Positions 1-40,883 of a stretch of DNA of 40,883 nt are shown one piece after another. This DNA comes from a virus. Numbering within the stretch: position 1 is the stretch's first letter; every line of letters begins with the position of its first letter. The notes beneath the pieces are model-generated. The model did not search any database. It had not been told where the DNA came from and worked only from the letters and a program-made list of their open reading frames with translations. The translations under genes and the position numbers were made by a program. The stretch lies in the UHGV virus genome UHGV-0848487; one strand, 5' to 3'.

Positions 1-496
1 GACAGGTCAGGGTGTGTTGGATGCCCGCACCAGTAACAACCGTATCCGTTACTGCAGTAACAATAAATGGTTTTGCGTTATCGCCTGTTAAATCGGTAAA
101 TGCAATCAGGTCGCCTACCCCAACTCCGTCAGTGATAAAACTGCCGGTAGCGCGTGTGAACGTCTTGCCCGCGGGTGCGACGGTAATCGACAGACTGGAC
201 AGGGAAACACCGGATCGCCACGTAGAGCCTAAAGCACCAGCCAGCCAGTCATCCTGGCTTTTCGAGCTAAGCTCGATCGCGTATTCACCGCTAACCTGTT
301 TGTTACCGGTGCGGATGGATGTAGTTTCACGGCTGCCGTCCAGTTCGTTGGAGGTCAGCGTGTCGCGGGTGATAGCAGGAACGCCACCTGTGTTACGCAA
401 TGGCGACCAGACCGGGTTAGTCGGTGTTACGCCAGGGGTAGTTTCTGCCACATAGAATTGCGCAGTATTCGCGCCCTTAAAAGGAGTTGTAGCCAT
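1..496 (-). CDS. major tail protein, N-terminal part (partial; ORF runs off window start)
   Basis: Minus-strand frame opens at ATG 494-496 (MATTPFKGANTAQFYVAETTPG...) with no stop before position 1; lies downstream of neck genes; frame is continuous with the partial minus ORF at the window end if the ends are joined. Confidence 0.5.
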   Translation of the reverse strand, partial: MATTPFKGANTAQFYVAETTPGVTPTNPVWSPLRNTGGVPAITRDTLTSNELDGSRETTSIRTGNKQVSGEYAIELSSKSQDDWLAGALGSTWRSGVSLSSLSITVAPAGKTFTRATGSFITDGVGVGDLIAFTDLTGDNAKPFIVTAVTDTVVTGAGIQHTLTC

Positions 497-498
497 AT

Positions 499-915
499 TC
501 ACAGCCTCTTGGTGAATGCAATAAAGTTAATTGACAATGGTCGTTTGGCCCATCCGTTTTCTACAATCAGCGGCCCCAGGCTAACCGATTGAACCTCGGC
601 GCAGATGTCGTTACGAGAAAATGACTTACCTGCTTTGAATGCCGTGTTAAGTAAGTCTGCCATTTTATTGATTGGCGCGCTACCTTTCACCGATGCGTAG
701 TTAATGTCGACCTGATAAACACCCGCGCGTTGTTCCGTGAAGAACAAATCTGCTTGCTCGGTATCCGCCAGTAACATGTAACTTGCCAGATATGGCGTAT
801 CGGTTGACGTCGGCGCGTCGATGTTTTCAAGCGCGACCTTGATGCCGTTGGCGGTTCCGAAGGCTACCAGCGGAACATCGAACGCTTTTGTTAAGTCCTC
901 AAAGTAGCCCATCAT
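499..915 (-). CDS. tail completion / tail terminator-like neck protein (putative)
   Basis: 138 aa ORF immediately upstream of major tail protein in late operon; ATG at 913-915; function by position only. Confidence 0.35.
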   Translation of the reverse strand: MMGYFEDLTKAFDVPLVAFGTANGIKVALENIDAPTSTDTPYLASYMLLADTEQADLFFTEQRAGVYQVDINYASVKGSAPINKMADLLNTAFKAGKSFSRNDICAEVQSVSLGPLIVENGWAKRPLSINFIAFTKRL

Positions 916-1307
916 TTCACCTTGTTGGCTTCTTCGTTAATGAGTTGCTGGAAGCGAGACACATTAGTCCTGACAACCCCGGCTGGCGCCTGTTGCGACC
1001 AACCATACTCCAGCCGTTGCGCATACGGCAGATTATTTGTCAGCGTGAACTCATGCCAGTCAGCGGCTTTCAGCACGAAACTCGTAGCGTTTCCGGTTGC
1101 TGTGTTTCCTGATTTATCCGTAGCGTCCGTAATCCCGGAAGCAGGAGTACCGCCAGATGCCATCCAGTTCATACGAAAGCGGCCCGTGTCTACCGGACTC
1201 GCCTTTATAATAGCGGAAAACAGCTTGATAGACACCTGACGCATCACCTTCTCAGGGTTCTTCTTCGCCTTTTCCACGAACTTAGAGACATCGAGCGCGA
1301 AACTCAT
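912..1307 (-). CDS. head-tail joining / neck protein (putative, HK97 gp10-like by position)
   Basis: 131 aa ORF, 4-nt overlap with neighbours typical of coupled neck genes. Confidence 0.35.
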   Translation of the reverse strand: MSFALDVSKFVEKAKKNPEKVMRQVSIKLFSAIIKASPVDTGRFRMNWMASGGTPASGITDATDKSGNTATGNATSFVLKAADWHEFTLTNNLPYAQRLEYGWSQQAPAGVVRTNVSRFQQLINEEANKVK

Positions 1308-1663
1308 TTTCTCACCTGAATAAAGTACGCCACGACGTCATCGTTAACCATCTTCTTCTCAATAGCTACGATGGACCATTGCTCGCCGCCGAATTGCACC
1401 TTGTCTTCCATCTTCGGAACGACGCTGTAATCGGCTTTAACAATCATGTCGCCAGCCTGAATCGTCGCACCGTTTACCAGTCCCGCGTTTACCGGAACCG
1501 GAACGGCCTTCAACGGCAACACTTCATCCGCAGACCAGACGTACTCACCGAGAACTTCATCCCATACTTTTGAACCAGCGCGAATCAGAGATACCGTGCT
1601 ACCGAATTTGGTTAGCAGGCGCGTACCCACGCCTTGCATACGTTTACTGAAAGCGGTGCTCAT
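1304..1663 (-). CDS. head-tail adaptor / neck protein (putative)
   Basis: ORF track 1304..1744; preferred start ATG 1663 (MSTAFSKRMQ...) preceded by GAGGTG Shine-Dalgarno. Confidence 0.35.
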   Translation of the reverse strand: MSTAFSKRMQGVGTRLLTKFGSTVSLIRAGSKVWDEVLGEYVWSADEVLPLKAVPVPVNAGLVNGATIQAGDMIVKADYSVVPKMEDKVQFGGEQWSIVAIEKKMVNDDVVAYFIQVRK

Positions 1664-1758
1664 TTTAGCACCTCTTGCAGCGTCAAAAGAACACCGTAAC
1701 TGTGCAAGACTACCGCGGTAAGAAAACCAAAAACTACACCACATGTGAACTTATTCAT
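1660..1758 (-). CDS. small hydrophobic peptide (32 aa), hypothetical
   Basis: ATG at 1756-1758 preceded by GGAGG; translates MNKFTCGVVFGFLTAVVLHSYGVLLTLQEVLK; stop overlaps next ATG (ATGA); below the 60-aa ORF-track cutoff. Confidence 0.3.
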   Translation of the reverse strand: MNKFTCGVVFGFLTAVVLHSYGVLLTLQEVLK

Positions 1759-1808
1759 CAAGCGGCCTCCAGTCTCGAAATAACCAGTAGCGCAGAAGGC
1801 GCTGTGCC

Positions 1809-2372
1809 TCATGCGGTTACGGTAGCCGCTTGAGGGTATACGCCACCAAAGTTAGCCCCGGAGCTATCCCGCATAATCTGAACGGCAAACGTCTGGCCTG
1901 CGGTTGGGCTAATAACAACGCGGGACTCGATAGGAATTGTTATGTCGGCGCTTACCAGCTTAGTTGCTGCGGGAGAGCCGTACTGAGCACCGTTTACTAA
2001 AATACGTGATAGCAGGATTGATGTCCCACTAGCGCCAGTACGCCCCGCCTGTAACTTGATGCGAACGGCGTAGTTACCCGCGGTGTTGAATGTAACAAGC
2101 CCTGCGGCATTAATCATTACCGGGTTAGACGCGCCTCCCTGCGCAGCCCCGAAAGTTAACTGTAACGCTGTATCTACTGCGGTAGGCGCTTGCGCCACGG
2201 TTGACGTGGCACGGAGAACTTCTACCTCTTTAACACCGGATGCAGCGTAAAGCATGGAGTCCGCTAACTGGGTATTTACCTCGCGCAACAACTCAGGGGT
2301 TATAGCGCCAGTTGTATTATCGGCGAGATTTGTCCCGATAAGGGTGAACATCTCTGTTTTAGTCTTCGCCAT
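1809..2372 (-). CDS. structural protein, hypothetical (head/neck region)
   Basis: 187 aa ORF, A/G/T-rich, within late operon. Confidence 0.3.
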   Translation of the reverse strand: MAKTKTEMFTLIGTNLADNTTGAITPELLREVNTQLADSMLYAASGVKEVEVLRATSTVAQAPTAVDTALQLTFGAAQGGASNPVMINAAGLVTFNTAGNYAVRIKLQAGRTGASGTSILLSRILVNGAQYGSPAATKLVSADITIPIESRVVISPTAGQTFAVQIMRDSSGANFGGVYPQAATVTA

Positions 2373-2374
2373 TT

Positions 2375-2887
2375 TTAACCCCGGTACACGTTAAACGAGA
2401 AGCCATTGTTAAGACCACCACACAGTAACGGGCGTAATGCGTCGTCCGCAGCGGTAATAGCGGTTGTGGCGCCACTGTTGCCGTTGTTGAAGTATGTCAC
2501 TGTCACAGCACCCTCAACACGCTCAGTCTGCACGGAACGCCCATCTGAGTTAGCCCGAACATCAGTACCCGCACCATACGTAACCGCAGCGATTACTTGT
2601 GCCCGGATTAACTGCGACGGGATAACATTATCCGCTACGGTGAAGCCGTTTAGTGTTGTTCCTGTACGTGGGTACGCCAGAGACTGTTCAGCGGATACGC
2701 GACGCCCGCACATCTGAGGTTCTGCAAGCCCGACATAAGTAGCGCCGTTGCGCAAGGCCACCTCTGCTGCGGTATCGTCTTCTGGTAGCTCAAGACCATA
2801 ATTAGCCGCTAACGCGCGGGCGTCGGCCAGACTAACGTAACTGTCGGCATCAGGTACTATCGACCCATCTTCCACGATTAGCGGCAT
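2375..2887 (-). CDS. head-tail connector / head completion protein (gp6-like, putative)
   Basis: 170 aa; N-terminal SYVSLADARALAANYGLELPEDD resembles head-tail connector family N-termini; position after capsid gene. Confidence 0.4.
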   Translation of the reverse strand: MPLIVEDGSIVPDADSYVSLADARALAANYGLELPEDDTAAEVALRNGATYVGLAEPQMCGRRVSAEQSLAYPRTGTTLNGFTVADNVIPSQLIRAQVIAAVTYGAGTDVRANSDGRSVQTERVEGAVTVTYFNNGNSGATTAITAADDALRPLLCGGLNNGFSFNVYRG

Positions 2888-2890
2888 AAA

Positions 2891-3058
2891 TTATTCCTCT
2901 GATTTCGCCCGGCGCTGGCGGCGTGGTGTCTCTTCTTTAGCCGATTCTACCACGGTGCCTTCTGGTGCGAAACGAGCATCTACCACACGGAACCCCTGAC
3001 GGTTATACTCGCGCTTCTGCTCGATGGTAATTGGCATTGGTACGTATTTAATTTCCAC
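2891..3058 (-). CDS. small hypothetical protein (55 aa)
   Basis: GTG start at 3056-3058 preceded by GGAGA; stop TAA overlaps RBS of next gene; not in ORF track (under 60 aa). Confidence 0.3.
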   Translation of the reverse strand: MEIKYVPMPITIEQKREYNRQGFRVVDARFAPEGTVVESAKEETPRRQRRAKSEE

Positions 3059-3074
3059 TTTAATTTCTCCTAGT

Positions 3075-3100
3075 AAAAAAGGGCCGAAGCCCCTTTGTTT
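3075..3100 (-). terminator. intrinsic terminator-like hairpin after major capsid gene
   Basis: Minus strand reads GGGGC-ttcg-GCCC followed by TTTTTT directly after capsid stop codon. Confidence 0.4.
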
Positions 3101-3115
3101 TTACTACTAACCGTG

Positions 3116-4120
3116 TTACCGGTCTGCGTCGGCGATTGCCAGAGTACCGAGGGTGTGCTTGTTCTCGGCAACAGCTTTGCCCCAGTTAGTCGCGGTGAAC
3201 AGTTCTGCGTCCAGCGGAGATTTACCGCCGTTGGTAACGTCCCAGCTGTAGCCTTTCAGTTTCAGGCCGAAGCTGTAGTCCGCCTGCCAGGTGGTCTGGA
3301 TGCGGGTGTTACCGTTGCTGGTGTCAATGTTGCTGATAATGTCAGAAGCATTATCAACGATGATGCCGTTCGCAACTACGGACAGAACCTTAGTCTTGTT
3401 CGGGCTGCCAGCTTCGTACGGAACCTTAGTCTTGTTCGGGCTGCCAGCTTCGTACAGCGCAGGGATGTCGGAAATTACGTAACGCTTGCCGAGAACATCG
3501 ACAACCATAACGTTGCCAGCAACGAACAACTGGTTTGCGTTGGTCAGCGCTTTGTCCACCAGAGTGTGGTAGGCCGCGCCGGTCATGATGTCAGTGACCA
3601 ACAACTGAGACTGGTCGCCGAATTTAGCGTGGCTGTTGTTCAGCACGTTCAGGGACAAGCCAGCGGTCGCGGATACATCGTTAACCAGTGCAGTCTGACC
3701 GGATACCGCGGCAACGGCGGCACCAACAGCGGTGTTAAGCTGGTCAGCTAACAGTGCGTCAGAGAACCCTTCGGAGATAGCACGAATCGCGCTCGCCGGG
3801 TCTTCGTTCAGCCAGGTCATTTGCGCAGGCTCGAACAGTACCGGTCCGAAGCCGCCAGCGACTTTAACGCCTACATGCTCGCCCTGAGTCAGCGCGGTAG
3901 CTGCCTGAGACGCGATAGTGGCGTAACGGTCAACGCGGCGTTTAGCGGAGGCAATCTGGTTAAAGAAAGACTCACGGGAGAAGTCACCGCGCCATGAAGC
4001 GGTAGACAGTACAATTGCGCCACCGGAGGCTGCGTTAAACTGGTCAGTTTTCTGGCCAAGCAGTTCGATAGTGGTACCGACGATATCGTCGTTATAAACC
4101 TTCATATCTGACAGAGACAT
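3116..4120 (-). CDS. major capsid protein
   Basis: 334 aa ORF following scaffold-like gene; followed by terminator; position in head module; contains 36-bp in-frame tandem duplication. Confidence 0.6.
   Translation of the reverse strand: MSLSDMKVYNDDIVGTTIELLGQKTDQFNAASGGAIVLSTASWRGDFSRESFFNQIASAKRRVDRYATIASQAATALTQGEHVGVKVAGGFGPVLFEPAQMTWLNEDPASAIRAISEGFSDALLADQLNTAVGAAVAAVSGQTALVNDVSATAGLSLNVLNNSHAKFGDQSQLLVTDIMTGAAYHTLVDKALTNANQLFVAGNVMVVDVLGKRYVISDIPALYEAGSPNKTKVPYEAGSPNKTKVLSVVANGIIVDNASDIISNIDTSNGNTRIQTTWQADYSFGLKLKGYSWDVTNGGKSPLDAELFTATNWGKAVAENKHTLGTLAIADADR
3384..3455. repeat. 36-bp tandem direct duplication (2 copies, 35/36 identical) inside capsid gene
   Basis: gaaccttagtcttgttcgggctgccagcttcgtacg repeated head-to-tail; encodes duplicated peptide YEAGSPNKTKVP. 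Confidence 0.9.
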
Positions 4121-4126
4121 ATTCTG

Positions 4127-4753
4127 TTATCCTCGTTTGCCGTATTTGGCGTTAAGTTTTTGCTGGATTACGTCCGCACCACCGGCCCCGCCAGTAGAAT
4201 TTTTGTTACCGGAAGCCCCGCCGCCGGTTGCTGCATCTGCTTTAATCAGATGCGAAAATGCTTTGTGCTCACGCAGATACTTTTTAAATTGCTCTGCGTC
4301 GGTGGTGATGACATTACCATCTGCACCTGTGAACTTGGTCACAACGTCATCGCCGTCAAATTCGGTCTTGACCATCATAGCGATAATATCCGCTGCGCTC
4401 TCATCAATCAACATTCCAGACAACTGGCTGATAACTGATTTACGTTCCGCGCCGAGGATACGCTCAGCCATTTTGCTAATCTTACCGTCTTTCTCGGCGA
4501 GTACTGGCTCATACTGACTGCGCAACGTTTTCTCGAATGCCTCAAGTTCGCCGTTCTGTTTTGCGCGTTCCTGTTCGGCTTTCAGCTTCGCATCTGCGGC
4601 TTCTTTCGCGGCAGCGGCGGCAGCTTTCTTTTCAGACAAGAGCTTCTCGTTGTTAGCTTTAAGACCGGATACCAGCGCGTCAACTTCTTCTTTGGTAAAC
4701 GTGGTCTTAGTCTCTTGTTGTTCGATAGTTTCGTCTTTCACTTCTTCGCTCAT
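4127..4753 (-). CDS. capsid scaffolding protein
   Basis: Acidic, Ala/Lys/Glu-rich coiled-coil protein directly upstream of capsid gene; preferred start ATG 4753 (MSEEVKDET) after GGGGA. Confidence 0.55.
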   Translation of the reverse strand: MSEEVKDETIEQQETKTTFTKEEVDALVSGLKANNEKLLSEKKAAAAAAKEAADAKLKAEQERAKQNGELEAFEKTLRSQYEPVLAEKDGKISKMAERILGAERKSVISQLSGMLIDESAADIIAMMVKTEFDGDDVVTKFTGADGNVITTDAEQFKKYLREHKAFSHLIKADAATGGGASGNKNSTGGAGGADVIQQKLNAKYGKRG

Positions 4754-4775
4754 CAGTATGTCCCCTGGACGTTGG

Positions 4776-4794
4776 AATCCGGGCCACCCGGATT
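4776..4794 (-). promoter_or_regulatory. perfect 8-bp stem / 3-nt loop hairpin in scaffold 5' leader
   Basis: AATCCGGG-cca-CCCGGATT about 20 nt upstream of scaffold ATG; no U-tract. Confidence 0.35.
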
Positions 4795-4832
4795 TACATG
4801 TCAAGAATAAATTATTCCAACATACAAGGCAA

Positions 4833-5096
4833 CTATTCCAGAATATTCCTCACGTAATCCTGCAACATGAACACTTTAAGTCTCAGTTGCCGTACACATT
4901 CTGCGTTCTGGACGTCAATAGCTAAATCCTCGTCCGCGTCGTTACTTGGCAGTGCCAGTTTGCACGGCGGCTGCATCATCGTCGTATCCGGGGATGGAAT
5001 TGGCGTTTGCGACGGCGCGGGACTTGAGTTGCACGCGCTCAGGGTCAAAAGTGCACACGCTGCGGCCAGGCGTTTTAATGTACTTAACGACTTCAC
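4833..5096 (-). CDS. Rz1: o-spanin (Rz1-like outer membrane lipoprotein)
   Basis: GTG start inside Rz in another frame; signal peptide with lipobox LSAC (MKSLSTLKRLAAACALLTLSAC); Pro-rich mature region; overlaps and extends beyond Rz 3' end. Confidence 0.7.
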   Translation of the reverse strand: MKSLSTLKRLAAACALLTLSACNSSPAPSQTPIPSPDTTMMQPPCKLALPSNDADEDLAIDVQNAECVRQLRLKVFMLQDYVRNILE

Positions 5097-5328
5097 GGGT
5101 GATTACCTCTGATTTCGTCTTGCCTTCGTTATCAGCGGCGGCGGCCTTCGATTCATCCTGCTGCTGCCGTTGTGTTTTCTTAGCTAACTCAGCCTGTGCT
5201 TTCTGCTGTTGCTGCGAAACGAGATTCTCCCGGCCTCCGTTCCAGCCGCTGCGATACTGGTAGATGCCGTGTGCGTAAGCCAGGATGATGAAACATGCCC
5301 CCGCTACGACAGTTGCTTTAAGATTCAT
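4942..5328 (-). CDS. Rz: i-spanin (Rz-like)
   Basis: 128 aa; N-terminal transmembrane segment, Gln/Ala/Lys-rich coiled-coil, overlapping lipoprotein gene in alternate frame; AAAGGGGAAAC RBS. Confidence 0.7.
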   Translation of the reverse strand: MNLKATVVAGACFIILAYAHGIYQYRSGWNGGRENLVSQQQQKAQAELAKKTQRQQQDESKAAAADNEGKTKSEVITREVVKYIKTPGRSVCTFDPERVQLKSRAVANANSIPGYDDDAAAVQTGTAK

Positions 5329-5352
5329 GTTTCCCCTTTCTCGATAAGTAAA

Positions 5353-5372
5353 GCCCCGCCTTAAAGCGGGGC
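5353..5372 (-). terminator. hairpin GCCCCGC-loop-GCGGGGC followed by TTTAC, upstream of Rz
   Basis: Stem-loop read on minus strand; near-identical element in opposite orientation at 16780..16802. Confidence 0.4.
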
Positions 5373-5648
5373 GCTAGTCCTTATCATTTAAACATAGAAA
5401 CGGCGTAATCTCAGTAAACCAGTTACTTTTTACACAAGCAATAGAGTATGGCCCTTCCGAACGCGTCAGCGTAACTACACTCAGGACTTACGTCCCGCTC
5501 CGTTACCTGCCCGCGCCGCGGTCGCTTGTTCATACTTCACAAGCTCAGGTGGAGCTTAGCACATTTTTGGTGAAAAGTCAACTATTCGAATAGTTTATTC
5601 CAACATTTACAATTGAGTGGAATGACTGGAATAATCACAGGCACTAAA

Positions 5649-5666
5649 AAGCCCCTTTCGGGGCTT
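5649..5666. terminator. intrinsic terminator hairpin (bidirectional-looking)
   Basis: AAGCCCC-tttc-GGGGCTT flanked by A5 on plus side (U-tract on minus strand) just downstream of the 153-aa gene. Confidence 0.6.
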
Positions 5667-5670
5667 CAGT

Positions 5671-6132
5671 TTATTCTTGCTTAGTAACCTTCGCTGCTTT
5701 ACTTACGGCCTCTATACCATCGGCATCAGTGACTTTAACGAAGTATTCACCAACTGCGTTAACCGTCAGAGACAGAGCCTCTTCCGGGGCGTTTACCACT
5801 TCCTTCCCGTCTTTGTACCAGGTCAGCGCATATGGTGCTTTGCCCGCCTTAACTTCGACAGCGATATTTGCGCTGCCGTCTGCCAGTTCAGCGTCCTGCG
5901 GTTGTACGGAGAAATACACATCACCAGCATCCGCCAGGTACTGAATCTCATAAAGCATACCTGCCGCTGGCAGCGCAATACCGGTCTTGTCCGCAAACGG
6001 CATATCGTCCACTGGTGTTCCGAGTACACTTTCGTCTTCAATAAACACCACGTTCTCGCCAGAGCCAGACACGCGGGCGTACTGGACTACGCGACGAGAC
6101 GGTACGTCAGTTACTTTGAAAAAGCCCATCAT
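5671..6132 (-). CDS. Ig-like domain head protein (decoration-like, putative)
   Basis: 153 aa; C-terminal segment YALTWYKDGKEV...GEYFVKVTDADG resembles Ig-like fold signature; ATGA overlap with upstream MuF-like gene. Confidence 0.3.
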   Translation of the reverse strand: MMGFFKVTDVPSRRVVQYARVSGSGENVVFIEDESVLGTPVDDMPFADKTGIALPAAGMLYEIQYLADAGDVYFSVQPQDAELADGSANIAVEVKAGKAPYALTWYKDGKEVVNAPEEALSLTVNAVGEYFVKVTDADGIEAVSKAAKVTKQE

Positions 6133-7208
6133 TATTCCCCTTTCAGATAATCAGCAACACGTTTATCGAGTTCCGCCATCTGCTTAAGCGTGAGCGGATT
6201 CCCGAAACCATCTACAGATATTACGCGAAACTCTTCCGGCGATATACCGCTGTTACGGAAAATCTTACCTCGCACCGGGCCGAGCGCCTGGTCCTGAAAC
6301 CACGCCGGTTGTTGTTTAAGGAACTCGTAGTAAGTGGTGTCTACGCTTACCTGAGTGCCACCTTCCGCGCCTTTAGCCGCGCGTTTTGCGCCTTTATCGA
6401 GGAAGTCGAACTCGGAACTGATTACCGGAGCCGTGCACGACCGGCAGTTCGGATGGGCAGGGGGCATCGGCCCCTTACCAATTTCCCACGTCATCCCGTC
6501 TCTGACCCTGCAAATCGTACTGGTGCGGCTGTCAAGCGTTGACACCCACTCGTACTTCTCGATGATGTCGTCGTTCTGGCGGTACGTCTCGTTACGGGCT
6601 TCGTTGGACACGTGAGACAGCGCGGTGCGGATGACGGTAGCGGCGTTACGCTCAGAGATGTCAGCCAGCCCACCGGCGCCTACTACATTCTTAACAATCT
6701 GCCGTGTTGTTTGACCTTGTACAAAGCCCATCTTAACGCCGGTTACAAGACGTGCTACTTCCGTTTCACCCCAACCTGACATCAGTTTAGTGAAATCAAC
6801 TGGCTTGCCACTCAATGATAATGGCTGAAACTCAGCAGCGGCCCACACCTGTTCGGCGGTGGGCGTAACAAATTCCGCATCTACGTTGGCGGTCAGGGTC
6901 TTTACGTTCCACTCAGCTTCATACACCGCCAGTTCCTTGAGGTCTTCTGCCAGCTTTGTTTGCCAGTCACCAGTAAGTCCTGTCAGTACTTCTTCAAGGT
7001 CACGTAACAGTTTATTCAGTCGCGCAGTGCTGCGACCGTCGTCGCCGAATAGCAGCACCTGCCGTTTGATTTCGTCCCGCATCTCCTTAATGAACGGCGC
7101 GAGGTCTTTCACCTCACCGGATGCGGTGCGTTGCAGCCATATTTGGTGGCTGATTAGTGATGTAAGTAAGCTCATAGATAAACCCTGTGGCGCTAAAGTT
7201 AATAGCAT
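6132..7208 (-). CDS. head morphogenesis protein (Mu F-like / SPP1 gp7-like minor head protein)
   Basis: 358 aa located directly after portal; conserved-looking C-terminal region with HPNCRSCTAPV motif. Confidence 0.65.
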   Translation of the reverse strand: MLLTLAPQGLSMSLLTSLISHQIWLQRTASGEVKDLAPFIKEMRDEIKRQVLLFGDDGRSTARLNKLLRDLEEVLTGLTGDWQTKLAEDLKELAVYEAEWNVKTLTANVDAEFVTPTAEQVWAAAEFQPLSLSGKPVDFTKLMSGWGETEVARLVTGVKMGFVQGQTTRQIVKNVVGAGGLADISERNAATVIRTALSHVSNEARNETYRQNDDIIEKYEWVSTLDSRTSTICRVRDGMTWEIGKGPMPPAHPNCRSCTAPVISSEFDFLDKGAKRAAKGAEGGTQVSVDTTYYEFLKQQPAWFQDQALGPVRGKIFRNSGISPEEFRVISVDGFGNPLTLKQMAELDKRVADYLKGE

Positions 7209-7218
7209 ACTATAAGAA

Positions 7219-7234
7219 AGCCCCTTTCGGGGCT
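7219..7234 (-). terminator. hairpin AGCCCC-tttc-GGGGCT between portal and MuF-like genes
   Basis: Same GCCCC-TTTC-GGGGC core as 5649..5666; weak U-tract on minus strand (TTCTT). Confidence 0.35.
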
Positions 7235-7244
7235 ATATGTGAAC

Positions 7245-8738
7245 TTACTGCTGGGTGGGGTCTTTTTGCTGCGCCGACTGCGGAATCTCCCCAGCCACCT
7301 GAGCAACAGCACCTAATGGCAGAGGCGCATCCTCGATAGCGTTCTGAATGTCCTCGTCTGTCCAGTCAGTTACCCCCGCCTTACGCAACGCAGCATAGTA
7401 AGCGGTAGCCGGTAACAGGCCCGCGTTAATATCCGCCATCCACTGCGCGCGGTCCTGAGCGGTCATTGGTTGCAGGAAGAACTCCATGTTCAGTTTGAAC
7501 TCAATTTCAGTGCTGTCGCTAATCCCAAGCATACCCGCGACCCAGCGCAACGCATCGGTATACGCCATGCTTACGTTACGTGCGATTGTTGCCATAACGG
7601 ACGTATCAGCGCCGCGTTGCAGGCGTGCCGATTCCGCGGTGATTTGCTGCGTCGGGGTAATAAGCTGTGCACCAATCTGGATTGCCTGGTTCTCTTTATC
7701 CAACATGTTCTGCTTGGCTAGGTTGTTCTCACCGGCCTGGACCAGAAACGCATTGCCGCCGTAACCGATGTTATGGCCGGAACGTGACCCCATACGCACT
7801 CCGTGAGGGTTGGCTTCTTTCCATTGCCCCATGCTCATGTTCTCACCGGGGGCGATGAACAGAGTAGGCTGGCCTACGACGAAGCTGGACTCCTCATTGT
7901 CCGCGCTGTTGCGGAAGTGCCCGATATTAAGTTCAGCCAACGGCAGCAAAGGTGCATCGTCAGGGGTTGAGTCGTTATTCCCTGCACCAATGAATGTGAA
8001 CGGAATCACCCCGACCGGAATATTACCGAGTTTCGGGAATATTTCGATATAGCCACCTTCCATCAGTGCACCTTTCTGGTTAAAGCGGTACAGACGCTGG
8101 CGATACTGGCCTTCGAAAATATCAAGGACGCGGTATTGCTCGCCGTAGTTGGGGCTGAACTCATCCGCGCCATCGGTGTACTCGTATTCCTCACGCAATA
8201 CAACCATAACCACACGATTAACAGACCCGACGCGCTGGAGACGCCAGTTGATGATATTCTCTGCGGTGTAGAAAGCGATTGTTGGGTTTAGTAAACCCTC
8301 GTTTTGCTCTGCCATGGTAGCTACTTCTACCGCGGGGGCGTCAACCAGCAACCCACCGCGACCAACAGCATCAATCTCATACAGAGTATCCTGTGCGTGC
8401 TGCCACAGGCCAACGCCCGACCCGTCACAGTTAGTGGTCAGGTATTCCATCTGAGACGGAATAATCATCTCGGGGTCTTTGCGCATTACGCTGCCGACCA
8501 TGCCTGAAAGCGTTCGCTTGGTGAAGTTGTAGCAAATTGCCCCTGCTTCGTATTCAGCCTGACGCTGGCGACCGTAAACCGGGTCCGGCTCATTCTTACC
8601 GACGTCACGTAGATACGATGTCAGGTCGCCAGAAAGCGCATGTCGCACCTTCTGCCACTTAGGGAAATACTCTTCGTACTGGCGGTGGTGGGTTTTAACG
8701 TTCTGCCCTTGCCCTGCGTTAATGTTTGCGGAAACCAT
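7245..8738 (-). CDS. portal protein
   Basis: 497 aa ORF immediately downstream of terminase large subunit and upstream of MuF-like gene. Confidence 0.65.
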   Translation of the reverse strand: MVSANINAGQGQNVKTHHRQYEEYFPKWQKVRHALSGDLTSYLRDVGKNEPDPVYGRQRQAEYEAGAICYNFTKRTLSGMVGSVMRKDPEMIIPSQMEYLTTNCDGSGVGLWQHAQDTLYEIDAVGRGGLLVDAPAVEVATMAEQNEGLLNPTIAFYTAENIINWRLQRVGSVNRVVMVVLREEYEYTDGADEFSPNYGEQYRVLDIFEGQYRQRLYRFNQKGALMEGGYIEIFPKLGNIPVGVIPFTFIGAGNNDSTPDDAPLLPLAELNIGHFRNSADNEESSFVVGQPTLFIAPGENMSMGQWKEANPHGVRMGSRSGHNIGYGGNAFLVQAGENNLAKQNMLDKENQAIQIGAQLITPTQQITAESARLQRGADTSVMATIARNVSMAYTDALRWVAGMLGISDSTEIEFKLNMEFFLQPMTAQDRAQWMADINAGLLPATAYYAALRKAGVTDWTDEDIQNAIEDAPLPLGAVAQVAGEIPQSAQQKDPTQQ

Positions 8739-8749
8739 TTGTTGTCCTC

Positions 8750-10000
8750 TTAAAGTGCGAAAGTCACCGGGATGTTGATTACTGGTTTAACCACCGGCAT
8801 CTCGTAAACTACAGGATAGCCGAGAGCATCCGCCATATGGTCAATGACGCCGTCTTTAGCTGGCTCTCCGTTATCATCGTATGCCTGCTGCTCCAGCGTC
8901 TTCGCTATCTCGGGGCATAAGTGGTCATTAACCCACAGCTTACCTTTTTCCAGTGCGGTATTCACGGCTAAAACACGGTCTTTAACCGGAGGGTTGGCGG
9001 ATTTAGCGCGAACATCGAAACCGGCCTGCTGGAGTAACGCAATATCTGAGATTGACGCCGAGTTGGTCTTGCGGTTCTTGCCGCTGGCGTCCGGGTAAAC
9101 GACTATGCGGTGGCCCTGCGACTTCCACTTCTCAGTAATTACACGCACGGTGTCCGGCGTATCAAACAGACCTTTCAGTTCTGCCACCGCGTGCCAGCCG
9201 TCTTTACGTTGCACATACACGGCGCTGGCGTTCTTCGTAACGTTGAAGTCCTGCCCGATGTACAGTGTATCGCCCGGTTGAATTGTCTCTTTGCTGCGGT
9301 GCTTGCGACGGTCATACGCATAATACACGCTGCCGGATGTCAGGTTAACGAACTCACCGTTCAGGTACGCGTTAATCAGTTGCGCGGGGTAAGTCTCGGT
9401 CAGTGAGCTAATGTAGTCAGGCGGCAGGAATCGCGCGTTCTCGTGTGTAGAAGCCTGCACCATCGAGTAACTCGGCGTCGGGTTCTCTTTGAACTTGGCG
9501 TAGACGAACTTGAACCCTTCCGGTGTCGTGGTGACAGAGATGTGGTTAGTTACGCCGGGGATAACCAGACGCATACGGGCGACTATTTTGTTCCACGCCA
9601 GCTCAGCTTTCTCACGGCTCAATACATCAAGCTCATCCACGACCGCAGCAGCGATTTTGAAGCCGACTATCGAGCCTGGGTTATCCATAGAACGGCAGAT
9701 AACTGTACCTAGCACCGTCTTACCGCGAGTAACCACGACTTCTTTGTCGCCAGATTTAACCAGCACATCGAGGCCGAGCAGGTTAGCGGCTTCCTCAAAT
9801 GTCGGGTAGAAGATGTCACGGATAGCCGGGTATGTCGGGCCGAAGTAACCCAGGCGCGTACCTGGATGCTTGAGCATAAACGTAAGCAGGTCAAGGCAGC
9901 CAACAAATGTCTTTCCGCTGCCGAAGCCGCCGACATAGGCTTTGTATTTGTTATCGCAATTCAGGAACAGTGCCTGCGGTGCGGATAGCTGAATACTCAT
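8750..10000 (-). CDS. terminase large subunit
   Basis: Walker A GGFGSGKT, Walker B-like AAAVVDE, C-terminal nuclease-like acidic motifs; 416 aa. Confidence 0.9.
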   Translation of the reverse strand: MSIQLSAPQALFLNCDNKYKAYVGGFGSGKTFVGCLDLLTFMLKHPGTRLGYFGPTYPAIRDIFYPTFEEAANLLGLDVLVKSGDKEVVVTRGKTVLGTVICRSMDNPGSIVGFKIAAAVVDELDVLSREKAELAWNKIVARMRLVIPGVTNHISVTTTPEGFKFVYAKFKENPTPSYSMVQASTHENARFLPPDYISSLTETYPAQLINAYLNGEFVNLTSGSVYYAYDRRKHRSKETIQPGDTLYIGQDFNVTKNASAVYVQRKDGWHAVAELKGLFDTPDTVRVITEKWKSQGHRIVVYPDASGKNRKTNSASISDIALLQQAGFDVRAKSANPPVKDRVLAVNTALEKGKLWVNDHLCPEIAKTLEQQAYDDNGEPAKDGVIDHMADALGYPVVYEMPVVKPVINIPVTFAL

Positions 10001-10542
10001 TCCTCTACCTCACCCATATTCGTTGTTACAATTTTACCTACAGGCTCTGCAACACTAAAAATAATCTCAGTCGGTGCTGTTTCTTCTGTGGACTCAACCG
10101 GTTTCTCTTTGCTGAGGCCCAGTTTAGCTGCGGCGAACGTAGCAGAGATGCCCGCGGCCCCTGTCTCAGTGAAATATGCCTCTTCCAGCGCCTGTGCTGT
10201 TTCATAGGCTTCTGCAAATGCGGGAATCTCACACAGCCACAGCTTAATAATCGGGATAGTTACGCCGATGTGTAAGGCGAAGCGGGCCAGTGACGGGGGT
10301 TTATCCTGAATCAGCGGGCGTTCGTCACCCTTAGACGTAGGCACGAGTTCCCACGACGTGCGGTCGAAGAACTCGATTAGCGCGTCGCAATAATCCGGGT
10401 CCCACAGCGCGGCGGAATTACGGGATGATTGATAAAGGCTCTGTTTACCGCGCGGTCGTTTACGGCGGCGGTTTGCACTAACAGCTTCTTCATGTGCAGC
10501 TTGCACCACCTCTGGCGATGGCTGCTTGAGTTTCAGCTTCAT
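9997..10542 (-). CDS. terminase small subunit (putative)
   Basis: ATGA overlap with terminase large subunit; preferred start ATG 10542 (MKLKLKQ) after AAGGGGA; basic N-terminal region. Confidence 0.45.
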   Translation of the reverse strand: MKLKLKQPSPEVVQAAHEEAVSANRRRKRPRGKQSLYQSSRNSAALWDPDYCDALIEFFDRTSWELVPTSKGDERPLIQDKPPSLARFALHIGVTIPIIKLWLCEIPAFAEAYETAQALEEAYFTETGAAGISATFAAAKLGLSKEKPVESTEETAPTEIIFSVAEPVGKIVTTNMGEVEE

Positions 10543-10564
10543 AGAATCCCCTTGCATATGCGTC

Positions 10565-10600
10565 TAAAGGGATTATATAAGGTGATTGGGCAGGATGTAC
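10565..10600 (-). promoter_or_regulatory. candidate late promoter (TATAAT -10, poor -35) upstream of terminase small subunit
   Basis: Minus strand reads caccTTATATAATccc about 30 nt upstream of the terminase small subunit ATG, immediately after a terminator. Confidence 0.3.
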
Positions 10601-10624
10601 AGAAAAGCCCTCGGTAGAGGGCTT
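10601..10624 (-). terminator. intrinsic terminator separating early small-gene block from late operon
   Basis: AAGCCCTC-ggta-GAGGGCTT with U-tract on minus strand. Confidence 0.55.
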
Positions 10625-10726
10625 GTATCAGTTGTATAGGCCGTGGCGTGGTGCTCTTTTACCGTCGCCGCCGTAATGGTCGTTAGCTACGGGAATGGCC
10701 CGGGCGTTAGGGATGATTAGTAGTCT

Positions 10727-10883
10727 CATTTGAAGAAACCATCCTTGACAAGCTGACGGTATAGTTTAGCTGCGTAACGCTCTGCCTGGCCTTTGCGCCG
10801 AAATATTTTCCCATTAACTGAATACTTATTTAACTCTGGCTCGTACCAAACTTGGTTGTCGATGAACTCCAGAATACTAATCA
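10727..10883 (-). CDS. hypothetical protein (52 aa)
   Basis: ATG at 10881-10883 overlapping upstream stop (ATGA); MISILEFIDNQVWYEPELNKYSVNGKIFRRKGQAERYAAKLYRQLVKDGFFK. Confidence 0.35.
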
Positions 10884-11117
10884 TTCCCCGCTCTCCTCTT
10901 TAGCAATACGTTGCTCAGTTTTAGTGATACCCCGGCGCGTGAATAACACCGGGCTTGTCTTAACGTGCGTCATCAGACGGTTGTTATAAATTACATGGCG
11001 CTCGCAGTTAACGTCTTTGCTGTACTTGGCAATCGTCATTTCGTTGATGCCGGTTTGTCGGCATGTCTCGGCCATCGTGCCGTATTCTTTAATCAGGTTT
11101 GGAATGCTGGTAATCAT
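10881..11117 (-). CDS. hypothetical protein with HTH-like segment
   Basis: Track ORF 10881..11141; preferred start ATG 11117 overlapping upstream stop; segment ETCRQTGINEMTIAKYSK resembles helix-turn-helix. Confidence 0.4.
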   Translation of the reverse strand: MITSIPNLIKEYGTMAETCRQTGINEMTIAKYSKDVNCERHVIYNNRLMTHVKTSPVLFTRRGITKTEQRIAKEESGE

Positions 11118-11284
11118 CCTAAGAAATTCCTCGTTGTCCACATCGCATTCGGATATTTGTTATCGCGGTCCTGCACTACGGCAACCATGTTACCGCGTTG
11201 CACCAGGCAAAAGTGCCGTTGTTGCTCGCCGTTGTAACGACGCCAGATTGCTTCTTCGATTGCCGCGTTAATGTCACTGAACAT
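11114..11284 (-). CDS. hypothetical protein (56 aa)
   Basis: ATG 11282-11284; stop overlaps next start; under ORF-track cutoff. Confidence 0.3.
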   Translation of the reverse strand: MFSDINAAIEEAIWRRYNGEQQRHFCLVQRGNMVAVVQDRDNKYPNAMWTTRNFLG

Positions 11285-11286
11285 AA

Positions 11287-11469
11287 TCACCCCACTATCT
11301 CATCACCAAGCCACGCCGTTTCTCGTATATCGTCGACCACACAGGCGGCGTGCTCACGGCTAATTGCAAAAATGTAGAAACTAAACTTCTTCCCGTCGGC
11401 GTCGATATGGTTAACCGAGTAGGGTTTCCACAGGACACCATCAATTACTACTGGTTTAGGCGACTCCAT
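11287..11469 (-). CDS. hypothetical protein (60 aa)
   Basis: ORF track; part of tightly packed early operon. Confidence 0.35.
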   Translation of the reverse strand: MESPKPVVIDGVLWKPYSVNHIDADGKKFSFYIFAISREHAACVVDDIRETAWLGDEIVG

Positions 11470-11713
11470 ACGCTTTACCGCATTTTAAGCATGTGACTCG
11501 ATGCACCCCATCAACTAAATGCAGGCGGTAATCATGCTCGCAGGCGTTCATCTTTTCCTCTTCTCCTCTCAACAACATGAGAAGAACCTTAAATGCGGCT
11601 AACTGGTACTCACCGTTAATTGACAGTTGCCCGCCTAACGTCTGTTTCTCCGACTCAAGCACCAGAATACGGCGCTCGAGCGATGCGATTGTGATTTTAG
11701 GCATTGGTGTCAC
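11456..11713 (-). CDS. hypothetical coiled-coil / zinc-ribbon protein (85 aa)
   Basis: N-terminal heptad-like region, C-terminal CEHDY...CLKCGK Cys pairs. Confidence 0.4.
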   Translation of the reverse strand: MTPMPKITIASLERRILVLESEKQTLGGQLSINGEYQLAAFKVLLMLLRGEEEKMNACEHDYRLHLVDGVHRVTCLKCGKAYGVA

Positions 11714-11882
11714 CTTTGTTCAGGTTGAAGCGGTTAATCAGTTCACGGCGTGTCTCGTATAGCGACTCAACCATTTGCTCGGCTACCGCGATTTTAGTAT
11801 TCAGGACGTACATCACGTGCCCGATGTCTACGCCGCCGTCAACGGCCTCTACCATCATCTTTTCATATTCGCGGTCAGTCAT
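11697..11882 (-). CDS. hypothetical protein
   Basis: Track ORF 11697..11897; preferred ATG 11882 (MTDREYEK) overlapping upstream stop. Confidence 0.35.
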   Translation of the reverse strand: MTDREYEKMMVEAVDGGVDIGHVMYVLNTKIAVAEQMVESLYETRRELINRFNLNKGDTNA

Positions 11883-12034
11883 TTCTTCTCTCCCCACATG
11901 CGATTGAGATACTTGTTCTTGTCCGGCCCAGGGAAACTGTTACGTTTCATCAGTTCCTCGCGTGTCGGGAACGGAGTGTGACTTACTTTACGACCTACGC
12001 GTAACGGTTGGCTTATCTGACCTTGTTCGCTCAT
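11879..12034 (-). CDS. hypothetical protein (51 aa)
   Basis: ATG 12032-12034 after GGAGAG; ends ...GEKK with ATGA overlap; under track cutoff. Confidence 0.3.
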   Translation of the reverse strand: MSEQGQISQPLRVGRKVSHTPFPTREELMKRNSFPGPDKNKYLNRMWGEKK

Positions 12035-12180
12035 TTCTTCTCTCCTGCATAAGCTGCTTTCAGTGTCTGCATCGCGGCGAACCAGAACGCGTCCGCAGGA
12101 ATGCTGTTGCTCAGGTTACTAACGGCGATGCGTGCCATCAGTTGCGCATCTTTGAATGCTTCGGTATCTGTGATTTTCAT
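12031..12180 (-). CDS. hypothetical protein (49 aa)
   Basis: ATG 12178-12180 after GGAG; ends ...GEKK; shares 15-nt junction repeat with neighbour. Confidence 0.3.
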   Translation of the reverse strand: MKITDTEAFKDAQLMARIAVSNLSNSIPADAFWFAAMQTLKAAYAGEKK

Positions 12181-12213
12181 CTTCTCTACTCCGTTCTCGT
12201 TGTCGATGGAGTA

Positions 12214-12242
12214 AATATAATTGGTGTGAGAGTAATAGTCAA
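12214..12242 (-). promoter_or_regulatory. sigma70-like promoter TTGACT-N17-TATATT (minus strand)
   Basis: Read on minus strand upstream of the 12180 gene block. Confidence 0.4.
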
Positions 12243-12271
12243 CTAGTCATTGCGGAAGATAGATAAAAAAA

Positions 12272-12296
12272 ATCCCGGCTGGGTCAGGGCCGGGAT
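12272..12296 (-). terminator. strong intrinsic terminator
   Basis: ATCCCGGC-9 nt loop-GCCGGGAT followed by 7-8 U on minus strand. Confidence 0.7.
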
Positions 12297-12375
12297 AAAA
12301 CTGGAGAGCAGAGGGATGGAACAGGAGGTGATTTAAGTATCGTCGGATTAGTCTCAGGTGTCAATTGGTAAAATA

Positions 12376-12400
12376 AAACCCGAATTCGCGGTCCGGGTTT
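12376..12400 (-). terminator. intrinsic terminator downstream of endolysin
   Basis: AAACCCG-11 nt loop-CGGGTTT followed by TATTTTA on minus strand. Confidence 0.45.
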
Positions 12401-12529
12401 CGGTCATAAGCCCCTGAACCCTACGCAGTCTCCACCGCTTGGGCTGCTGCTTCAGGTTTACCAGGGCTTAGTATGCAAATACGAAAAACTTGGCCTGACC
12501 ATAATACTAAACGCCTTCGTATTCGTCCA

Positions 12530-13033
12530 TCATTTAACTGCCCTCCCGATAGCTTCAGCCTCTCGCCACGGTTTACCGTCGAACAGCGCCAGACGTCCGG
12601 CAACACGTCGACGTAGACCAAGCACAGGCTCGAGTTTACCTGTTTTCGGGTTGCGCTGGTTAATAAACTGACTCATCTTGTGCCGTAAGGTAGGGATGTC
12701 ACCCTGCCGTAGTGCCTTACCGGTTCCGGTATTAGCTGCGATAACACCAGTTCCTGCGTTGAACACCAGGTCAACAACAGCATCAAACTGAGCCTGGGTA
12801 AGTGACGGATGTGCCACCTCGTCGACCGCTTTCACCGCCCACTGCATATCGCGGTTCAGTAACAGCAGCCCCTGGCCCTCAGTAATCTTCTGTCCTTCGT
12901 ACACATCCGGCCCGGTATGGCCCCAGCCGATAGTCCAGTATTTTTCGTTCTTTGTTGCTTTGTATGCAGTTCCGCGGAACCCTTCGAACGCTGCGGTAAA
13001 ATGCGATCCATTATCTGAAATGTTTCGAGACAC
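12530..13033 (-). CDS. endolysin, glycoside hydrolase family 24 (T4/P22-type lysozyme)
   Basis: Motifs FEGFRGTAY ... TIGWGHTG ... LTQAQFDAVVDLVFNAG match phage lysozyme catalytic Glu/Asp/Thr region and helical core. Confidence 0.9.
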   Translation of the reverse strand: MSRNISDNGSHFTAAFEGFRGTAYKATKNEKYWTIGWGHTGPDVYEGQKITEGQGLLLLNRDMQWAVKAVDEVAHPSLTQAQFDAVVDLVFNAGTGVIAANTGTGKALRQGDIPTLRHKMSQFINQRNPKTGKLEPVLGLRRRVAGRLALFDGKPWREAEAIGRAVK

Positions 13034-13283
13034 GCTTGTGCCCTCCGTACGATAGCCACGCCTGACGAATCTGACGCAGCGCGACTAATGTGATTAATGT
13101 CTCGGGCAGCGTTGGCGACATGCTGCCCTGTAACAGGTGGATACTCCCGGCGGCGCAGACGATAGCGGTCAGGATATAGAGCACCCGACCGAATAATCCG
13201 TCATCAACGCTGGGGTGGTATACATTAAACAGCGATGTGCCCCCGATTGCCAGCATACCGCCGAACCAGAATAGCTCATTCAT
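13011..13283 (-). CDS. membrane protein, holin/antiholin-like
   Basis: 90 aa with two hydrophobic segments, between holin and endolysin. Confidence 0.5.
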   Translation of the reverse strand: MNELFWFGGMLAIGGTSLFNVYHPSVDDGLFGRVLYILTAIVCAAGSIHLLQGSMSPTLPETLITLVALRQIRQAWLSYGGHKRVSKHFR

Positions 13284-13584
13284 CCGGGCCTCCTCGACGT
13301 GAGATGTATTCTCCGGCGACGATACCAGAGAGACGGGAATAGATAGGCATCCAGAGAATGGCGATGATGAATCCGAGGCCAGCTATCTCGCGCTCGCCGG
13401 TAATACCGAACCATTGGGCAGCGAGAGGTGCACCAAATACAGCGCAGGTGAAGCCGGTTGCGATAAAGCAGAAGCCGTCGATAGGGCCGGAAATAACGGA
13501 CTTATGTTGTCGTAGTCCGATAACCCCTCCGGCTAGTGCGGCAGCGAGAAGCCACCCCGTCACTGTTTCAGTAAATTTATCCAA
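13276..13584 (-). CDS. holin (putative, multi-TMD)
   Basis: 102 aa with three hydrophobic helices and charged C-terminus; TTG start preceded by GGAGGA; first gene of lysis cassette. Confidence 0.55.
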   Translation of the reverse strand: MDKFTETVTGWLLAAALAGGVIGLRQHKSVISGPIDGFCFIATGFTCAVFGAPLAAQWFGITGEREIAGLGFIIAILWMPIYSRLSGIVAGEYISRRGGPDE

Positions 13585-13589
13585 GATGA

Positions 13590-13629
13590 ATCCTCCAGGT
13601 GCGTATTAAGTATGCAGTAACTGGAGGAT
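13590..13629 (-). promoter_or_regulatory. 9-bp inverted repeat that can sequester the holin Shine-Dalgarno
   Basis: ATCCTCCAG ...22 nt... CTGGAGGAT; 3' arm contains the GGAGGA RBS 6 nt before holin start. Confidence 0.45.
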
Positions 13630-13659
13630 AGCACGGTTAGGAATTATCTTAATAACGGT

Positions 13660-13962
13660 TTATTTATGTCTCCAGATGTATTGTCGTCTCTGCGGCTTCG
13701 TCGGAATATCATTGTATCCCAGCGATTTCCAGTAATTAAATAACCGGTTAGCGATAGCTGCGCGTTCCTTTGTTTTAAACTCACCGAGATTCACGGCCTT
13801 CCCGTTCTGGAACCCACAGGCGCGGACAGCCTTGCGTCTGGCCTGAATCTCTGGGTACAGCGCGTTACGGCGGCGCTTGTATATCTGTGTTTTAGCTCTC
13901 GGTGACAGCGGCGCAAGGCCGCTTCGTTTCAGGATGCCAGGCTCATAGGTCGAGAATCTCAC
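13660..13962 (-). CDS. basic hypothetical protein (possible nucleic-acid binding)
   Basis: 100 aa, Arg/Lys-rich; directly upstream of lysis cassette. Confidence 0.35.
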   Translation of the reverse strand: MRFSTYEPGILKRSGLAPLSPRAKTQIYKRRRNALYPEIQARRKAVRACGFQNGKAVNLGEFKTKERAAIANRLFNYWKSLGYNDIPTKPQRRQYIWRHK

Positions 13963-14122
13963 GCGCTAATTCATCCGTCTTCCAGTCGCACGGGCTGTTT
14001 AACACCTGCTTAGCGAACCCTCGAAGTTTGCGCTCCAGCTCCACGTAATCTTCGTAGCGGACAAAATTACCTTCCAGGGCCTGAAACATATCGCCGTGGT
14101 CGTTTTCATATCTATGTACCAT
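13943..14122 (-). CDS. hypothetical protein (59 aa)
   Basis: Track ORF 13943..14167; preferred ATG 14122 overlapping upstream stop (TGATG). Confidence 0.3.
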   Translation of the reverse strand: MVHRYENDHGDMFQALEGNFVRYEDYVELERKLRGFAKQVLNSPCDWKTDELAREILDL

Positions 14123-14301
14123 CACTCCACCCCTTCCACACGTGTAATTGACCCGCAGTTCGCGCACTCGACATAATCCGGGAACTGGTCTTTGTATTTC
14201 TGCAACTCGGCTTCGAGTTTCACGTAAGCGCTATATAAGACCCAGTGTCCTTCATCATACGGGGCGACAAAACCGCCTTGTAATAAATATCTCTGTACCA
14301 T
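14122..14301 (-). CDS. hypothetical CxxC protein (59 aa)
   Basis: ATG 14299-14301 after AGGGGAAG; contains ECANCG motif; under track cutoff. Confidence 0.35.
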   Translation of the reverse strand: MVQRYLLQGGFVAPYDEGHWVLYSAYVKLEAELQKYKDQFPDYVECANCGSITRVEGVE

Positions 14302-14303
14302 AA

Positions 14304-14507
14304 TTACTTCCCCTGTTTACCAATGCGTTTAGGTGAGCAGATAGCGCGTATCTCTGAATCGTTAGGCTTGTCGCCCTGAAACAGAAAGTGCGCGTTCTCT
14401 GCGGCGCGTGCCGCGGACTGGCACGCCTCCATCGAATAAAACGTTTCTGATGCCGCTAGTTGCATCTGGCCCGCCGACAGTACCCAGATAAATAAGATGC
14501 TGGTCAT
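14304..14507 (-). CDS. small secreted/periplasmic protein (signal peptide), hypothetical
   Basis: Preferred ATG 14507 (MTSILFIWVLSAGQMQLAAS...) overlapping upstream stop; hydrophobic N-terminus then about 45 aa with two Cys. Confidence 0.4.
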   Translation of the reverse strand: MTSILFIWVLSAGQMQLAASETFYSMEACQSAARAAENAHFLFQGDKPNDSEIRAICSPKRIGKQGK

Positions 14508-15052
14508 CAGAAGTATTCCCCACACGTTTTACATACTTTCGTACCGAACGGCGCGGAGCCATCTGTTATTACATAATAGAAACTGTGTTTGCACTCCCGT
14601 GTACAGGCTGTTGGCTCATACTCAAGTCCGCCCCACTCACGCTTGCCGCATTCGCAGCAAAACCGGCTACCGGGCACGTTGTCCTTGTGGCCTTCGGCAA
14701 TAAACAATCCTGGAGCGATAATCCAATTGTGGTCACATTCCTGCGTATCTTCTTTTCGGCAACCAGATTGCTCCGAACCGTACGCACCTTTGCGGATAAG
14801 TTTGTATGCCTCCACGTCACCAGTAGCCTCAACCAATGCCAGATGCAACTCCTTAACTTGCCCTGTCAGGTGCGATATGTGCTCAGATTTCTTAATGTTG
14901 TCTTCCCGCAACTCCTTAATCTGCGCCGACGCATCACGTAACTGATTCTTAAGTGACTGCACCTCATGCGCCAGGTCTTCGCTCCGGCTGTTATTTACCT
15001 GCTGCCGTAGCTGGTCGATCAGGTACTCGAATATTTCGTTTTTGTTACTCAT
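14507..15052 (-). CDS. coiled-coil plus Cys-rich zinc-ribbon-like protein, hypothetical
   Basis: Preferred start MSNKNEIFEYL; N-terminal heptad region; C-terminal CDHNW...CCECGK...CTRECK...CKTCGEYF. Confidence 0.45.
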   Translation of the reverse strand: MSNKNEIFEYLIDQLRQQVNNSRSEDLAHEVQSLKNQLRDASAQIKELREDNIKKSEHISHLTGQVKELHLALVEATGDVEAYKLIRKGAYGSEQSGCRKEDTQECDHNWIIAPGLFIAEGHKDNVPGSRFCCECGKREWGGLEYEPTACTRECKHSFYYVITDGSAPFGTKVCKTCGEYF

Positions 15053-15212
15053 CAGCTTCACCCCTTTTCTCATCCACCCCGACTAGCAGCGATTTAGTGT
15101 CGCCGCCACACACCGAAGTGCTACTAATTATTTCGTAAGCGTCTACCAGTTCGCCTAAAGTCCAGCTACCGTACCAGCCCACCTCTGTCTCTCCTCTCGC
15201 TTGTGTAAATGA

Positions 15213-15241
15213 ATAGTAGCCTATTCTATCTTAGTGTGCAA
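15213..15241 (-). promoter_or_regulatory. sigma70-like promoter TTGCAC-N17-TACTAT (minus strand) overlapping GAATAG palindrome
   Basis: Minus strand TTGCACactaagatagaataggcTACTATtcattta; near-identical to promoters at 16507..16535 and 37733..37761. Confidence 0.5.
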
Positions 15242-15248
15242 GTAAATT

Positions 15249-15422
15249 TTATTGATGTGTTATGGAGTCGATGAATGCCAGTAACTCCCTTTCCGCTTCT
15301 GCCTCTCTTTCTTCAAGCGACCAGGTAGCGGATTCCTCTGTCGCCGTTGCTAAATCGGTTTTCGCATCAACCATCGTGTCGATTAACGTGATTAGTCGTT
15401 CAGCCTGTTCTTTAGTAATCAT
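15249..15422 (-). CDS. hypothetical protein (57 aa)
   Basis: ATG 15420-15422 after AGGAG; MITKEQAERLITLIDTMVDAKTDL...; the overlapping plus-strand Ser-rich ORF 15262..15483 is judged a shadow. Confidence 0.4.
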   Translation of the reverse strand: MITKEQAERLITLIDTMVDAKTDLATATEESATWSLEEREAEAERELLAFIDSITHQ

Positions 15423-15502
15423 TGTTGCATCTCCTGCAATAGTCGCTTCGATTGTTGCGTTTGATGAAAGTGTCGCCTTTTGACGACACTAAGTTAAAGT
15501 TG

Positions 15503-15524
15503 TACGCTGCTGTGTAGCAGCGTA
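15503..15524 (-). terminator. hairpin ACGCTGCT-gtgt-AGCAGCGT downstream of the 15557 gene
   Basis: Perfect 8-bp stem; modest U content after it on minus strand. Confidence 0.35.
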
Positions 15525-15556
15525 AGTCACTCAGTAAAATCCCAAACTATTGAACA

Positions 15557-15757
15557 TCACACTTCTGGCGGCTCGGGTAACGGCATCCAGTGCGTCACGT
15601 ACTTATCGTAGTGATTCCAGAAAGGCTTTCTCCCGTCATCAGGAACTATGTAATAATCGTGCTGAACTGCGTTATTTAACGTTTCATACACCAGGAACTC
15701 TTTATCCGTATACCCATTACCCGGCAGCATCTCACTACACTTAATCCACTCACCCAT
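15557..15757 (-). CDS. DUF551-like protein (66 aa)
   Basis: C-terminal THWMPLPEPP motif; paralog on the plus strand at 20925..21182 ends ITHWMYLPELPEG. Confidence 0.5.
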   Translation of the reverse strand: MGEWIKCSEMLPGNGYTDKEFLVYETLNNAVQHDYYIVPDDGRKPFWNHYDKYVTHWMPLPEPPEV

Positions 15758-15905
15758 ACCTCACACCTCTTTCAATCAAGGATTGCACACCAGCTTTCCA
15801 CGCCCGCCACGCGAGACGCGTCTTAACGTTCAGGTACTCTTTCTTTGAACCCTTGTTAACCGGCAGACCCTCGACCACAGCCCACCGTTCAAATGCTTCT
15901 CTCAT
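15750..15905 (-). CDS. hypothetical protein (51 aa)
   Basis: ATG 15903-15905 overlapping upstream stop (ATGA); under track cutoff. Confidence 0.3.
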   Translation of the reverse strand: MREAFERWAVVEGLPVNKGSKKEYLNVKTRLAWRAWKAGVQSLIERGVRYG

Positions 15906-16090
15906 ACCAGAACCTCACATTCATCCCGATACGCGAACAATAACGACCCTTTGTACTCAATCATAAAACCATAATGGTTGATGCTGAACGCCGGAAAAAC
16001 ATCACCTACCGAGATACCGAAATCTATAAGCCTGCGGTCAGTTATACGGACAAGCCTGCGGTCAGTTATACGGATTCGCATTAACGGCAA
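15902..16090 (-). CDS. hypothetical protein (62 aa) containing a 24-bp in-frame tandem duplication
   Basis: ORF track; peptide RITDRRLV duplicated. Confidence 0.4.
   Translation of the reverse strand: MPLMRIRITDRRLVRITDRRLIDFGISVGDVFPAFSINHYGFMIEYKGSLLFAYRDECEVLV
16028..16075. repeat. 24-bp tandem direct duplication (2 copies, 23/24 identical)
   Basis: aagcctgcggtcagttatacgga repeated head-to-tail. Confidence 0.9.
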
Positions 16091-16284
16091 CCTCCCTCAG
16101 AGTCGTCGGCACAAGCATCACGATTCGATGCCGTTTTGATTGCCTGTAAGCTATTTAGCATTTGCTGGCTATCCATCGTAATAATTGTAATCCCGTCCGA
16201 TAAATGCACCTCGTAGCGTTCAGCTACGAAATATATTTCCTCGAAATCATGATGTTTCAGTTCTTCAAATAATTCTTCCATCAC
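16081..16284 (-). CDS. acidic hypothetical protein (67 aa)
   Basis: ORF track; early leftward operon. Confidence 0.4.
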   Translation of the reverse strand: MMEELFEELKHHDFEEIYFVAERYEVHLSDGITIITMDSQQMLNSLQAIKTASNRDACADDSEGGCR

Positions 16285-16472
16285 TTCGCCCCTTTGAATT
16301 TAAAATTGTTGCCAATGAGTTTTAAGTTCTCCTCTTCTACGTATATTTGTGAATTTACCCCTCTCACCTTTTGCACGGTCACTACGTACTCACCGGGAAA
16401 TAAATTAGATTTTAATTCAATTATGCCGTGTTCACCGTCGGCGCATTTAACCAACTGACCATTCTTAAACAT
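16281..16472 (-). CDS. hypothetical protein, first gene of leftward early operon
   Basis: Preferred ATG 16472 (MFKNGQLVKC) after AGGAG about 10 nt upstream. Confidence 0.4.
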   Translation of the reverse strand: MFKNGQLVKCADGEHGIIELKSNLFPGEYVVTVQKVRGVNSQIYVEEENLKLIGNNFKFKGAK

Positions 16473-16506
16473 AACCCTCACTCCTCTGTCTCGTTCCGAT
16501 AAGTGA

Positions 16507-16535
16507 ATAGTATCCTATTATGTTGGGGCGTGCAA
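16507..16535 (-). promoter_or_regulatory. sigma70-like promoter TTGCAC-N17-TACTAT (minus strand) overlapping GAATAG palindrome
   Basis: Minus strand TTGCACgccccaacataataggaTACTATtcactta, about 25 nt upstream of the 16472 gene. Confidence 0.5.
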
Positions 16536-16594
16536 GAGATTAGTTACGTTGCCGTTGTGATTCTTTCGTTTCTTAAAGGAGTACGCAACGCAGT

Positions 16595-16614
16595 GGGTGG
16601 GCGTTAGCCCACCC
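16595..16614. promoter_or_regulatory. GC-rich 8-bp hairpin GGGTGGGC-gtta-GCCCACCC in early intergenic region
   Basis: Perfect stem, no U-tract on either strand. Confidence 0.3.
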
Positions 16615-16779
16615 CAGCGGAGTGAAGTACTCTCTACCTCACTCACGGCAACTATAGAAACTTTTAATTATCAGTGACTTATGAAGGAGGGTAAAATTTA
16701 AATAGACGGGGGCTTTCTTGCCACTTGCTGTTACTGGGATGAAACTTAGATACTAACGTTACCAAGAGTACTGTTTAGC

Positions 16780-16802
16780 GCCCCGCTTTAGGGCGGGGCT
16801 TT
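16780..16802 (+). terminator. hairpin GCCCCGC-loop-GCGGGGC followed by TTTA
   Basis: Near-identical to the element at 5353..5372 but in opposite orientation. Confidence 0.35.
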
Positions 16803-16956
16803 AAGTACCCGAGACTTAAGAATGATGTTTCTAAGTAATTCTGAATTAAGGTCCTTCGATACATTGATTTTACAGCTACATTTTATTTTGTCAATAGGTT
16901 GTGTTTGGCTATTGTAGGTGTTATAGTTGTTTCACTTGATAAAGAGGGCACGTAAA

Positions 16957-17136
16957 ATGACACAGAAAGAAGTAGCAGACTTAATCGGAGTTTCTCCTAT
17001 GACGCTTAATCGCTGGCTGCGGTCGGGTAAGTTCCCTGAGTGTTGCCGGGTTATTAACGGCTACCGTCAGCCGGGTACGTTTGACCGCGCTACTGTGGAG
17101 GCGTGGATTAAGGAGAACGTAAAAGATGCTAACTAA
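16957..17136 (+). CDS. AlpA-like HTH transcriptional regulator
   Basis: Preferred ATG 16957 after AGAGGG; sequence EVADLIGVSPMTLNRWLRSGKFPE ... TVEAWIKEN matches AlpA/excisionase-like family pattern. Confidence 0.65.
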   Translation: MTQKEVADLIGVSPMTLNRWLRSGKFPECCRVINGYRQPGTFDRATVEAWIKENVKDAN

Positions 17137-17401
17137 ATTCCAGAAACATATATTAATGTGTGCACGCAGACTGACCGAAGCGAACGGCGCTTTTACGGTA
17201 GACGGGCTTCGGAGATACCGGTTGGATAATTACGGTGTAAACCCGATTAAACATGCTTTAGATGTGCTCGAGCGACATGGTGAGATTCTTAATAAAGGAA
17301 AGTTTTATCGGGCAACAAGAGCAACGCCGATTACAGAGAAAGCGAGAAGTATTGGAAAAGTGTTGGTCCCCGAGGGTAATATCTCCCGCGACCTGGAATA
17401 A
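17126..17401 (+). CDS. hypothetical protein (91 aa)
   Basis: ORF track; start overlaps AlpA-like stop. Confidence 0.45.
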   Translation: MLTKFQKHILMCARRLTEANGAFTVDGLRRYRLDNYGVNPIKHALDVLERHGEILNKGKFYRATRATPITEKARSIGKVLVPEGNISRDLE

Positions 17402-17459
17402 AAGAAAGCCCCGACGCGGTGAACGCCGAGGCTAAATTACTTGCTGAAGGAAATACAAC

Positions 17460-19745
17460 ATGTCCGATGTAATTTTATCCTACTCGTGGTCCCGTCGCAA
17501 CGCGCGGGCGGAGAAAAAGGATATAAACGTCAGAACCACACATACGGCAACACTGGATGACCTGAAAGAGTTAATTCAGCCGCTTGATGCTGTTCGTGAC
17601 GGGATTAACCCTAAGACCGCGCCAGGTTATATCACTGCCGCGTGCGATTCTATACACAGCACCGTAAAAGACCCGGAAACAGGTGACTTTAAGCAGGCCC
17701 GTAAAGGCTTCTTTTATCGCTGTGACGCGTCTGTAAGCAAATCGTCGCTGGCGTATCTGGACTTCGACAGCGCAACGCCGGAAGAGTACCAGGAAGCGGT
17801 GCGCCTGGTTAAACGCAGCCGCCTGGCTATGTGCCTCTACACCACGGCATCCCATACCGATGGGTCACCGCGCTTTCGCGTCGTCATGCCGCTGGGCCGC
17901 CCGGTAGAAGGCGGTGACATCATCCGTGTTCGTCATGGATTGCTGGAGCACTTCTTCAAAGGTATGGGTGCGGACCGCAGCGGGTTCACTCTGTCTCAGC
18001 CGATGTACCTGCCGCCGGTTGGCTCTACTGTTATCTGGTCGCGCCGCAACGACCTGATTGACCCGGACGAGTTACTGGAAGGCATCCCCGCCGTTGACGT
18101 TAGCAGCGCATCGGATTACCAGATACCGAAAGAACTGCGAACAGCGTTTACCGATGCGTTTGAAGCACTGGCGTTCGAGTACGGCGGTATTATGACCCCG
18201 CGCGGCCTTAAGATGCCCGCTACGCCGGAACACGCCGAGAACTACAGCGACCCGACACCGCGCCCGGATGACTTCCTGCTGTGCTTCCCGCGCGAGGGAT
18301 ATGAAGCGCCTAACGTAACCATGATTCACGACACCGACATTACGGCGACCGAGGGCATGTCACCGAAAGAGGTGTGGAAGTATGCGTGCGATGCAACCGG
18401 GCTGCCGTTCAGTGAAGTCGCAGAGGCCATCGGTTGGGGTGCACGTGAATCTGTTTCTTGCAGCCTGGACGACCTTGAAGACGACGAGGACTCAGAGGAG
18501 GACGAGTTACCGGAACCGGTAAAGGCTGATTTCGTCGTTGAAGGGTACATGCCGTCGGATTGCATATGGGATATCGTCGGGGAGTCCGGTACGTATAAAT
18601 CCTTCTATACGCTGGGGATGATGTACCTGAGCGCCACCGGATACCGGTTTGCGGGTGCTGACACCCAGCGTTGCCACCATTTCTATATCGACGGTGAAGG
18701 CGGCGCAGCTACCCGCACCCGTATCGATGCGCTCGCGGCTAAATATGGCGAGGAAGGTAAAGATTATGTACATGTTATAGACATGGGTGAAATACTCGGT
18801 ATGCGAGAGGATAAAAAACTTACAGCACTCATCCGTATGATGCGTGAAACAGCAGGAGAGGAACCGATCGGTATGATTGCGTTCGATACCCTCAACCAGA
18901 CGCTGGCCCTGACGATTGATAAGTTTGATGAGAACAGTTCATCAACTGCAATCGGCATGGGTAAAGTCATCGCTATCCTTAAAAAAGCGCGTGACGCGAC
19001 TAAAGCTGCGGTAGGCGTTGTACACCATACACCGAAGGGCGGAAAGAAAGCCCGAGGTAGTGGTGCGCTGTACGCTGGCGTCGATGTGGAGCTGACAATC
19101 GAACGCGCGACAGACCGTCAGATAAATGTATACCACTCTAAATTTAAGCATGGGCCGCAACAGAAGACGGTTGGTATGGTGCTTGAGTCGGTACAGTTCC
19201 GCGAAGCCCCGCCACCGAAAGAATACCGCGCGGTTGAGTTCCTCGGTAGCACAGAGGAATACGGCACAACCGTTAACCTCGACCTGCCTGAGCCGCACAA
19301 AGCGCTTGTGCTTATGCCGTGGGGCTTCGAACCGTTCAAGACCGACGAGGAGAAAGAGCGGGAAGAAGGACTGACTAAGGAAGGTAAAGAAAACGTACGT
19401 AGGACCATGGAGAACGCCGTCAACAGTTCGGAAGCCACGATACTGGCGGCGTTTGAACTGGCGGAAGGAACCTACAACGGCAACGAAGGTATCACGGTAG
19501 CCGCGGCAAATAAGCTCGCACAGTCTGACCCCAACGCGAAGGCGTTCAACTCCAAAGAAGTCATAGAACGCGGAAAGATTAAGAAAATGGTTGAGGCGGG
19601 GTATCTTGTACCTGGTACGGACGAAAACAATCAGATAATCCCGGGCCGTTACAGATTGAATACCCGAATAACGGACAACAAGATTCCGAAGACAATATAC
19701 GAACCGAATGAAATGCTGACAGTGACAGAGGAGGATTTGGAATAG
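17460..19745 (+). CDS. replication protein: primase-like N-terminal region fused to RecA-like/AAA ATPase (helicase-type) domain
   Basis: 761 aa; LAYLDFD acidic motif in N-terminal half; deviant Walker A GESGTYKS, Walker B-like IGMIAFDTLNQ, HHTPKGG motif in C-terminal half. Confidence 0.55.
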   Translation: MSDVILSYSWSRRNARAEKKDINVRTTHTATLDDLKELIQPLDAVRDGINPKTAPGYITAACDSIHSTVKDPETGDFKQARKGFFYRCDASVSKSSLAYLDFDSATPEEYQEAVRLVKRSRLAMCLYTTASHTDGSPRFRVVMPLGRPVEGGDIIRVRHGLLEHFFKGMGADRSGFTLSQPMYLPPVGSTVIWSRRNDLIDPDELLEGIPAVDVSSASDYQIPKELRTAFTDAFEALAFEYGGIMTPRGLKMPATPEHAENYSDPTPRPDDFLLCFPREGYEAPNVTMIHDTDITATEGMSPKEVWKYACDATGLPFSEVAEAIGWGARESVSCSLDDLEDDEDSEEDELPEPVKADFVVEGYMPSDCIWDIVGESGTYKSFYTLGMMYLSATGYRFAGADTQRCHHFYIDGEGGAATRTRIDALAAKYGEEGKDYVHVIDMGEILGMREDKKLTALIRMMRETAGEEPIGMIAFDTLNQTLALTIDKFDENSSSTAIGMGKVIAILKKARDATKAAVGVVHHTPKGGKKARGSGALYAGVDVELTIERATDRQINVYHSKFKHGPQQKTVGMVLESVQFREAPPPKEYRAVEFLGSTEEYGTTVNLDLPEPHKALVLMPWGFEPFKTDEEKEREEGLTKEGKENVRRTMENAVNSSEATILAAFELAEGTYNGNEGITVAAANKLAQSDPNAKAFNSKEVIERGKIKKMVEAGYLVPGTDENNQIIPGRYRLNTRITDNKIPKTIYEPNEMLTVTEEDLE

Positions 19746-19754
19746 GTAAAAATA

Positions 19755-19773
19755 AAGGGGCGTTAAGCCCCTT
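19755..19773 (-). terminator. hairpin AAGGGGC-gttaa-GCCCCTT, U-tract on minus strand
   Basis: Stop codon of the XRE-like gene lies in the loop; located 10 nt after the replication gene stop on the plus strand. Confidence 0.5.
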
Positions 19774-19978
19774 CACCCAACGCCAGCCACTTGGCATCTA
19801 CTTGCAGCACTTCCGCCAGTTTAAACAGCGTCGCTGGGCGGACGTCCTGAGTTACCCCAAGTGCCAGCTGGTTAATCGCGCCTTGGGAAACACCGGCCAG
19901 GACAGCCAGATGGCGCTGGGAGATACCGAGTTCTTTACGGCGTTGCTCTACACGGATACCTAGTTCAGATGGTTGCAT
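19763..19978 (-). CDS. XRE-family (Cro/CI-type) HTH transcriptional regulator
   Basis: 71 aa; LGISQRHLAVLAGVSQGAINQL helix-turn-helix; AAGGAG RBS; antisense to the replication module. Confidence 0.8.
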   Translation of the reverse strand: MQPSELGIRVEQRRKELGISQRHLAVLAGVSQGAINQLALGVTQDVRPATLFKLAEVLQVDAKWLALGEGA

Positions 19979-19998
19979 GTCAATTACTCCTTAGTCAG

Positions 19999-20027
19999 TT
20001 GATATGTGAATAGTACCATATTAATTA
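19999..20027 (+). promoter_or_regulatory. candidate promoter TTGATA-N17-TAATTA overlapping the divergent XRE promoter (-10 TACTAT on minus strand at 20010..20015)
   Basis: Contains GTGAATAGTA operator-like motif; face-to-face overlapping promoters. Confidence 0.4.
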
Positions 20028-20042
20028 TTTTAGAAAAGCCCA

Positions 20043-20071
20043 TTGACAAGTGAATAGTTCGCTATTATAGT
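20043..20071 (+). promoter_or_regulatory. strong sigma70-like promoter TTGACA-N17-TATAGT
   Basis: Consensus -35, 17-nt spacer containing GTGAATAGTtcgCTATTA palindrome, -10 TATAGT; 30 nt upstream of the 20103 gene. Confidence 0.6.
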
Positions 20072-20102
20072 TAGCCCATACCAAACGAGAGGAGAATAAA
20101 TA

Positions 20103-20612
20103 ATGTTAGAGAAATTCTTAGTATTACTGGAACGTTTCGTAGTTGCGCATGAACTGATTGCTGCGAACAGCGCGAAACGACCGATGCCGTCAACTGAGTG
20201 TGTAGGTGAAATGCTTGTAGATGTATCGGTTACCGGAGAGGTGCTTGGAGTCGACCCAGGCACTGGCGTCGGGAAAGAAATCCCGGTCGAAGGCGAGGGC
20301 CTCGTTGACACTAAACCTGCGGAAGAAGAGAAGCCGAAACGCAAGCCGCGTAAAGCTAAAGTAGAGGAGCCAACGCCAGAGCCGGAAGAAGAGAAAGAAG
20401 AAGTCGATTACCAGTCTCTGCGCGACCAGATTCAGGCTATCGACGATGCGATTAACGAAGGCCCAAGCGATGCCGCGTGCGACGATTCTGACGAACTGCT
20501 GGAAGAGTTTACCGGTAAGAAGATGAAGATTGCAGCGATTAAAGACGAAGACCTGGCTGAGTATCTGGAGCGCCTGACAGCAATCAAGAACAAGTATTTC
20601 GAAGAAGAATAA
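20103..20612 (+). CDS. highly acidic hypothetical protein
   Basis: 169 aa, Glu/Asp-rich with short basic patch KPKRKPRKAK; GAGGAG RBS; first gene after strong promoter. Confidence 0.55.
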   Translation: MLEKFLVLLERFVVAHELIAANSAKRPMPSTECVGEMLVDVSVTGEVLGVDPGTGVGKEIPVEGEGLVDTKPAEEEKPKRKPRKAKVEEPTPEPEEEKEEVDYQSLRDQIQAIDDAINEGPSDAACDDSDELLEEFTGKKMKIAAIKDEDLAEYLERLTAIKNKYFEEE

Positions 20613-20619
20613 CTATCCC

Positions 20620-20638
20620 GCGGCCTTCGGGCCGCTTT
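20620..20638 (+). terminator. hairpin GCGGCC-ttcg-GGCCGC followed by TTT
   Basis: Directly after acidic protein gene. Confidence 0.45.
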
Positions 20639-20655
20639 AACTGAGGGTCGGGATT

Positions 20656-20928
20656 ATGATTTACCAACTATACCGCGCCGTTGACCGGCGGGATACCACA
20701 GAGGCGCTATGGTTATTGCGTGCGCCGTCCGGTGCGCACCAGATGGAAGAGATGGCGTACTTAGGCAAAGTACCGCTGTCTAAAGATATAGGCCGTCACG
20801 TGTCGCAGATTAAGCGCACGACATTCGCCAAGCCTGACTTTTATGTCTTTGAGTCGATGTACAGCTGGGCTATGCACTGCGACCATAAGACACGACATTT
20901 AATTGACCAGTGGGAGAGCAGGGTATGA
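20656..20928 (+). CDS. hypothetical protein (90 aa)
   Basis: ORF track; RBS GAGGG. Confidence 0.45.
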   Translation: MIYQLYRAVDRRDTTEALWLLRAPSGAHQMEEMAYLGKVPLSKDIGRHVSQIKRTTFAKPDFYVFESMYSWAMHCDHKTRHLIDQWESRV

Positions 20929-21182
20929 ATTGGGTTAGTGTAAACGAAGCATTGCCGGAGTCAAAAGATGATTCTGTTTTAGTTTGCTCAGTAGATGGTG
21001 GTAAATATGACGATAACGGGTTCCCGGAAGGTGGGATCGATTTTGTACATATACAGGACTATTTCGACGACATTACGGCTGGGCTGGATGAGAACGGAAA
21101 TCAGCTATATACGAAACGGTATATCGAGATGGGCATAACTCACTGGATGTATTTACCGGAACTGCCGGAGGGCACTAAATGA
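20925..21182 (+). CDS. DUF551-like protein
   Basis: Preferred ATG 20925 (MNWVSV) overlapping upstream stop; C-terminal ITHWMYLPELPEG. Confidence 0.5.
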   Translation: MNWVSVNEALPESKDDSVLVCSVDGGKYDDNGFPEGGIDFVHIQDYFDDITAGLDENGNQLYTKRYIEMGITHWMYLPELPEGTK

Positions 21183-22432
21183 TGATCCTAAAAGAGCGCG
21201 GCGGCAATAACGATGTACACGCCTTACTATCACCGTCAGGCGCTAAAAAGTGGCTAACCTGCCCGGCTTCTCTGGCCTGTGAAAAAGATATTCCTAACAC
21301 GTCCGGTAAAGCCGCGGTATTAGGCACAGCTATGCACACCATAGCCGAGATGCATCTTAACCAGTACATCAAAGGTGCTGCGCTGCCGTTAGAGCGTGAA
21401 GTCGGCGCTTACGTGCTGGATGAAGGTAAAGGCCAGATTAAGGCGCTAATCAGCCCAATGAAAGGCGCGGTACTGGTTACGGCGGACATGATTGAGCAGG
21501 TGCGCAAGTACACCGACTACTGCAAAGCGATTATCGACGTAGCGACTTACGACAAGCTGGAAATGCGAGTCAATCTTACTGAGGTATTGCATCCTGGGTA
21601 TGAAGGTGTCGAGACGTTCGGAACGGCTGACCTCGTTGCTGTCCAGGAACTGGCGAACACCGACGAGCACATGCTCATTATTGGCGACCTTAAAACTGGA
21701 CGGCATCGTGTTGAAGCGAAAGAAAACAAGCAGCTTATGCTTTACGCTCTCGGTGTTTATCGCCGACTCAAGAGACGTTATAACATCACAGTAGTGCGCC
21801 TGGTCATCTTCCAGCCGTACGCGGGGGGTGCGTCAGAGTGGGACATCTCGGTCGAAGGTCTGGAACTGTTCGCTAAGTTCGCACAGAAACGGGCACTGTT
21901 AGCGCTTGATGCTTATTTCCGTGGAAAGAAGAACCTGAAAGCGTCGGACTTTAAACCGTCGGTCGATGGTTGCCAGTGGTGCCGGTTCTCTGAACAGTGT
22001 GCCGCGCGTACAAAGACGGTTAATTCTGTACTGGCGGAAGAACTTGAAGACGACTTTGTGCTGGAACTGACGACGGAGCAACTCGTAGTTGAGTATGAGA
22101 AGTTGCCGCTGTTACGCCAGCACATCGACAAGGTTGAGAAAGCGATGTCCGCCGCATTGCATTCCGGTAAGAAAGTTCCTGGGTACAAGCTGGTTGAAGG
22201 TAAGATGGGCAACCGTGCGTGGAAAGATGCCGATGCGATTGAAGTGTCACACGGCGACATTCTCAAAAAAGAGGTATTGATGACCCCTACGGAGGCAGCA
22301 AAAGTTCTTTCGGCGGATGAGATGGCAGCGCTTGAGCCGTTTATTACCCGTAAGCCGGGCGCACCATGTGTCGCAACGGCAGACGACAAACGTCCTGAGT
22401 GGAATCAGGTTAGTGAAGAAGATTTGGAATAA
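21179..22432 (+). CDS. PD-(D/E)XK exonuclease, Cas4/RecB-like with Cys cluster
   Basis: GTADLVAV ... IIGDLKTG nuclease motifs; C-terminal CQWCRFSEQC; 417 aa. Confidence 0.6.
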   Translation: MMILKERGGNNDVHALLSPSGAKKWLTCPASLACEKDIPNTSGKAAVLGTAMHTIAEMHLNQYIKGAALPLEREVGAYVLDEGKGQIKALISPMKGAVLVTADMIEQVRKYTDYCKAIIDVATYDKLEMRVNLTEVLHPGYEGVETFGTADLVAVQELANTDEHMLIIGDLKTGRHRVEAKENKQLMLYALGVYRRLKRRYNITVVRLVIFQPYAGGASEWDISVEGLELFAKFAQKRALLALDAYFRGKKNLKASDFKPSVDGCQWCRFSEQCAARTKTVNSVLAEELEDDFVLELTTEQLVVEYEKLPLLRQHIDKVEKAMSAALHSGKKVPGYKLVEGKMGNRAWKDADAIEVSHGDILKKEVLMTPTEAAKVLSADEMAALEPFITRKPGAPCVATADDKRPEWNQVSEEDLE

Positions 22433-22436
22433 AGTG

Positions 22437-22465
22437 TTGACACCTGAATAGTTAGCTATTATAGT
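22437..22465 (+). promoter_or_regulatory. sigma70-like promoter TTGACA-N17-TATAGT
   Basis: Near-duplicate of promoter at 20043..20071 including TGAATAGTtagCTATTA palindrome. Confidence 0.6.
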
Positions 22466-22518
22466 TCTAATCACTGGCCGGGCAGTTCCCGGAGTAAACT
22501 GAAAAGCGAGAAATCACG

Positions 22519-23145
22519 ATGGGTATTAAACTGAATCTGCGTAAAGTAAACACTGCATGGGTTAACGTATTCGAACGCGAAAAAGACCGTGAAAACGATG
22601 ATGGCTCAATCACTAAAGGCCAGTACAGCGCGACTATCATCCTGCCGTCTGACCACGCACAAATCGACGCGCTCTACGACACCGTTTACGCTGTGGTTGA
22701 AGAAGCGTTGGGCGCAGCTGCCGCTGAGAAGTGGATGAAGTCCAACTACGGCGAAGGTAAGCACATGGATAAATGTGCGATTAAAGACATTGCCGAGCGC
22801 GACAATCCGTTTGAAGACTTCCCGGAAGGCTTCTACTTCAAGGCGAAGGCACAGAAACAGCCACTGATTGTAACCTCTAAAAAAGGCGAGACTCAGGTAG
22901 AACAGGACTTCAATGTAGACGGCGAACAGATTGAAGGTGAACAGGTTTACAGCGGCTGCGTCGCTAACGTAAGCGTTGAAATCTGGTTCAGTCAGAAATA
23001 TAAAGTCCTCGGCGTTAACCTGCTGGCGATTAAATACATTGGCGAAGGCAAAGCGTTTGGCGGTTCTAAAGTCGCTGCCAGCGTAAATGACCTGGAAGAC
23101 GACGAAGAAGATGAAGCACCGCGCCGCGAGCGTCGTCGTCGCTAA
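22519..23145 (+). CDS. ssDNA-binding protein-like (T7 gp2.5-type, putative)
   Basis: 208 aa with acidic C-terminal tail DLEDDEEDEA; position immediately upstream of DNA polymerase. Confidence 0.4.
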   Translation: MGIKLNLRKVNTAWVNVFEREKDRENDDGSITKGQYSATIILPSDHAQIDALYDTVYAVVEEALGAAAAEKWMKSNYGEGKHMDKCAIKDIAERDNPFEDFPEGFYFKAKAQKQPLIVTSKKGETQVEQDFNVDGEQIEGEQVYSGCVANVSVEIWFSQKYKVLGVNLLAIKYIGEGKAFGGSKVAASVNDLEDDEEDEAPRRERRRR

Positions 23146-23164
23146 TATCTGAATCAATTTAACT

Positions 23165-23187
23165 AAGGCCCTTCATTGGGCCTTTTT
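23165..23187 (+). terminator. hairpin AAGGCCC-ttcatt-GGGCCTT followed by TTT
   Basis: Between SSB-like gene and polymerase. Confidence 0.45.
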
Positions 23188-23204
23188 ACTAAGGGTCAAA
23201 AATA

Positions 23205-25385
23205 ATGAGTTACCTGTTCTTAGACTTTGAAACATTCTCCGAAGCCGATTTGAAGAAAGTCGGCTCCTACGCTTACGCCGAACATCCAACCACCGAAGTT
23301 CTAATCTGCACATATGCTTTTGACGACGAGCCTGTGCAGGTATGGGATTGCACCAACGGCAGCGACATACCGGGCGATTTGCACCGCGCGTTACGCCGTC
23401 TGGTGAAACCAAACAGCCGTATTAAGATGGTGTGGCACAACGGCTCAATGTTCGACAGGCCCATCATGAAGCACTGCTGGGGTTTTGATATTCCCGTAAG
23501 CAACACCATTGATACGATGATTTGGGCGTTTCGTCACGCGCTGCCGGGTTCACTCGACGCATTGTGCGAAGTGCTTGGCGTGTCTGCAGACAACGCGAAA
23601 GACAAACGAGGCAAAGCGCTTATTCAGCGTTTCTCTAAACCGACGCCGAAGAACTACAAAATTCGCCGCTACACTGCTGAAACGCACCCGGATGAGTGGG
23701 CGCTGTTCATCAAGTACGCCGTTAGCGACATCACCGCGATGCGTGAAGTGTTCCATAAGTTGCCGCGTTGGGGTAACTCCGAGTTCGAAGACCGTGTACT
23801 GGAACTGGACCAGTTAATTAACGACCGCGGGTTTAAGGTCGACGTTGCGCTGGCGGAAGCCGCAATTGAAGCTGTGGAGAAACACAAGGCACAGTTACAG
23901 GAAGAAGCCCAACGTAAATACGGCGGCTCGCTTACAGGTAAGGACTTCCTGCCGATTCTGCGTGAACTGGCGCCTGCGCATCGCATCCACAACGCGCAGA
24001 AGTCTACGCTTAACGACCTGCTTGCTGACGATGATTTACCGGACGACGCCCGCACGATTATAGAAATGCGCCTCGGGGCGGCATCCACTGCGTCAACGAA
24101 ATATAACCCGCTGCTGTTAGGCCGCTCGTCTGACGACCGCCGTCGCGGTTGCATCCAGTATGGTGGAGCTAAACGTACGTTACGATTTGCGGGTAAAGGC
24201 TTCCAGCCGCAGAACCTGGCGCGTGGGTACTATCACGATGATGAACTGGATAAAGGTATTTCAGCATTACTTAAGGGCCGAGCACATCGCCGTTTTGATG
24301 TAGCCAAGCTAACGGCATCTACGGTTCGCAGCTGCATTATCCCGGAAGCCGGACATAAGTTTGTCGTCGCCGACTACTCGAACGTTGAAGGCCGCGGTTT
24401 GGCGTGGCTGGCTGGCGAAGAAACCGCGCTTGATACGTTCCGTGCCGGGCTGGATATTTACTGCGTAACCGCAGGCAAGATGTTCGGCATGGAGCCGGAT
24501 TACATTAAGAAAGAACGTAAAGACTTACGCCAGATTGGTAAGGCATGCGAACTTGGACTTGGCTACGCGGGTGGTGTCGGCGCATTCGTACAGTTCGCCA
24601 AGAACCTCAGCCTTGACCTTGTTGATATGGCAAAAACAATGGACGGGACTTTCCCCGACCACATCTGGGCTGCTACCGCACGTGGATATGAGTGGGCGCG
24701 TATTCAGGAAGCCAAGCGACCACCACGTCCAGGTGAAAATGATGACCGACCATCTTATATTCTTGATAAGAAAGTGTGGCGTACCTGCGACGCTATCAAG
24801 CGTATGTGGCGTGAGTCACACCCGGAAACAGTAGCTTTCTGGCGGGATATTGAAGACGCAGCTATGGCAGCTATCCGCAATCCGGGCAAAGAGTTCACCG
24901 CAGGGCCGCGGGGAGTTAAGTTTTCGCGCAACGTAGAAACGGACAACAACGGCAACAAAGTCGCCGGTTGGTGGTTGCGGATGACGTTGCCGTCGGGCCG
25001 CGTTATGTCTTATCCGGGCGTCGGGTTGAGCGTGTCGAAAGAGACAGACGAAGATGGAAAGGTGTCCACTAACGTCCGCATCAAATACCAGGGGGAGAAC
25101 CAGTTAACCCGTCAGTGGGGCTTCCAGTACACCTACTCTGGTAAACTGGTGGAAAACTGCACTCAGGCTCTGTGCCGTGATTTGCTGGCTAATGCGCTGC
25201 TGAACGTAGAGGCAAACGGCTACCCGATTGTTCTTCACGTACACGATGAGATTATCTGCGAGACACCAGATTTACCGGAATACAATGTAGATGAACTGGA
25301 GAAATTAATGTGTGCGTTGCCTGAGTGGGCAGAAGGCTTCCCTCTTGTAGCAGAAGGTGCGGAGATGAAGCGTTATGCCAAGTAA
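23205..25385 (+). CDS. DNA polymerase, family A with 3'-5' exonuclease domain
   Basis: Exo I motif LFLDFETFS; motif A ADYSNVEGR; motif B RQIGKACELGLGYAGG; motif C HVHDEII. Confidence 0.85.
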   Translation: MSYLFLDFETFSEADLKKVGSYAYAEHPTTEVLICTYAFDDEPVQVWDCTNGSDIPGDLHRALRRLVKPNSRIKMVWHNGSMFDRPIMKHCWGFDIPVSNTIDTMIWAFRHALPGSLDALCEVLGVSADNAKDKRGKALIQRFSKPTPKNYKIRRYTAETHPDEWALFIKYAVSDITAMREVFHKLPRWGNSEFEDRVLELDQLINDRGFKVDVALAEAAIEAVEKHKAQLQEEAQRKYGGSLTGKDFLPILRELAPAHRIHNAQKSTLNDLLADDDLPDDARTIIEMRLGAASTASTKYNPLLLGRSSDDRRRGCIQYGGAKRTLRFAGKGFQPQNLARGYYHDDELDKGISALLKGRAHRRFDVAKLTASTVRSCIIPEAGHKFVVADYSNVEGRGLAWLAGEETALDTFRAGLDIYCVTAGKMFGMEPDYIKKERKDLRQIGKACELGLGYAGGVGAFVQFAKNLSLDLVDMAKTMDGTFPDHIWAATARGYEWARIQEAKRPPRPGENDDRPSYILDKKVWRTCDAIKRMWRESHPETVAFWRDIEDAAMAAIRNPGKEFTAGPRGVKFSRNVETDNNGNKVAGWWLRMTLPSGRVMSYPGVGLSVSKETDEDGKVSTNVRIKYQGENQLTRQWGFQYTYSGKLVENCTQALCRDLLANALLNVEANGYPIVLHVHDEIICETPDLPEYNVDELEKLMCALPEWAEGFPLVAEGAEMKRYAK

Positions 25386-25506
25386 ACTGATTATCGCGGT
25401 ACTGGCTGGATTCGCCGCCGGTGTTTACTGTCATGAGGGTCAGTACGGCATGATGGTTGCCGTATTGGGTATATTCATCGCAATTTATCTGTGGGTGCTG
25501 GAATGA
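25375..25506 (+). CDS. small membrane peptide (43 aa), hypothetical
   Basis: ATG overlapping polymerase 3' end; two hydrophobic segments; under track cutoff. Confidence 0.3.
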   Translation: MPSKLIIAVLAGFAAGVYCHEGQYGMMVAVLGIFIAIYLWVLE

Positions 25507-25598
25507 AAATTTACTGGTTATATGAAGAAGACTGTCGAATCTGCCCTCGCTGCGGTATCGCGCATACGAAACGGGAGGGGTGTATAGATGAGTACGCC
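25503..25598 (+). CDS. small Cys-rich peptide (31 aa), hypothetical
   Basis: ATGA overlap; CRICPRCG ... C motif. Confidence 0.25.
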
Positions 25599-25875
25599 TG
25601 AGGGGCGCGTGCAGAAATACGCAAAAGAGCGATTCGAGGCCCTGGGAGGCCTCGTACGCAAATTGTCGTACGAAAATAGAGCGGGCGCCCCCGACCTGCT
25701 GGTAATTCTCCCTGGTGGCATCATCTGGTTCGTCGAGGTTAAGAAAGACGAAAACACGAAGCCGGACCCGCACCAGTTACGAGAGCACGAGCGGATGCGT
25801 AAACGTGGTGCAAATGTTTTTGTCGTTGGTTCGTTTAAACAGGTTGACGACCTAATAGCGGGCTATTATAGTTAA
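25588..25875 (+). CDS. VRR-NUC domain nuclease
   Basis: GAPDLLVILPGGIIWFVEVKKDENTKPDPHQ matches VRR-NUC PD-(D/E)XK core; RBS GGGAGGGG. Confidence 0.7.
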   Translation: MSTPEGRVQKYAKERFEALGGLVRKLSYENRAGAPDLLVILPGGIIWFVEVKKDENTKPDPHQLREHERMRKRGANVFVVGSFKQVDDLIAGYYS

Positions 25876-25905
25876 TCACACACCAACAATATAAGGAATT
25901 GAGAA

Positions 25906-26100
25906 ATGAGACACGAATATGACCGCAAACCAGCACGTGACATCGTACCGGGTGACATGATTTTCAACGTTAAGACACGTCAACCTGTTGCCGTTGATAC
26001 GGTGTTCGTCGAGTCGAACGGTAAACTGGTTATCGAAGATGTAACGGGTAACGTTACGGCGTTCGGGCGTAAAGAGCTGGTACTCTACATTAAGGGTTGA
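25906..26100 (+). CDS. hypothetical protein (64 aa)
   Basis: ORF track; RBS AAGGAA. Confidence 0.45.
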   Translation: MRHEYDRKPARDIVPGDMIFNVKTRQPVAVDTVFVESNGKLVIEDVTGNVTAFGRKELVLYIKG

Positions 26101-26102
26101 TT

Positions 26103-27527
26103 ATGTCTAAATTTATCCGTCGAGAGTACCAAAAGCTCATGACTTCATTCATGCTGCGGCATCCGCGCTGTAATATTTGGGCTTCGATGGGCGCGGGCAA
26201 AAGTTCCGCAACGATGTGGGTGCTTAACCGACTGTTCCGCAACGGCCAACTTAATGATGATGACCGCGTGTTAATCCTCGCCCCTTTACGTGTTGCGTCC
26301 GGTACGTGGCCATCAGAACAAACTAAGTGGGGATTCCCGTGTCTGCGCGTCGTAGATGCGACCGGTTCAGAGAAGCGCCGCATCGCGGCGCTGGAGTCAG
26401 ATGCTAACGTGGTGTGCACTAACTACGAAGTTATCGAATGGCTGATTGACTACTACGGCAAAGACGACTGGCCTTTTACCGTTATCGTCGCCGACGAAAG
26501 CACGAAGCTGAAATCATTCCGCAGCCGTTCAGGTGGAAGCAAGAGGGCGAAGGCGCTAAGTAAAGTTGCGTTCGGTAAGGTTAAGCGTTTCATTAACCTG
26601 ACTGGTACGCCGTCGCCGAACGGCCTCAAGGACTTATGGGGCCAGAACTGGTTTATCGACGCGGGTGAGCGCCTCGGTTCTTCATACACAGCATTCACCG
26701 ACCGCTGGTTTAACTCGGTACAGAAAGGCAAGTCAGCTATGGCGCGTGAGTACCATGCGCGCCCGGGCGCAGATAACGAGATTCACCAGAAGATGAAAGA
26801 CATTAGTCTCACGATTGACGCCGCCGAGTGGTTTGGATGTGAAGCGCCGATTATTGTACCAGTGGAAATTGACCTGCCGAAGAAAGCACGTCAGGCGTAC
26901 ATCGATATGGAGGAAAAGTTATTCGCGGAACTGGAGAGCGGGGAAGTTGAAGCGGCTAACGCCGCGGCGAAGACCTCAAAATGCTTGCAGCTTGCATCTG
27001 GTGCCGTATATGTGACGGGCGAAGACGGGGAAGCAACGAAAGACTGGGAGAAAGTGCACGACACGAAACTGGATGCGCTGGAGTCAATTGTTGAGGAGCT
27101 ACAAGGTGCGCCGTTGCTTGTGGCTTATCAGTTTAAGCATGAACTGGAGCGCATCCTTAAGCGATTCCCGCAGGCGCAGGCGTTCGCCAAAGGTGCGAAG
27201 GGTAATAAGCAGATGGAAGCGTGGAACCGTGGCGAAATCGAAATCTTATGCGTGCACCCGGCGTCAGCCGGGCATGGTTTGAATTTACAGGACGGCGGGC
27301 ATCATCTGGCGTTTATTTCGCAAGGCTGGAATCTTGAGCACTATTTGCAGGTTGTCGAGCGTATAGGCCCGGTCCGCCAGAAACAGGCTGGCCACGAGCG
27401 CCCGGTGTTCCTTTATCACATAGTCGCTAAAGACACTCTTGACGAGGTTGTTGCCGCGCGTACAGACGAGAAGAAATCGGTCCAGGAAGAATTGCTTAAT
27501 TATATGAAGAGAAGAGGTAAGAAATGA
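26103..27527 (+). CDS. SNF2-family DNA helicase
   Basis: GAGKS Walker A, VIVADESTKLK motif II, NLTGTPSPNGLKDLW motif III; preferred ATG 26103. Confidence 0.7.
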   Translation: MSKFIRREYQKLMTSFMLRHPRCNIWASMGAGKSSATMWVLNRLFRNGQLNDDDRVLILAPLRVASGTWPSEQTKWGFPCLRVVDATGSEKRRIAALESDANVVCTNYEVIEWLIDYYGKDDWPFTVIVADESTKLKSFRSRSGGSKRAKALSKVAFGKVKRFINLTGTPSPNGLKDLWGQNWFIDAGERLGSSYTAFTDRWFNSVQKGKSAMAREYHARPGADNEIHQKMKDISLTIDAAEWFGCEAPIIVPVEIDLPKKARQAYIDMEEKLFAELESGEVEAANAAAKTSKCLQLASGAVYVTGEDGEATKDWEKVHDTKLDALESIVEELQGAPLLVAYQFKHELERILKRFPQAQAFAKGAKGNKQMEAWNRGEIEILCVHPASAGHGLNLQDGGHHLAFISQGWNLEHYLQVVERIGPVRQKQAGHERPVFLYHIVAKDTLDEVVAARTDEKKSVQEELLNYMKRRGKK

Positions 27528-27661
27528 ACATCATAGCCCCGATTCCCGCATTGCAAAAACGTATCAAGGAACTCGAAGAGGAGGTTCTACGACTACGACA
27601 ACAGAGGGATGCCGCTAATGCACAACTGGCGTTTGTACTGGAGAAGCTATCAGAAGAGTAG
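27524..27661 (+). CDS. small coiled-coil peptide (45 aa), hypothetical
   Basis: ATGA overlap with helicase stop; under track cutoff. Confidence 0.3.
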   Translation: MNIIAPIPALQKRIKELEEEVLRLRQQRDAANAQLAFVLEKLSEE

Positions 27662-27665
27662 AGAA

Positions 27666-27685
27666 AAGGCCCCGTTTGGGGCCTT
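27666..27685. terminator. bidirectional intrinsic terminator at convergent junction
   Basis: AAGGCCCC-gttt-GGGGCCTT flanked by A-run upstream and TTTTATTT downstream. Confidence 0.6.
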
Positions 27686-27689
27686 AGTT

Positions 27690-30644
27690 TTATTTATCTT
27701 CTAGTGCTGCCAGCCTCTTCTCGAACTCGCGCATCTTCTTACGCTGATAGGCAATCTCTATGAAGAACATCTGGTCCGCCCTAACCCCCCATCTGCCGCC
27801 GGGAGGGGATACTTGTACAGTCTGGCCATCTTCATCAATATCATACGCAGCTTCAATTGAGTCGTAGCACAAGAAAGCATATTTACAATCGGTAGAATCT
27901 TTCTCCATAAGCCCATGGTTGACCAAGATGTCTCGCACATCTTGGGCTATCACACCGAAGTGTATCCTTGCAGTGTCACCCTTGATTGCTAGGCTTTCAA
28001 GCCACTTAAAAGATATTACATGTATATCCTCCCATGCGGTAAGGAGTTGTCCCTCAATTTCCTCTTTGTTCGTCTTAAGTGTACCATCAGACGTGTTTAT
28101 CGTACCGGTGGCCGCGTACACCGTAGTCCACCTATTACTTGCCGAACCTAAAGACACTCGCGCGTCTAAGTAAGGAAGAAAATTGTTGTATGAGTAGAAG
28201 CCTCCTGACGCATACATAATAGCCCTGTTAGGCGTTGCATGGTTTGCCCCGTACAGTTGCAGCAACGCACCATCGGAACTGGATGCACCATCACCACCGC
28301 TAACTATCAGTCTTTGACCCGATGGGGTTTTAGTGGGGACTGTTTTTGAAATCAGCCCGTAATCACCATCAAACCGTGCACGCACGGCGGACTGTTGTGT
28401 ACCATCGTATTCCAGCCCCGTTACATGCAGGGAGTACACGCTTACATCATTGTCAAACGTTAAAGGTGCTTCTACATGGCGTACACCATCTACCCCCATG
28501 GCGACAGGTATTGTACGGTTAGGAGTTGCTCCGTATTTGAAATCACGTGATACGTACGGGTGGTCTTCAATCTTTATCCGGTAGCTATATAAGTCAGCCG
28601 GATGCCCATCATGTTTGTACCATAACCTCGCACTGTTATCCCCTATGCTCCAGGGAGAGAAGAAGTCTTCCCCACCAAAGATATAGTACAACCAGCCATC
28701 TTTAACACAGACCGAGCCGACGCCGACAGCAGAGTTAACGATATGACCCTGGTATATTTGGTCGGTAATATTAAACCACTGAACATCATCTAAAGATGAA
28801 GGCCAGGACGACACATTAACTTTGCACATAAAGGTCCTCGGATACGAACCTTCATAGCGGCTGTCCTGCTCGCCACCTTCCCACTCACCAAAGGCACGTT
28901 CTGTACCAAAGATATAGAGATAGTCACCTACTTTAGCGAACGGAAGATTGGAGTGATGTACATTGTTCGGAAATCGCAAGTAGCTCCAGTTTTGCCCAGA
29001 ATCGGTGCTCATCGCCAGTGTAGAGCCAGGGGAAGTAGGTAATGTGCCGCGTGTGGTAAGGTATAACACACCACCATAACTTTTCACGCACGGCTCAGAA
29101 GCGTTATCAGCGTATGCCTGAGCGACAGTGCGACGAACGAATACGCCTGGATTGTCATACACGTTACTAAAATACAAGACACCGAGACGCCGAGGGGACA
29201 CATCGCCGTTGTGATAGCCGACAGCGATAGTGTAGTTAACATCATCTATGACCGCAAAACTATGTGTCTCCGTGACACACAAATCAGCGTTAGTGGAGTA
29301 TGCTACCCCAGGCAATTCGGTAATTTCCCACGGGCTGTCCCAGAATCGCGTTGCGAAGTTCCAGGTAACACCCGCATTGTTTATGGTGGAACTCGCCGGG
29401 CTTGAGAGCGTAACAGTGAACGTATTTCGGTTAATTATAGACGAAACCGTCATATTACCCGATACGCCAGTTGCCGATGTATTAGAGAAGTTAACCGCAT
29501 CTCCTGCTTTTAGGCCATGATTTTCTATGACAATGGTAGCAGTAGTGGAGCCAGAACTAATAGTTATTCCGCCGGTTGGGTGTCTAAAATACGGCATTGG
29601 GCGTGACCAAAGTTCTGCCTTCTTCATCCGCATATTAGATAAGTAGCGGGTTTCTATAACTGCATATAATCGGTTGCCACACGTACCCATGCTCATGCAG
29701 TGGTAGTTAACTCTGTCCGTAGAAACACTAGCGTTATAGTCAGCATGGATTGGAGTCAACCACTCAGGCATTGACCAAGTCTGCCCGTCGTCACCAGAGC
29801 GAACCCAAGCTACATGTAAGTTTTGAACGCCATGTCGTTCGCCTGCCATAAACGGGGCGTAAATAACATGGTCGTAGACGAAAGTTTTATCCTGCGTCCA
29901 TGCGTTGTAGAACGGGGTATCCGTCACCTTAGTTAGTGAGCCGTTAAAGAAGCCATCAGCTACATAAGTAAGCGGTTGCCCGGCTACGCGCTCGTAAACG
30001 AATGCAGCATTCTTAAATTTACTAATGTCAGGTAATTGGGAAACTTTATAAGTCAAACCCCTGCCGTCTATAATCCAATTGTTGGGGGAAGCTGCTAATA
30101 CATTAAAAATAGATTGAGTATCATCAGTTACGCCGTCGCCCACGGCGCCCCATGCGCGCGGGTCGTATTCGTCCTTCCATCGCGCCACATGTAAATCTGG
30201 GTACAGAATTGCACCATTTACATCAGATATTTGCTGCCGCAGTATGACCGACCCGACAGGCTGCCACGCCCCATCTGCCACGCCACCGGTGGACTGCGGA
30301 GAAGATGACGCTGGGATAATTTTTGGTAGAGCACCCAACCAATAGTACCAATCCCCGTCACCGCCAGAGGACGACGGCCACAAAACTGCGGTGTTTCGGT
30401 CGTTAGCGGATAGTGTACCGCCTGACGTGAAATCAAAATCTGCCAGTTTAAAACCTGCGTCACGCAACACGGCGGGGAGTGTCTTCTGCGTCTGTCCAGT
30501 AACCTGATTTGTCGCGTAATCAATATCGGCACCACCGGCGACACCGCCGGATTTGCCAGTGATAACCTCGGCCTCGAAAATCTGATGTTTCTTGGCGGTT
30601 TGTAAATCCGCCAGGCTTAAAACGTCACCGCATCCGCTTGACAT
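27690..30644 (-). CDS. tailspike / tail fiber with sialidase-like beta-propeller (candidate endosialidase) and C-terminal intramolecular chaperone domain
   Basis: 984 aa; Asp-box motifs SGDDGQTW and STDSGQNW; C-terminal SDGTLK ... HFGVIAQDV region resembling autoproteolytic chaperone domains of endosialidases/tail fibers. Confidence 0.7.
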   Translation of the reverse strand: MSSGCGDVLSLADLQTAKKHQIFEAEVITGKSGGVAGGADIDYATNQVTGQTQKTLPAVLRDAGFKLADFDFTSGGTLSANDRNTAVLWPSSSGGDGDWYYWLGALPKIIPASSSPQSTGGVADGAWQPVGSVILRQQISDVNGAILYPDLHVARWKDEYDPRAWGAVGDGVTDDTQSIFNVLAASPNNWIIDGRGLTYKVSQLPDISKFKNAAFVYERVAGQPLTYVADGFFNGSLTKVTDTPFYNAWTQDKTFVYDHVIYAPFMAGERHGVQNLHVAWVRSGDDGQTWSMPEWLTPIHADYNASVSTDRVNYHCMSMGTCGNRLYAVIETRYLSNMRMKKAELWSRPMPYFRHPTGGITISSGSTTATIVIENHGLKAGDAVNFSNTSATGVSGNMTVSSIINRNTFTVTLSSPASSTINNAGVTWNFATRFWDSPWEITELPGVAYSTNADLCVTETHSFAVIDDVNYTIAVGYHNGDVSPRRLGVLYFSNVYDNPGVFVRRTVAQAYADNASEPCVKSYGGVLYLTTRGTLPTSPGSTLAMSTDSGQNWSYLRFPNNVHHSNLPFAKVGDYLYIFGTERAFGEWEGGEQDSRYEGSYPRTFMCKVNVSSWPSSLDDVQWFNITDQIYQGHIVNSAVGVGSVCVKDGWLYYIFGGEDFFSPWSIGDNSARLWYKHDGHPADLYSYRIKIEDHPYVSRDFKYGATPNRTIPVAMGVDGVRHVEAPLTFDNDVSVYSLHVTGLEYDGTQQSAVRARFDGDYGLISKTVPTKTPSGQRLIVSGGDGASSSDGALLQLYGANHATPNRAIMYASGGFYSYNNFLPYLDARVSLGSASNRWTTVYAATGTINTSDGTLKTNKEEIEGQLLTAWEDIHVISFKWLESLAIKGDTARIHFGVIAQDVRDILVNHGLMEKDSTDCKYAFLCYDSIEAAYDIDEDGQTVQVSPPGGRWGVRADQMFFIEIAYQRKKMREFEKRLAALEDK

Positions 30645-30656
30645 ATAGAGTCCTCT

Positions 30657-33212
30657 TTAATTAAAACCATTGCTGAATCCGTCGGAGAAACCGCTGCCGT
30701 ATGGCGCGACGCCGTCGTATTTGTAGAGGCCGTCGTCATAGTTGTAGCCAGTAATCTTGACCGTGCGGTCGTCGCCCGGGTCGATTGAAGAAACAACTAT
30801 CTTCTGAGCATTATGCCTTGCTTCGTTGCCGAATGAAAACTCAGTTTTTAGTGCGCTATTCCCCGTGTAGATTGCTTCTTCCGGCGCGGAGAGCATAATC
30901 ACTTCGCGGTCGTGGCTTCCTTTGATAACGGAGATACTCTGTACAGAGCCATCGCGCTTCTTGAGGATGATGGAGTGGTCATCACCCGGAGTAAACGTAA
31001 CCGGCTGTGACAGTGTCAGCGTAAGCCCATTAACGGCAGCAACATAGCCGTCCTGTGGCGCAATACGCGAGCCTTTAACTACGCTGATTACACCGCCTGG
31101 GGTAGCGAGCGCACCTTCTTCGGTAGCTTCAAACTCTACGACAACTTTACTTAACGCATTGCGCTGATAGCGACGCCACGCCAGCCAATACGCCTGCTGA
31201 TAGTTACGTACGCCCTTCGATTCGTATTCCTCTGTATTTGCCCCGAGTTCTTCCGGGATATAAATCGTTTCCTGTACATTAGTATCCGGGTCGATGTACG
31301 AGAACGACAGGCTATCGTAGGTTGTCGAATCGTTGAACGTGCGGGTCCATTTCTCTGTACCGGTAGTTTTGCTGCGGTGGGTGAACACCATTTCAGGCCC
31401 CGCAACCGGACGGTCGAATCGCAGCATAATATCCGCGCCTTTACGGTACGCAGTACAGAACACGGCTTCCGCTATAGTCTGAACGATGTCCTGCATAGTA
31501 GTGTCGTAGTCGTCGAACGTGTAGCAGAATTGTCCGGCTAATTCGCTGCCAAAATAGTACTCAATCTCTTCCTGTACGGCAAGCAACTTATTCATGTTTG
31601 CCGTTGTCAGTTCCAGATTACCCACTGCGGGGTCACGAGCCAGTCTGATTAGCGACTGCACGGCCTGGGTGTTCGGTGTCATTACGCTATCAAATACGCC
31701 GTTACCTAGATATTTGTAGCACATCTCGGTCGCAATCATGCGCAGTTCAGGGTTATCGATACTGGCGGCCCGCGGTGTCTGTTTACGAGCGCAATGCACC
31801 GTTGTCCTGTTGCCGTAGTGCGGGGTTGTGTCCAGCGATTGCCCGTACAGGTTGATAAATGTTATCTCGTCGCTTACGGTACCGTCGTAGTCCTTGTCGA
31901 AATTAGTTATACGGCGCATACGGGCGCGGAAACGCGATGCAGTAGGCAACTGCCCGTAGATAGAAGTACCGACGTAATCCGTATTGTTGCCTGTAATTGT
32001 AGCCTGTACCGTGTAAATATCGCTCAACGGGTTACGCTGAGAGTCAATCATCTGGTACTGGAGTTCTACGGTTACGCTGGTGCGGTTATAGCCGCCGTCG
32101 TATTTGTAGAGGCCGTTCTGCCCGGCTACGTTAGCGAGCACACGGTCGACTTCCCCACGCACCATGTAATACCAGTCTGTAAGGGATACGTCGTAGGTGT
32201 TGCTCGGGCCGATAAACGTATCTGAACGCTCTGTTAGGGTGTACGTCTGTCCGCTGGTCAACGCCGCCCAGTTAGACGCTCCGTTTACCGCTAATCTTAC
32301 TTCGAAGTCGTCAACGTATAAAACATTAAACGAGCCGTTCAGGTTAGTGACATCAGCAACGTCAAAGTTGCTAAGCACCGCCACATCACCAACGCTAAGA
32401 AACTCAGAAAAAGCAGAGTTGCCTGACGGGTCATAGATGTAGCCGGTGTTTGAAATGCGTTTAGCCGTGCCGTCGGCGCTTGGGTTAGCTCCGATGTCGT
32501 TTGGCGCTTTCAGTACAATACCGTCAACGTCGTCGTTGGAGTATGTCACATAGAGTTTCTGGTCGATGACGTCGCCGATTTGTAGTTGCGGCGATGTGGT
32601 GTTGTTCGGTGACGTATACGGCGCGTATACGGCAACAGAGGAACCTGTGATGTCGCTTATCAGGGTGTCGCCCTCTGTGACGCCATCAGCCTCAATATGC
32701 AGATGTCCGCGCCCTGCGTCATAGTACGAATACTCCAGCAAAGCACCAGTGGAGTTGAACGCCTTATACGTCTGCATCAGGTCGTTAGGGATTGTCTGCA
32801 CAGTCCCGCAGATGTCATAGGAGCGCTCGTAAGGGCGTGGTTTGTTTGAGCGGTCTGTGAGGCTGTTATTTGGTGATGTTGTCTGGTTGTTAGTCGCCGT
32901 ATAGTTGGCGTTTGCGGACCTGTTCAGACCAAACAACTTAGCGATTGGCTTAAGGATAAAACCGAACACCTTACTAACGGCACCAAGCGCCCCGCTACCA
33001 GCACCCTCTATAATGTGGTACACGGCGTCTTCGTCTTTGAGTGCGTCGAAGTCGTCAGTTACGTCGGTATCATCACCAATCTCGCCGAGGTAGACGCGCA
33101 CCGGCACGCCGTCAGGGATACGGTTAACGACAAACTCCATCGGCATCCCGACGTGTTTTGTACGGTCGAAAGCTCCATCAGCGTTTCGCGTGTAGTGCAG
33201 GATTATCGCCAA
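30657..33212 (-). CDS. central tail tip / host specificity protein (lambda J-like)
   Basis: 851 aa at the position of gpJ in lambda-like order; TTG start assumed. Confidence 0.5.
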   Translation of the reverse strand: MAIILHYTRNADGAFDRTKHVGMPMEFVVNRIPDGVPVRVYLGEIGDDTDVTDDFDALKDEDAVYHIIEGAGSGALGAVSKVFGFILKPIAKLFGLNRSANANYTATNNQTTSPNNSLTDRSNKPRPYERSYDICGTVQTIPNDLMQTYKAFNSTGALLEYSYYDAGRGHLHIEADGVTEGDTLISDITGSSVAVYAPYTSPNNTTSPQLQIGDVIDQKLYVTYSNDDVDGIVLKAPNDIGANPSADGTAKRISNTGYIYDPSGNSAFSEFLSVGDVAVLSNFDVADVTNLNGSFNVLYVDDFEVRLAVNGASNWAALTSGQTYTLTERSDTFIGPSNTYDVSLTDWYYMVRGEVDRVLANVAGQNGLYKYDGGYNRTSVTVELQYQMIDSQRNPLSDIYTVQATITGNNTDYVGTSIYGQLPTASRFRARMRRITNFDKDYDGTVSDEITFINLYGQSLDTTPHYGNRTTVHCARKQTPRAASIDNPELRMIATEMCYKYLGNGVFDSVMTPNTQAVQSLIRLARDPAVGNLELTTANMNKLLAVQEEIEYYFGSELAGQFCYTFDDYDTTMQDIVQTIAEAVFCTAYRKGADIMLRFDRPVAGPEMVFTHRSKTTGTEKWTRTFNDSTTYDSLSFSYIDPDTNVQETIYIPEELGANTEEYESKGVRNYQQAYWLAWRRYQRNALSKVVVEFEATEEGALATPGGVISVVKGSRIAPQDGYVAAVNGLTLTLSQPVTFTPGDDHSIILKKRDGSVQSISVIKGSHDREVIMLSAPEEAIYTGNSALKTEFSFGNEARHNAQKIVVSSIDPGDDRTVKITGYNYDDGLYKYDGVAPYGSGFSDGFSNGFN

Positions 33213-33568
33213 AATTCAATCTCCGTGTACGTGTCTCTGAGGTCCGCCAGCCTGTCAAGCCGTACCTGACGTGAGGCAAGCTCGCAATGGCTGACCATCC
33301 CGTCGAAGTAAACTCCTGCGTGCCACACGATACGACCCCCACGGTGATACCCCATAAGCACCGCACAGAAGTTTTCAGGCTTATCAATTTTCGTAAGCCC
33401 TTTTGTGTTGCGGTGGCCTTCGTCAAACGCTTCGTTAATTGCCGCCGGGCTTGTAACGTCGAACGCCGGAGTATCTAGCCCGGCATCCGCGCGGACAATG
33501 CGCACGTGATGCCAGCAATTGCGCTTGCGAAAGTCGTAAGGTATGCCCGTGTAGTCGTTAATATTCAT
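33203..33568 (-). CDS. tail assembly protein with NlpC/P60-like peptidase signature (lambda K-like)
   Basis: 121 aa; Cys-His-His arrangement NCWHH ... WHAGVY ... SHCE; position between L-like and J-like genes. Confidence 0.5.
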   Translation of the reverse strand: MNINDYTGIPYDFRKRNCWHHVRIVRADAGLDTPAFDVTSPAAINEAFDEGHRNTKGLTKIDKPENFCAVLMGYHRGGRIVWHAGVYFDGMVSHCELASRQVRLDRLADLRDTYTEIEFWR

Positions 33569-34080
33569 GTGGTCAACAGGCCGCGTAATAACGGTATCTC
33601 TTTAGGTGTCATCAGTATACCAGTGCTTCGTTGGTTCAGCATAGGCGTACCAACATCCGCAGAAAACTCGCCTTTCTCCTGGTTGATGGCCTGTAACTCG
33701 TACACGACGGGGCCGTCAGCCGGGTAAGACAGGTCGGTGCTGACGTAACGGCGAAATACGAACTTCGGCAACTCGGTGTTACTCATCGGGATTTTATCCA
33801 TCTCATCATCAAGTTGATTGAGGATATCCGGTAGAGTAAACGTCGTCGTCTGGTCCATGTCACTGTTGTTAGCCGCGCCCGACGCCTCCATCGGGGTTGG
33901 CTCGAATGTGATTGTTTCACCCGTCTCCAGTGTTGCTGTAAGTTCCTGTAGCCCGCGCACAAGATAATACGTCTTTGACAGCAACGGGTGGCTGATTTGC
34001 AACGTGATGTAGTCCATCTCACCGTCGGGATTTGAGGCCAGCTTACGGCGATAGGCGGCTTCTACTGATTCCTGGCTCAT
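33565..34080 (-). CDS. minor tail protein (lambda L-like)
   Basis: Preferred ATG 34080 overlapping upstream stop; position. Confidence 0.45.
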   Translation of the reverse strand: MSQESVEAAYRRKLASNPDGEMDYITLQISHPLLSKTYYLVRGLQELTATLETGETITFEPTPMEASGAANNSDMDQTTTFTLPDILNQLDDEMDKIPMSNTELPKFVFRRYVSTDLSYPADGPVVYELQAINQEKGEFSADVGTPMLNQRSTGILMTPKEIPLLRGLLTT

Positions 34081-34577
34081 TGCATCGGGTCCCAAATTCG
34101 TGGAAACGTTGATTGTGCAGTTCCGTAGGCTTTAAGGAAACACCCCAGCCCGTCACCATAGCAACCGTACAAATCTGGCAGATTGTTAATCAGGCACTGG
34201 TTCTCAAGGTTCTGGAACGGCGATTTCTCAGCGGTTGCCGTGAAAGTAATCGTCCAGTTAATGCCGTCTTCGGTGGACTCGGCGATGGTGGACGTAATTG
34301 TTACCTGATAATCCTCAATACCCATGCCGAAGTCGTGCGCCATCCAGAAACTTGACGCACCGCCGTCGACTTTTTCGAGGAACGACAGAAACGCCTGCCG
34401 TCCCAGCGCGGATGTAATCAGGGTTACGCTTATTGGGAACACGTCGTAATATGTGTCACGACCCTGGCGCACCCCGCCACCGGCTAAATCTACACTCCAG
34501 ACGTTGTTACGTCTGGTCATTGAGTAGCCTTTCGATACAATTGGCTTAAGGCTACGTGGGAAATATAAGTCGCTCAT
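34077..34577 (-). CDS. minor tail protein (lambda M-like)
   Basis: 166 aa directly downstream of tape measure gene. Confidence 0.45.
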   Translation of the reverse strand: MSDLYFPRSLKPIVSKGYSMTRRNNVWSVDLAGGGVRQGRDTYYDVFPISVTLITSALGRQAFLSFLEKVDGGASSFWMAHDFGMGIEDYQVTITSTIAESTEDGINWTITFTATAEKSPFQNLENQCLINNLPDLYGCYGDGLGCFLKAYGTAQSTFPRIWDPMQ

Positions 34578-36850
34578 TACTTGAACCCCGGCGCGTTTCT
34601 TGTGGCCTTGCGGGCCTTGCTAATCTTACTGTTGCTGTTCTGCAAAGAGGCCGCCACTTGCTCTTCAATGATGATACGCAAACGGCCTTCATCATCTTGT
34701 TCAGTGGATACGTTGCCAATCTGAGAACTCGTGTTGTTTACGATGGTAACATTAGACGGTCCGGAAGAAGACCCGTTTTGCCCCATAATTTCTTTCATCT
34801 GCTGCGCGGTGCGAACACGCGATGCCCCCGCGGGCATGATAACCTCAGGTTTACCACGTTCGGCGATGGTGGAAGCCTGCCCCGCGGATAACTGACCGCC
34901 CTGTTCACGCGCAGATCTGATAGCGGAAATCTGCGCCATACCCGCCCCAACGGCAGCGGCGGCGGCTACAGGTGCCAGGAACGGACCGACTACAGGGATA
35001 GCTGCCGTGGACTTGTACGCCTCAATAGCTGCGGTGTATGTGGCTATAGTGGCCTGTACGATAGCGAATGCCTTATACGCACCAGAAGCCTCGCCCAAAG
35101 CCGAACCGATGTTTGAGGCCATGTTACCAAAGGCGGTTGCCGTCGCGTCGGCGCGTTTCGTGGCGTACTGCTCGTTGATGGCGTTAAGAGCGGCCTGATA
35201 CTGCTTCTCGCTAATCAAACCCTGCTCGCGGTACTTATCCGCTACCGCCAGTTTCTGCTGTTCCTGGATGTCGAGAAGCTCAAGCTCAGTAGCGTTCTGA
35301 CCCATAATCTGAGCCATGAAGTCGTCACCTTTCTGCTGCTTTTCCTGGGCTTCTTTCTGGCGTTTATCCAGTTCATCTTGTCGTTTTTTCCCGGCTTCGA
35401 GGACGATAGCTGTTTTAGCTTGTTCATATTCTTTCAGGGACAACGCGCCCTGGCTGTAGAACTCTTTTGCCTTAGCCAGTTTCTGCTGTTCCTGCGCGTC
35501 GATAGCCTTTAACTCGTCGTTGTTCTGACGGGCCAAAGTGTCGAGGTAATCTTGCGCCTGATTCCGCAATTGCTCTGCTTTCTTGGCGGCGGCTTTTGCT
35601 GCTTTATCGTCGGTTGTCCCCACCCCACCAGTTCCGCCCTTTTTATTAACAAGGCTGGCTAAGTCTATTTCTTGCTTCTTACGCTCGTTGTACTGCTTGC
35701 GCTGTTCCTCAATTTCTTTCTTACGCTGCTTAGACCTGTTGGTGATGGCCTGTGATTCGGCCTCGGCGCGTTTTATGCTGGCGGCGTATGCGGCGTCAGC
35801 TTCTGCGGTCAGGTTTTTAAATGTGAGTGCTGCCGTTTTGCTCGGATCAAACACGTCTGCGAGGGTCTGACCTAACGCTACGGCGTAATCGTCAATGCGC
35901 TGGAACCACGCAATAACCTCGTGAAACGTCTGCTGGATGTCAGGCAACCATTCACGGATAGCATCCGGTATAGTACCCAGCGAGTCTGACATATCCGCGG
36001 ATTTGTCCTCGGTATCGTATGCCAGGTCGTTTAAGGCATCAGAAATAAACTTGAATGATTCATTGAACAGTGTCACCCAATCCTGGAGCGTGGCGGCTAT
36101 CTCATTAGACGCAATGGCGTCGGTGAGTGCCGAAATAGCGTCTTCTGCCTTCGCGGCTTGCTCACCTACGGCGTCGCCGAAACCGGATTGCGCCACCGCA
36201 AGTACAAGGCCATCAAAGGAGTCCGCCAGGCTCGACAACTGACCGTCTAACGTCTTAGAGCGCGTCTCCATCGCCCCGGCGAAATCGGTGTTGCCGATGT
36301 TTAGCAGGTATTTCTGAATCTCTTCGGAGTTCTTTTTAACCGTGGTGGTGACGCCGCGGAACGTGAACGAAACGGTATCTGCCTGTTGGGAAGACTTGAT
36401 ACCGAACTCTTTCAGTCGCTCAAACTCAAAGGTACTGGCGTCGGCAACCGCCTCAATCATCTGATTAAGGTCTTTACCCATAGCCGCCGCGGTGTTGCCG
36501 TAGGAGATTAACGCCTCTTTGCTTGGGTTCAGGCCGAGGGCCACCAGCTTAGTAAAGCCTTCCACCGCCTGGTTAAGACCATATGGGGTTTCTTTTGCGA
36601 ACTGTTGCAGGACGCTGAAAGCCTTAGCCGCGTTCTCAGCGCTCCCGGTCATTGTGATGAGGCCGGAGTTCAGCTTATCGAAGTTGCGCTGGGAGTCCAC
36701 CAGCGCACTGAACACCTGTTTGGCAGTTTCCAGACTGACAACGGCAGCGGCGGCGGCCCCCGCGGCTTTGGTAAGCCCGTTCAGTTGTGATGTGGTTTTA
36801 TCGACGCCGGTCGATGATACTCGTACGATCAAGCTAGCGGTATCAGCCAT
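34577..36850 (-). CDS. tail tape measure protein
   Basis: About 757 aa, Ala/Gln/Lys/Glu-rich coiled-coil with Gly-rich C-terminal region; preferred ATG 36850. Confidence 0.8.
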   Translation of the reverse strand: MADTASLIVRVSSTGVDKTTSQLNGLTKAAGAAAAAVVSLETAKQVFSALVDSQRNFDKLNSGLITMTGSAENAAKAFSVLQQFAKETPYGLNQAVEGFTKLVALGLNPSKEALISYGNTAAAMGKDLNQMIEAVADASTFEFERLKEFGIKSSQQADTVSFTFRGVTTTVKKNSEEIQKYLLNIGNTDFAGAMETRSKTLDGQLSSLADSFDGLVLAVAQSGFGDAVGEQAAKAEDAISALTDAIASNEIAATLQDWVTLFNESFKFISDALNDLAYDTEDKSADMSDSLGTIPDAIREWLPDIQQTFHEVIAWFQRIDDYAVALGQTLADVFDPSKTAALTFKNLTAEADAAYAASIKRAEAESQAITNRSKQRKKEIEEQRKQYNERKKQEIDLASLVNKKGGTGGVGTTDDKAAKAAAKKAEQLRNQAQDYLDTLARQNNDELKAIDAQEQQKLAKAKEFYSQGALSLKEYEQAKTAIVLEAGKKRQDELDKRQKEAQEKQQKGDDFMAQIMGQNATELELLDIQEQQKLAVADKYREQGLISEKQYQAALNAINEQYATKRADATATAFGNMASNIGSALGEASGAYKAFAIVQATIATYTAAIEAYKSTAAIPVVGPFLAPVAAAAAVGAGMAQISAIRSAREQGGQLSAGQASTIAERGKPEVIMPAGASRVRTAQQMKEIMGQNGSSSGPSNVTIVNNTSSQIGNVSTEQDDEGRLRIIIEEQVAASLQNSNSKISKARKATRNAPGFK

Positions 36851-37232
36851 GATTTCTACCTTCAAAGATTGCTTCTAAGCCCATGATAATGTCTATCTCG
36901 AACAGGCTAAGCTGTTTTTGCGTAACATCGAGATAGGCTTTCAGGTCTTGCCACGTAACGGATTCTCTTGCGAACAATACTACAGCGTCCTCGCGCACGT
37001 GTCGCGTAAACTTAATGTCGCAGTACGTCTCGAAGGTGGATATAAAAAGGGGCGGGCATTCTGGCCCACCCCGTCGCGCTGCACGTTTTTTCTTATCGAT
37101 TACACCCATCGCGATAAGCGCCTGTTCGTGTCCGTCGGCTATAGAATCAAACTCTCTGATTTTATGCTTATCCACAAACTCATAGGTGGCGAACCTGTAC
37201 AGCGCGTCTACTTTTCCTGTAATGCTTTGCGC
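36843..37232 (-). CDS. tail assembly chaperone T-like ORF (candidate -1 frameshift extension of G)
   Basis: Frame is open from 37232, overlaps last 8 codons of the G-like gene in the -1 frame; ends 8 nt into the tape measure gene. Confidence 0.35.
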   Translation of the reverse strand, partial: AQSITGKVDALYRFATYEFVDKHKIREFDSIADGHEQALIAMGVIDKKKRAARRGGPECPPLFISTFETYCDIKFTRHVREDAVVLFARESVTWQDLKAYLDVTQKQLSLFEIDIIMGLEAIFEGRNHG

Positions 37233-37624
37233 TCAGCGTTATGGAACGCTGCTACCTGTGTGCCTAATGCCTTGAACTGGTCCAGCAATTTGTTAAATGC
37301 TTCTTTAGAGAAAGGCTCATCAAAGCTCCAGCCGTTTACGACTTCTGCCGCGAGTTGCCGGTTGAGGTCTTCCGCCAGTTCGTTAATAGCCAGGTTATAT
37401 TCAGTATAGTCGCCGGATTCTTTGGCGGCTTTTTCCAGTTCTTCGAAACGCGCCAACCCGCGACGGTACGAAATAATGAAAGCACGCCCCGCTTTAACGG
37501 CGACATCCGCATCGGGACTTACAACGTTAAGCCATTCACCGGAGTCTTCGCCGTTTGGCAGCAGAATGGGCATCTTCTTGCCTACCAGTGCTTTCTCTTC
37601 GAAATAAAAATCAGAAAGTTTCAT
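37208..37624 (-). CDS. tail assembly chaperone (lambda G-like)
   Basis: 138 aa acidic protein immediately upstream of T-like ORF and tape measure gene. Confidence 0.45.
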   Translation of the reverse strand: MKLSDFYFEEKALVGKKMPILLPNGEDSGEWLNVVSPDADVAVKAGRAFIISYRRGLARFEELEKAAKESGDYTEYNLAINELAEDLNRQLAAEVVNGWSFDEPFSKEAFNKLLDQFKALGTQVAAFHNAERKALQEK

Positions 37625-37732
37625 TCTTTAATCCTTTGGTTAAGAGGTTACAGGTTAACGATAAATGCGCCAGACGGGAACCACCCGCTTTTCGTGTGCG
37701 ACACTAGGCGCAAAATTATTCTACCACAATAC

Positions 37733-37761
37733 TTGCACACCCCAATATAATAGGGTACTAT
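37733..37761 (+). promoter_or_regulatory. sigma70-like promoter TTGCAC-N17-TACTAT driving plus-strand accessory island
   Basis: TTGCACaccccaatataatagggTACTATtcactta; near-identical to the minus-strand early promoters at 15213..15241 and 16507..16535. Confidence 0.55.
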
Positions 37762-37791
37762 TCACTTACACCAACAATGAAGGGGTTTAAA

Positions 37792-37983
37792 ATGTCCAGT
37801 TTACCAGTTTCCTTAATTCTGTTTGCACTGCTCGCTTATTTCGCGCCTTTCCTGGTTGCGTACTTCCGTAACCATAAAGCGAAGTTAGCGATATTCATGG
37901 CTAATCTGTTTCTTGGTTGGGTTCTGCTGCCGTGGGTATTTATCTTAATCTGGGCGTGCAACTCGAATGTCAAAGAGAAGTGA
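37792..37983 (+). CDS. superinfection-immunity-like small membrane protein
   Basis: Preferred ATG 37792 after AAGGGG; AYFAPFLVAYFRNHKAKLAIFMANLFLGWVLLPWVFILIWA resembles the small superinfection immunity protein family pattern. Confidence 0.55.
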   Translation: MSSLPVSLILFALLAYFAPFLVAYFRNHKAKLAIFMANLFLGWVLLPWVFILIWACNSNVKEK

Positions 37984-38020
37984 GCTAGTATAGGACAAAT
38001 CCTAAACACGAGGAATAAGC

Positions 38021-39151
38021 ATGGCCAGGAAGAAAATAACCGACGAACAGTTACAGGAAGAATTGAACGCCGGTATGAAGAATATCGACATCGCCCGTAA
38101 ATACGGCATCTCCGACCGCGTTATTCGTATCCGTAAAGCGAAGCTGGCTAAGAAAGGTGTAGGCCACGGGCGTGACGTTAGTTACCTTGTACCGGACGGC
38201 TACAAGATTAAAGGAACGTCATCACTGGTGGATGAGTTTGGCAACACCAAGTTGCAATGGGTTAAGACCGACACCGATGCCGAACGTCAGGTTGAATTGA
38301 TGAAAGCCGTAATCGAAGGCATGAAGTCGGAGATTACACCAGTTGCACCTGTTAAAGCCGTTCGCGCCAAACGAGACGACAAGCTACTCAACCTTTACAC
38401 TGTGTCTGATTTCCATCTCGGTATGCTGGCCTGGGCTGACGAGAGCGGCGACGACTGGGACATGAAGATTGCGGAAGACCTGTTCTCCCGCTGGTTCGAC
38501 GCAGCGTTCCAGAAAGCACCGGATGCCGGAACAGGAGTTATTAATCTGCTGGGCGACCTTGCGCATTTCGATAGTCTGGACGCCGTTACACCTGCCAGTG
38601 GTCATGTTCTTGACGCTGACACCCGCTATCAGAAACTTGTACGCTACATGATTCGTATGGTCCGCCGTGTCATTGATATGGCTCTCGTTAAACATAAAAA
38701 TGTTCGCTTGCTTATCGTGCAAGGTAACCACGACGAAAGCGGAATGATTTGGTTAGCTGAGATGTTTAGTACGCTGTACGACAATGAGCCGCGTGTGTTC
38801 GTCGATACGTCGCCGGATGTTTACAAGATGGTGCAACACGGCAAAACGACGCTGTTCTTCCATCATGGGCATAAAGCACGATTCGACGCTATCGAACCGG
38901 TTATGATCGCCAAGTTCCGCAAAGCGTTCGGCGAGAGTGTTTACAGCTACGCCCACGTGGGTCACCTGCACCACCAAAAGATTGTAGAAAGCCGTAACAT
39001 GATTGTTGAGCAACACCGCACTCTCGCGGCTAAAGATGCATATGCCTCCCGCGGTGGGTGGATGTCGGGCCGCAGTGCAAACGTAATTACTTATAGCGCC
39101 GAATATGGCGAGGTCGCACGTTTAACTATTTCACCGGAGATGCTTGGATGA
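38021..39151 (+). CDS. HTH domain fused to calcineurin-like metallophosphoesterase
   Basis: N-terminal GMKNIDIARKYGISDRVIRIRK HTH-like; phosphoesterase motifs DFH, LLGDLAHFD, GNHDE, FHHGH, GHLHH in order. Confidence 0.7.
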   Translation: MARKKITDEQLQEELNAGMKNIDIARKYGISDRVIRIRKAKLAKKGVGHGRDVSYLVPDGYKIKGTSSLVDEFGNTKLQWVKTDTDAERQVELMKAVIEGMKSEITPVAPVKAVRAKRDDKLLNLYTVSDFHLGMLAWADESGDDWDMKIAEDLFSRWFDAAFQKAPDAGTGVINLLGDLAHFDSLDAVTPASGHVLDADTRYQKLVRYMIRMVRRVIDMALVKHKNVRLLIVQGNHDESGMIWLAEMFSTLYDNEPRVFVDTSPDVYKMVQHGKTTLFFHHGHKARFDAIEPVMIAKFRKAFGESVYSYAHVGHLHHQKIVESRNMIVEQHRTLAAKDAYASRGGWMSGRSANVITYSAEYGEVARLTISPEMLG

Positions 39152-39633
39152 AAGATATTGTGATTTTCGATTTAGACGGGACATTGGCAGATGGTACTCA
39201 TCGTTTACACCTGCTGCCGAAAGATAACTACGGCGAAACCTGTGCGTGGAAACCATTTAACATGGCGTGCAAAGACGATGCACCCATTAAAGATAACATC
39301 GAACTGTGTAACGCCCTTAATCGTCGCTATGCCGTTATTATCTTAACAGGCCGTAGTGATGACGCGGAAAAAGAAACCAGAATGTGGTTGCAGCGCCACC
39401 GCGTCGAATTTTATCAGTTAATCATGCGCAGCAAACACGACAACAGAAAAGACATCGTAATTAAAGAAGAGGTGTTGCGTGCTATTGGGCCGGAGAGAAT
39501 CTTGTGTGCATTCGACGACTCTCCAGCGGTAATAAAGCATTTCCGCGAACTCGGCATAACCACTCACGCAGTTACTGAATACGACTGTAACGGGAACTCT
39601 ACGCACTTAAAACCACATGGGAGTGATAAATAA
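39148..39633 (+). CDS. HAD-superfamily phosphatase
   Basis: Motif I FDLDGTL, motif II ILTGRS, motif IV FDDS; 161 aa. Confidence 0.7.
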   Translation: MKDIVIFDLDGTLADGTHRLHLLPKDNYGETCAWKPFNMACKDDAPIKDNIELCNALNRRYAVIILTGRSDDAEKETRMWLQRHRVEFYQLIMRSKHDNRKDIVIKEEVLRAIGPERILCAFDDSPAVIKHFRELGITTHAVTEYDCNGNSTHLKPHGSDK

Positions 39634-40187
39634 TGGCTAAGGTAATTATTCTTAATGGTCCTGCGGGCTGCGGGAAAGACACACTTGCTAGGGCGCTGGT
39701 AGAAATGGGCTTTGCGAAGGGTGTCGCCAGTTTCAAGAATCCGATGTTCAATATTGCTATGGCTGCGTTAGGCCAGGATGCTTACCGCGAGTTTCTCGAC
39801 GGCTACGACGACCGGGCGCGGAAAGAAAAGCCAGAGGGTTTCCTTAACGGGTTGTCTCGGCGTCAGTTCATGATTGCCATTTCCGAGCAATTCATTAAAC
39901 CGGTATTCGGTGATGATTATTTCGGTAAGTATCTTGCCGGAAACTTGCCCGACGGCGACGAAGTTTTTGTGGTGTCTGATGGCGGGTTCGCCAGCGAAGT
40001 AGCCCCTATCGTTGCCGCGGGGCATGATGTGAGAATCGTCCGCTTGCACAGAGACGGCCATACGTTTGAAGGGGACAGCCGCGGTTACCTGTACGATATT
40101 GATGGTGTAAAAGATTATGACACCTACATCATACCGGGTTACGTTAAATCGAACGCTATAGGCATTGCTTTAAGATTAGGCTTGTAA
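39633..40187 (+). CDS. P-loop nucleotide kinase (dNMP kinase-like; polynucleotide kinase not excluded)
   Basis: Walker A GPAGCGKDT resembling T4 gp1-type GKDT P-loop; 184 aa. Confidence 0.55.
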   Translation: MAKVIILNGPAGCGKDTLARALVEMGFAKGVASFKNPMFNIAMAALGQDAYREFLDGYDDRARKEKPEGFLNGLSRRQFMIAISEQFIKPVFGDDYFGKYLAGNLPDGDEVFVVSDGGFASEVAPIVAAGHDVRIVRLHRDGHTFEGDSRGYLYDIDGVKDYDTYIIPGYVKSNAIGIALRLGL

Positions 40188-40191
40188 GAAA

Positions 40192-40211
40192 AAGGCCCCA
40201 AACGGGGCCTT
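40192..40211. terminator. bidirectional intrinsic terminator at convergent junction
   Basis: AAGGCCCC-aaac-GGGGCCTT then agTTTTAT; same stem as 27666..27685 with complementary loop. Confidence 0.6.
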
Positions 40212-40215
40212 AGTT

Positions 40216-40883
40216 TTATGCGTATGTGATACGCTGAATAACAATAGACGACTGGTACTGGTTGCCAGTAGCCTGGCCTTCAATAGACTGAGTGATTGAC
40301 TCAGGTCCTCCAATCTCAGGTGTAGCCGCCGTAAGTTCTGCACGTTTCAAACTGAAAGACATAGCCCCGTTTACCCCAGCCAGAATAGAGTTAATCTCCA
40401 CCTGCTGCTCGTTGATAAACTTCTGAATCATCGCCATGTCGTACAGCTTACCGGAGATGGAGAAGGTGTTAGCTGCTCGGCTACGCTCCACAAACGCTAC
40501 GTTAGTGTTGCCGAGTTCGAACTGTGCGGACGCGCTGTTGTCGTTGGTGATGGTCAGGCTGTCGCAACGCAACGGCGTAGAACCGTCGAACACAGAAACA
40601 TCGACCGAGGAGAATGGCTCATCACCAAAAGTAACAGATGAGAAGTTGGAACCGGTCGGCGGCGTAGTGAGAATCTCCTGTCTGCGACCGATGAATGGGA
40701 AGCTGCCAGTTACCATCGCGTTAACAGCCTGTTCGATGGTAAAACCAGAAACTTCCACGCCTTTGGTTAACGTGTACGCGTCAGTACCGCCGCACTGGCC
40801 TTTGTACCAGGTAAGGATAGAGAACGTCTTACACGTGTTACCGGTTTCCAGCGTGTCGCCGGTTTTAGCCTTACTAGTTTTTG
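40216..40883 (-). CDS. major tail protein, C-terminal part (partial; ORF enters from window end)
   Basis: Minus-strand frame open from 40881 to stop at 40216 (ORF track gives 40216..40758 from an internal GTG); upstream codons translate without stop to the window edge. Confidence 0.5.
   Translation of the reverse strand, partial: KTSKAKTGDTLETGNTCKTFSILTWYKGQCGGTDAYTLTKGVEVSGFTIEQAVNAMVTGSFPFIGRRQEILTTPPTGSNFSSVTFGDEPFSSVDVSVFDGSTPLRCDSLTITNDNSASAQFELGNTNVAFVERSRAANTFSISGKLYDMAMIQKFINEQQVEINSILAGVNGAMSFSLKRAELTAATPEIGGPESITQSIEGQATGNQYQSSIVIQRITYA

Follow-up and report, generated by a model that had tools for sequence, protein, structure and literature searches.

The stretch of DNA analysed here (the window) is 40,883 nt long, and both of its ends lie within coding sequence on the minus strand (Table 1). 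At the left end, an ATG that is the reverse complement of positions 494–496 opens a frame of 496 nt down to position 1, which leaves one base over after division by three. At the right end, a single open minus-strand frame runs from 40883 to the TAA at 40216–40218 (668 nt). When the ends are joined, the two parts make 1164 nt, or 387 codons and a stop, with a junction codon CCA that takes its C from the complement of position 1 and its CA from the complements of 40883 and 40882. A frame is kept across two ends by chance one time in three, so the join is weak proof alone. The halves belong together because every relative has a single 388-aa gene to which both align over their full length, and because the ends are crossed by an independently assembled contig from the same genome, described below. 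At its termini the window has no direct repeat of at least 5 nt.

Table 1 Features of the window discussed in the text.
Feature	Positions	Strand	Details
Foreign bases GACA	1–4		Not phage genome, which reads TCTCGGT there
Tail tube gene, 5' part	1–496	-	ATG at 496–494; N-terminal 165 codons
Tail terminator	499–915	-	Pfam PF13554, E = 7e-14; directly precedes the tail tube gene
Major capsid protein	3116–4120	-	Pfam PF20036, E = 9e-103
Portal protein	7245–8738	-	PHROG 145, E = 4e-147; Pfam DUF4055
Terminase large subunit	8750–10000	-	Pfam Terminase_6N, Terminase_6C and Terminase_3; PHROG 2
Terminase small subunit	9997–10557	-	PHROG 3064 'terminase', E = 1e-72
Tailspike endosialidase (K1 capsule depolymerase)	27690–30644	-	Pfam End_N_terminal, End_beta_propel, End_tail_spike and Peptidase_S74 on an identical product; annotations of relatives
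Two-way terminator hairpin	40192–40211		Between the tail tube gene and converging plus-strand genes (38021–40187)
Tail tube gene, 3' part	40216–40883	-	221 whole C-terminal codons and 2 bases of the junction codon; TAA at 40218–40216; PHROG 290

Joining the ends yields a tail tube protein. Taking a score over the Pfam gathering cut-off across the whole model as the mark of membership, it belongs to PF18906 (Phage_tube_2), with E = 6e-40 and 138 bits (cut-off, 27), and residues 8–370 of the joined protein cover model positions 1–266 of 266. PDB entry 8xan_B, a 'Major tail structural protein', matches the product as well (E = 6.5e-19). PF18906 is recorded for all of the 388-aa homologues, and the protein is annotated in phage fKuEco01 as a tail tube protein similar to T5 pb6. 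Two nucleotides separate the tail terminator gene from the tail tube ATG downstream of it, and this order, terminator and then tube, is the one expected for a structural module and is repeated in all homologous loci that we fetched. The gene thus shares with the Phage_tube_2 proteins of siphophages a match over the whole model, a position after the tail terminator and a major tail relative in the PDB, and with its junction corrected (388 aa) it does not differ from that family. The first-pass annotation had read the two partial open reading frames as one major tail protein of roughly 387 aa; recomputation reproduced its coordinates, frame, junction codon and length, and the Pfam match, the PDB match and the alignment to a single 388-aa gene bear out the assignment.

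Comparison with phage genomes places the window in a known group. In megablast, phages K1G, K1H, fKuEco01, fTaEco03 and ULINTec2, whose record taxonomy is Guernseyvirinae; Kagunavirus, have 91–96% nucleotide identity to the window over 82–100% of each genome half. Under the ICTV rule for a genus, nucleotide identity to accepted members is about 70% or more across the genome, and the window lies above this value for Kagunavirus. The alignments to ULINTec2 (40,815 nt) and fKuEco01 (40,825 nt, a circular record) are collinear around the whole circle, as a common gene order in the genus requires, and cover 37,466 and 36,474 of the 40,883 nt, respectively; between the last and first aligned bases these relatives have 21 nt, versus 18 nt in the window. 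With the phages of K1 Escherichia coli in this genus (K1G, K1H, K1ind2/3, fKuEco01, fTaEco01/03, ULINTec2 and UTI89UKE1), to which its identity is 92–96%, the window also shares the gene order around the circle, the same endosialidase tailspike, which marks the phage as K1-specific, and the same module of tail terminator, tail tube and converging kinase, phosphatase and exonuclease genes. Several of those records were deposited as circular. Their start points differ from that of the window, which begins within the tail tube gene; the fKuEco01 record, for one, starts at the terminase genes. A cytosine methylase gene of ULINTec2 and fKuEco01 is absent from the window. We conclude that the window very probably represents the essentially complete genome of a virulent siphophage that infects E. 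coli K1 and belongs to the genus Kagunavirus (Guernseyvirinae), assembled as a circle and opened in the tail tube gene, with a small defect at its ends.

Two further departures set the window apart from its K1 relatives. One is a 36-nt in-frame tandem duplication in the major capsid gene (3384–3419 and 3420–3455), and a 30-mer across its junction is absent from viral contigs; the other is the end defect, in which seven bases are replaced by four. Several further features were recorded. Hairpins similar to the one beside the tail tube gene occur at 5646 and 27664 (repeat family D2), and no long internal direct repeats were found in the window, only short, scattered ones. A 188-aa open reading frame (14507–15073) has no record on protein look-up, probably owing to a differing start-codon call, and the look-up of a 376-aa protein (38021–39151) was too unspecific to point to one contig, as this protein is strongly conserved.

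The end defect is revealed by the relatives. All 34 complete homologous open reading frames that we fetched encode 388 aa, and each of the 21 readable junctions carries TCTCGG(T/C) in place of the window's GACA. A probe of 948 nt spanning the join matches 244 phage records in a single unbroken alignment, each time over 951 nt, and its 3-nt gap and four mismatches sit exactly at the window ends. In the phage collection, every megablast match begins at query base 5, and none covers bases 1–4. The junction as recorded is thus ...TTTTTG-GACA-GGTCAGG..., versus ...TTTTTG-TCTCGGT-GGTCAGG... when corrected, and the true protein is 388 aa (...HTLTTETKTSK...), versus 387 aa (...HTLTC-PKTSK...) from the simple join. 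As the defect amounts to a net loss of 3 nt, the frame was kept at the join by accident. The corrected circle consists of window positions 5–40883 followed by TCTCGGT, or 40,886 nt.

An independent assembly of sequencing run SRR5665071 by Logan provides a direct view of the same site. Contig SRR5665071_238 (27,517 nt) is found exactly in the corrected circle, running from window position 16784 through 40883 to 3414, and matches exactly if window bases 1–4 are replaced by TCTCGGT; in an exact comparison it was not found in the simple join of the window ends. The second contig, SRR5665071_1849 (13,381 nt), is identical to window positions 3426–16806, and the two together cover all but 11 nt of the 40,886-nt circle. 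The record ends are therefore bridged in an assembly made independently, with TCTCGGT at the join, and the breaks of that assembly lie at 3414/3426 and 16784/16806, the former because a 35-nt repeat exceeds k = 31. The exact identity over 40,868 bases, together with the shared and rare capsid-gene duplication, suggests that the window and SRR5665071 probably come from the same sample; our literature search found no publication for this run.

These data allow us to judge whether the junction might be real as written, that is, a 387-aa allele (..LTCPKTSK..) in an exact 40,883-nt circle that happened to be opened at that spot. Such an allele would agree with the in-frame join and the full-length Pfam match, and the affected residues lie in a region that the Pfam model skips. 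It would also require that a replacement of 7 nt by 4 nt coincide to the base with the ends of the record, one position in about 40,900, while TCTCGGT stands in a genome that agrees with the window at all other bases compared, and TCTCGG(T/C) in 21 of 21 relatives. Searches of the viral, metagenome and genome collections found neither the GACA variant (GACAGGTCAGGG...) nor, in the contigs of these three, the window's own 5' end (GACAGGTCAGGGTGTGTTGGATGCC); the simple-join version that corresponds to the 387-aa allele reads ...TTTTTGGACAGGTCAGG..., and neither the joined 387-aa protein nor either partial product has an exact match in a collection of 15 billion proteins. We therefore reject a real allele as very improbable and, given TCTCGGT in the Logan contig and in the relatives, close to refuted; the 387-aa version of the tail tube protein is an artefact.

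A contig that has lost more than a few bases, or a chimera of two genes or genomes, is even less probable. Nothing beyond the missing terminal overlap speaks for it, and against it both halves align to one gene with a net loss of only 3 nt, the length falls within the 40.6–45.8 kb of the relatives, the full gene set is collinear with that of complete relatives, and the two contigs of the independent assembly fit this circle exactly. On the exact tiling, the one-gene alignment and the collinearity, this explanation was rejected. The earlier proposal of a complete genome opened in the tail gene is upheld by the collinearity and the Logan contig; the exact join that went with it is not, as 7 nt have been lost at the join and 4 nt do not belong there, and the record is complete only to within the junction bases. 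A homologue alignment with residues missing at the junction had been named as a refutation of that proposal, and the one residue found lacking refines the reading but does not overturn it.

The origin of the four foreign bases may be suggested by their sequence. Window bases 1–5 (GACAG) equal the last five bases of the Nextera transposase mosaic end, and in such libraries read-through after ...CCCTGAC would give CTGTCTCTTATACACATCT. Our guess is that an untrimmed adapter stub was left at a ragged contig end, and this is a candidate origin only: a match of 4–5 bases is expected by chance about once in 256 for each adapter tried, and a stub leaves the loss of seven bases unexplained.

The bare ends of the window could instead be read as genuine termini of linear virion DNA, produced at a cos site, a direct terminal repeat or a preferred headful cut within the tail tube gene. 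Circular de Bruijn assemblies usually carry a k-mer overlap at their ends and the window has none, and the foreign stub is joined straight to phage sequence at position 5/6, both of which would fit such ends. The independent assembly, however, passes the site unbroken and has its own breaks elsewhere, the site is distant from the terminase genes (8750–10557), and neither a terminal repeat nor a motif resembling a cohesive end is present; relatives in which termini are lacking or a pac pattern is seen (PMC9825357, PMC6776780) add to the case against. True ends, and with them a genome bounded by direct terminal repeats or cos ends, were rejected as exceedingly unlikely because the contig runs across the site and there is no terminal repeat. 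There is a very slight chance that the stub and the absent overlap together reflect a genuine DNA end favoured within the tail tube gene, for instance where headful cuts recur or nicks cluster, or that a 387-aa minority variant was present in the stock.

The preferred reading of a circle opened in the tail tube gene raises the question of how this DNA is packaged. The sequence by itself establishes a circular assembly, not the form of the virion DNA. Headful (pac) packaging would yield terminally redundant and circularly permuted molecules with no fixed ends, and it would most likely account for the circular assembly; the assembled sequence has no fixed terminal repeat or cohesive end, a finding that agrees with headful packaging and is weak on its own. 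Published PhageTerm analyses returned no termini for fBC-Eco01 (PMC9825357), a pac/headful mode for the Guernseyvirinae-like phage Shashou (PMC6776780) and a headful mode for the Jerseyvirus Se_F1 (PMC9409062), and genes that span contig ends are described as the usual outcome when SPAdes assembles permuted genomes (PMC9409062). The large terminase subunit is 98.6–100% identical to those of Jersey, fBC-Eco01 (99.5%) and DUEC01. By analogy with the relatives analysed with PhageTerm, we infer that the phage of the window probably uses headful packaging. The earlier suggestion of a circular or terminally redundant, permuted genome thus stands directly for the circular assembly, and for permuted virion DNA only by way of these published results.

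The terminase itself does not classify the packaging mode, as the large subunit has no significant BLASTP similarity to P22 gp2 (E = 0.05) or T1 TerL (E = 0.26) and neither subunit has a match in PDB sequence searches; the small subunit likewise shows no significant BLASTP similarity to that of T1. The fKuEco01 homologue of the small subunit is annotated as P22 gp3-like, and the P22 record places the pac site inside gene 3; by this analogy, a pac site, if there is one, would be expected in or near the small subunit gene. As previously proposed, any packaging site is internal to the window, which follows from a circle opened inside the tail gene. Like P22, T1-like phages and other Guernseyvirinae of the pac type, the window is a circular assembly with no fixed ends, with a small terminase gene that adjoins the large one and with genes that can span arbitrary contig ends. 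Contigs of pac phages typically have a terminal k-mer overlap, whereas the window has none and shows instead a 7-nt gap and four foreign bases.

This phage is of an ordinary and already known kind, with an arbitrary point of linearisation and a small defect at the assembly ends, and the importance of the finding is practical only. An in-frame join over contig ends is weak evidence alone, and here the frame was kept only because the defect, by chance, changed the length by a multiple of three. If the record is annotated as a linear molecule, the major tail (tube) gene is lost, split into two partial open reading frames; if it is plainly circularised, the resulting 387-aa protein is false, as two of its residues are wrong and one more is lacking.

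On the minus strand, an ATG at 496–494 opens a reading frame that reaches position 1 (496 nt: 165 codons and one further base), and from position 40883 exactly one minus-strand frame is open, running 668 nt to a TAA at 40218–40216. End to end, the parts amount to 1164 nt (387 codons and a stop), CCA being the codon formed at the junction, and on recomputation the coordinates and arithmetic of the first-pass annotation are correct. As a frame is kept across such a join one time in three by chance, the real test is whether both halves lie in one gene. The joined product matches the whole Pfam model PF18906 (Phage_tube_2) with 138 bits (cut-off 27; E = 6e-40) and also matches PHROG 290, category tail, while a sequence comparison of the corrected protein (see below) with solved structures returns one match, 8xan_B, “Major tail structural protein” (E = 6.5e-19). 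Homologues in relatives are annotated as tail tube or major tail protein. Since profile and structure matches, gene neighbours (table) and these annotations agree, the label “major tail protein” given in the first pass was right.

The join, in which base 40883 directly abuts base 1, is not seamless. A 948-nt probe placed over it aligns in one piece to 244 phage records, always spanning 951 nt. The alignment places the difference exactly at the window ends, where relatives read ...AGTTTTTG TCTCGGT GGTCAGGG... and the joined window ...AGTTTTTG GACA GGTCAGGG.... All readable junctions among the fetched loci (n = 21) carry TCTCGGT (19) or TCTCGGC (2). Window bases 1–4 are matched by no record in the phage collection, every match beginning at base 5, and a GACAGG variant was not found in the viral, metagenome or genome collections. 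At the protein level, relatives read ...HTLTTETKTSK... and the joined window ...HTLTC-PKTSK...; complete homologous ORFs encode 388 aa in 34 of 34 cases, and neither the joined nor the partial products were found in the protein collection. The frame is kept at the join because the net change is −3 nt.

Exact-protein look-ups led to two contigs from an independent Logan assembly of run SRR5665071. Contig SRR5665071_238 (27,517 nt, reassembled from three overlapping fetches) is found exactly in a circle composed of window 5..40883 followed by TCTCGGT, beginning at window 16784 and continuing over the ends to 3414. A window joined without this correction does not contain it. Contig SRR5665071_1849 (13,381 nt) is identical to window 3426–16806. 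Of the corrected circle's 40,886 positions, 40,875 lie in at least one of the two contigs, without a mismatch. The window ends are true neighbours, because the same genome, independently assembled and broken elsewhere, runs unbroken over them, and the record represents a complete genome, cut open within the tail tube gene, from which seven real bases are missing and whose first four are foreign. The proposal of one gene with its frame kept thus holds, but its length of roughly 387 aa does not: the true protein has 388 aa, as in the 34 ORFs and in contig _238, and the 387-aa form is an artefact. That a real 387-aa allele exists and the join is true as written is very improbable, as its 7-to-4 nt change would have to fall exactly, base for base, at the ends of the record, and the independent contig contradicts it. 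Slightly less credible still are true physical ends inside the tail tube gene, given that contig _238 reads through the site, that the site is distant from the terminase genes, and that there is no terminal repeat; comparison of the window ends found no direct repeat of at least 5 nt common to both.

Both window halves match Kagunavirus (Guernseyvirinae) siphophages of E. coli K1 at 91–96% identity over most of their length (for example K1G, K1H, K1ind2/3, fKuEco01, fTaEco01/03, ULINTec2 and UTI89UKE1). BLAST matches to two complete relatives, ULINTec2 (40,815 nt) and fKuEco01 (40,825 nt, deposited as circular), are collinear round the entire circle, and from the final aligned base of the window to its first there are 18 nt in the window versus 21 nt in the relative. 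The expected gene set is complete, and the length of 40,883 nt is inside the genus range of 40.6–45.8 kb. An incomplete or chimeric contig, to which we give as little credence as to physical ends, is ruled out, since the two contigs tile the circle exactly and complete relatives are collinear with it. The circular genome linearised in the major tail gene, as first proposed, is borne out by this collinearity and by the contig that crosses the ends.

Coordinates of features in the window
Feature	Coordinates	Remarks
Tail terminator gene	499-915	PF13554; tail tube gene starts 2 nt downstream
Capsid protein	3116-4120	minus strand
Portal	7245-8738	
Large terminase (TerL)	8750-10000	
Small terminase	9997-10557	
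Endosialidase tailspike	27690-30644	
Mu-F-like head protein, tail completion genes, tape measure, polymerase, helicases		in window
Two-way terminator hairpin	40192-40211	at tail tube gene end, facing three converging plus-strand genes; scores as terminator on both strands
Hairpin terminators	5646-5675, 27664-27693, 40190-40219	
Promoter-like 30-mer copies	16496-16525, 19999-20028, 20043-20072, 22437-22466, 25844-25873	

Several other features of this genome were observed. Where gene blocks meet there are three G+C-rich hairpin terminators (AAAAGGCCCCnnnnGGGGCCTTAGTTTTAT) that closely resemble one another. A 30-nt promoter-like element (TTGACAnnTGAATAGnnnGCTATTATAGTT) occurs in five copies, all ahead of plus-strand replication genes; with a −35 TTGACA, a −10-like TATTAT/TATAGT and a spacer inverted repeat AATAG...CTATT, these look like copies of one operator-bearing promoter of early or middle type. 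The early region also holds an exact 23-nt direct repeat (AAGCCTGCGGTCAGTTATACGGA; 16028–16074), its two copies starting 24 nt apart. Unlike ULINTec2 (27210–28034) and fKuEco01, the window has no cytosine-C5 DNA methylase gene; at 26084–26121, 36 nt stand for ~845 nt of the relatives.

The capsid gene contains a 36-nt in-frame tandem duplication (3384–3419 and 3420–3455, 35/36 identical) that adds 12 residues (YEAGSPNKTKVP / YEAGSPNKTKVL), giving a major capsid protein of 334 aa compared with 322 aa in ULINTec2 and fKuEco01. It holds the only repeated 31-mers in the genome, which for k = 31 predict the Logan breaks at 3414 and 3426 to the base, and its junction is therefore present in the SRR5665071 reads; neither the fetched loci nor the collection of viral contigs yielded the duplication. 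At the second break the contigs overlap by 23 nt (16784–16806) on a G+C-rich hairpin (GCCCCGC TTTA GGGCGGGGC). No repeat in the genome explains this break; coverage may dip at the hairpin, or the sample may hold a variant.

As for the foreign bases, the Nextera mosaic end (AGATGTGTATAAGAGACAG) finishes with the same five letters, GACAG, that stand at window 1–5. On the opposite strand the contig end reads ...CCCTGAC+CTGTC, and read-through into this adapter presumably begins with CTGTC. Most trimmers miss a five-base adapter stub, and none of the other adapters known to us fits. Four arbitrary bases match by chance about once in 256 per adapter considered. As a lead, GACA might be an untrimmed Nextera remnant, an origin that leaves the missing seven bases unexplained.

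Headful-packaging tailed phages have terminally redundant, circularly permuted DNA. Because of this, their reads assemble into a circle, and genes may span arbitrary contig ends. Such genes are described explicitly for SPAdes contigs (PMC9409062). PhageTerm classed Jerseyvirus Se_F1 as headful (PMC9409062), predicted a pac (headful packaging) site in the Guernseyvirinae-like coliphage Shashou (PMC6776780) and gave no obvious termini for Kagunavirus fBC-Eco01 (PMC9825357), whose large terminase shares 99.5% identity with the one here. In fKuEco01 the small terminase carries the annotation P22 gp3-like. Searches of PDB sequences with TerL and TerS gave no match, and BLASTP to P22 and T1 terminases gave no significant similarity. 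The assembly is circular without a terminal repeat, and by analogy with these phages the virion DNA is likely permuted; if packaging is of the pac type, its site is expected within or close to terS (~10.0–10.6 kb), well inside the window, where the first-pass annotation placed any such site. TerL shares 98.6% identity with its counterpart in Salmonella phage Jersey, but only ~54% with the TerL found in the majority of the remaining Salmonella Jerseyviruses and in some Kagunaviruses (vB_VIPECOTH07, vB_Eco_K-01), and ~40% with that of Kagunavirus LM02P1. This suggests that the subfamily has a minimum of two or three strongly divergent packaging modules, swapped between genera.

Phage genomes that assemble as circles and are linearised at an arbitrary point are well known, as is the genus here; the one peculiarity is a small defect at the ends that passes for a clean in-frame join. 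The practical value lies in the corrected genome, window 5..40883 plus TCTCGGT (40,886 nt), with a tail tube protein of 388 residues.

Follow-up and report, generated by a model that had tools for sequence, protein, structure and literature searches.

A probable in-frame 36-bp tandem duplication of a predicted A-domain hairpin in the major capsid protein gene of a Kagunavirus-type phage

The SPP1 A-domain hairpin and the capsid gene of the window

The capsid of the Bacillus phage SPP1 is a T=7 assembly of 415 subunits (PMC6813328). Its capsid protein gp13 carries, as compared to HK97 gp5, an extra A-domain hairpin formed by beta9-beta10 (V224-F234; PDB 6r3a), which is one of the two A-domain elements of SPP1 that show subunit-dependent conformation and which moves about 5 Å toward the capsomere centre on maturation (PMC6813328). 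The decoration protein gp12 of SPP1 binds the neighbouring A-loop (194-207) and not beta9-beta10. The solved structure closest to the protein described here is the capsid of phage SH-Ab 15497 (PDB 8xb6, 9k4g), in which the aligned position (ALVSGAAETLRHSTLGL) holds one hairpin, similar in length to the wild type, but which differs in sharing only about 30% identity (Foldseek) and in having no duplication. A literature search found no paper describing the SH-Ab 15497 capsid (8xb6), and nothing relevant on earlier capsid tandem duplications or on Kagunavirus capsids.

We analysed the virus genome UHGV-0848487, a stretch of 40,883 nucleotides referred to here as the window. Its major capsid protein gene contains an in-frame 36-bp tandem duplication, which we consider likely to be genuine and recent, to have arisen by slippage, and to be tolerated rather than required. 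The window is the complete genome of an E. coli siphophage, probably of the Kagunavirus group (Guernseyvirinae), and is circularly permuted with respect to its relatives. The start of the related genome fKuEco01 maps across both ends of the window, which showed neither an overlap between its termini nor any other trace of assembly. The genome comparison covered the first 25 kb of the window, over which it showed 92% identity to P AB-2017 (88% coverage) and 93% identity to ULINTec2 (84% coverage), both of them classified as Kagunavirus. The ICTV criterion for a genus is a nucleotide identity of about 70% over the full genome length. The capsid gene was 97.9% identical to that of Kagunavirus LF7074P3. 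Phages of the Kagunavirus group are used in therapy research.

The major capsid protein gene lies at 3116-4120 on the minus strand and encodes 334 aa (322 aa in relatives); the list of open reading frames, Pfam and PHROG place its product among HK97-fold proteins of the SPP1 gp13-like family. It matched the Pfam family PF20036 (Gp13-like) with an E value of 8.8e-103 and 344.3 bits over profile positions 1-312 of 313, exceeding over the full length the curated gathering cutoff of 26.4 bits, as well as PHROG 247 (major head protein, E 6.2e-62) and PDB entry 8xb6 (phmmer, E 4.7e-39). The latter was identified as the capsid protein of the Acinetobacter siphophage SH-Ab 15497 by tblastn (100% identity). 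SPP1 gp13 itself scores in PF20036 with an E value of 1.6e-11. Directly upstream, at 4127-4804 on the minus strand, is the gene of a head scaffolding protein (PHROG 206, E 1.4e-42), whose counterparts in K1H and phiEap-2 carry the annotation scaffolding protein. The true start of this open reading frame is probably internal, because the scaffolding proteins of relatives are 208 aa long. Downstream of the capsid gene there is a small 55-aa open reading frame, followed by the head-tail adaptor Ad1 (PHROG 477, Pfam DnaT_2). The capsid gene thus sits in a head module with a separate, adjoining scaffolding gene, as expected for PF20036.

Sequence of the repeat and its distribution among relatives

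At 3385-3455 Tandem Repeats Finder detected 2.0 copies of a 36-nt period (score 142), all 71 nt of which match (100%), in agreement with direct reading of the sequence. In a 40.9-kb sequence of the same composition, the expected number of adjacent exact matches of 35 nt at any period up to 500 is 1.8e-14. Therefore, the 36-nt repeat is not due to chance. Copy 1, which is N-terminal in the protein, occupies 3419-3454 on the minus strand and encodes Y223-P234, as delimited by direct reading, Tandem Repeats Finder and comparison with relatives. Its codons are TAC GAA GCT GGC AGC CCG AAC AAG ACT AAG GTT CCG. Copy 1 represents the 36 nt that are extra as compared to all relatives, the placement of the gap inside the repeat being arbitrary. 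Copy 2 (3383-3418, minus strand) encodes Y235-L246, is the same as copy 1 except for its last codon, CTG (Leu), and runs on into the A-domain core strand KTKVLSVV. The encoded peptide is YEAGSPNKTKV-P followed by YEAGSPNKTKV-L, and its context in the protein is DIPAL-YEAGSPNKTKVP-YEAGSPNKTKVL-SVVANG.

The sole mismatch between the copies, seen on direct reading, is at 3420 (gene on the minus strand), where the plus strand has G as against A at 3384. As a result the junction codon is CCG (Pro), whereas a clean duplication would give CTG (Leu); the corresponding single site is CTG or TTG in all the relatives. Direct reading also showed a 4-nt microhomology at both ends of the duplicated segment. 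The upstream CTGT of the minus strand (ACAG on the plus strand) is at 3454-3457 and spans L222 and the first base of Y223, while the downstream CTGT, again ACAG on the plus strand, is at 3382-3385 and spans L246 and the first base of S247. These partners are 72 nt apart in the window and exactly 36 nt apart in all the single-copy relatives aligned.

The initial annotation had described an in-frame 36-bp tandem duplication within the major capsid protein gene, and Tandem Repeats Finder, direct reading, the open reading frame and the match to PF20036 all confirmed it. The reported identity of 35 out of 36 nt was also correct, the one difference being 3420 G versus 3384 A, and this identity agrees with the proposal that the duplication is recent. 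So was the repeated 12-residue peptide, YEAGSPNKTKV followed by P or L. The coordinates 3384-3455 were essentially right but one base off the codon phase, in which the two copies occupy 3383-3454.

A comparison with capsid genes of related phages had been suggested as a check. The 36 bp were absent from all 21 related GenBank phage genomes with a similar capsid gene; 20 of these have a single hairpin copy in a gene of 969 nt (322 aa), and the remaining one has an addition of 18 bp. Blastn located a single insertion of 36 nt around 3389-3391, and this insertion was the only gap in 5,366 bp aligned with LF7074P3 at 95.1% identity, and the only gap in 4,787 bp aligned with fKuEco01 at 97.7% identity. 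Since these alignments of about 5 kb contain no other gap, the assembly is not indel-prone here. The +12 allele was not found among GenBank phages, and searches of IMG/VR, JGI metagenome contigs and GTDB genomes yielded neither its junction nor any allele as long. An exact-protein look-up of the 334-aa protein in a collection of 15 billion proteins gave no match. The nearest DNA is that of fKuEco01, in which a single base separates the hairpin from either window copy, ACC (Thr) standing in place of AGC (Ser). As this lineage-specific AGC is present in both window copies, the duplication postdates that substitution. P0002 (322 aa), which also has Ser in the turn, was ruled out as the parental allele, as it uses TCT/TCA and not AGC, and its DNA is about 7% divergent.

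Structure, recurrent insertions and conservation of the hairpin

When the window protein was modelled with AlphaFold2 from an alignment of 127 sequences, the mean pLDDT was 87.7 and the pTM 0.85; a model of the single-copy form (with P0002 as the first sequence) had 89.1 and 0.86, respectively. The HK97 fold comprises an N-arm, an E-loop, a spine helix, and A and P domains, and both models show features of this fold, namely a long helix (108-140) and long P-domain strands. Foldseek gave 219 PDB hits for the window model at E <= 0.001; the best 50 of the 219 were all phage capsid proteins, the best matches being the SH-Ab15497 capsid 8xb6 (TM 0.77-0.82) and SPP1 gp13 (6r3a, E 5.9e-12). In the single-copy model the segment forms a tight beta-hairpin with pLDDT 96-98, comprising a strand Y223-E224, a turn AGSPN at 225-229 and a strand K230-V237. 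Going by this model, therefore, the duplicated unit appears to be the complete A-domain beta-hairpin together with the first residue of the core strand. In the model of the duplicated protein, residues 224-241 become coil and the block has pLDDT 54-66, but Y223 keeps its beta-bridge and the strand at 242-249 is preserved.

The hairpin aligned to V224-F234 of SPP1 gp13 with its turn AGS on DGT (hhalign, probability 95.7%). The two proteins are thus alike in belonging to PF20036, in their fold and in the position of the hairpin, but share only about 16% identity, and gp13 has a single hairpin with no duplication described. Judged by residue numbering and helix order, the SPP1 A-loop (194-207) would correspond to the other low-confidence coil of our models (194-211). 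Going by the monomer model, whose confidence is low in this segment, the tip of the hairpin would lie on the capsid exterior.

Length variation at this site was surveyed in 120 database clusters with identities of 88% or more, the best 120 of 3,357 homologues. The proteins are 322 aa long in 113 of these clusters, 317 aa in two, because of a different start, and longer in five. All the internal indels among the best 120 of 3,357 homologues were located in the hairpin, and all were insertions, of two, three or six residues; no deletion was found in this alignment. The +2 allele of P0001 (KT-KT) reads AAGACC-AAGACT, and the +3 allele of P0035 (AGDTGGTNK) is an imperfect 9-nt repeat. Several different +6 alleles were distinguished. 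Escherichia phage G AB-2017 (KY295895), a cultured isolate, has AGAPNK-AGAPNK from a perfect 18-nt unit, whereas AGAPNK-TGAPNK, from a perfect 18-nt unit in a different phase, occurs in IMG/VR 3300045988_018086 and in UMEM01011907, being identical in these two independent metagenome assemblies. Three others are on a Thr background with copies partly diverged, namely AGTPNK-AGTQNK (P0003), ASTPNK-AGTPNK (P0007) and AGTPSK-TSTPNK (P0027).

The DNA of the insertion alleles consists of tandem duplications with differing units, phases and backgrounds, and the smaller duplications are bounded by microhomologies of 1-3 nt or by AAG repeats. In a neighbour-joining gene tree calculated with the hairpin removed, the insertion alleles were interleaved with single-copy alleles; the insertion alleles had been deliberately selected for this tree, and recombination and gene conversion are possible. 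Counting distinct units, phases and backgrounds, the sequences point to at least five independent insertion events in the hairpin, and probably to seven. The insertion alleles are rare, being found in 5 of 120 clusters (best 120 of 3,357), in 1 of 21 isolates and in 1 of 38 IMG/VR loci. On the alignments, the hairpin appears to be the only place in an otherwise rigidly conserved capsid protein where changes in length are seen.

The IMG/VR survey of 38 loci, which covers relatives at 58-96% identity, is less biased than the set selected for insertions. In 36 of these loci the spacing is exactly that of the wild type and the motif xG(T/S/A)P(N/D)K is retained, one of the others having +6 and one -3. 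This conservation of length and motif, together with the pLDDT of 96-98 in the single-copy model, ruled out a hypervariable floppy loop for the near relatives. No excess indicative of diversifying selection was found when the hairpin was analysed by pN/pS, which was 0.078 for its 11 codons as against 0.070 for the whole gene (Nei-Gojobori, eight single-copy-length sequences), and 55 of 291 other 11-codon windows were at least as variable. In 126 diverse family members (identity <=53%) the segment between the two anchoring leucines is 8 to 22 residues long, with a median of 13. The window protein has 25 residues there, longer than in any of the 126. A fitness cost of the +12 allele is plausible, because the hairpin is otherwise strongly conserved.

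These data also qualify two suggestions of the initial annotation. The duplication had been proposed to mark a surface loop. The site is indeed tolerant of insertions, harbouring all the internal indels of the best 120 of 3,357 homologues, and structural modelling, which had been recommended, did locate the duplicated segment; what it located is a conserved beta-hairpin of the A domain (pLDDT 96-98), and not a loose loop. Such a duplication had also been called unusual for a capsid gene, which is correct in part only, as relatives, among them a cultured isolate, have repeatedly acquired smaller duplications in this hairpin.

Origin of the duplication and comparison with known systems

The repeated insertions could mean that duplications of the xGxPNK turn, including the +12 allele with its Leu-to-Pro junction, are positively selected and not merely slippage products that are tolerated. 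Possible advantages would be an altered sensing by a capsid-recognising host defence, a decoration or adhesion partner, capsid stability or surface properties. Consistent with selection, at least five independent insertions and no deletions were seen at one site in the best 120 of 3,357 homologues, and the copies have diverged in some +6 alleles (P0003, P0007, P0027), which must therefore have persisted over time. Further, the base change at the junction is non-synonymous and yields a strand-breaking Pro, and retention of the motif xG(T/S/A)P(N/D)K down to 58% identity implies a functional contact, which is a potential target. However, the insertion alleles are as rare as noted above (5/120 clusters, 1/21 isolates, 1/38 IMG/VR loci), and pN/pS of the hairpin hardly exceeds that of the gene (0.078 against 0.070, with 55/291 windows at least as variable). 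No defence system or ligand is known to be linked to the hairpin, and the short direct repeats in its DNA (AAG, CTGT) are a sufficient mutational explanation. We therefore hold adaptive expansion to be unlikely.

The initial annotation had raised the possibility of an assembly artefact, in which case the genome would truly be single-copy and the second copy would come from the assembler, a chimera or long-read error. The +12 allele is indeed unique to this record in all the collections searched, and a near-perfect repeat resembles artefactual duplications. Such duplications are normally exact, however, whereas the two copies differ at one base; the unit length is divisible by three, and the boundaries of the copies fall on a 4-nt microhomology that was there beforehand. 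The flanking 5 kb are otherwise free of gaps against two relatives, the window has no terminal overlap or assembly residue, and analogous duplications of the same hairpin are present in independent assemblies and in a cultured isolate. A 36-bp repeat is also far below typical read lengths or assembly k-mers, and therefore this region is not hard to assemble. Taken together, the differing junction, the single gap in about 5 kb and the precedents disfavour an artefact, which we consider quite improbable. It is very improbable that the allele is a real but defective or minority variant with poorly assembling capsids, captured from a mixed population: the strongly conserved length of the hairpin, a +12 form longer than every length seen in the family, the loss of all model confidence in the duplicated segment and the single sighting of the allele would fit this, but the window is a complete genome, collinear and with the flanking genes intact, the extra base change at the junction suggests propagation after the duplication, and +6 in the same hairpin is viable in a cultured phage.

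We favour a tolerated duplication produced by slippage. The nascent strand would have slipped or switched template between the CTGT microhomologies 36 nt apart, doubling the segment between them. Several features of slippage are present, namely head-to-tail copies without a spacer, a single copy in relatives and microhomology at both ends. The junction, however, reads CCGT and not the CTGT predicted from the microhomology. Therefore, a second event or an imprecise join has to be assumed, and the junction codon would either have changed afterwards from CTG (Leu) to CCG (Pro) or have acquired Pro from the imprecise join itself. Another tandem repeat in the window genome differs in copy number between relatives, which indicates that slippage is at work in this phage group.

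The duplication would be tolerated because one intact copy of the hairpin remains. In the proposed arrangement the distal copy remains joined to KTKVLSVV, the core strand, and the Tyr of the proximal copy keeps its place beside the preceding DIPAL turn; the native pairing could therefore still form. The 12 added residues would then bulge from the tip of the hairpin as a flexible extension, in keeping with the coil predicted for residues 224-241 in the low-confidence monomer model. The junction Pro may be compensatory, in that the proximal KTKV would no longer compete for the core sheet with KTKVLSVV of the distal copy. With a T=7 capsid as in SPP1, about 415 extended hairpins would be present per virion, grouped round the capsomere centres; this number is taken by analogy with SPP1 and from the similar genome size.

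If real, the allele indicates that SPP1-type capsid proteins can have this conserved hairpin of the A domain doubled without obvious loss of the gene and, taken with the smaller duplications, it would single out the hairpin as the one site of the capsid protein where insertions are naturally tolerated. In practice, the hairpin is a candidate position at which peptides or tags could be displayed on therapeutic phages of the Kagunavirus group. The locus also offers a small, clean example of a microhomology-mediated duplication creating structural variation in a virion protein.

Compared with the alleles of +2, +3 and +6 residues in related Kagunavirus phages, the window allele concerns the same gene (92-98% protein identity) and the same hairpin, and is likewise an in-frame duplication bounded by microhomology. 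The related alleles duplicate 6, 9 or 18 nt and so repeat just the AGxPNK turn or a portion of one strand, whereas in the window allele the 36 nt cover the whole hairpin and one further residue, the first of the core strand, with a Leu-to-Pro junction. Judging from these sequences, the +12 allele appears to be the largest in a series of independent duplications at this hairpin in Kagunavirus phages. The A domain of the HK97 fold can take extra polypeptide without disruption of the lattice, as illustrated by the I-domain of the P22 coat protein, which is an A-domain insertion. Insertions such as the P22 I-domain are ancient, independently folding and about 100 residues long; in contrast, the duplication in the window is recent, adds 12 residues and repeats a hairpin that was already present. 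The duplication is thus probably a real but modest natural variant, a new allele of an already known type of event that involves no new mechanism or system.

Genome ends and possible head-module variation

When the window was compared with the related phage fKuEco01, whose DNA is the nearest at the capsid gene, the start of the fKuEco01 locus matched window 40564-40869 and 5-1844, i.e. both ends of the window. No direct overlap was present between the window termini. Since the start of fKuEco01 spans both ends, the genome in the window is complete, and its order is a circular permutation of that in the fKuEco01 record. Comparison of window 1-25000 with the phages collection revealed that the capsid gene DNA is common to only 21 phage records, whereas the region 15700-16400 was matched by 123 records. 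This difference suggests mosaicism among Kagunavirus genomes, with at least two different head modules; K1G and K1ind, for instance, were both absent from the 21 capsid gene matches in that collection.

Capsid gene and its relatives

The capsid family of the window (3116-4120, minus strand) extends to Dhillonvirus phages (HK578, SECphi18 and others), with about 25% identity in tblastn. CapRel is a defence system that is triggered by a Dhillonvirus capsid protein; a capsid-sensing defence is therefore named here, speculatively, as a selective agent that could act on duplications of the A-domain beta-hairpin, which is doubled in the window. A shortened hairpin, DIPALTDGNNTKVVSLVA, which is 3 residues shorter, was found in a single relative, encoded by the IMG/VR locus L053 (IMGVR_UViG_3300024520_001684), the protein being about 60% identical to the capsid protein of the window. 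Separately, the capsid gene contains, at 3301-3335, a weak, imperfect tandem repeat of 15 bp (TRF score 42, 2.3 copies, 80% matches), which covers capsid codons ~262-273 and is probably due to chance.

The 24-bp tandem repeat

A perfect tandem repeat with a period of 24 bp, comprising two copies of AAGCCTGCGGTCAGTTATACGGAC, is present at 16028-16074 in surroundings of very small ORFs. The repeat is kept among relatives with variable copy number, two in the window and in fKuEco01 and three in the related phage K1H. Its unit length is divisible by three, and it overlaps a 62-aa ORF on the minus strand and a 36-aa ORF on the plus strand. Possible readings are an in-frame peptide repeat and a protein-binding iteron.

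Small ORFs of the head region

A 187-aa ORF (1809-2372, minus strand; PHROG 3614), located between the head-tail adaptor gene and the tail genes, showed a weak, sub-threshold match (E 0.006) to the Pfam family 'Podophage GP4 fiber I protein gp80'. Its product is a candidate head or neck fibre. Directly downstream of the capsid gene, a 55-aa ORF (2891-3058, minus strand; PHROG 16180) is conserved and was called in all related contigs, and the C-terminus of its product is basic. Judging from size and position, a role as a small decoration or head-associated protein is conceivable for this product, which would then be comparable to gp12, the small decoration protein whose gene adjoins the capsid gene in the Bacillus phage SPP1.

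Follow-up and report, generated by a model that had tools for sequence, protein, structure and literature searches.

A conserved and probably structured RNA leader precedes the head-module spanin genes of Kagunavirus and related Guernseyvirinae phages

The closest described spanins to those considered here are the overlapped genes of the 'Jersey' family, with members in Jersey, SETP3, K1G, K1H, HK578, EP23 and SO-1 (Kongari et al., 2018, PMC6139136). A spanin pair apart from the other lysis genes is also known from T4, in which pseT.3/pseT.2 are not linked to the holin (t) or endolysin (e) genes (PMC6139136). The window, by which we mean the whole stretch of DNA analyzed (40,883 nucleotides of UHGV virus genome UHGV-0848487), belongs to a Kagunavirus (Guernseyvirinae) with 99.4% identity to LF7074P1, and its spanin pair is a further member of the 'Jersey' family with no substantive difference from it. 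As in that family, the pair combines PHROG 2536 with PHROG 5672/1267, with genes that overlap in the +1 frame, an i-spanin that has a transmembrane segment at its N-terminus, an o-spanin that bears a lipobox, and a place among the head genes at a distance from holin and endolysin. It resembles the T4 pair in standing apart from both of these genes, but T4 differs in its separated spanin gene architecture, in its unrelated sequences and in genomic neighborhood. In the window, the i-spanin carries an N-terminal hydrophobic stretch, TVVAGACFIILAYAHGIY, read from the translation, and the o-spanin has the lipobox LTLSAC (MKSLSTLKRLAAACALLTLSAC/NSSPAPSQTPIPSP) together with the signal sequence, cysteine and proline-rich mature part of an outer-membrane lipoprotein. 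The o-spanin gene starts within the i-spanin gene, runs past its end with an overlap of 155 nt, and has the same 264-nt annotation in K1H and Sciku. On the basis of the PHROG matches, lipobox and coordinates the pair is a two-component Rz/Rz1 spanin of overlapped architecture, as a preliminary description of this DNA had proposed. That description also placed the spanins between a scaffold gene and a head decoration-like gene about 7 kb from the holin and endolysin genes, and this holds, the distance being 7.2 kb (Table 1). The holin/endolysin cassette is transcriptionally upstream and is separated from the spanins by terminase, portal, head-morphogenesis and Hoc-like genes, so that holin, endolysin and spanins do not form a contiguous lysis cassette; no lipoprotein-like ORF adjoining the endolysin was found in the window.

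For the region upstream of the spanins the closest comparison is the late leader of lambda, in which PR' is followed by the 194-nt 6S RNA, tR', the genes S-R-Rz-Rz1 and then head genes. The window has a similar succession of a predicted, constitutive-looking sigma-70 promoter, an untranslated RNA of ~200 nt, a terminator-like hairpin, the spanins and structural genes. Unlike lambda, however, no Q-like antiterminator is annotated and holin/endolysin are not downstream of the spanin leader, and in contrast to the 6S RNA this leader appears highly structured, with covariation, and the U-tract of its hairpin is not conserved across clades. Riboswitch and attenuator leaders, and the put RNAs of HK022, are further points of comparison, as here too a promoter-proximal multi-helix RNA has a GNRA loop and a conserved unpaired core, a hairpin follows next to the ribosome-binding site, and peripheral domains are swapped around a shared core between clades. 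The leader differs from all of these in having no match among 4227 Rfam families.

Table 1. Coordinates of the spanin locus and neighboring features in the window, listed in the direction of transcription.
Feature	Position	Strand	Evidence or detail
Holin, holin, endolysin cassette	12530..13584	-	PHROG 2359, 2508, 7; Pfam Phage_lysozyme
Hoc-like head decoration gene	5671..6132	-	PHROG 3945, E 7e-85; K1H annotation agrees; upstream neighbor of spanins
Intrinsic terminator after Hoc-like gene	5644..5666	-	GCCCC-GAAA-GGGGC then TTTTTAGT; bidirectional
Conserved upstream control block	5587..5634	-	TATTCC half-sites (5634..5629 and CATTCC) and palindrome-like GGAATAAACTATTCG (5601..5587)
Promoter P1 (predicted)	5553..5581	-	−35 TTGACT 5581..5576, 17-nt spacer, extended −10 TG-c-TAAGCT
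Noncoding structured leader RNA (probable), ~215 nt	5329..5549	-	Conservation, covariation, covariance-model matches
Leader helix P1	5544-5539 / 5529-5524	-	
Leader helix P2	5517-5513 / 5464-5460	-	
Leader helix P3	5509-5502 / 5475-5467	-	
Leader helix P4, GUAA loop	5497-5492 / 5487-5482	-	
Leader helix P5	5427-5423 / 5417-5413	-	Enclosed by 5438-5436 / 5412-5410
Long 3' leader hairpin	5343..5385	-	Stem GCCCCGC/GCGGGGC (5372..5353) and GAUAAG/CUUAUC (5385-5380 / 5348-5343)
i-spanin (Rz-like), 128 aa	5328..4942	-	PHROG 2536, E 7e-57, full length
o-spanin (Rz1-like), 87 aa, GTG start	5096..4833	-	PHROG 5672, E 7.5e-30; PHROG 1267, E 1.2e-19
Scaffold promoter-like site P2	4804..4832	-	TTGCCT (4832..4827), 17-nt spacer, TATTCT (4809..4804)
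Scaffold mRNA leader, two stem-loops	4758..4794	-	AAUCCGGG-UGG-CCCGGAUU (4794..4776); GUCC-AGG-GGAC (4770..4760)
Head scaffolding gene	4127..4753	-	PHROG 206, E 2.5e-42; downstream neighbor of spanins
Major capsid gene	4120..3116	-	After scaffold gene
Terminator after capsid gene	~3095..3072	-	Read from sequence

Ahead of the spanins, the hairpin after the Hoc-like gene was read from the sequence in its minus-strand form, the scan having listed the plus-strand reading; equivalents occur in Jersey and other clades, and the Sciku annotation calls it a terminator. It is followed by the control block, which the Kaguna, Jersey and Cornell-type clades all retain at a constant 6 nt from the −35 hexamer, on its upstream side, and whose left edge at ~5633/5634 is an insertion hot spot. 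Promoter P1 has its TG at 5561..5560 and its −10 hexamer at 5558..5553. The −35, the TG and a T-A-x-x-C-T pattern are conserved in all type-1 clades, with TG, T1, A2 and T6 invariant, and the 'n' position is C, A, G or T among clades. The −10 matches the consensus at 3/6 positions, a shortfall for which the TG compensates, and a simple promoter scan did not report P1, which scores under its threshold; the same site was predicted independently by PHIRE as 'host promoter1' in the fBC-Eco01 record. Judged by these features, P1 is a predicted sigma-70 promoter of the extended −10 type.

The main result concerns the ~215 nt between promoter P1 and the i-spanin start codon, which probably encode a structured noncoding RNA, a new and apparently undescribed leader. 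Of 181 phage records with a match, from window-type Escherichia and Salmonella phages, 179 carry the leader at 95-99.7% identity; over ~180 phages the values are 96-99% for the leader and 74-91% for the genes on either side. In nearly all related viral-contig loci it reaches 96-99% where the Hoc-like gene shows 84-91% and Rz 74-99%. The leader is more conserved than the flanking genes, and recent recombinational spread could account for part of this. A conserved structured domain with covariation, by which riboswitches and attenuators are recognized, is present here. RNAalifold marked 8 pairs with compensatory changes, and in the alignment of window-type leaders alone 97.4% of cells pair vs 95.8% in shuffles, a value reached by 0/500. 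The covariance-model alignment, which includes the Jersey and phiEap-2 types, gives 95.3% pairing vs 80.3% in shuffles and double changes in 17/33 pairs vs 9.8 expected (0/500 shuffles), pair counts that are inflated because this best alignment was fitted to the model. A small number of deep divergences (window type vs L016/L030 vs Jersey vs phiEap-2) supply most of the covariation. Slid controls of the alignment were paired at 27-42%, and the G·U pairs are confined to the minus-strand sense. Matches of the covariance model lie only just upstream of spanins and on the spanin strand. All leader types are found directly upstream of the spanin start, 12-20 nt from the Shine-Dalgarno sequence, and they share a core, ACCGCG…CGGAAGGG…GUCUAUU, around which peripheral domains are swapped between clades, with structural variants in other genera.

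Searches for known relatives of this RNA were negative within the scope of each. Rfam 15 (4227 families) gave no match in the window at gathering thresholds, and only chance-level matches at E ≤ 10 in positions 4700-5750 and in the loci of six other clades. ARAGORN found no tRNA or tmRNA, and literature searches on transcriptomics or noncoding RNAs of these phages returned nothing relevant. Blastn of the intergenic region found no match in 5,426 E. coli genomes, so at the DNA level the leader does not come from the host. On viral contigs, a 22-base leader pattern was found only on contigs of Guernseyvirinae size, in a single copy each; the loose pattern ACCGCG…YCGGAAGG gave, among the matches listed, mostly chance hits. 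Homologous spanins of Dhillonvirus and of Klebsiella 37P2-type phages stand without the leader, so it is not required for spanin function as such.

The leader closes with the long 3' hairpin, 12 nt ahead of the spanin Shine-Dalgarno sequence. Its inner part, at 5353-5372, had been reported as a terminator-like hairpin and is indeed present; it is transcribed before the spanin pair, not after it. In the window type it consists of an 8-bp stem with 7 GC pairs and then TTTACTTA, it passes the terminator scan (with UUUACUUAU), and in fBC-Eco01 it was called a terminator by ARNold. Compensatory changes occur within the window type (CCCUGC/GCAGGG, CCCAGC/GCUGGG) and in the Jersey type (CCCGGC/GCCGGG, and UAUACG/CGUAUA in the outer helix). 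Only the window type has a good U-tract; in the Jersey type (UUAGCGUAU) and the Cornell types (UGUUACG) it is weak, hence termination cannot be the conserved function of this hairpin. Alternative leader pairings were also considered. The best complement of the 5' arm of the terminator-like hairpin is GGAGCGGG, the 5' strand of helix P4, in five variants, both partners being simply GC-rich; the 3' arm of helix P1 pairs with either 5544-5539 or a downstream copy, GCUUGU, and the MFE and centroid structures differ. No clear covariation was found for either alternative, and no convincingly conserved antiterminator emerged from the comparison. The extension of helix P2 by CCG/CGG that RNAalifold proposed is doubtful, as it cannot pair in the phiEap-2 and GRNsp27 types because ACCGCG and CGGAAGGG are contiguous there. 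A pairing of 5518-5514 with 5405-5401 was dropped, there being no compensation in L030, and occlusion of the spanin Shine-Dalgarno sequence by GUUUCU was set aside as too thin, with one compensatory change only (window vs Jersey types).

We lean, by a modest degree of confidence, toward reading the locus as a self-contained spanin transcription unit whose leader regulates it in cis, set within an ancestral Guernseyvirinae head-module layout. Transcription of the upstream head genes would stop at the terminator after the Hoc-like gene, and promoter P1 would start the noncoding leader, which would end in the long hairpin, terminator-like in the window, just ahead of the Rz ribosome-binding site. 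Folding of the leader would then decide whether RNA polymerase or the ribosome passes beyond this hairpin into Rz/Rz1, and passage might extend to the scaffold and capsid genes. By this means the leader would set the timing and amount of spanin independently of holin/endolysin. Taken by itself, the regulatory action of the leader in cis on the spanins is plausible and tentative, and it is rather unlikely that the leader represents an undescribed class of structured phage RNA that senses a cellular or phage signal and gates disruption of the outer membrane, possibly along with scaffold and capsid expression. The preliminary description had the spanins co-transcribed with late head genes; of this, co-orientation is probable and read-through possible, whereas simple co-transcription with the upstream head genes is not supported, given the strong intrinsic terminator after the Hoc-like gene and the spanins' own predicted promoter. 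If the leader does regulate spanin synthesis, the step of phage lysis that breaches the outer membrane would be under the control of a dedicated RNA, for which we know of no earlier case. As Kagunaviruses and Jerseyviruses are widely used in therapy and biocontrol, a regulatory leader would also offer a handle for tuning lysis.

The same RNA might instead be a stand-alone, trans-acting sRNA of ~200 nt that runs from promoter P1 to the terminator at 5372..5353, with the spanins expressed by read-through, a reading that we regard as improbable without being negligible. Host or phage mRNAs or a defence system are possible targets of such an sRNA. Its own predicted promoter, its extreme nucleotide conservation and the behavior of the window-type hairpin in the terminator scan and in ARNold all suit this reading, as does the independent recombination of leader type and spanin allele in L035, L036 and L049. 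However, the U-tract is not conserved in Jersey or Cornell-type homologues, every leader type lies immediately ahead of a spanin start, and the RNA has neither similarity to E. coli genomes nor a match to a known sRNA family.

Considerably less probable is a role in processive antitermination, comparable to HK022 put or to the PR'-6S-tR' arrangement of lambda, in which the folded leader would alter the RNA polymerase transcribing it, which would then pass the 3' hairpin and further terminators and reach the scaffold, capsid and tail genes. The lambda-like anatomy outlined above favors it, no sigma factor or Q-like protein is annotated in K1H, as would suit a mechanism based on RNA alone, and the conserved unpaired purine-rich core CGGAAGGG could contact polymerase. 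Yet the leader resembles put neither in sequence nor in structure and has no Rfam match, the scaffold and capsid genes seem to have a promoter-like site of their own, and the leaderless HK578 and 37P2 types keep the same downstream gene order.

The preliminary description had proposed that the spanin pair was acquired or relocated as a cassette whose borders are marked by direct repeats and hairpins, and it had named two things as counting against this, a uniform arrangement in related phages and repeats that are non-conserved chance matches. The comparison of spanin position was carried out, and the arrangement is uniform across the Guernseyvirinae examined. The same placement was seen in K1H, the Jersey type, Cornellvirus Shemara and GRNsp27, phiEap-2, Hafnia TS33 and Pantoea AH01, that is in all clades examined, and the same gene order is annotated in SE1; in Dhillonvirus HK578 the spanin is similarly placed between head-morphogenesis and scaffold genes. 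In every locus retaining both flanks and in every annotated phage examined, the spanins lie upstream of scaffold in the head module, and no empty site or other spanin location was found among 48 viral-contig loci, 80 metagenome loci and ~10 annotated phages. The presence of Rz/Rz1 within the head genes agrees with earlier reports (PMC6763661; PMC6139136), and this placement, already annotated and published, is nothing new. Judged by gene order, it is older than the divergence of the sampled clades, and it may possibly go back beyond that split. In our view this is very probably an ancestral layout, with no cassette bounded by repeats.

As to the repeats, TTATTCCAACAT occurs exactly as had been reported, at 4812-4823 and 5595-5606, and CAACTATTC has copies at 4830-4838 and 5579-5587, the end of the first having been given one position too far, as 4839. 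The longer matches are 17/19 (4805-4823 vs 5588-5606) and 12/13 (4826-4838 vs 5575-5587). An exact 12-mer common to both intergenic regions arose in 2/2000 dinucleotide shuffles, and one within the whole 1.2-kb region in 87/2000. The repeats are not chance matches, because they are conserved in three divergent clades and rare in shuffles, and this part of what had been expected to count against the cassette was not found. They are two copies of a palindrome-like GGAATA-N3-TATTC. Copy 2, within the control block, is 6 nt upstream of the promoter P1 −35, at ~−48 of promoter P1, with equal spacing to the −35 in three clades, and copy 1 covers the −10 region of P2, the scaffold gene's promoter-like site, which is overlapped by GGAATAATTTATTCT (4818..4804) and TGGAATAAT (4819..4811). 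At P2 neither hexamer nor GGAATAATTTATTCT varies among the Kaguna, Jersey and GRNsp27 clades, unlike the other spacer positions, and the consensus match of 8/12 is below the scan threshold. TTGACA at 4801..4796 was rejected as a −35 hexamer, having no −10 after it and no conservation in the Jersey type. By position and conservation the repeats are promoter-proximal motifs and not insertion scars or cassette borders; we infer that they may be binding sites of one DNA-binding protein, or shared promoter elements, that would coordinate both units. A third palindrome-like site, at 2883-2897, was discarded, since a ribosome-binding site, a stop codon and a start codon happen to produce it where two genes meet.

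The comparative data largely refute the cassette, which we consider highly improbable. In its favor, the repeats are real and non-random, accessory-gene insertion hot spots flank the leader-plus-spanin block on both sides, and homologous spanins occupy the canonical lysozyme-spanin position in a lambdoid Klebsiella phage, and therefore relocation took place at some point in deep history. Against these stand the arrangement itself, found across the subfamily and common to Dhillonvirus, the fixed distances of the repeats from promoter hexamers, and the o-spanin stop codon (GAA TAG, minus strand) inside the CAACTATTC copy at 4830-4838. In addition, the hairpin at 4776-4794 goes with the scaffold gene, as in HK578 a reverse-strand ORF parts the spanin from it. 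In recombinants L035, L036 and L049 a leader of the window type stands before a spanin, second intergenic region and scaffold gene that are all of the Jersey type, so leader and spanin are not inherited as a single cassette; the mosaic breakpoints fall between leader and spanin and not at the repeats.

That the conserved block instead codes for a 36-aa protein (5533..5423, minus strand) can be all but dismissed, for although the ORF is intact in most window-type genomes and annotated as 'hypothetical protein' in the Sciku and fBC-Eco01 GenBank records, its frame is not conserved, being cut to 9 aa in L014, L022, L023 and L027 and to 17 aa in L005, shifted in L016 and without a start codon in L030 and all Jersey or Cornell-type homologues, with nearly all observed substitutions non-synonymous, no PHROG match and no good Shine-Dalgarno sequence. 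Recognition of the leader corrects this annotation error, which is carried by several GenBank records.

Downstream of the spanins, the perfect hairpin noted at 4776-4794 is present, with 8 bp and a CCA loop, and forms the first of two stem-loops of the scaffold mRNA leader, the second of which holds the scaffold Shine-Dalgarno sequence. Both occur in all Guernseyvirinae clades and in HK578, where the hairpin is directly upstream of the scaffold gene. Compensatory variants of the first stem are CACCGGG/CCCGGUG, AGCCGGG/CCCGGCU and AAGCGGG/CCCGCUU, with a sense-strand U·G variant in 31 loci, and those of the second are GACC/GGUC and AUCCC/GGGAU. The scaffolding protein of P22 is under autogenous post-transcriptional control. 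Conserved stem-loops in the scaffold mRNA, one of them around the Shine-Dalgarno sequence, would suit translational control of this kind, a likeness drawn here by analogy. The pair of stem-loops is a candidate site for translational control of the scaffold protein, or the hairpin at 4776-4794 could instead stabilize the 5' end of the mRNA.

The spanin genes of this phage are preceded by what appears, from sequence comparison, to be an undescribed structured RNA leader with a putative regulatory role. A 2.1-kb query around the spanin region matched 206 phage records, led by Kagunavirus LF7074P1 (99.4% identity); K1H, K1G and numerous Jersey-type phages of Salmonella ranked lower. The most conserved stretch of the neighbourhood is the 342-bp 'spacer' 5' of the spanins, which blastn recovered from 181 phages, 179 of them at 95-99.7% identity; in the genomes used for the leader comparison, identity is 84-91% for the Hoc-like gene and 74-99% for Rz. 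The left edge of the conserved block lies at about 5633/5634, upstream of which many relatives have inserted reverse-strand accessory genes. Jersey-type phages carry a diverged leader homologue in the same place, and Cornell-type phages and other clades carry further variants.

Coordinates of the spanin region, its leader and the holin-endolysin genes
Feature	Coordinates	Strand	Details
Hoc-like gene	6132..5671	minus	Upstream neighbour of spanins
Leader helices P1; P2; P3; P4	5544-5539/5529-5524; 5517-5513/5464-5460; 5509-5502/5475-5467; 5497-5492/5487-5482	minus
Leader 3' hairpin	5385..5343	minus
i-spanin (Rz-like)	5328..4942	minus	128 aa; PHROG 2536, E 7e-57; ORF listing and PHROG scan
o-spanin (Rz1-like)	5096..4833	minus	87 aa; lipobox LTLSAC; PHROG 5672 and 1267
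Scaffold gene	4753..4127	minus	Downstream neighbour of spanins
Two holins and endolysin	13584..12530	minus

A conserved folded noncoding RNA spans the block from a promoter-like site to the spanin start. For P4, the window has GGGAC/GUCC, the related loci L016 and L030 have GGUGC/GCAC, L014 has CGGAC/GUCCG and the Jersey type has GGGCG/CGCCC. L030 replaces U-A by G-C in P3; L016, L030 and Jersey-type leaders replace C-G by U-A in P2. The 3' hairpin stem is compensated independently within the window type (CCCUGC/GCAGGG, CCCAGC/GCUGGG) and in the Jersey type (CCCGGC/GCCGGG, CCCGAC/GUCGGG), and the outer helix of the hairpin is compensated between the two types (GAUAAG/CUUAUC versus UAUACG/CGUAUA). 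When window-type leaders alone are aligned, 97.4% of cells pair versus 95.8% in shuffles, and 0/500 reach the observed value. A covariance model from this alignment matched the Jersey type (E ~1e-6) and the phiEap-2 type (E 0.07), always directly 5' of a spanin and on the spanin strand; a stand-alone sRNA, instead of a cis leader, seems rather unlikely. In the covariance-model alignment, which is fitted to the model and draws the bulk of its signal from a few deep splits, 95.3% of cells pair versus 80.3% (slid controls 27-42%), and double changes occur in 17 of 33 pairs against 9.8 expected (0/500). These pair counts lend good support, short of proof, to a structured RNA. All of its G·U pairs form in the sense of the minus strand, an argument against both a DNA element and an antisense RNA.

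A terminator follows the Hoc-like gene, the conserved promoter-like site comes next, and the leader's 3' hairpin ends 12 nt ahead of the spanin Shine-Dalgarno sequence. The scaffold gene is preceded by a second promoter-like site and a structured leader, and the capsid gene is followed by a terminator. The spanins would form an autonomous unit, with output set in cis by the leader. Its 3' hairpin, which in this phage at any rate has a good U-tract, may work here as an attenuator, or alternatively as a structure governing ribosome access or processing. Alternative pairings give hints of switching: the P1 3' arm (ACAAGC) can pair with 5544-5539 or else with a second, downstream copy of that sequence, a point on which MFE and centroid structures differ, and the 5' arm of the terminator-like 3' hairpin always finds its best complement in P4, in the GGAGCGGG segment. 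Convincing covariation was found for neither. Searches of the leader against Rfam, tRNA models and E. coli genomes gave no match. A put- or lambda-6S-like antitermination leader is improbable.

The preliminary description had read the spanins as a cassette acquired or relocated into the head genes and bordered by repeats and hairpins. The repeats, hairpins and genes that it listed are all present, at the reported positions or within one base, and the spanins do lie apart from the holin and endolysin genes, beside which no second spanin-like ORF was found. This separation had already been published: in the Schulenberg genome announcement, the genes for holin/antiholin and endolysin are called 'genetically separate' from those for the overlapping i- and o-spanins (PMC6763661). 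Kongari et al. described a 'Jersey' overlapped spanin family of 27 members, including K1G, K1H, SETP3, HK578 and SO-1 (PMC6139136). The proposed comparison of spanin position in related phages was run, and the Hoc-like–spanin–scaffold order was found throughout the Guernseyvirinae sampled. It is annotated in K1H (Hoc-like, two Rz-like spanin genes, scaffold, major head protein) and kept in 48 viral-contig loci with spanin identity from 99% down to 63%; diverse metagenome loci show the order too, as do GRNsp27, phiEap-2, Hafnia TS33, Shemara, SE1 and Pantoea AH01. In Dhillonvirus HK578, the spanin lies between the head-morphogenesis and scaffold genes. Since a 39%-identical homologue in a lambdoid Klebsiella phage occupies the canonical lysozyme-spanin position after Q, while the head-module order is widespread, any relocation would be ancient. 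Judged by gene order, the placement is neither unusual nor recent but a known, ordinary trait of the subfamily, and the evolutionary reading is unsupported. The cassette model is very improbable, because the order is subfamily-wide, the repeats are promoter-region motifs and the hairpin at 4776-4794 is tied to the scaffold gene. Co-transcription with late head genes may hold in part: the terminator after the Hoc-like gene and the spanins' own promoter-like site speak against it for the upstream head genes, whereas no terminator was found between the spanins and the scaffold gene.

The repeats are indeed non-random, an exact 12-mer common to both intergenic regions arising in only 2/2000 dinucleotide shuffles (87/2000 within the whole 1.2-kb region), and the copies extend to 17/19 and 12/13 matches. 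The stop codon of the o-spanin falls within CAACTATTC at 4830-4838. Each repeat copy holds, on the coding strand, a palindrome-like GGAATA-N3-TATTC, and only these two sites match so well in the 40.9-kb window; a third, at 2883-2897, was rejected, as a ribosome-binding site, stop codon and start codon coincide there. Copy 5601..5587 is followed after 6 nt by TTGACT (5581..5576), a 17-nt spacer and TG-c-TAAGCT (5561..5553). The layout is the same in Jersey-type (GGAATACTTTATTCA, 6 nt, TAGACT, 17 nt, TGtTACGCT) and Cornell-type phages (GGAATAAATTATTCC, 6 nt, TGGATT, 17 nt, TGaTAACCT). TG, T1, A2 and T6 are invariant across types and the 'n' base varies, the pattern expected for a putative extended −10 promoter, and the PHIRE prediction in the fBC-Eco01 record places a host promoter at exactly this site. 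Copy 4818..4804 overlaps TTGCCT-17-TATTCT directly after the o-spanin stop codon, with the hexamers and GGAATAATTTATTCT invariant in three clades and the remaining spacer variable. We conclude that the repeats are probably promoter-region motifs common to both units and kept across clades, not cassette junctions. The motif could serve a single DNA-binding protein as its operator or, alternatively, act as promoter elements; K1H codes for a small helix-turn-helix protein. On the plus strand, 5606-5635 holds a promoter-like TTTACA-18-AATAAT with TG (10/12 matches), partly built from the TGGAATAAT motif and aimed at the terminator of the Hoc-like gene, which is bidirectional; where relatives have reverse-strand insertions, the equivalent site would hold a divergent promoter.

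Read on the coding strand, hairpin 5353-5372 is upstream of the spanins. Of the two stem-loops that the scaffold mRNA leader contains, hairpin 4776-4794 (CCGGG-NGG-CCCGG) comes first; its lower stem covaries (AU…AU, CA…UG, AG…CU). In HK578 this hairpin is AAGCGGG…CCCGCUU, and in 31 loci it contains a U·G pair that forms only in the mRNA sense. It belongs with the scaffold gene, because in HK578 a reverse-strand gene parts the spanin from the scaffold leader. The Shine-Dalgarno sequence is enclosed by the second stem-loop, GUCC-AGG-GGAC (4770..4760), the stem of which is compensated as GACC/GGUC in Klebsiella-type loci and AUCCC/GGGAU in HK578; scaffold synthesis may be controlled translationally at this site. 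The elements first noticed point to a real regulatory architecture: two promoter regions with a common motif, a conserved scaffold-leader structure and, above all, the spanin RNA leader.

A peptide is annotated in the leader as a hypothetical protein of 36-38 aa (Sciku and fBC-Eco01 records) and was rejected as scarcely credible, its ORF being shortened to 9 aa in four loci and 17 aa in one, frame-shifted in L016 and start-less in L030 and all Jersey and Cornell-type homologues, with substitutions nearly all non-synonymous and the helices kept instead.

Guernseyvirinae also hold other leader types. In one, ACCGCG-CGGAAGGG is contiguous and the GUAAC/GUUAC-GNRA domain lies 5' of it; another has a different 5' domain (UUGACC…CCGGUCAAAC…GGGGAUAGUCUAUUC). 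Common to both is a 3' module of two hairpins, one ACUUACGGCAAC and one whose conserved loop is UUCGCUUURGGCUAC. The different, larger structured leader of L210, L211, L212, L246, L249, L253, L257, L261, L262, L270, L273, L276, L279, L280 and L282 (about 330 nt 5' of the spanin start) contains several hairpins with GNRA caps and clear compensatory changes, together with this 3' module, and it likewise matched nothing in Rfam. By inspection only, purine-rich CGGRRGG followed by GUCUAUU recurs across leader types. Klebsiella 37P2-type loci (L206 2200-2482; L255, L256, L264) are without an RNA leader and carry four to five TTGCGAG(T) copies 5' of the spanin, some as inverted repeats, which suggests a protein-operator kind of control. 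In HK578, no leader was found 5' of the spanin.

At about 5633/5634, where the Hoc-like terminator meets the conserved control block, lies an insertion hot spot (L002 3030-3640; L016 2425-2700; L030 2290-2705; L205 1266-2120; L210 1-1126), whose inserts include a PAPS-reductase-like gene (GRNsp27), a metallophosphatase (Shemara) and the unknown PHROGs 1273, 20712 and 13472. A second, between o-spanin and scaffold, holds a RusA-like gene (SE1) and small ORFs (Shemara, AH01). Four mosaics (L035, L036, L038, L049) pair a window-type Hoc-like gene and leader (leader 96-98%) with a spanin of only 74-81% identity, and therefore place a recombination breakpoint at the leader/spanin junction; L035, L036 and L049 have a Jersey-like second intergenic region (82-83%) and scaffold gene. 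The major capsid gene (1005 nt versus 969 nt in K1H, most relatives also being shorter) contains a perfect 36-nt tandem duplication at 3385-3455 (2.0 copies, 100% match), which doubles a 12-aa segment (…YEAGSPNKTKVP YEAGSPNKTKV…) and could be genuine variation or an artefact of assembly. The endolysin gene is followed by about 280 bp that appear noncoding (12247-12529); the K1H counterpart is about 660 bp and unannotated.

Follow-up and report, generated by a model that had tools for sequence, protein, structure and literature searches.

A 342 nt gap separates the start codon of the Rz gene (5328, minus strand) from the stop codon of the Ig/Hoc-like gene that precedes it (5671), and within this gap lie a conserved promoter and a structured non-coding RNA, both on the minus strand, which we regard as real with high confidence. 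Comparison of related phage genomes indicates that the two represent a previously undescribed RNA family, supported by covariation and equipped with a conserved promoter of its own, that is widespread among Kagunavirus and Jerseyvirus phages, and that the RNA itself is the object under selection. The best overall explanation, to which we assign a probability of about 0.4, is that the gap carries a promoter and a cis-acting leader RNA module, for which a put-like role in anti-pausing or antitermination is the most likely one.

The window, by which we mean the whole of the 40,883 nt stretch analyzed (UHGV virus genome UHGV-0848487), is the complete or near-complete genome of a Kagunavirus (Guernseyvirinae, K1G-like). 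Dozens of E. coli K1 phages, and also a set of Salmonella phages, have counterparts 94-99% identical to the region described here. All of the genes around the gap are on the minus strand, and the gap must therefore be read on the minus strand as well; its features and those of the neighboring genes are listed in Table 1.

Table 1. Features of the gap between the Ig/Hoc-like and Rz genes and of the genes on either side, in the order in which they are read on the minus strand.
Feature	Coordinates	Strand	Remarks
Small and large terminase	10557-8750	-	From annotations of relatives
Portal	8738-7245	-
Head-morphogenesis protein	7208-6132	-
Ig/Hoc-like protein	6132-5671	-	Stop codon ends at 5671
Intrinsic terminator	5646-5666	-	Stem GCCCC/GGGGC with GAAA loop (5664-5651), then UUUUU (5650-5646); sequence and scan
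Conserved upstream regulatory (operator-like) DNA	5582-5634		Conservation extends to 5633 across 181 records
Inverted repeat TTATTCCA/TGGAATAA	5595-5602 and 5627-5634		Within upstream regulatory DNA
GGAATAAACTATTC	5601-5588	-	Within upstream regulatory DNA
Palindrome AACTATTCGAATAGTT	5580-5595		Overlaps -35 hexamer by 2 nt
Putative -35 hexamer TTGACT	5576-5581	-	TTGACT, TAGACT or TAGATT in 105/105 copies
Putative extended -10 element TGcTAAGCT	5553-5561	-	17 nt after -35 hexamer
Structured RNA core	5428-5546	-	Covariance model R1, 143.3 bits, E = 1e-32; 97.5-98.8% identity, 31 loci
P1, 5'-terminal hairpin	5524-5544	-	GCUUGU, 9 nt loop GAAGUAUGA, ACAAGC; RNAalifold
P2, long irregular hairpin	5457-5521	-	Closing helix CCG/CGG; RNAalifold and pair counts
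P2 conserved internal loops		-	Include ACGGAGC / UGAGUGUAGU
P2 tip GGGAC-GUAA-GUCCU	5496-5483	-	Tip variable, pairs covary
36-residue ORF inside the RNA	5423-5533	-	Not regarded as a gene
Leader tail (55 nt)	5373-5427	-	AGAUUaCGCCGU and AUGUUUA conserved between Kagunavirus and Jerseyvirus; 97.5-98.2% identity
GC-rich hairpin GCCCCGC-UUUAAG-GCGGGGC, then UUUACUUAU	5353-5372	-	24 nt before Rz ATG
Shine-Dalgarno AAAGGGGAAAC and ATG of Rz i-spanin	5326-5342	-	First gene behind the leader
Rz/Rz1 spanins	5328-4833	-	Rz annotated as spanin in relatives
Scaffold and major capsid protein	about 4753-3116	-

The gap and its promoter

A sequence-only reading of this genome had described 5329-5670 as a non-coding stretch with a strong terminator at 5649-5666, a 16 bp perfect palindrome and a hairpin at 5353-5372. 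The stretch does appear to be non-coding, in that the sole ORF of at least 25 residues lying wholly inside it is a 36-residue frame that is not conserved, and all three of the structural features are present. The terminator was called by the scan on the plus strand, although the orientation that matters biologically is that of the minus strand. It begins 5 nt past the stop codon of the Hoc-like gene (ORF 5671-6132), and therefore ends the terminase-portal-head morphogenesis-Hoc-like unit. The part of the gap that holds it is variable among relatives, with the last 37 nt differing because other genes have been inserted there in many genomes.

The comparison with relatives that the same reading had proposed reveals the conserved promoter and the folded RNA. 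At 31 loci with long flanks the segment from 5350 to 5549 is 97.5-98.8% identical, with 83-92% identity for the Hoc-like gene and 88-98% for Rz on either side of it. In Salmonella phage SETP13 the Rz protein is 65.6% identical to that of the window and the gap DNA is 96.7% identical. When the gap alone is used as a blastn query it returns 181 phage records, all of the Kagunavirus type, and in almost all of these positions 5329-5633 are 95-99% identical. We note that the sequence-only reading missed that the gap is the best-conserved stretch of its neighborhood, and missed its structured RNA.

Comparative evidence supports a host-type sigma70 promoter inside the gap, and its activity is presumed on that basis. 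Among 105 copies the hexamers are kept, the TG and the TAAGCT (TACGCT in Jerseyvirus) are invariant and the 17 nt spacing is maintained, with the sequence of the spacer free to vary. The -10 hexamer matches just three of the six consensus positions, with the critical A and the final T retained, and for this reason the promoter is not called by a simple scan. Homology between the A and B paralogues (see below) begins exactly at the -35 hexamer, with divergence immediately upstream. From the geometry of the promoter the transcription start is predicted at G5546 or A5545. No other promoter-like site was seen, by inspection or by scan, between the upstream terminator and the Rz start. The RNA-seq data published for a Kagunavirus (the K1B4 transcriptome) consist of gene-level values (PMC12645636), and the paper and record of fBC-Eco01 give software-predicted promoters and terminator(s) in the gap.

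An internal late promoter was one half of what had been suggested for this gap, and an internal promoter, which may fire late, is supported by the comparison; the other half, a packaging recognition site, has no support and is taken up below. On the minus strand the palindrome runs directly into TTGACT (5581-5576). It is the sole perfect 16 bp palindrome in the window and is kept in the Kagunavirus-type copies at this site, and it is missing from the paralogous B copies and from the Jerseyvirus homologue, which retains GGAATActtTATTC and ATTATTCCAGTTATTCC. Shuffled genomes contain a mean of 0.6 such palindromes, and at least one is found in 45% of shuffles. We have therefore set aside the palindrome as significant in itself, since chance alone would supply one and a single lineage conserves it; of the four features listed in the sequence-only reading, which stressed it, this is the least conserved. 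The motif GGAATA-N3-TATTC has seven matches in the window where 0.53 are expected; since matches on opposite strands overlap, they fall at four places, of which one immediately precedes the scaffold gene.

The folded RNA and its relatives

The fold was derived with RNAalifold from 27 distinct sequences, and when the covariance model R1, built from that alignment, is run on the window it gives a single copy (5546-5428). In an alignment of Kagunavirus sequences alone, 99.4% of the pair cells hold standard pairs, compared with 26-44% when the partners are slid by 1-3 columns. With Jerseyvirus sequences included, 98.6% of the cells are paired as against 24-42% in the slid controls, 12 of 25 pairs have changes on both sides, and the covariation score is reached by none of 500 shuffles; these counts are from model-fitted alignments of related sequences, in which the independent compensatory events number roughly ten and not hundreds. 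Three pair types are seen at each of the alignment-column pairs 40-104 (CG/UA/AU) and 50-92 (UA/AU/GC), and pair 58-85 is G.U in 25, G-C in 7 and A-U in 4 of 36 sequences. The G.U pairs fit solely an RNA of the minus strand, and argue against a DNA cruciform or an RNA read from the plus strand. Folding of the single sequence is modestly better than that of its shuffles (z = -1.9).

P1 starts 0-2 nt from the predicted transcription start in all three lineages (the A copies, the B copies and the Jerseyvirus homologues), and its 5' arm and loop are repeated directly after P2 in each. Conserved bases are scattered over the stems, the internal loops and the base of P2, and do not form any one single-stranded seed.

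The hairpin in front of Rz has 8 bp, seven of them G-C, on the minus strand, and passes the terminator scan in the window, as a member of the Kagunavirus type. Its stem changes in a compensatory manner among relatives, from GCCCCGC/GCGGGGC to GCCCAGC/GCTGGGC or GCCCTGC/GCAGGGC. The U-tract that follows is poor in Jerseyvirus (UUAGCGUAU), and the hairpin of the B copies has none after its stem (ACUGCGUU); as a terminator, the 5353-5372 hairpin would be weak or partial at best. Two further pairings were considered and rejected. For a riboswitch-like switch between the core and the terminator hairpin there is no covariation and the hairpin varies on its own, and pairing of CGCCGU in the tail with GCGGCG in the core likewise lacks covariation. 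The stem of the terminator changes and the core shows no matching changes, which leaves no sign of a core-hairpin switch.

The element is common among phages of E. coli and Salmonella. A search with the Rz protein yields 507 phage records, about 450 of which carry the element in one or other of its two types. The Jerseyvirus-type homologue accounts for 269 records and lies in phages such as vB_SenS-Ent1, which have a gap of equal size at the same place; it is detected by the model at 45 bits (E about 1e-9, with filters off). It has its own TAGACT-17-TGtTACGCT promoter, and P1 is replaced by the shorter ACGCU-UUC-AGCGU, with four of the six P1 pairs altered on both sides. The base of P2 is the same (ACCGCGGuGCGG ... 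CGCaUUCGGAAGGGCC) with a different tip, the tail is related, and here too a GC-rich hairpin precedes Rz.

A paralogue, the B type, is present in many contigs in the early divergent region. There it adjoins, back-to-back, the promoter of a gene for an HTH regulator, has the orientation of the leftward early genes, and is followed first by the hairpin that lacks a U-tract and next by a TTGCAC-17-TACTAT promoter. Where two copies occupy one genome, the P1 loop and the internal loops differ between them. The covariance model shows a single element in the window, with no B core, and this genome retains the tail and hairpin of the B type (minus strand, about 16540-16700) and, on its plus strand at 16776-16803, a hairpin that is a near-exact twin of the one at 5372-5353. 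The early-region copy is dispensable in many genomes.

Four pattern scans, two on IMG/VR, one on metagenomes and one of 185,579 genomes, returned about 100 copies, and apart from a few chance matches all are on Guernseyvirinae-like contigs of about 41-45 kb; outside such contigs the same collections gave chance matches alone. A third scan of IMG/VR, made for the Jerseyvirus type, likewise yielded contigs of this kind and chance matches. Similarly placed leaders in Serratia phage Smarc3 and Pantoea phage AH01 are not detected by covariance models R1 and R2. The AH01 leader is long and folds well (z = -3.9), and shares some similar motifs.

The searches gave no known RNA corresponding to the element. 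Rfam release 15, searched with the whole window at gathering thresholds, gives no match, and a permissive search of 5200-5800 gives sub-threshold chance matches alone, around the terminator hairpins. ARAGORN finds no tRNA or tmRNA in the window, and full-text searches of the literature gave no description of this RNA.

A proposed leader acting in cis, and its rivals

A plausible scenario is that transcripts of the terminase-portal-Hoc-like unit would stop at the strong terminator (5666-5646) and that the extended -10 promoter (5581-5553) would restart transcription at about G5546. The first ~200 nt of the new transcript would then be a non-coding folded leader of P1, P2, tail and GC-rich hairpin, which would run by read-through into Rz/Rz1 and onward to the scaffold and major capsid genes. 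The leader RNA would act in cis on the polymerase or on the transcript that carries it. By rendering transcription resistant to pausing and termination, functionally as HK022 put does, such a promoter-proximal RNA could let polymerase pass both the leader hairpin and a strong terminator that follows the capsid gene. This last terminator (3078-3096; GGGC-UUCG-GCCC and six U) has no promoter between it and the next gene, and would thereby give an antitermination activity something to act on.

Several observations bear on whether the RNA works in this way. With a canonical terminator upstream and no other promoter-like site, Rz/Rz1 would have to be served from this promoter, by read-through of the leader. 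Because P1 is at the extreme 5' end in three lineages, and because both paralogues head operons in the sense orientation, a cis-acting leader is the most economical reading; it is also favored by the hairpin before Rz, which is marginal in Kagunavirus and has a U-tract that is degenerate in Jerseyvirus and absent in the B copies. The scattered conserved bases suit an RNA with tertiary structure or one that binds protein or RNA polymerase, and together with the location of the paralogues before unrelated genes they suggest that the target is the transcription complex, which fits better than control of one ribosome-binding site. We infer that the RNA works in cis as a leader, a judgment for which the odds seem to us about even; that its action is specifically antitermination is argued by analogy and is distinctly more tentative. 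Counting against the explanation are the poor agreement of the -10 hexamer with the consensus, the modest z-score of the single-sequence fold, and the presence of one copy alone in the window, the early-region copy being one that many genomes can do without.

The same promoter and scan-passing hairpin (5372-5353) also fit a free-standing gene for a trans-acting sRNA, consisting of promoter, an RNA of ~197 nt (5546 to about 5350) and terminator. This is a close rival, and we think it possible while doubting it. Base pairing or protein sequestration would be the means by which its product acts on targets in the host or the phage. It would be consistent with a promoter that is the RNA's own and is conserved, with the closure of the RNA by the hairpin in the Kagunavirus type, and with extreme conservation of the sequence and not of the structure alone; a 12 nt block, UUCGGAAGGGCC, is almost invariant between Kagunavirus and Jerseyvirus, with one or two positions varying in a few copies. 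The second copy with a different upstream region in many genomes could likewise be read as a provision for dosage or timing. However, a defined 3' end would need processing where the U-tract is poor, as in Jerseyvirus, or absent, as after the B-copy hairpin, and the P1 loop and internal loops differ between two copies of one genome. Rz would moreover be left without an evident promoter.

Nor do candidate targets favor an sRNA. The 5,426 complete E. coli genomes show no similarity and no long complementarity to it (blastn, E up to 10). Complementarities of 10-11 nt to the phage's own genome number 36 where about 16 are expected, most of them arising from the twin terminator, apart from which the search with exact 10-11-mers is near chance. 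A search with RNAduplex in 60 nt windows was uninformative because unrestricted loops were allowed, and returned self and terminator matches alone.

A leader that acts purely post-transcriptionally, on the downstream message, is also a serious rival, though one that seems to us rather unlikely. It could provide a 5' hairpin protecting against RNase E or RppH, a site for processing, or a control on how Rz/Rz1 are translated and hence on lysis timing, and it would account for the position of P1 at the very 5' end in every lineage, for the conserved and covarying GC-rich hairpin 24 nt before the Rz start codon, and for the module always preceding Rz at this locus in both genera. Yet a 65 nt P2 whose internal loops are invariant is more than a stabilizing 5' hairpin requires, the genes behind the B copy are unrelated early ones that another promoter separates from it, and neither a core-hairpin switch nor covariation of the proposed tail-core pairing is apparent.

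It is very improbable that the conserved product is a small protein from the 36-residue ORF, even though 39 of 76 unique copies, those of the commonest sequence type and near-identical to each other, keep this ORF whole and several GenBank records annotate it as a hypothetical protein, as the coding reading decays across homologues and neither start nor frame is conserved: the ATG is lost in 24 of the 76 unique copies, all Jerseyvirus homologues included, stops occur after 9 or 17 codons in six of the 76, two indels shift the middle third to another frame in the B copies while the nucleotides downstream are still conserved, there is no convincing Shine-Dalgarno sequence, and substitutions track base pairing and not codon positions. 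A DNA-level site, whether the packaging (pac) recognition site proposed in the sequence-only reading or a replication origin, is hardly credible either; a long non-coding stretch with a palindrome and inverted repeats in the morphogenesis region would suit one, and we know of no mapping of the pac site of these headful-packaging phages, but what is conserved is a fold of the RNA from one strand, marked by G.U pairs and by compensatory changes that preserve pairing and not sequence, rather than a DNA motif, the palindrome is of a kind expected by chance and is lost in Jerseyvirus and the B copies, the module recurs in the early intergenic region of many genomes, and the terminase genes (8750-10557) are more than 3 kb distant.

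Comparison with known systems and implications

The proposed cis-acting leader has its closest functional parallel in the put RNAs of HK022 (putL and putR), which are RNA-only processive antiterminators acting in cis (Hwang et al. 2022, PMC9378689). These consist of two irregular stem-loops, beginning at +3 of a sigma70 transcript in putL, support protein-free read-through of terminators, and are present as two diverged copies per genome (PMC9378689). The element described here similarly has two irregular stem-loops within a few nt of the start (P1 at a predicted +1 to +3), heads multi-gene phage operons that contain terminators, often occurs as two diverged copies per genome before different operons, and has no dedicated phage protein that we recognized. 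The put RNAs themselves suppress pausing and termination through the zinc-binding domain of the polymerase beta' subunit, in which mutations can abolish put.

There are also clear differences. Models R1 and R2 find nothing in the HK022 PL region holding putL at E values up to 10 with filters off; there is thus no detectable sequence or structure homology, and the analogy with put is one of architecture. The element is about 95 nt (P1 and P2) with a conserved tail of ~100 nt, as against ~70 nt for put, and one copy fronts the late and lysis genes of a virulent siphovirus, whereas put serves early operons of a temperate lambdoid phage. For the -10-like pause element of putL there is no counterpart here that is conserved.

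Phage lambda offers a second comparison in the pR'-qut-6S RNA-tR' region, where a sigma70 promoter upstream of the lysis genes gives an untranslated transcript of ~190-200 nt. The arrangement here is alike, with a putative sigma70 promoter before lysis genes and an untranslated RNA of that length ending at a hairpin before the first gene, so that in both phages the downstream late genes need read-through. The systems differ in that no Q-like protein is recognized here: among 10 ORFs on both strands between 12.5 and 26 kb PHROGs revealed no Q- or N-like antiterminator, the matches being an excisionase-like HTH protein, an ssDNA-binding protein, an endonuclease, an endolysin and unknowns. Here it is also the RNA that is the conserved object, with a paralogue heading an early operon, and we know of no covariation-supported structured RNA in lambda 6S. 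As to a promoter-proximal, sigma70-dependent pause element, a -10-like sequence in the first ~25 nt, the window type has AAGTAT at +10 to +15, the B2 type does not keep it, and Jerseyvirus offers no more than a weak CAGCGT.

The CI RNA of P4 and the c4 RNA of P1 and P7 are leader-derived RNAs of temperate elements that pair with complementary repeats of the same transcript. They share with the present element a small structured RNA that is cut from or embedded in an operon leader, with short repeats in the same leader, but the repeats here are direct and show no complementarity to a conserved loop of unpaired bases, and we found no covarying pairing with a target.

When siphoviruses are isolated for therapy and biocontrol of E. 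coli and Salmonella, phages of the genera Kagunavirus and Jerseyvirus are among those most often obtained, and to our knowledge there are essentially no studies of their transcription programme. The most far-reaching version of the antitermination reading is that the virulent Guernseyvirinae, which depend wholly on host RNA polymerase, have a family of RNA-only processive antiterminators or anti-pausing elements independent of put, with which they drive their late and often also their early-leftward operons through internal terminators; we offer this as speculation that is more probably wrong than right by a good measure. If true, protein-free RNA control of elongating RNA polymerase would be a recurrent phage strategy and not a curiosity of HK022-like prophages.

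The finding corrects the annotation of a gap that is left blank or labeled as a hypothetical protein in hundreds of GenBank records, and which is the best-conserved non-coding element of its region, a promoter with a covariation-supported RNA. If the cis-acting model holds, this would be a second, unrelated instance of RNA-only control of elongating bacterial RNA polymerase, and the module would be a compact and portable expression part for phage engineering, combining promoter, leader and terminator-proofing. The element also offers a concrete entry point to the way in which these phages split and boost late transcription, using the host polymerase alone.

Repeated elements within and outside the leader RNA

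P1, the 5'-terminal hairpin of the leader RNA, has a direct repeat of its loop and 5' arm shortly after the long irregular hairpin P2, and the same is seen in two other sequences, L098 and L053. The repeat after P2 changes in step with P1, lineage by lineage, the unit being GCUUGUG in Kagunavirus, GCUUUCAG in Jerseyvirus and CUUGU..GAG..UAUC in the L053 type. The segment CUGAG..UUACGC is also repeated in the tail of the RNA. The pattern has the appearance of a second core copy that has degenerated.

Many genomes carry the B-type paralogue in the early divergent region. There, the window retains the tail of the B-type copy together with the GGGTGGGC...GCCCACCC hairpin, and lacks both the B-type promoter and the core. 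A twin of the GC-rich hairpin that precedes Rz lies nearby on the opposite strand, and could close a plus-strand transcript of about 270 nt from the predicted promoter at 16496. The early-leftward transcript has, at its predicted 5' end, 11 nt (UUUACACAAGC) that are perfectly complementary to leader RNA positions 108-118 (GCUUGUGUAAA), which may be due to chance. The early-leftward region also contains a perfect tandem repeat in which a 23-nt unit (AAGCCTGCGGTCAGTTATACGGA) is present twice, 24 nt apart.

Promoters, terminator and a candidate operator

The early promoters are of the sigma70 type and fall into two families of closely similar members. The first (TTGACA-17-TATAGT) has an embedded inverted repeat, AATAG-N4-CTATT, and the second (TTGCAC-17-TACTAT) reads in the opposite direction across the units of the first. 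The same motif is entered under 'phage RNA polymerase promoters' in the fBC-Eco01 paper; no phage RNA polymerase was found among the window genes annotated or scanned.

The motif GGAATA-N3-TATTC may be the operator of a protein that regulates the late genes. It occurs within TGTTGGAATAAnnTATTC both ahead of the leader promoter and immediately before the TTGACA upstream of the scaffold gene, and conservation over the region 4750-4849 is 98-99%. There are seven matches in the window against 0.53 expected, although these represent just four places, as matches on the two strands overlap; one of the four looks like an overlap of RBS, stop and start.

The major capsid gene contains an in-frame tandem duplication of 36 bp that doubles 12 residues (YEAGSPNKTKVP / YEAGSPNKTKVL). 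The capsid/scaffold allele at this position differs in most relatives, and is alignable in just 2-5 of 31 loci. Between the strong terminator that follows the gene and the next gene there is only an RBS, and the head-completion genes downstream are all dependent on read-through.

Coordinates of the features described (in the window unless another sequence is named)
Feature	Position	Strand	Remarks
P1 5' arm and loop	5539-5545	minus	
Repeat after P2	5433-5439	minus	
B-type remnant	16540-16700	minus	
Twin hairpin	16776-16803	plus	96% identity to 5372-5353
Complementary 11 nt	15199-15209	minus	
Tandem repeat	16028-16074		
Early promoters	16496-16525, 19999-20028, 20043-20072, 22437-22466, 25844-25873	plus	
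Further early promoter sites	15203-15244, 16500-16536, 37730-37771		
GGAATA-N3-TATTC, leader promoter	5588-5601	minus	
GGAATA-N3-TATTC, scaffold gene	4805-4818	minus	
GGAATA-N3-TATTC, RBS/stop/start	2884-2897		
Capsid gene duplication	3373-3444		
Strong intrinsic terminator	3078-3096	minus	GGGC-UUCG-GCCC and six U; directly 3' of major capsid gene
Leader, Pantoea phage AH01 (L100)	1205-1500		non-coding
Leader, Serratia phage Smarc3 (L099)	1330-1497		non-coding

Distant leaders and exchange of the module

More distant relatives have a long, well-folding non-coding leader, closed by a GC-rich hairpin, immediately upstream of Rz (folding z = -3.9 in AH01). These leaders share look-alike motifs with the leader RNA (a GGCC-GUAA-GGCC tip, GUAGCGUUAAGCG and a B-type-like tail), and those of AH01 and Smarc3 gave no match to the leader RNA covariance models.

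The Kagunavirus-type RNA is also present in 65 Salmonella phages (SETP13 and other records) at 95-98% identity, whereas their Rz proteins are only 65-78% identical. This disparity suggests that recombination exchanges the promoter and RNA as a module, separately from the sequences that adjoin it.

What the first reader, a model, noticed from the sequence alone, without database searches (positions are those of the whole stretch)
5353..16802. Duplicated terminator hairpins: an inverted pair of a 28-bp element, and convergent-junction terminators with identical stems but complementary loops
AGCGCCCCGCTTTA(A/G)GGCGGGGCTTTA occurs at 5348-5375 (minus sense) and 16777-16804 (plus sense). Separately, AAGGCCCC-gttt-GGGGCCTT-agTTTTAT at 27666-27693 and AAGGCCCC-aaac-GGGGCCTT-agTTTTAT at 40192-40219 share stems and flanks but have reverse-complementary loops, as if the loop alone had inverted. 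A third family, GCCCC-TTTC-GGGGC, occurs at 5651-5664 and 7220-7233. Such reuse suggests modular exchange or duplication of terminator cassettes, and the loop inversion is an unusual signature.
Basis: seen in the sequence. Interest (0 to 1): 0.4.

Follow-up and report, generated by a model that had tools for sequence, protein, structure and literature searches.

The report
Reused phage terminator hairpins with flipping loops
The repeated hairpins are real transcription-terminator-type stem-loops at the gene-module boundaries of an E. coli K1 phage, and comparison with relatives shows that the four-base loop of the two-way terminators flips orientation again and again, an ordinary kind of element showing a tidy example of a known mutation process.

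Summary
The window is a complete, circularly permuted Kagunavirus genome (K1H-like E. coli K1 phage).

The AAGGCCCC-N4-GGGGCCTT hairpins at 27666 and 40192 sit at the genome's two convergent gene junctions. They look like bidirectional intrinsic terminators. This family is almost confined to this phage group, with 2-3 copies per genome.

At each orthologous site in relatives, the flanks and stems stay constant while the loop occurs in reverse-complement pairs: GTTT/AAAC, GAAA/TTTC, GGAA/TTCC. Loop orientation shows no phylogenetic signal. Terminators between co-directional genes never flip. So "the loop alone inverted" is supported. The likely cause is stem-mediated template switching, a known mechanism.

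The hairpins are also exact module boundaries. One conserved flank faces 27 unrelated tailspike flanks, and promoter-ORF-terminator morons sit at the 5651 and 7220 sites in relatives.

The 28-nt pair is different. Copy A (5349-5376) is a conserved hairpin that closes a highly conserved, unannotated 246-nt unit. That unit holds a sigma-70-like promoter and a covariation-supported structured RNA with no Rfam match. Copy B occurs only in the K1G/K1H clade.

The terminators are ordinary. The flip-flop and the RNA are the modestly new parts.

The parts
27660..27693 (.). T27, a candidate bidirectional intrinsic terminator (hairpin 27666-27685, AAGGCCCC-GTTT-GGGGCCTT). It lies between the stop codon of a small + strand ORF (TAG ending at 27662) and the stop codon of the - strand tailspike (endosialidase) gene 27690..30644. 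The tailspike TAA lies inside the shared flank TAAAACT.
   Evidence: Sequence and ORFs. RNA folds are -20.4 (+ strand) and -15.5 (- strand) kcal/mol, with 0 of 200 shuffles folding as well. Tails are UUUUCU on the - strand and UUAGUUUUAU on the + strand. Orthologs in about 35 relatives keep the stem and flanks; loops are GTTT 15, AAAC 7, TTTC 2, GAAA 1 and singles. The left flank forms 1 homology cluster and the right flank 27 clusters.
40187..40219 (.). T40, a candidate bidirectional intrinsic terminator (hairpin 40192-40211, AAGGCCCC-AAAC-GGGGCCTT). It lies between the dNMP-kinase-like gene (+ strand, ends 40187) and the tail tube gene (- strand, stop at 40216-40218). The tail tube gene runs across the window end and start.
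   Evidence: Sequence, annotation of the relative ULINTec2, and folds of -19.1 and -15.5 kcal/mol. The - strand tail is UUUUUCUU. Among 47 distinct orthologous contexts, loops in window + sense are GAAA 25, TTTC 16, AAAC 2, TTCC 2, GGAA 1 and GTAA 1.
5340..5385 (-). Hairpin A. The 28-nt repeat arm is 5349-5376, and the inner stem is GCCCCGCU/GGCGGGGC with loop UUAA. An outer stem GAUAAG/CUUAUC with a 3-nt bulge extends it. It lies 24 nt upstream of the ATG at 5328, the start of a 128-aa gene that precedes the scaffold and major capsid genes.
   Evidence: Sequence; fold of -22.5 kcal/mol with 0 of 200 shuffles as good. It is conserved in 37 IMG/VR loci, with a compensatory change GCCCUGC/GCAGGGC in 2 loci. 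Jersey-like relatives carry a hairpin at the same position with different stems (GCCCGGC/GCCGGGC, GCCCGAC/GUCGGGC) and an outer stem UAUACG/CGUAUA. The tail UUUACUUAUC is a weak U-tract.
16768..16813 (+). Hairpin B, the second copy of the 28-nt element (16776-16803), in the opposite orientation. Its outer stem is different (GUACU/AGUAC). It lies in the variable segment 16681-16936 of the divergent early control region.
   Evidence: Sequence; fold of -21.1 kcal/mol. Among the fetched IMG/VR early-region loci, the segment is present only in L079, L080 and L116 besides the window. Only 2 IMG/VR contigs carry two copies of the pattern. Only 9 phage records, all K1H, K1G, K1ind2/3, LM02P1 or EC3-1, carry the segment.
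5649..5666 (-). T5651, a terminator-type hairpin (AAGCCCC-GAAA-GGGGCUU followed by UUU on the - strand). It lies right after the stop codon of the fibritin-like gene 5671..6132.
   Evidence: -15.5 kcal/mol. Among orthologs without an insert, the sequences listed show TTTC throughout plus one TTCC, read on the + strand. In many relatives the site holds an inserted moron.
7219..7234 (-). T7220, a hairpin (AGCCCC-GAAA-GGGGCU followed by UUCUUAUAG on the - strand). It lies between the portal gene (7245..8738) and the 358-aa head gene (6132..7208).
   Evidence: -13.4 kcal/mol. Of 22 distinct orthologous contexts, 21 have TTTC and 1 has TATC, and none is flipped. It is a moron insertion site in relatives.
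23165..23184 (+). T23161, an additional family member (AAGGCCC-UUCAUU-GGGCCUU followed by UUUAC). It lies between gene 22519..23145 and the DNA polymerase gene 23205..25385.
   Evidence: repeats I3 and I7 share the flanks AACTAAGGCC..GGCCTTTTT; -13.7 kcal/mol. It is conserved in 47 loci without any loop flip.
5438..5552 (-). A conserved structured RNA (model R1) with two stem-loops, immediately downstream of a sigma-70-like promoter and about 65 nt upstream of hairpin A.
   Evidence: 95.3% of cells are paired, against at most 42% when the 3' partners are slid. 15 of 28 pairs show changes on both sides. 0 of 500 shuffles reach the covariation score. There is no Rfam hit at E<=1. Only one copy is in the window. 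Paralogs lie in the early region of 13 of 42 relatives.
5555..5583 (-). A sigma-70-like promoter, TTGACT-17 nt-TAAGCT with TG at the extended -10 position, which would drive the structured RNA and the leader.
   Evidence: Read from the sequence. It is conserved in all aligned relatives and in the early-region paralogs.

Best explanation
The repeats are a lineage-specific set of intrinsic-terminator-type RNA hairpins that punctuate the transcription units of a Kagunavirus.

The two AAGGCCCC-N4-GGGGCCTT elements end the two pairs of converging operons: replication genes against tailspike, and the dNMP-kinase unit against the head and tail-tube unit. They probably act in both directions. The upstream A-run of one strand is the U-tract of the other.

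The stem is a perfect inverted repeat. Replication slippage between the two arms (template switching), or equivalently recombination between the arms, inverts only the 4-nt loop. At a terminator read from both strands this merely swaps the two transcripts' loops, so it is nearly neutral and both orientations persist. At terminators read from one strand only, the loop stays GNRA (GAAA) in the transcribed sense.

The shared stems and flanks, which include the late gene's stop codon, also serve as common joints. Tailspike modules and promoter-ORF-terminator morons are exchanged among related phages at these joints.

The 28-nt pair is a separate hairpin type. Copy A closes a highly conserved promoter plus structured-RNA leader in front of the head genes, acting as its terminator or attenuator. 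Copy B is a recent copy of A placed in the mosaic early control region of the K1G/K1H clade.

Shown here: existence of the elements, their positions, conservation, covariation, loop-flip polymorphism and module boundaries. Inferred: actual termination, the template-switch mechanism, and neutrality at convergent sites.
For: - Identity of the window: best hits are Kagunavirus genomes at about 92%, and the gene map comes from ULINTec2.
- Hairpins are stable relative to shuffles. They lie 0-6 nt from stop codons at convergent junctions.
- The flank-inclusive pattern AAGGCCCCNNNNGGGGCCTTAGTTTT gives 83 hits in IMG/VR. Nearly all are in 40-45 kb contigs of this group, at 2-3 per genome.
- Loop flips at orthologous sites. 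T27 has GTTT 15, AAAC 7, TTTC 2 and GAAA 1. T40 has GAAA 25, TTTC 16, GGAA 1, TTCC 2 and AAAC 2. Other sites show GCAA/TTGC and GTAA/TTAC.
- Among instance pairs whose 40-nt flanks on both sides differ by at most 2 nt, 9 pairs differ in the loop. Five of those are exact reverse complements, against 2 single-base differences.
- Matched pairs share the same tailspike flank but have opposite loops: L128/L157 and L119/L164.
- GAAA versus TTTC needs 14 Fitch changes on 45 tips of the tail-tube tree. Random assignment gives 12.7.
- The T27 and T40 loops combine freely among genomes.
- No flips occur at co-directional sites: T7220 has TTTC in 21 of 22 contexts, and T23161 (47 loci) and A (37 loci) show none.
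- A template-switch signature is seen in L014, where A's imperfect flank has become a perfect extended palindrome, GATAAGTAAAGCCCCGC..GCGGGGCTTTACTTATC.
- The mechanism is documented elsewhere (PMC8794818 and PMC8604942).
- Module boundary. Morons.
- A and B.
Against: - There are no transcript-end data, so termination is inferred from sequence alone.
- The + strand tails of T27 and T40 (UUAGUUUUAU) and the tails of A and B (UUUA...) are interrupted or weak U-tracts.
- GTTT/AAAC is not GNRA in either sense, so the 'GNRA on one strand' argument does not cover the window's own pair.
- Frequent recombination at these junctions could spread a few ancestral flips. That would inflate the apparent number of independent inversions.
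- Selection for GNRA on either strand would also enrich reverse-complement pairs, although each switch of orientation would still need an inversion or four substitutions.
- IMG/VR contigs are not independent samples, since many come from one metagenome project.
Confidence: 0.75

Rival explanations
1. The similarities are coincidence or convergence. Any GC-rich hairpin with a tetraloop and T-rich flanks will resemble others, and complementary loops at two sites are an accident of fast loop drift.
For: Loops are the most variable part of these elements, with at least 9 variants at T27. The GTTT and AAAC combination is found in only 3 genomes and the two sites vary independently. The 17-mer shared by T5651 and T7220 is no longer than the best direct repeats in shuffles.
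Against: The 28-nt pair and the 26/30 match exceed shuffles. Flanks outside the stem are shared, including the stop-codon register. At the same orthologous site, exact reverse-complement loops dominate the differences between near-identical relatives, with 5 of 9 pairs against 2 single-base differences and no intermediates. Drift by point substitution predicts the opposite pattern.
Confidence: 0.07
2. The hairpins act mainly at the DNA level. They would be cruciform-forming or microhomology 'linker' sequences that promote recombination between phage genomes, or binding sites for a phage protein. Termination would be secondary or absent.
For: They coincide exactly with mosaic boundaries: 27 unrelated tailspike flanks at T27, variable genes beyond T40, and morons at T5651 and T7220. 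Stems and flanks are more conserved than a structure-only constraint requires, with almost no compensatory variation in the AAGGCCCC stem.
Against: Each hairpin has an A-run and T-run arrangement and sits just after stop codons. At co-directional sites the loop is fixed as GNRA in the transcribed sense, which is a constraint at the RNA level. Hairpin A shows compensatory stem changes and G-U pairs that work only on one strand. The two roles are not exclusive.
Confidence: 0.12
3. Hairpins A and B are not terminators. They would be RNA processing or stability elements, for example an RNase III-type site or a protective stem-loop in the 5' leader, or part of a regulated attenuator that is read through after the upstream structured RNA modifies RNA polymerase, as with put RNA.
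For: The U-tract is weak (UUUACUUAUC, and UUAGCGUAU in Jersey-like phages). The hairpin lies 24 nt upstream of a start codon, between a promoter and the head genes. The extended stem of about 17 bp has a conserved bulge and covarying outer stems in A, in B and in Jersey-like phages. The upstream RNA has two stem-loops starting at about +1 of a sigma-70-like promoter. It occurs in early and late paralogs, an arrangement like putL and putR of HK022 (PMC9378689).
Against: No sequence similarity to put RNA was tested or is known. The early paralog is not followed by hairpin A. Copy B sits in a segment that lacks the RNA. Nothing here distinguishes processing from termination.
Confidence: 0.3
4. 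The loop is a programmed invertible switch, a miniature inverton flipped by a site-specific recombinase to change expression.
For: Both orientations are common at the same site, and orientation shows no phylogenetic signal.
Against: The invertible segment is only 4 nt. The arms are 8 bp of a generic GC stem. No recombinase or invertase gene appears in the annotated map; the only related name is a 57-aa protein annotated 'putative excisionase', which looks like an HTH protein. Inversion leaves the hairpin and its flanks unchanged, so there is no obvious output. The same behaviour is seen at several unrelated sites.
Confidence: 0.02

Closest known systems
Bidirectional intrinsic (Rho-independent) terminators between convergent genes in bacteria and phages
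   Same: A GC-rich perfect stem with a tetraloop. An A-run upstream and a T-run downstream mean that either strand yields a hairpin followed by a U-tract. The element is placed between the stop codons of converging genes.
   Different: Here the family is sequence-conserved, flanks included, across 2-3 sites per genome and across a phage subfamily. Function was not measured.
Template-switch (quasipalindrome) mutations: inversion of the loop or spacer between inverted repeats (PMC8794818; PMC8604942). By recollection, the 'minute inversions' at hairpins in chloroplast non-coding DNA are a further example.
   Same: The loop is replaced by its exact reverse complement while the stems are unchanged. 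The change recurs homoplasiously at one site. An imperfect arm converted to a perfect palindrome is also seen (L014).
   Different: The context is phage terminators at convergent junctions. Fixation appears restricted to sites transcribed from both strands. The mechanism is inferred and was not observed.
Morons and module 'linker' or boundary sequences of tailed phages (Hendrix and Juhala concept; Botstein modular theory; from general knowledge)
   Same: Promoter-ORF-terminator cassettes lie between late genes on the opposite strand. Conserved short sequences sit at the junctions where alleles such as tailspikes are swapped.
   Different: The window itself carries the 'empty' sites at 5651 and 7220. 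The cassettes were seen only in relatives.
HK022 put RNAs and the lambda PR'-6S RNA-tR' leader (analogy only, for hairpin A and the RNA upstream of it)
   Same: A promoter-proximal structured RNA with two stem-loops. It occurs as early and late paralogs and is followed by a terminator-like hairpin before the operon.
   Different: The RNA is about 114 nt rather than about 70 nt. No sequence relation has been shown and no antitermination has been tested. The early paralog lacks the hairpin.

Membership tests
Intrinsic (Rho-independent) terminator | Stable GC-rich stem-loop in the transcript | tested here: met
   Fold energies range from -13.4 to -22.5 kcal/mol, with z-scores from -2.5 to -4.9 against shuffles for all elements.
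Intrinsic (Rho-independent) terminator | U-rich tract of about 7-9 nt immediately 3' of the stem | tested here: inconclusive
   Good on the - strand of T27 (UUUUCUCU) and T40 (UUUUUCUU), and at T5651 (UUUUUAG). Interrupted on the + strand of T27 and T40 (UUAGUUUUAU). Weak for A and B (UUUACUUAUC and UUUAAGUACC).
Intrinsic (Rho-independent) terminator | Position at the 3' end of a transcription unit | tested here: met
   Met for T27, T40, T5651, T7220 and T23161, which lie 0-20 nt after stop codons. Not met for A, which lies in a 5' leader, or for B, which lies in an intergenic control region.
Intrinsic (Rho-independent) terminator | Transcripts actually end there | not testable with these tools
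   No RNA-seq or Term-seq data are available. Term-seq or in vitro transcription is needed.
Bidirectional terminator at a convergent junction | Lies between convergent genes, with an A-run upstream and a T-run downstream of a symmetric stem | tested here: met
   T27 lies between a + strand ORF stop at 27662 and a - strand stop at 27690. T40 lies between a + strand stop at 40187 and a - strand stop at 40216. Both read AAAAGGCCCC..GGGGCCTTAGTTTT.
Template-switch loop (spacer) inversion | Loop replaced by its exact reverse complement with stems and flanks unchanged, at one orthologous site | tested here: met
   GTTT/AAAC and GAAA/TTTC occur at T27. GAAA/TTTC and GGAA/TTCC occur at T40. Five of the 9 loop-different pairs with near-identical flanks are exact reverse complements.
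Template-switch loop (spacer) inversion | Associated homogenisation or extension of imperfect arms | tested here: met
   In L014 the imperfect flank of hairpin A has become a perfect 17-nt-arm palindrome. This is a single case.
Template-switch loop (spacer) inversion | Arises in one replication-dependent step | not testable with these tools
   Mutation-accumulation experiments or deep sequencing of clonal lysates are needed.
Site-specific invertible switch (inverton) | Dedicated recombinase and an invertible segment that carries a regulatory signal | tested here: not met
   No invertase or recombinase appears in the annotated gene map. The segment is 4 nt, and inversion leaves the hairpin unchanged.
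Moron (promoter-ORF-terminator cassette) | Own promoter, ORF with a ribosome-binding site, and terminator, inserted between genes of another unit | tested here: met
   Seen in relatives at the T5651 and T7220 sites. ORFs are 57-106 aa with AGGAGG-type ribosome-binding sites, preceded by a TTGCA..ATAATAGGGTACTATTCA promoter and followed by an AAGGCCCC-type hairpin. The same ORF occurs at both sites. The window has no cassette at these two sites.
put-like cis-antitermination RNA (considered for the RNA upstream of hairpin A) | Nascent two-stem-loop RNA that makes RNA polymerase terminator-resistant | not tested
   Only the architecture was checked: two stem-loops, a promoter-proximal position, and early plus late paralogs. 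This is an analogy, not membership.

The most novel reading that the evidence does not exclude
Hairpin A is the 3' element of a previously undescribed, highly conserved regulatory RNA unit of Guernseyvirinae. The unit consists of a sigma-70-like promoter, a two-stem-loop RNA of about 114 nt with strong covariation, a conserved single-stranded spacer, and the hairpin. It sits in front of the head genes, and some genomes carry a paralog in front of the leftward early operon.

The unit could be a put-like RNA that makes RNA polymerase read through hairpin A and later terminators, or a trans-acting phage small RNA.

Separately, the loop flip-flop at convergent terminators may be fast enough to be polymorphic within single lysates.
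Probability: 0.3. Interest if true: 0.7.

Novelty: new member of a known kind. Interest (0 to 1): 0.42.

Why it matters
The work gives a clean natural data set showing that short perfect hairpins invert their loops repeatedly. It also suggests that whether the inversion survives depends on whether the hairpin is transcribed from one strand or both. That is a simple comparative test for terminator directionality that needs no transcriptomics.

It pins the tailspike-swapping joint of K1 and Kagunavirus phages to a 30-nt terminator that includes the stop codon. This is useful for engineering host range.

It also exposes an unannotated structured RNA in 180 sequenced E. coli and Salmonella phages, many of them therapy candidates, located just upstream of one of the reported hairpins.

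Tried and rejected
- Rfam scan of the whole window at E<=1 found nothing at any of the hairpins or at 5438-5552. There was one sub-threshold int-alpA hit at 37650-37714.
- No tRNA or tmRNA genes were found.
- I looked for similarity between the regions upstream of A and B beyond the 28-mer. There is none apart from a gapped match of about 40 nt.
- A covariance-model search for a second copy of the leader RNA in the window, especially near B, found none; the best other hit scored 8.6 bits.
- I at first read the promoter-like element at 16496-16525 as a rightward promoter feeding hairpin B. Comparison with 37732-37768 and with the morons showed it is a leftward promoter for the early genes that start at 16481.
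- Small ORFs in the two intergenic regions were listed. None is convincing.
- I considered gene conversion between T27 and T40 as the source of the flipped loops. Because the flanks are direct repeats, conversion can move a loop between sites but cannot invert it relative to the flanks, so an inversion is still required.
- The first regular expression for the right-flank census failed and was corrected.

Full report
**What the window is.** The 40,883-nt window matches Kagunavirus genomes (Guernseyvirinae; E. coli K1 phages) at about 92% identity over most of its length. Its gene order equals that of phage ULINTec2. The tail tube gene runs across the window's end and start, so the window is a complete, circularly permuted genome. 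The early control region is closest to phage K1H at 97.5%.

**Check of the observation.** All elements are present within 1 nt of the stated positions.
- The 28-nt pair (5349-5376 and 16776-16803) is 27/28 complementary but only 21/28 identical when read in the same direction, so the inverted relation is genuine.
- In 100 dinucleotide-preserving shuffles, the longest inverted repeat with at most one mismatch reached 20 nt, against 28 nt observed.
- The elements at 27666 and 40192 are identical over stems and flanks (AAAAGGCCCC / GGGGCCTTAGTTTTAT). They differ only by an exactly reverse-complemented loop.
- The GCCCC-TTTC-GGGGC pair is an exact 17-mer. Length alone puts it at the edge of chance, but both copies follow stop codons and are conserved.
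- A further member at 23165-23184 shares the flanks AACTAAGGCC..GGCCTTTTT.

**Context of the elements.**
- T27 (27666) lies between the stop codon of a small + strand ORF and the stop codon of the - strand tailspike (endosialidase) gene.
- T40 (40192) lies between a dNMP-kinase-like gene (+ strand) and the tail tube gene (- strand).
- T27 and T40 are the genome's two convergent junctions. In both, the late gene's TAA stop sits in the same register inside the shared flank TAAAACT.
- All hairpins fold far better than shuffles. On the - strand, T27 and T40 are followed by UUUUCU and UUUUUCUU. On the + strand they are followed by UUAGUUUUAU.
- T5651 and T7220 follow the fibritin-like and portal genes, and the genes on either side run in the same direction. 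On the transcribed (-) strand their loop reads GAAA.

**Comparative evidence on the loops.** I fetched about 390 loci from IMG/VR around five anchor genes and two DNA patterns.
- At the T27 site, the left flank and stem are invariant in about 35 relatives. Loops are GTTT (15), AAAC (7), TTTC (2), GAAA (1) and a few single variants.
- At the T40 site, 47 distinct contexts give GAAA 25, TTTC 16, TTCC 2, GGAA 1, AAAC 2 and GTAA 1.
- Other sites show GAAA/TTTC, GCAA/TTGC and GTAA/TTAC.
- Among pairs whose 40-nt flanks on both sides are nearly identical (at most 2 differences each), 9 pairs differ in the loop. Five are exact reverse complements, two differ by one base, one by two and one by three. 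Point substitution predicts the opposite distribution.
- L128/L157 and L119/L164 share the same tailspike flank yet have opposite loops.
- On a tree of the adjacent tail-tube sequence, GAAA versus TTTC needs 14 changes on 45 tips. That is what random assignment gives (12.7).
- The loops at T27 and T40 combine freely among genomes. The window's GTTT plus AAAC is one combination among many.
- The co-directional hairpins never flip. T7220 has TTTC in 21 of 22 contexts. T23161 is unchanged in orientation in 47 loci, and hairpin A in 37 loci.

**Interpretation of the flips.** The stem is a perfect inverted repeat, so a template switch between its arms, or recombination between them, inverts just the loop.
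- This process is documented for rRNA and microRNA hairpins and for short inverted repeats in yeast (PMC8794818 and PMC8604942).
- One relative (L014) shows the companion signature: hairpin A's imperfect flank has been converted to a perfect 17-nt-arm palindrome.
- I infer that inversions arise at all hairpins but persist only where the hairpin is transcribed from both strands. There, a flip merely swaps the two RNAs' loops.
- Where only one strand is transcribed, the GNRA loop is kept. This also argues that the elements work at the RNA level.
- Caveats: termination itself is not measured, GTTT/AAAC is not GNRA in either sense, and recombination could spread a smaller number of ancestral flips.

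**Modular exchange.**
- At T27, the 120 nt to the left form one homology cluster (34 of 35 contexts). The 80 nt to the right fall into 27 unrelated clusters, which are different tailspike genes that all end in TAAAACT plus the hairpin.
- Beyond T40, relatives carry at least three different neighbours.
- At the T5651 and T7220 sites, many relatives carry inserts of 220-600 nt on the opposite strand. Each insert has a promoter (TTGCA..ATAATAGGGTACTATTCA), a ribosome-binding site, an ORF of 57-106 aa, and an AAGGCCCC-N4-GGGGCCTT hairpin. The same ORF (M[AT]HKFKGTDG...) occurs at both sites in different genomes.
- The flank-inclusive pattern is almost confined to this phage group, at 2-3 copies per genome.
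- So "modular exchange of terminator cassettes" is well supported. It corresponds to the classical moron and linker picture.

**The 28-nt pair.**
- Copy A is conserved in every close relative examined. One compensatory stem change is seen (GCCCUGC/GCAGGGC).
- In more distant Jersey-like phages, a hairpin with a different stem (GCCCGGC/GCCGGGC, GCCCGAC/GUCGGGC) lies at the same place, about 25 nt before the start codon.
- Its U-tract is weak. The hairpin extends into an outer stem with a bulge, and that outer stem differs but is maintained in A, in B and in the Jersey-like version.
- Copy B lies in a variable segment (16681-16936) found only in K1H, K1G, K1ind2/3 and a few others. B is identical to some alleles of A (L018).
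- I read B as a recent copy of A. Its role is unresolved.

**What lies upstream of A.**
- The 313 nt between the fibritin-like gene and the next start codon are 95-99% identical among relatives, which is more conserved than the flanking genes.
- The stretch contains a sigma-70-like promoter (TTGACT-17 nt-TAAGCT) followed by a GC-rich RNA with two stem-loops.
- Thirteen of 42 relatives carry a paralog, 79-89% identical, in the early control region, in the very segment where the window has hairpin B.
- With paralogs and Jersey-like homologues included, 15 of 28 base pairs show changes on both sides and 95% of cells pair. With slid partners at most 42% pair, and 0 of 500 shuffles reach the covariation score. 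That alignment was fitted to the model, which favours the structure. The independent MAFFT alignment already gave 95.9% paired, against at most 43% with slid partners.
- Rfam has no match.
- The 246-nt unit is present at 95-100% identity in 180 phage records, including 65 Salmonella phages. It is almost always unannotated.
- The layout resembles HK022 putL/putR (two-stem-loop nascent RNAs just downstream of early promoters; PMC9378689) or lambda's PR'-6S-tR' leader. That is an analogy and was not tested.

**Comparison with the literature, and novelty.**
- Genome papers on Kagunavirus routinely list predicted Rho-independent terminators. They also report the repeated motif tgAATAGTa-ccTATTat-T (PMC9825357).
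- The terminators as such are ordinary.
- The modest additions are the recurrent loop flip-flop restricted to convergent-junction terminators, the precise terminator-embedded tailspike joint, and the structured leader RNA next to hairpin A. My literature searches did not find any of the three described.

**Verdict.** The elements are a known kind, with a neat comparative twist and one unannotated RNA worth following up.

Noticed in passing
window 5438-5552 (- strand), promoter about 5555-5583; paralogs e.g. L088:2236-2351(-), L109:1964-2078(-): A conserved two-stem-loop RNA with its own sigma-70-like promoter. 15 of 28 pairs show compensatory changes and there is no Rfam match. The whole 246-nt unit is 95-100% identical in 180 phage records, including 65 Salmonella phages, and is almost always unannotated. 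Thirteen of 42 relatives have a second copy in the early control region. It may be a put-like leader or a phage small RNA.
   Followed up: partly
window 16496-16536, 19999-20028, 20043-20072, 22437-22466, 25844-25873, 15203-15244, 37730-37771: A repeated promoter family built round a palindromic core, AATAG-N4-CTATT. One class reads TTGACA-N-GTGAATAGTnnnCTATTATAGT. A second class reads TTGCAnnCnCCAAnATAATAGGGTACTATTCA, with the core in the opposite sense. The symmetric core looks like an operator for a dimeric regulator. The motif was reported for phage fBC-Eco01 and attributed there to a phage RNA polymerase (PMC9825357), although it fits sigma-70 spacing.
   Followed up: partly
window 16681-16936 versus L088:2216-2479 and L001:17261-17645: The early divergent control region is mosaic, with at least three unrelated alleles of similar length between conserved flanks. 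One contains hairpin B, one contains the RNA paralog, and one contains a different GC hairpin (GGGCAGGC-TTAA-GGCCCGCCC followed by TTTAG). The allele of the adjacent HTH ('excisionase-like') gene changes with it.
   Followed up: partly
window 16028-16074: An exact tandem duplication of a 23-nt unit (AAGCCTGCGGTCAGTTATACGGA) with a 24-nt period, lying among the small leftward early genes.
   Followed up: no
window 37650-37714 (- strand): A sub-threshold Rfam match to int-alpA RNA (31.8 bits against a gathering score of 35.8; E = 0.0075), just upstream of the promoter at 37732-37768.
   Followed up: no
window 10605-10624, 16595-16614, 20620-20635, 19755-19773, 17407-17433, 37049-37072: Other strong intergenic GC hairpins that are not part of the repeated families, for example AAGCCCTC-ggta-GAGGGCTT upstream of the small terminase gene and GGGTGGGC-gtta-GCCCACCC in the early leader.
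   Followed up: no
L209, L234, L237, L221, L268, L271 (T40 orthologs): The A/T run next to the T40 hairpin varies in length, from 4 to 12 T (or A) residues. This suggests slippage in the U-tract in addition to the loop flips.
   Followed up: no

Follow-up and report, generated by a model that had tools for sequence, protein, structure and literature searches.

We propose that an intergenic unit on the minus strand of the virus genome UHGV-0848487 (40,883 nucleotides, the whole stretch of DNA analyzed here and called the window below) is a gene for a pyrimidine-rich small RNA (sRNA) of ∼64 nt, which would carry an Hfq-type 3' module and act by base pairing; we put this reading at a little under an even chance. 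That a discrete RNA of some kind is made from the unit is probable. According to our proposal, host sigma-70 RNA polymerase would initiate around position 12329 and terminate in a U tract around 12266, yielding a ∼64-nt noncoding RNA. Its 5' domain would be single stranded and C/U rich, and a U-rich stretch would lead into the terminator hairpin and the poly-U tail. We infer that this RNA accumulates and binds Hfq, and that CUCCUG, at its very 5' end, and CAUCCCUCU pair with purine-rich ribosome-binding regions of mRNAs, the translation of which would be repressed. The candidate targets are the leader of the adjacent operon, transcribed from a second promoter (P2), and host mRNAs. A small regulatory RNA was among the options raised by an initial sequence-only reading of this region, and it is now favored by the conservation of the promoter, compensation in the terminator, conserved sequence blocks, and the survival of the unit in insertion variants, but no specific target was found.

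The window is a near-complete genome of a Kagunavirus-like E. coli siphophage of the subfamily Guernseyvirinae. On the minus strand, the gene order (5' to 3') runs from a small-gene block through two holin genes and the endolysin gene to a 349-nt intergenic region (12181 to 12529), downstream of which lie about 12 small genes, including those for a DUF2737 protein and a NinH-like protein, and then terS, terL, portal, and head genes. The endolysin homologues of Schulenburg, K1ind1, and wksl3 are annotated as such, and the window translation aligns with theirs. The flanking genes are as follows.

12530 to 13033, minus strand: endolysin gene (from the ORF list), last of the holin-holin-endolysin cassette and upstream of the unit.
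12031 to 12180, minus strand: first gene of the downstream small-gene block, 49 aa, phrog_2180, with its ATG at 12180.

The intergenic region contains a 184-nt module in which a promoter (P1), the short RNA, a terminator (T2), P2, and a 5' leader follow one another. The elements of the RNA unit itself are listed here.

12336 to 12364, minus strand: sigma-70 promoter P1, TTGACA-17 bp-GATACT, 10 of 12 matches in the promoter scan.
Between the −10 hexamer and 12329, minus strand: 6-nt discriminator TAAATC, from the window sequence.
12329, minus strand: predicted transcription start, an A located 7 nt past the −10 hexamer, from promoter geometry.
12297 to 12329, minus strand: C/U-rich 5' domain predicted to be unstructured (unpaired in the minimum free energy [MFE] and centroid structures), with the candidate seed ACCUCCUGUUCCAUCCCUCUGCUCUCCAGUUUU.
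12265 to 12296, minus strand: intrinsic terminator T2, with an 8-bp G+C-rich stem, a 9-nt loop (CCUGACCCA), and a U8 tail, from the fold.
12265 to 12329, minus strand: predicted small RNA of ∼64 nt, from P1, the start, the C/U domain, and T2 taken together.

The minus-strand TTGACA-N17-GATACT promoter that the sequence-only reading had placed at 12336 to 12364 is present as described, in the sequence as in our promoter scan. Between 9 and 16 kb, P1 ties for the best site with P2 (12242 to 12214), a plus-strand site at 14148, and a minus-strand site at 10601, and comparison with the lambda record showed that lambda PL has the very hexamers and spacing of P1. PL is a strong promoter that needs no aid. 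A 10/12 match alone is not rare, since the 7 kb scanned contained 11 sites with at least 9/12 matches versus 7.3 ± 2.3 in shuffled sequences; the case beyond chance therefore comes from conservation. The hexamers and the 17-bp spacing are retained across about 60 distinct variants, with TTGACAC and (G/C)ATACT essentially invariant and hexamer substitutions limited to two single-base changes in the −35 element (TTGACG in variant L034 and TTGGCA in L171). The spacer depends on the clade and is wholly different in L031, L156, and L171, where the −10 hexamer is CATACT. The 6 nt following the −10 are variable (TAAATC, AAACCT, GGTGTC, or GGTTTC), and conservation picks up again at the predicted +1 with (A/G)C(C)UCCUG. 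At the level of sequence, the unit appears to have, as an Hfq-type sRNA would need, a promoter of its own (TTGACA-17-GATACT) whose hexamers and spacing are kept. The frequency of promoter-like matches (11 versus 7.3 expected in the 7 kb) speaks for another explanation, a chance pairing of a promoter-like string with the terminator of the lysis operon, in which P1 is functionless. But the hexamers and spacing of P1 are kept in two genera and about 60 variants over variable spacers, and the module is far more conserved than the adjoining synonymous sites; we give this explanation almost no credence.

Elsewhere in the window, positions ∼16500 to 17100 form an AT-rich (41.7% GC) divergent promoter region that coincides with the minimum of the cumulative GC skew. 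The HTH gene within it starts at 16927 on the plus strand, and the best promoter match in the first 20 kb of the window is TTGACA-16-TAAAAT at 16894 (minus strand). This is likely an early control or origin region. A role of the unit at 12.3 kb as a replication origin or primer was considered but finds no support, as the GC-skew minimum and the AT-rich region are at 16 to 17 kb.

The strong terminator previously noticed at 12272 to 12296 also stood up to analysis. It consists of the hairpin ATCCCGGC / CCTGACCCA / GCCGGGAT (12296 to 12272) followed by T8 (12272 to 12265), and the predicted RNA folds into an unpaired 5' domain plus this terminator hairpin at −13.8 kcal/mol. Our terminator scan missed T2 because its loop limit was 8 and the T2 loop has 9 bases. 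In the GenBank records of Schulenburg, Sciku, and Shelanagig, a "terminator" annotation is found at T2, and nothing more is annotated at the unit. Covariation analysis in relatives, which the sequence-only reading had recommended, revealed a compensatory C-G to U-A change in the T2 stem (11 of 26 sequences), and Jerseyvirus sequences have extra A-U pairs; this evidence consists of few events, since the diversity is essentially that of two clades. In the stem, 91% of the cells are paired, compared with at most 52% with slid partners. Every variant has a U tract of 7 to 17 residues, and the loop CUGACCC is largely conserved.

As had been reported for this region, no ORF of at least 30 aa overlaps 12265 to 12364 on either strand. 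The record of the Salmonella phage Shelanagig has an annotated 67-aa coding sequence (gp59, 759 to 962 of L004) that overlaps P1, the small RNA, the terminator annotated there, and, upstream, the endolysin gene's 3' end. Because neither the window nor the other clades have an equivalent ORF, gp59 was probably called in error. A plus-strand reading, with AGGAGGTGAT as the Shine-Dalgarno (SD) sequence of a lost gene, was rejected: it lacks both a start codon after the string and a promoter on the plus strand, and Jerseyvirus does not conserve the string.

The location of the unit between two terminators, as first described, is true of this window, where a further hairpin lies upstream of P1.

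About 12370 to 12402, minus strand: T1, an upstream hairpin plus TTTTATTTT, from sequence and fold.

T1 ends an optional block of ∼165 nt (12365 to 12529, minus strand) that extends from the endolysin stop codon to P1, has a fold z-score of −1.4, and contains a weak promoter-like site, TGGACG-17-TATTAT, at 12529 to 12501. Only some Kagunavirus genomes have this block, among them the window, Schulenburg, Bas76, and K1ind1. Jerseyvirus and many Kagunavirus genomes lack it, the endolysin stop abutting P1, and other genomes have different sequences at this site, such as a small ORF in L156.

The 33-nt tract that follows the discriminator is almost pure pyrimidine (ACCTCCTGTTCCATCCCTCTGCTCTCCAGTTTT), and the first 33 to 35 nt of the RNA are unpaired in both the MFE and the centroid structures. 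Four blocks are conserved across both genera, with indels between them. CUCCUG marks the 5' end, CAUCCCUCU and GCUC follow, and UUUAU lies just ahead of the hairpin, reaching from the 3' end of the 5' domain across the first 2 nt of the hairpin. The separation of the blocks by indels suggests linear single-stranded motifs rather than structure, and the presence of single-base variants within the candidate seed blocks indicates that the constraint on them is moderate. The modeled structure, with its unpaired 5' end and with CUCCUG and CAUCCCUCU kept between genera, would thus offer an accessible conserved seed. Directly 5' of the hairpin lies a U-rich motif, which is GUUUUAU in Kagunavirus, CUUUAU in Jerseyvirus, or GUUUCU. 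The Hfq-binding module of enterobacterial sRNAs comprises a U-rich stretch, a hairpin, and at least 7 U (PMC12205990), and the 3' arrangement of the predicted RNA matches this module in sequence. The whole window gave no match to Rfam 15 at the gathering threshold, and a search of 12150 to 12560 in E-value mode gave only subthreshold matches driven by the terminator (best, RF02278, 25 bits versus a threshold of 50). Neither a homologue of the small RNA nor a host sRNA that it might mimic was found in 5,426 complete E. coli genomes.

We evaluated the conservation of the region in relatives. The 1 kb around the unit is ∼92% identical to Schulenburg, Shashou, Snoke, and Sciku and, as a query, matches 445 phage records, chiefly of Salmonella Jerseyvirus and Escherichia Kagunavirus. 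With only the intergenic region as the query, a sensitive search recovered the module from 444 phage records, all of the Kagunavirus or Jerseyvirus type. Among these are more than 300 Salmonella Jerseyvirus genomes that align with the first 138 to 184 nt of the query; the longest alignments, at ∼75% identity, correspond to 12181 to 12364 of the window and reach from the ATG to the final base of the −35 element. The 184-nt module is ∼80% identical between the genera, compared with 41 to 46% at the third codon positions of the adjacent endolysin gene, which indicates purifying selection on this noncoding module. To keep the test of P1 unbiased, loci were gathered by the P2 anchor alone (46 viral-contig and 55 metagenome loci) and, together with the GenBank loci, gave the ∼60 distinct versions. 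The sequence-only reading would have been abandoned for want of conservation in relatives; the region is clearly conserved, and the objection falls.

In Jerseyvirus, the 184-nt module constitutes the whole spacer between the endolysin gene and the next gene, and the endolysin stop is found a few bases before the −35 element, which implies that T2 also terminates the lysis operon. In these phages and in many Kagunavirus genomes, the RNA would use the lysis-operon terminator and a promoter placed right after the endolysin stop, the layout of a 3'-untranslated region (3'-UTR)-type sRNA with its own promoter. We found at least 5 unrelated contexts upstream of the −35 element and at least 10 different N termini after the ATG, so the module forms a conserved cassette with mosaic DNA on both sides, and since homology ends exactly at the ATG and at the −35 element of P1, it is also a recombination boundary. 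No comparable module was found upstream of the terminase genes of distant relatives identified via TerL (40 to 63% identity), and the module thus appears specific to Kagunavirus and Jerseyvirus. One such relative, L096, has at ∼4278 to 4649, upstream of its terminase genes, a tRNA-like 3' segment (GGTTCGAGTCC...), with a terminator and then a promoter after it.

Hairpin-forming insertions occur right after the −10 hexamer of P1 in two natural variants, both of which keep P1 and T2, as expected if P1 to T2 is maintained as a transcription unit. The first, at 81 to 180 of L061 (equivalent to 2963 to 3062 of L081), is a ∼100-nt element with 13-bp inverted repeats (TTAGGCGAGTAGT / ACTACTCGCCTAA) that forms a long hairpin (z = −2.9); in the fold of L061, the C/U tract is retained and unpaired beside the new 5' hairpin. 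The second, in L156, is an independent insert of ∼78 nt, and there part of the C/U tract is lost, CUCUGCUCUCCAGUUUUAUCC being deleted between ATCCC repeats.

A second noncoding stretch of the window drew our attention. The 342-nt intergenic region at 5329 to 5670 (minus strand), between the head-decoration gene and an i-spanin-like gene, contains a terminator hairpin (∼5665 to 5645), a P2-like promoter (TAGTTGACT-N17-TAAGCT), ∼200 noncoding nt, and a second hairpin, GCCCCGC..GCGGGGC (5372 to 5353). It is 95 to 99.7% identical in 179 of 181 phage records, in Escherichia and Salmonella phages alike, far above the nearby coding DNA, which is only ∼70% identical between genera. It has no Rfam family, and its fold z-score is only −1.3. 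We regard it as a candidate ultraconserved noncoding RNA or regulatory block.

Past T2, the module continues with the promoter and leader of the next operon.

12214 to 12242, minus strand: P2, second sigma-70 promoter, TTGACT-17 bp-TATATT, 10 of 12 matches in the promoter scan.
12181 to 12207, minus strand: 27-nt 5' leader of the P2 operon, CAUCGACAACGAGAACGGAGUAGAGAAG, near-invariant.
12192 to 12184, minus strand: SD sequence GGAGUAGAG in the P2 leader, from the sequence.

P2 begins 22 bp past the U tract of T2, which places the tract at about −64 to −57 relative to the P2 start, and its TAGTTGACTA and ATTATATTTA are invariant across all variants. The leader SD is read in the intergenic sequence as GGAGTAGAG, ahead of the first-gene ATG at 12180. 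The stretch from 12181 to 12212 (CATCGACAACGAGAACGGAGTAGAG) is nearly invariant in both genera, with at least 10 unrelated N termini following the ATG.

This arrangement permits a reading in which the module is a boundary element acting in cis. T2 would be mainly the terminator of the lysis operon, its T tract would aid P2, the C/U tract would serve as an anti-SD in cis, and the short RNA itself would have a minor role or none. RNA reading through T2, from the lysis operon or from P1, would fold with the tract masking the first-gene SD and AUG, and only the P2 mRNA would be translated. Several observations are consistent with this. In the MFE structure of the window read-through RNA (from the start to the ATG; z-score, −1.9), CAUC.CCUCUGCUCU pairs with GGAGUAGAG..GAUG; 13 to 20 long-range pairs between tract and leader form in all 49 of the 49 distinct variants, those with altered leaders included; the position facing the U of GGAGUAGAG is G or A and never a pyrimidine; and the leader is near-invariant despite the swapped first gene. 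But complementarity between a C/U tract and a purine-rich initiation region is generic, and it must be read as such here since seed and leader do not covary, even if an interaction of the two in cis or in trans is plausible. Furthermore, T2 looks strong, so little read-through is expected, and the conservation of the P1 hexamers and spacing in nearly all variants is left unexplained. We consider the cis reading unlikely, yet the first to keep in mind after the sRNA.

The sequence-only reading had also raised an attenuator upstream of the next gene block, and a regulated version of it can be modeled on PR'-6S-tR' of lambda. Constitutive transcription from P1 would end at T2 until the polymerase is rendered resistant to termination by a factor from the phage or the host, and the resistant polymerase would then cross T2 and the internal terminators of the downstream operon of small, terminase, and structural genes. 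The block that leads to terS, terL, portal, and head genes is indeed headed by a strong promoter with a ∼64-nt transcript and a strong terminator, and terminator-like hairpins are found inside this block, e.g., at 7234 to 7219 and 5665 to 5645. Just 5' of the T2 hairpin, GCUCUCC / GCUCCUUUA loosely resembles boxA, which we take to be GCUCUUUA, and the hairpin loop is, as mentioned, largely conserved. Against these points, P2 lies past T2, and transcription from it would escape the control. Neither Q, N, nor any other antiterminator family was detected among the 20 neighboring ORFs (Pfam and PHROGs) or in the annotations of Schulenburg and wksl3. The initial transcribed region, being variable, shows no conserved −10-like pause element; the promoter spacer, where a Q-binding site would be expected, is not conserved; and the RNA has no put-like structure. 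The strong P2 past the terminator and the lack of an antiterminator gene among these ORFs and annotations thus weaken the attenuator proposal, which we judge quite unlikely.

A third proposal started from the resemblance of the 5' end of the transcript to the 3' end of 16S rRNA and made the RNA a mimic or decoy titrating SD sequences or ribosome-associated factors globally. The string is indeed there: in the window, AUCACCUCCU is identical over 10 consecutive bases to the 3' terminus of E. coli 16S rRNA (GAUCACCUCCUUA). But initiation at 12329, the likeliest start, would drop AUC and leave just ACCUCCU in the RNA. Moreover, the exact core CACCUCCU is confined to Kagunavirus, while Jerseyvirus has GCUCCUG and, within Kagunavirus, L041 and L046 have CACUCCUUG. 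The 8-mer CACCTCCT occurs once in the ∼82 kb of the two-strand window, where chance would give ∼1.25 occurrences; taken alone, the anti-SD resemblance thus lacks significance. Finally, the phage mRNAs themselves depend on strong SDs. A global ribosome decoy is therefore very improbable.

Returning to the independent sRNA, we searched for its targets with RNAduplex. Over all annotated initiation regions of Schulenburg and wksl3, the real seed pairs no better than shuffled seeds; in Schulenburg, the minimum was −25.4 versus −25.9 ± 3.0 for shuffled seeds and the mean was −14.6 versus −14.0 ± 0.7. The P2 leader ranks only 9th of 85 and 11th of 63 in these comparisons. Over the whole window and both strands, it scores −18.6 kcal/mol, compared with a mean of −10.9 ± 4.8. 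A permutation test detected no covariation of seed and leader within clades, own pairs being equal to cross pairs. The longest conserved block has as its complement AGAGGGAUG, of which the window contains a single copy, in a small ORF (27603 to 27611); this was judged a chance occurrence.

A broader form of anti-SD-like action can also be envisaged. An abundant, immediately expressed sRNA might act on purine-rich ribosome-binding sites both in trans (host mRNAs and the P2 leader) and in cis (read-through RNA), as a translation insulator or shutoff device at the boundary between the lysis operon and the next operon in a whole virulent subfamily. P1-T2 would then be a portable sRNA platform that gains 5' hairpin modules, as in L061 and L156. 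We see this extension as a long shot.

We found no description of an sRNA for Jerseyvirus or Kagunavirus in the literature, and the table of a 2025 review of phage sRNAs has no entry for either genus (PMC12197685). The sole Kagunavirus transcriptome sequencing paper, a time course with K1B4, reports gene-level classes, without intergenic resolution (PMC12645636). Jerseyvirus and Kagunavirus are among the most often isolated phages of Salmonella and E. coli and are used in biocontrol and therapy cocktails. If confirmed, a conserved sRNA of virulent siphophages would join a list dominated by temperate phages, and it would provide a compact and readily mutated handle (one −10 hexamer and one seed) on posttranscriptional control at the boundary between the lysis operon and the next. 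The module as a sharp recombination boundary, with mosaic DNA on either side, is also useful for understanding and engineering these genomes.

From its sequence, the unit most likely encodes an sRNA of a known type that had not previously been described for this phage group. The lambda OOP RNA, the sar RNA of P22, and the c4 RNA of phage P1 are 60- to 80-nt phage RNAs with their own promoter and an intrinsic terminator (PMC12197685), as predicted here; those RNAs, however, are antisense or cis-encoded to their targets, and our RNA is antisense to no gene. Identity with sar was rejected, as the subthreshold match (15 bits versus 43) sits on the T1 hairpin and not on the small RNA. The predicted RNA resembles RF02278, a betaproteobacterial toxic small RNA (25 bits; E = 0.0056), in its ∼60-nt length, UCUCC-type motifs, CCCGG-type terminator hairpin, and U tail, and members of that family prove toxic upon cloning in E. 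coli (PMC4603805). The predicted RNA does not belong to it, however: the score is half of the 50-bit threshold, the alignment is carried by the terminator, and the taxonomic range is different. With CyaR, the seed of which we take to be the anti-SD-like ...CACCUCCUUA..., the RNA would share a single-stranded pyrimidine-rich seed resembling the anti-SD. The same holds for sRNAs with C-rich unstructured seeds that target G-rich SDs, which have been described (PMC12205990). It differs from CyaR in giving no CyaR match in Rfam, in having its seed at the extreme 5' end, and in that the exact anti-SD string is not conserved.

The closest parallels concern layout. Both lambda 6S RNA and the 74-nt StxS associate with Hfq, have mRNA partners, and are short transcripts terminated just past the constitutive phage promoter PR' (PMC7547250; 10.1101/2024.10.31.621285). 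Like them, the unit combines a strong sigma-70 promoter with a strong terminator within tens of bases at an operon boundary by the lysis genes. Unlike them, it has no sequence similarity to these RNAs, belongs to a virulent phage, has the lysis genes upstream rather than downstream, and is followed by P2 past the terminator. Thus, of the lambda PR'-tR' arrangement, we recovered the promoter-then-terminator order at the head of a late operon, but neither a Q gene, among the 20 neighboring ORFs and in two annotated relatives, nor pause or binding elements, nor the lack of a further promoter. DapZ and MicL exemplify 3'-UTR-derived sRNAs that have their own promoter and a terminator in common with the mRNA. 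The window departs from this type in that the endolysin gene and P1 are separated by the ∼165-nt block, which has a hairpin of its own, and in that the RNA is phage encoded. In Jerseyvirus and many Kagunavirus genomes, the layout is that of DapZ and MicL, with P1 a few bases past the endolysin stop and a terminator common to the lysis operon.
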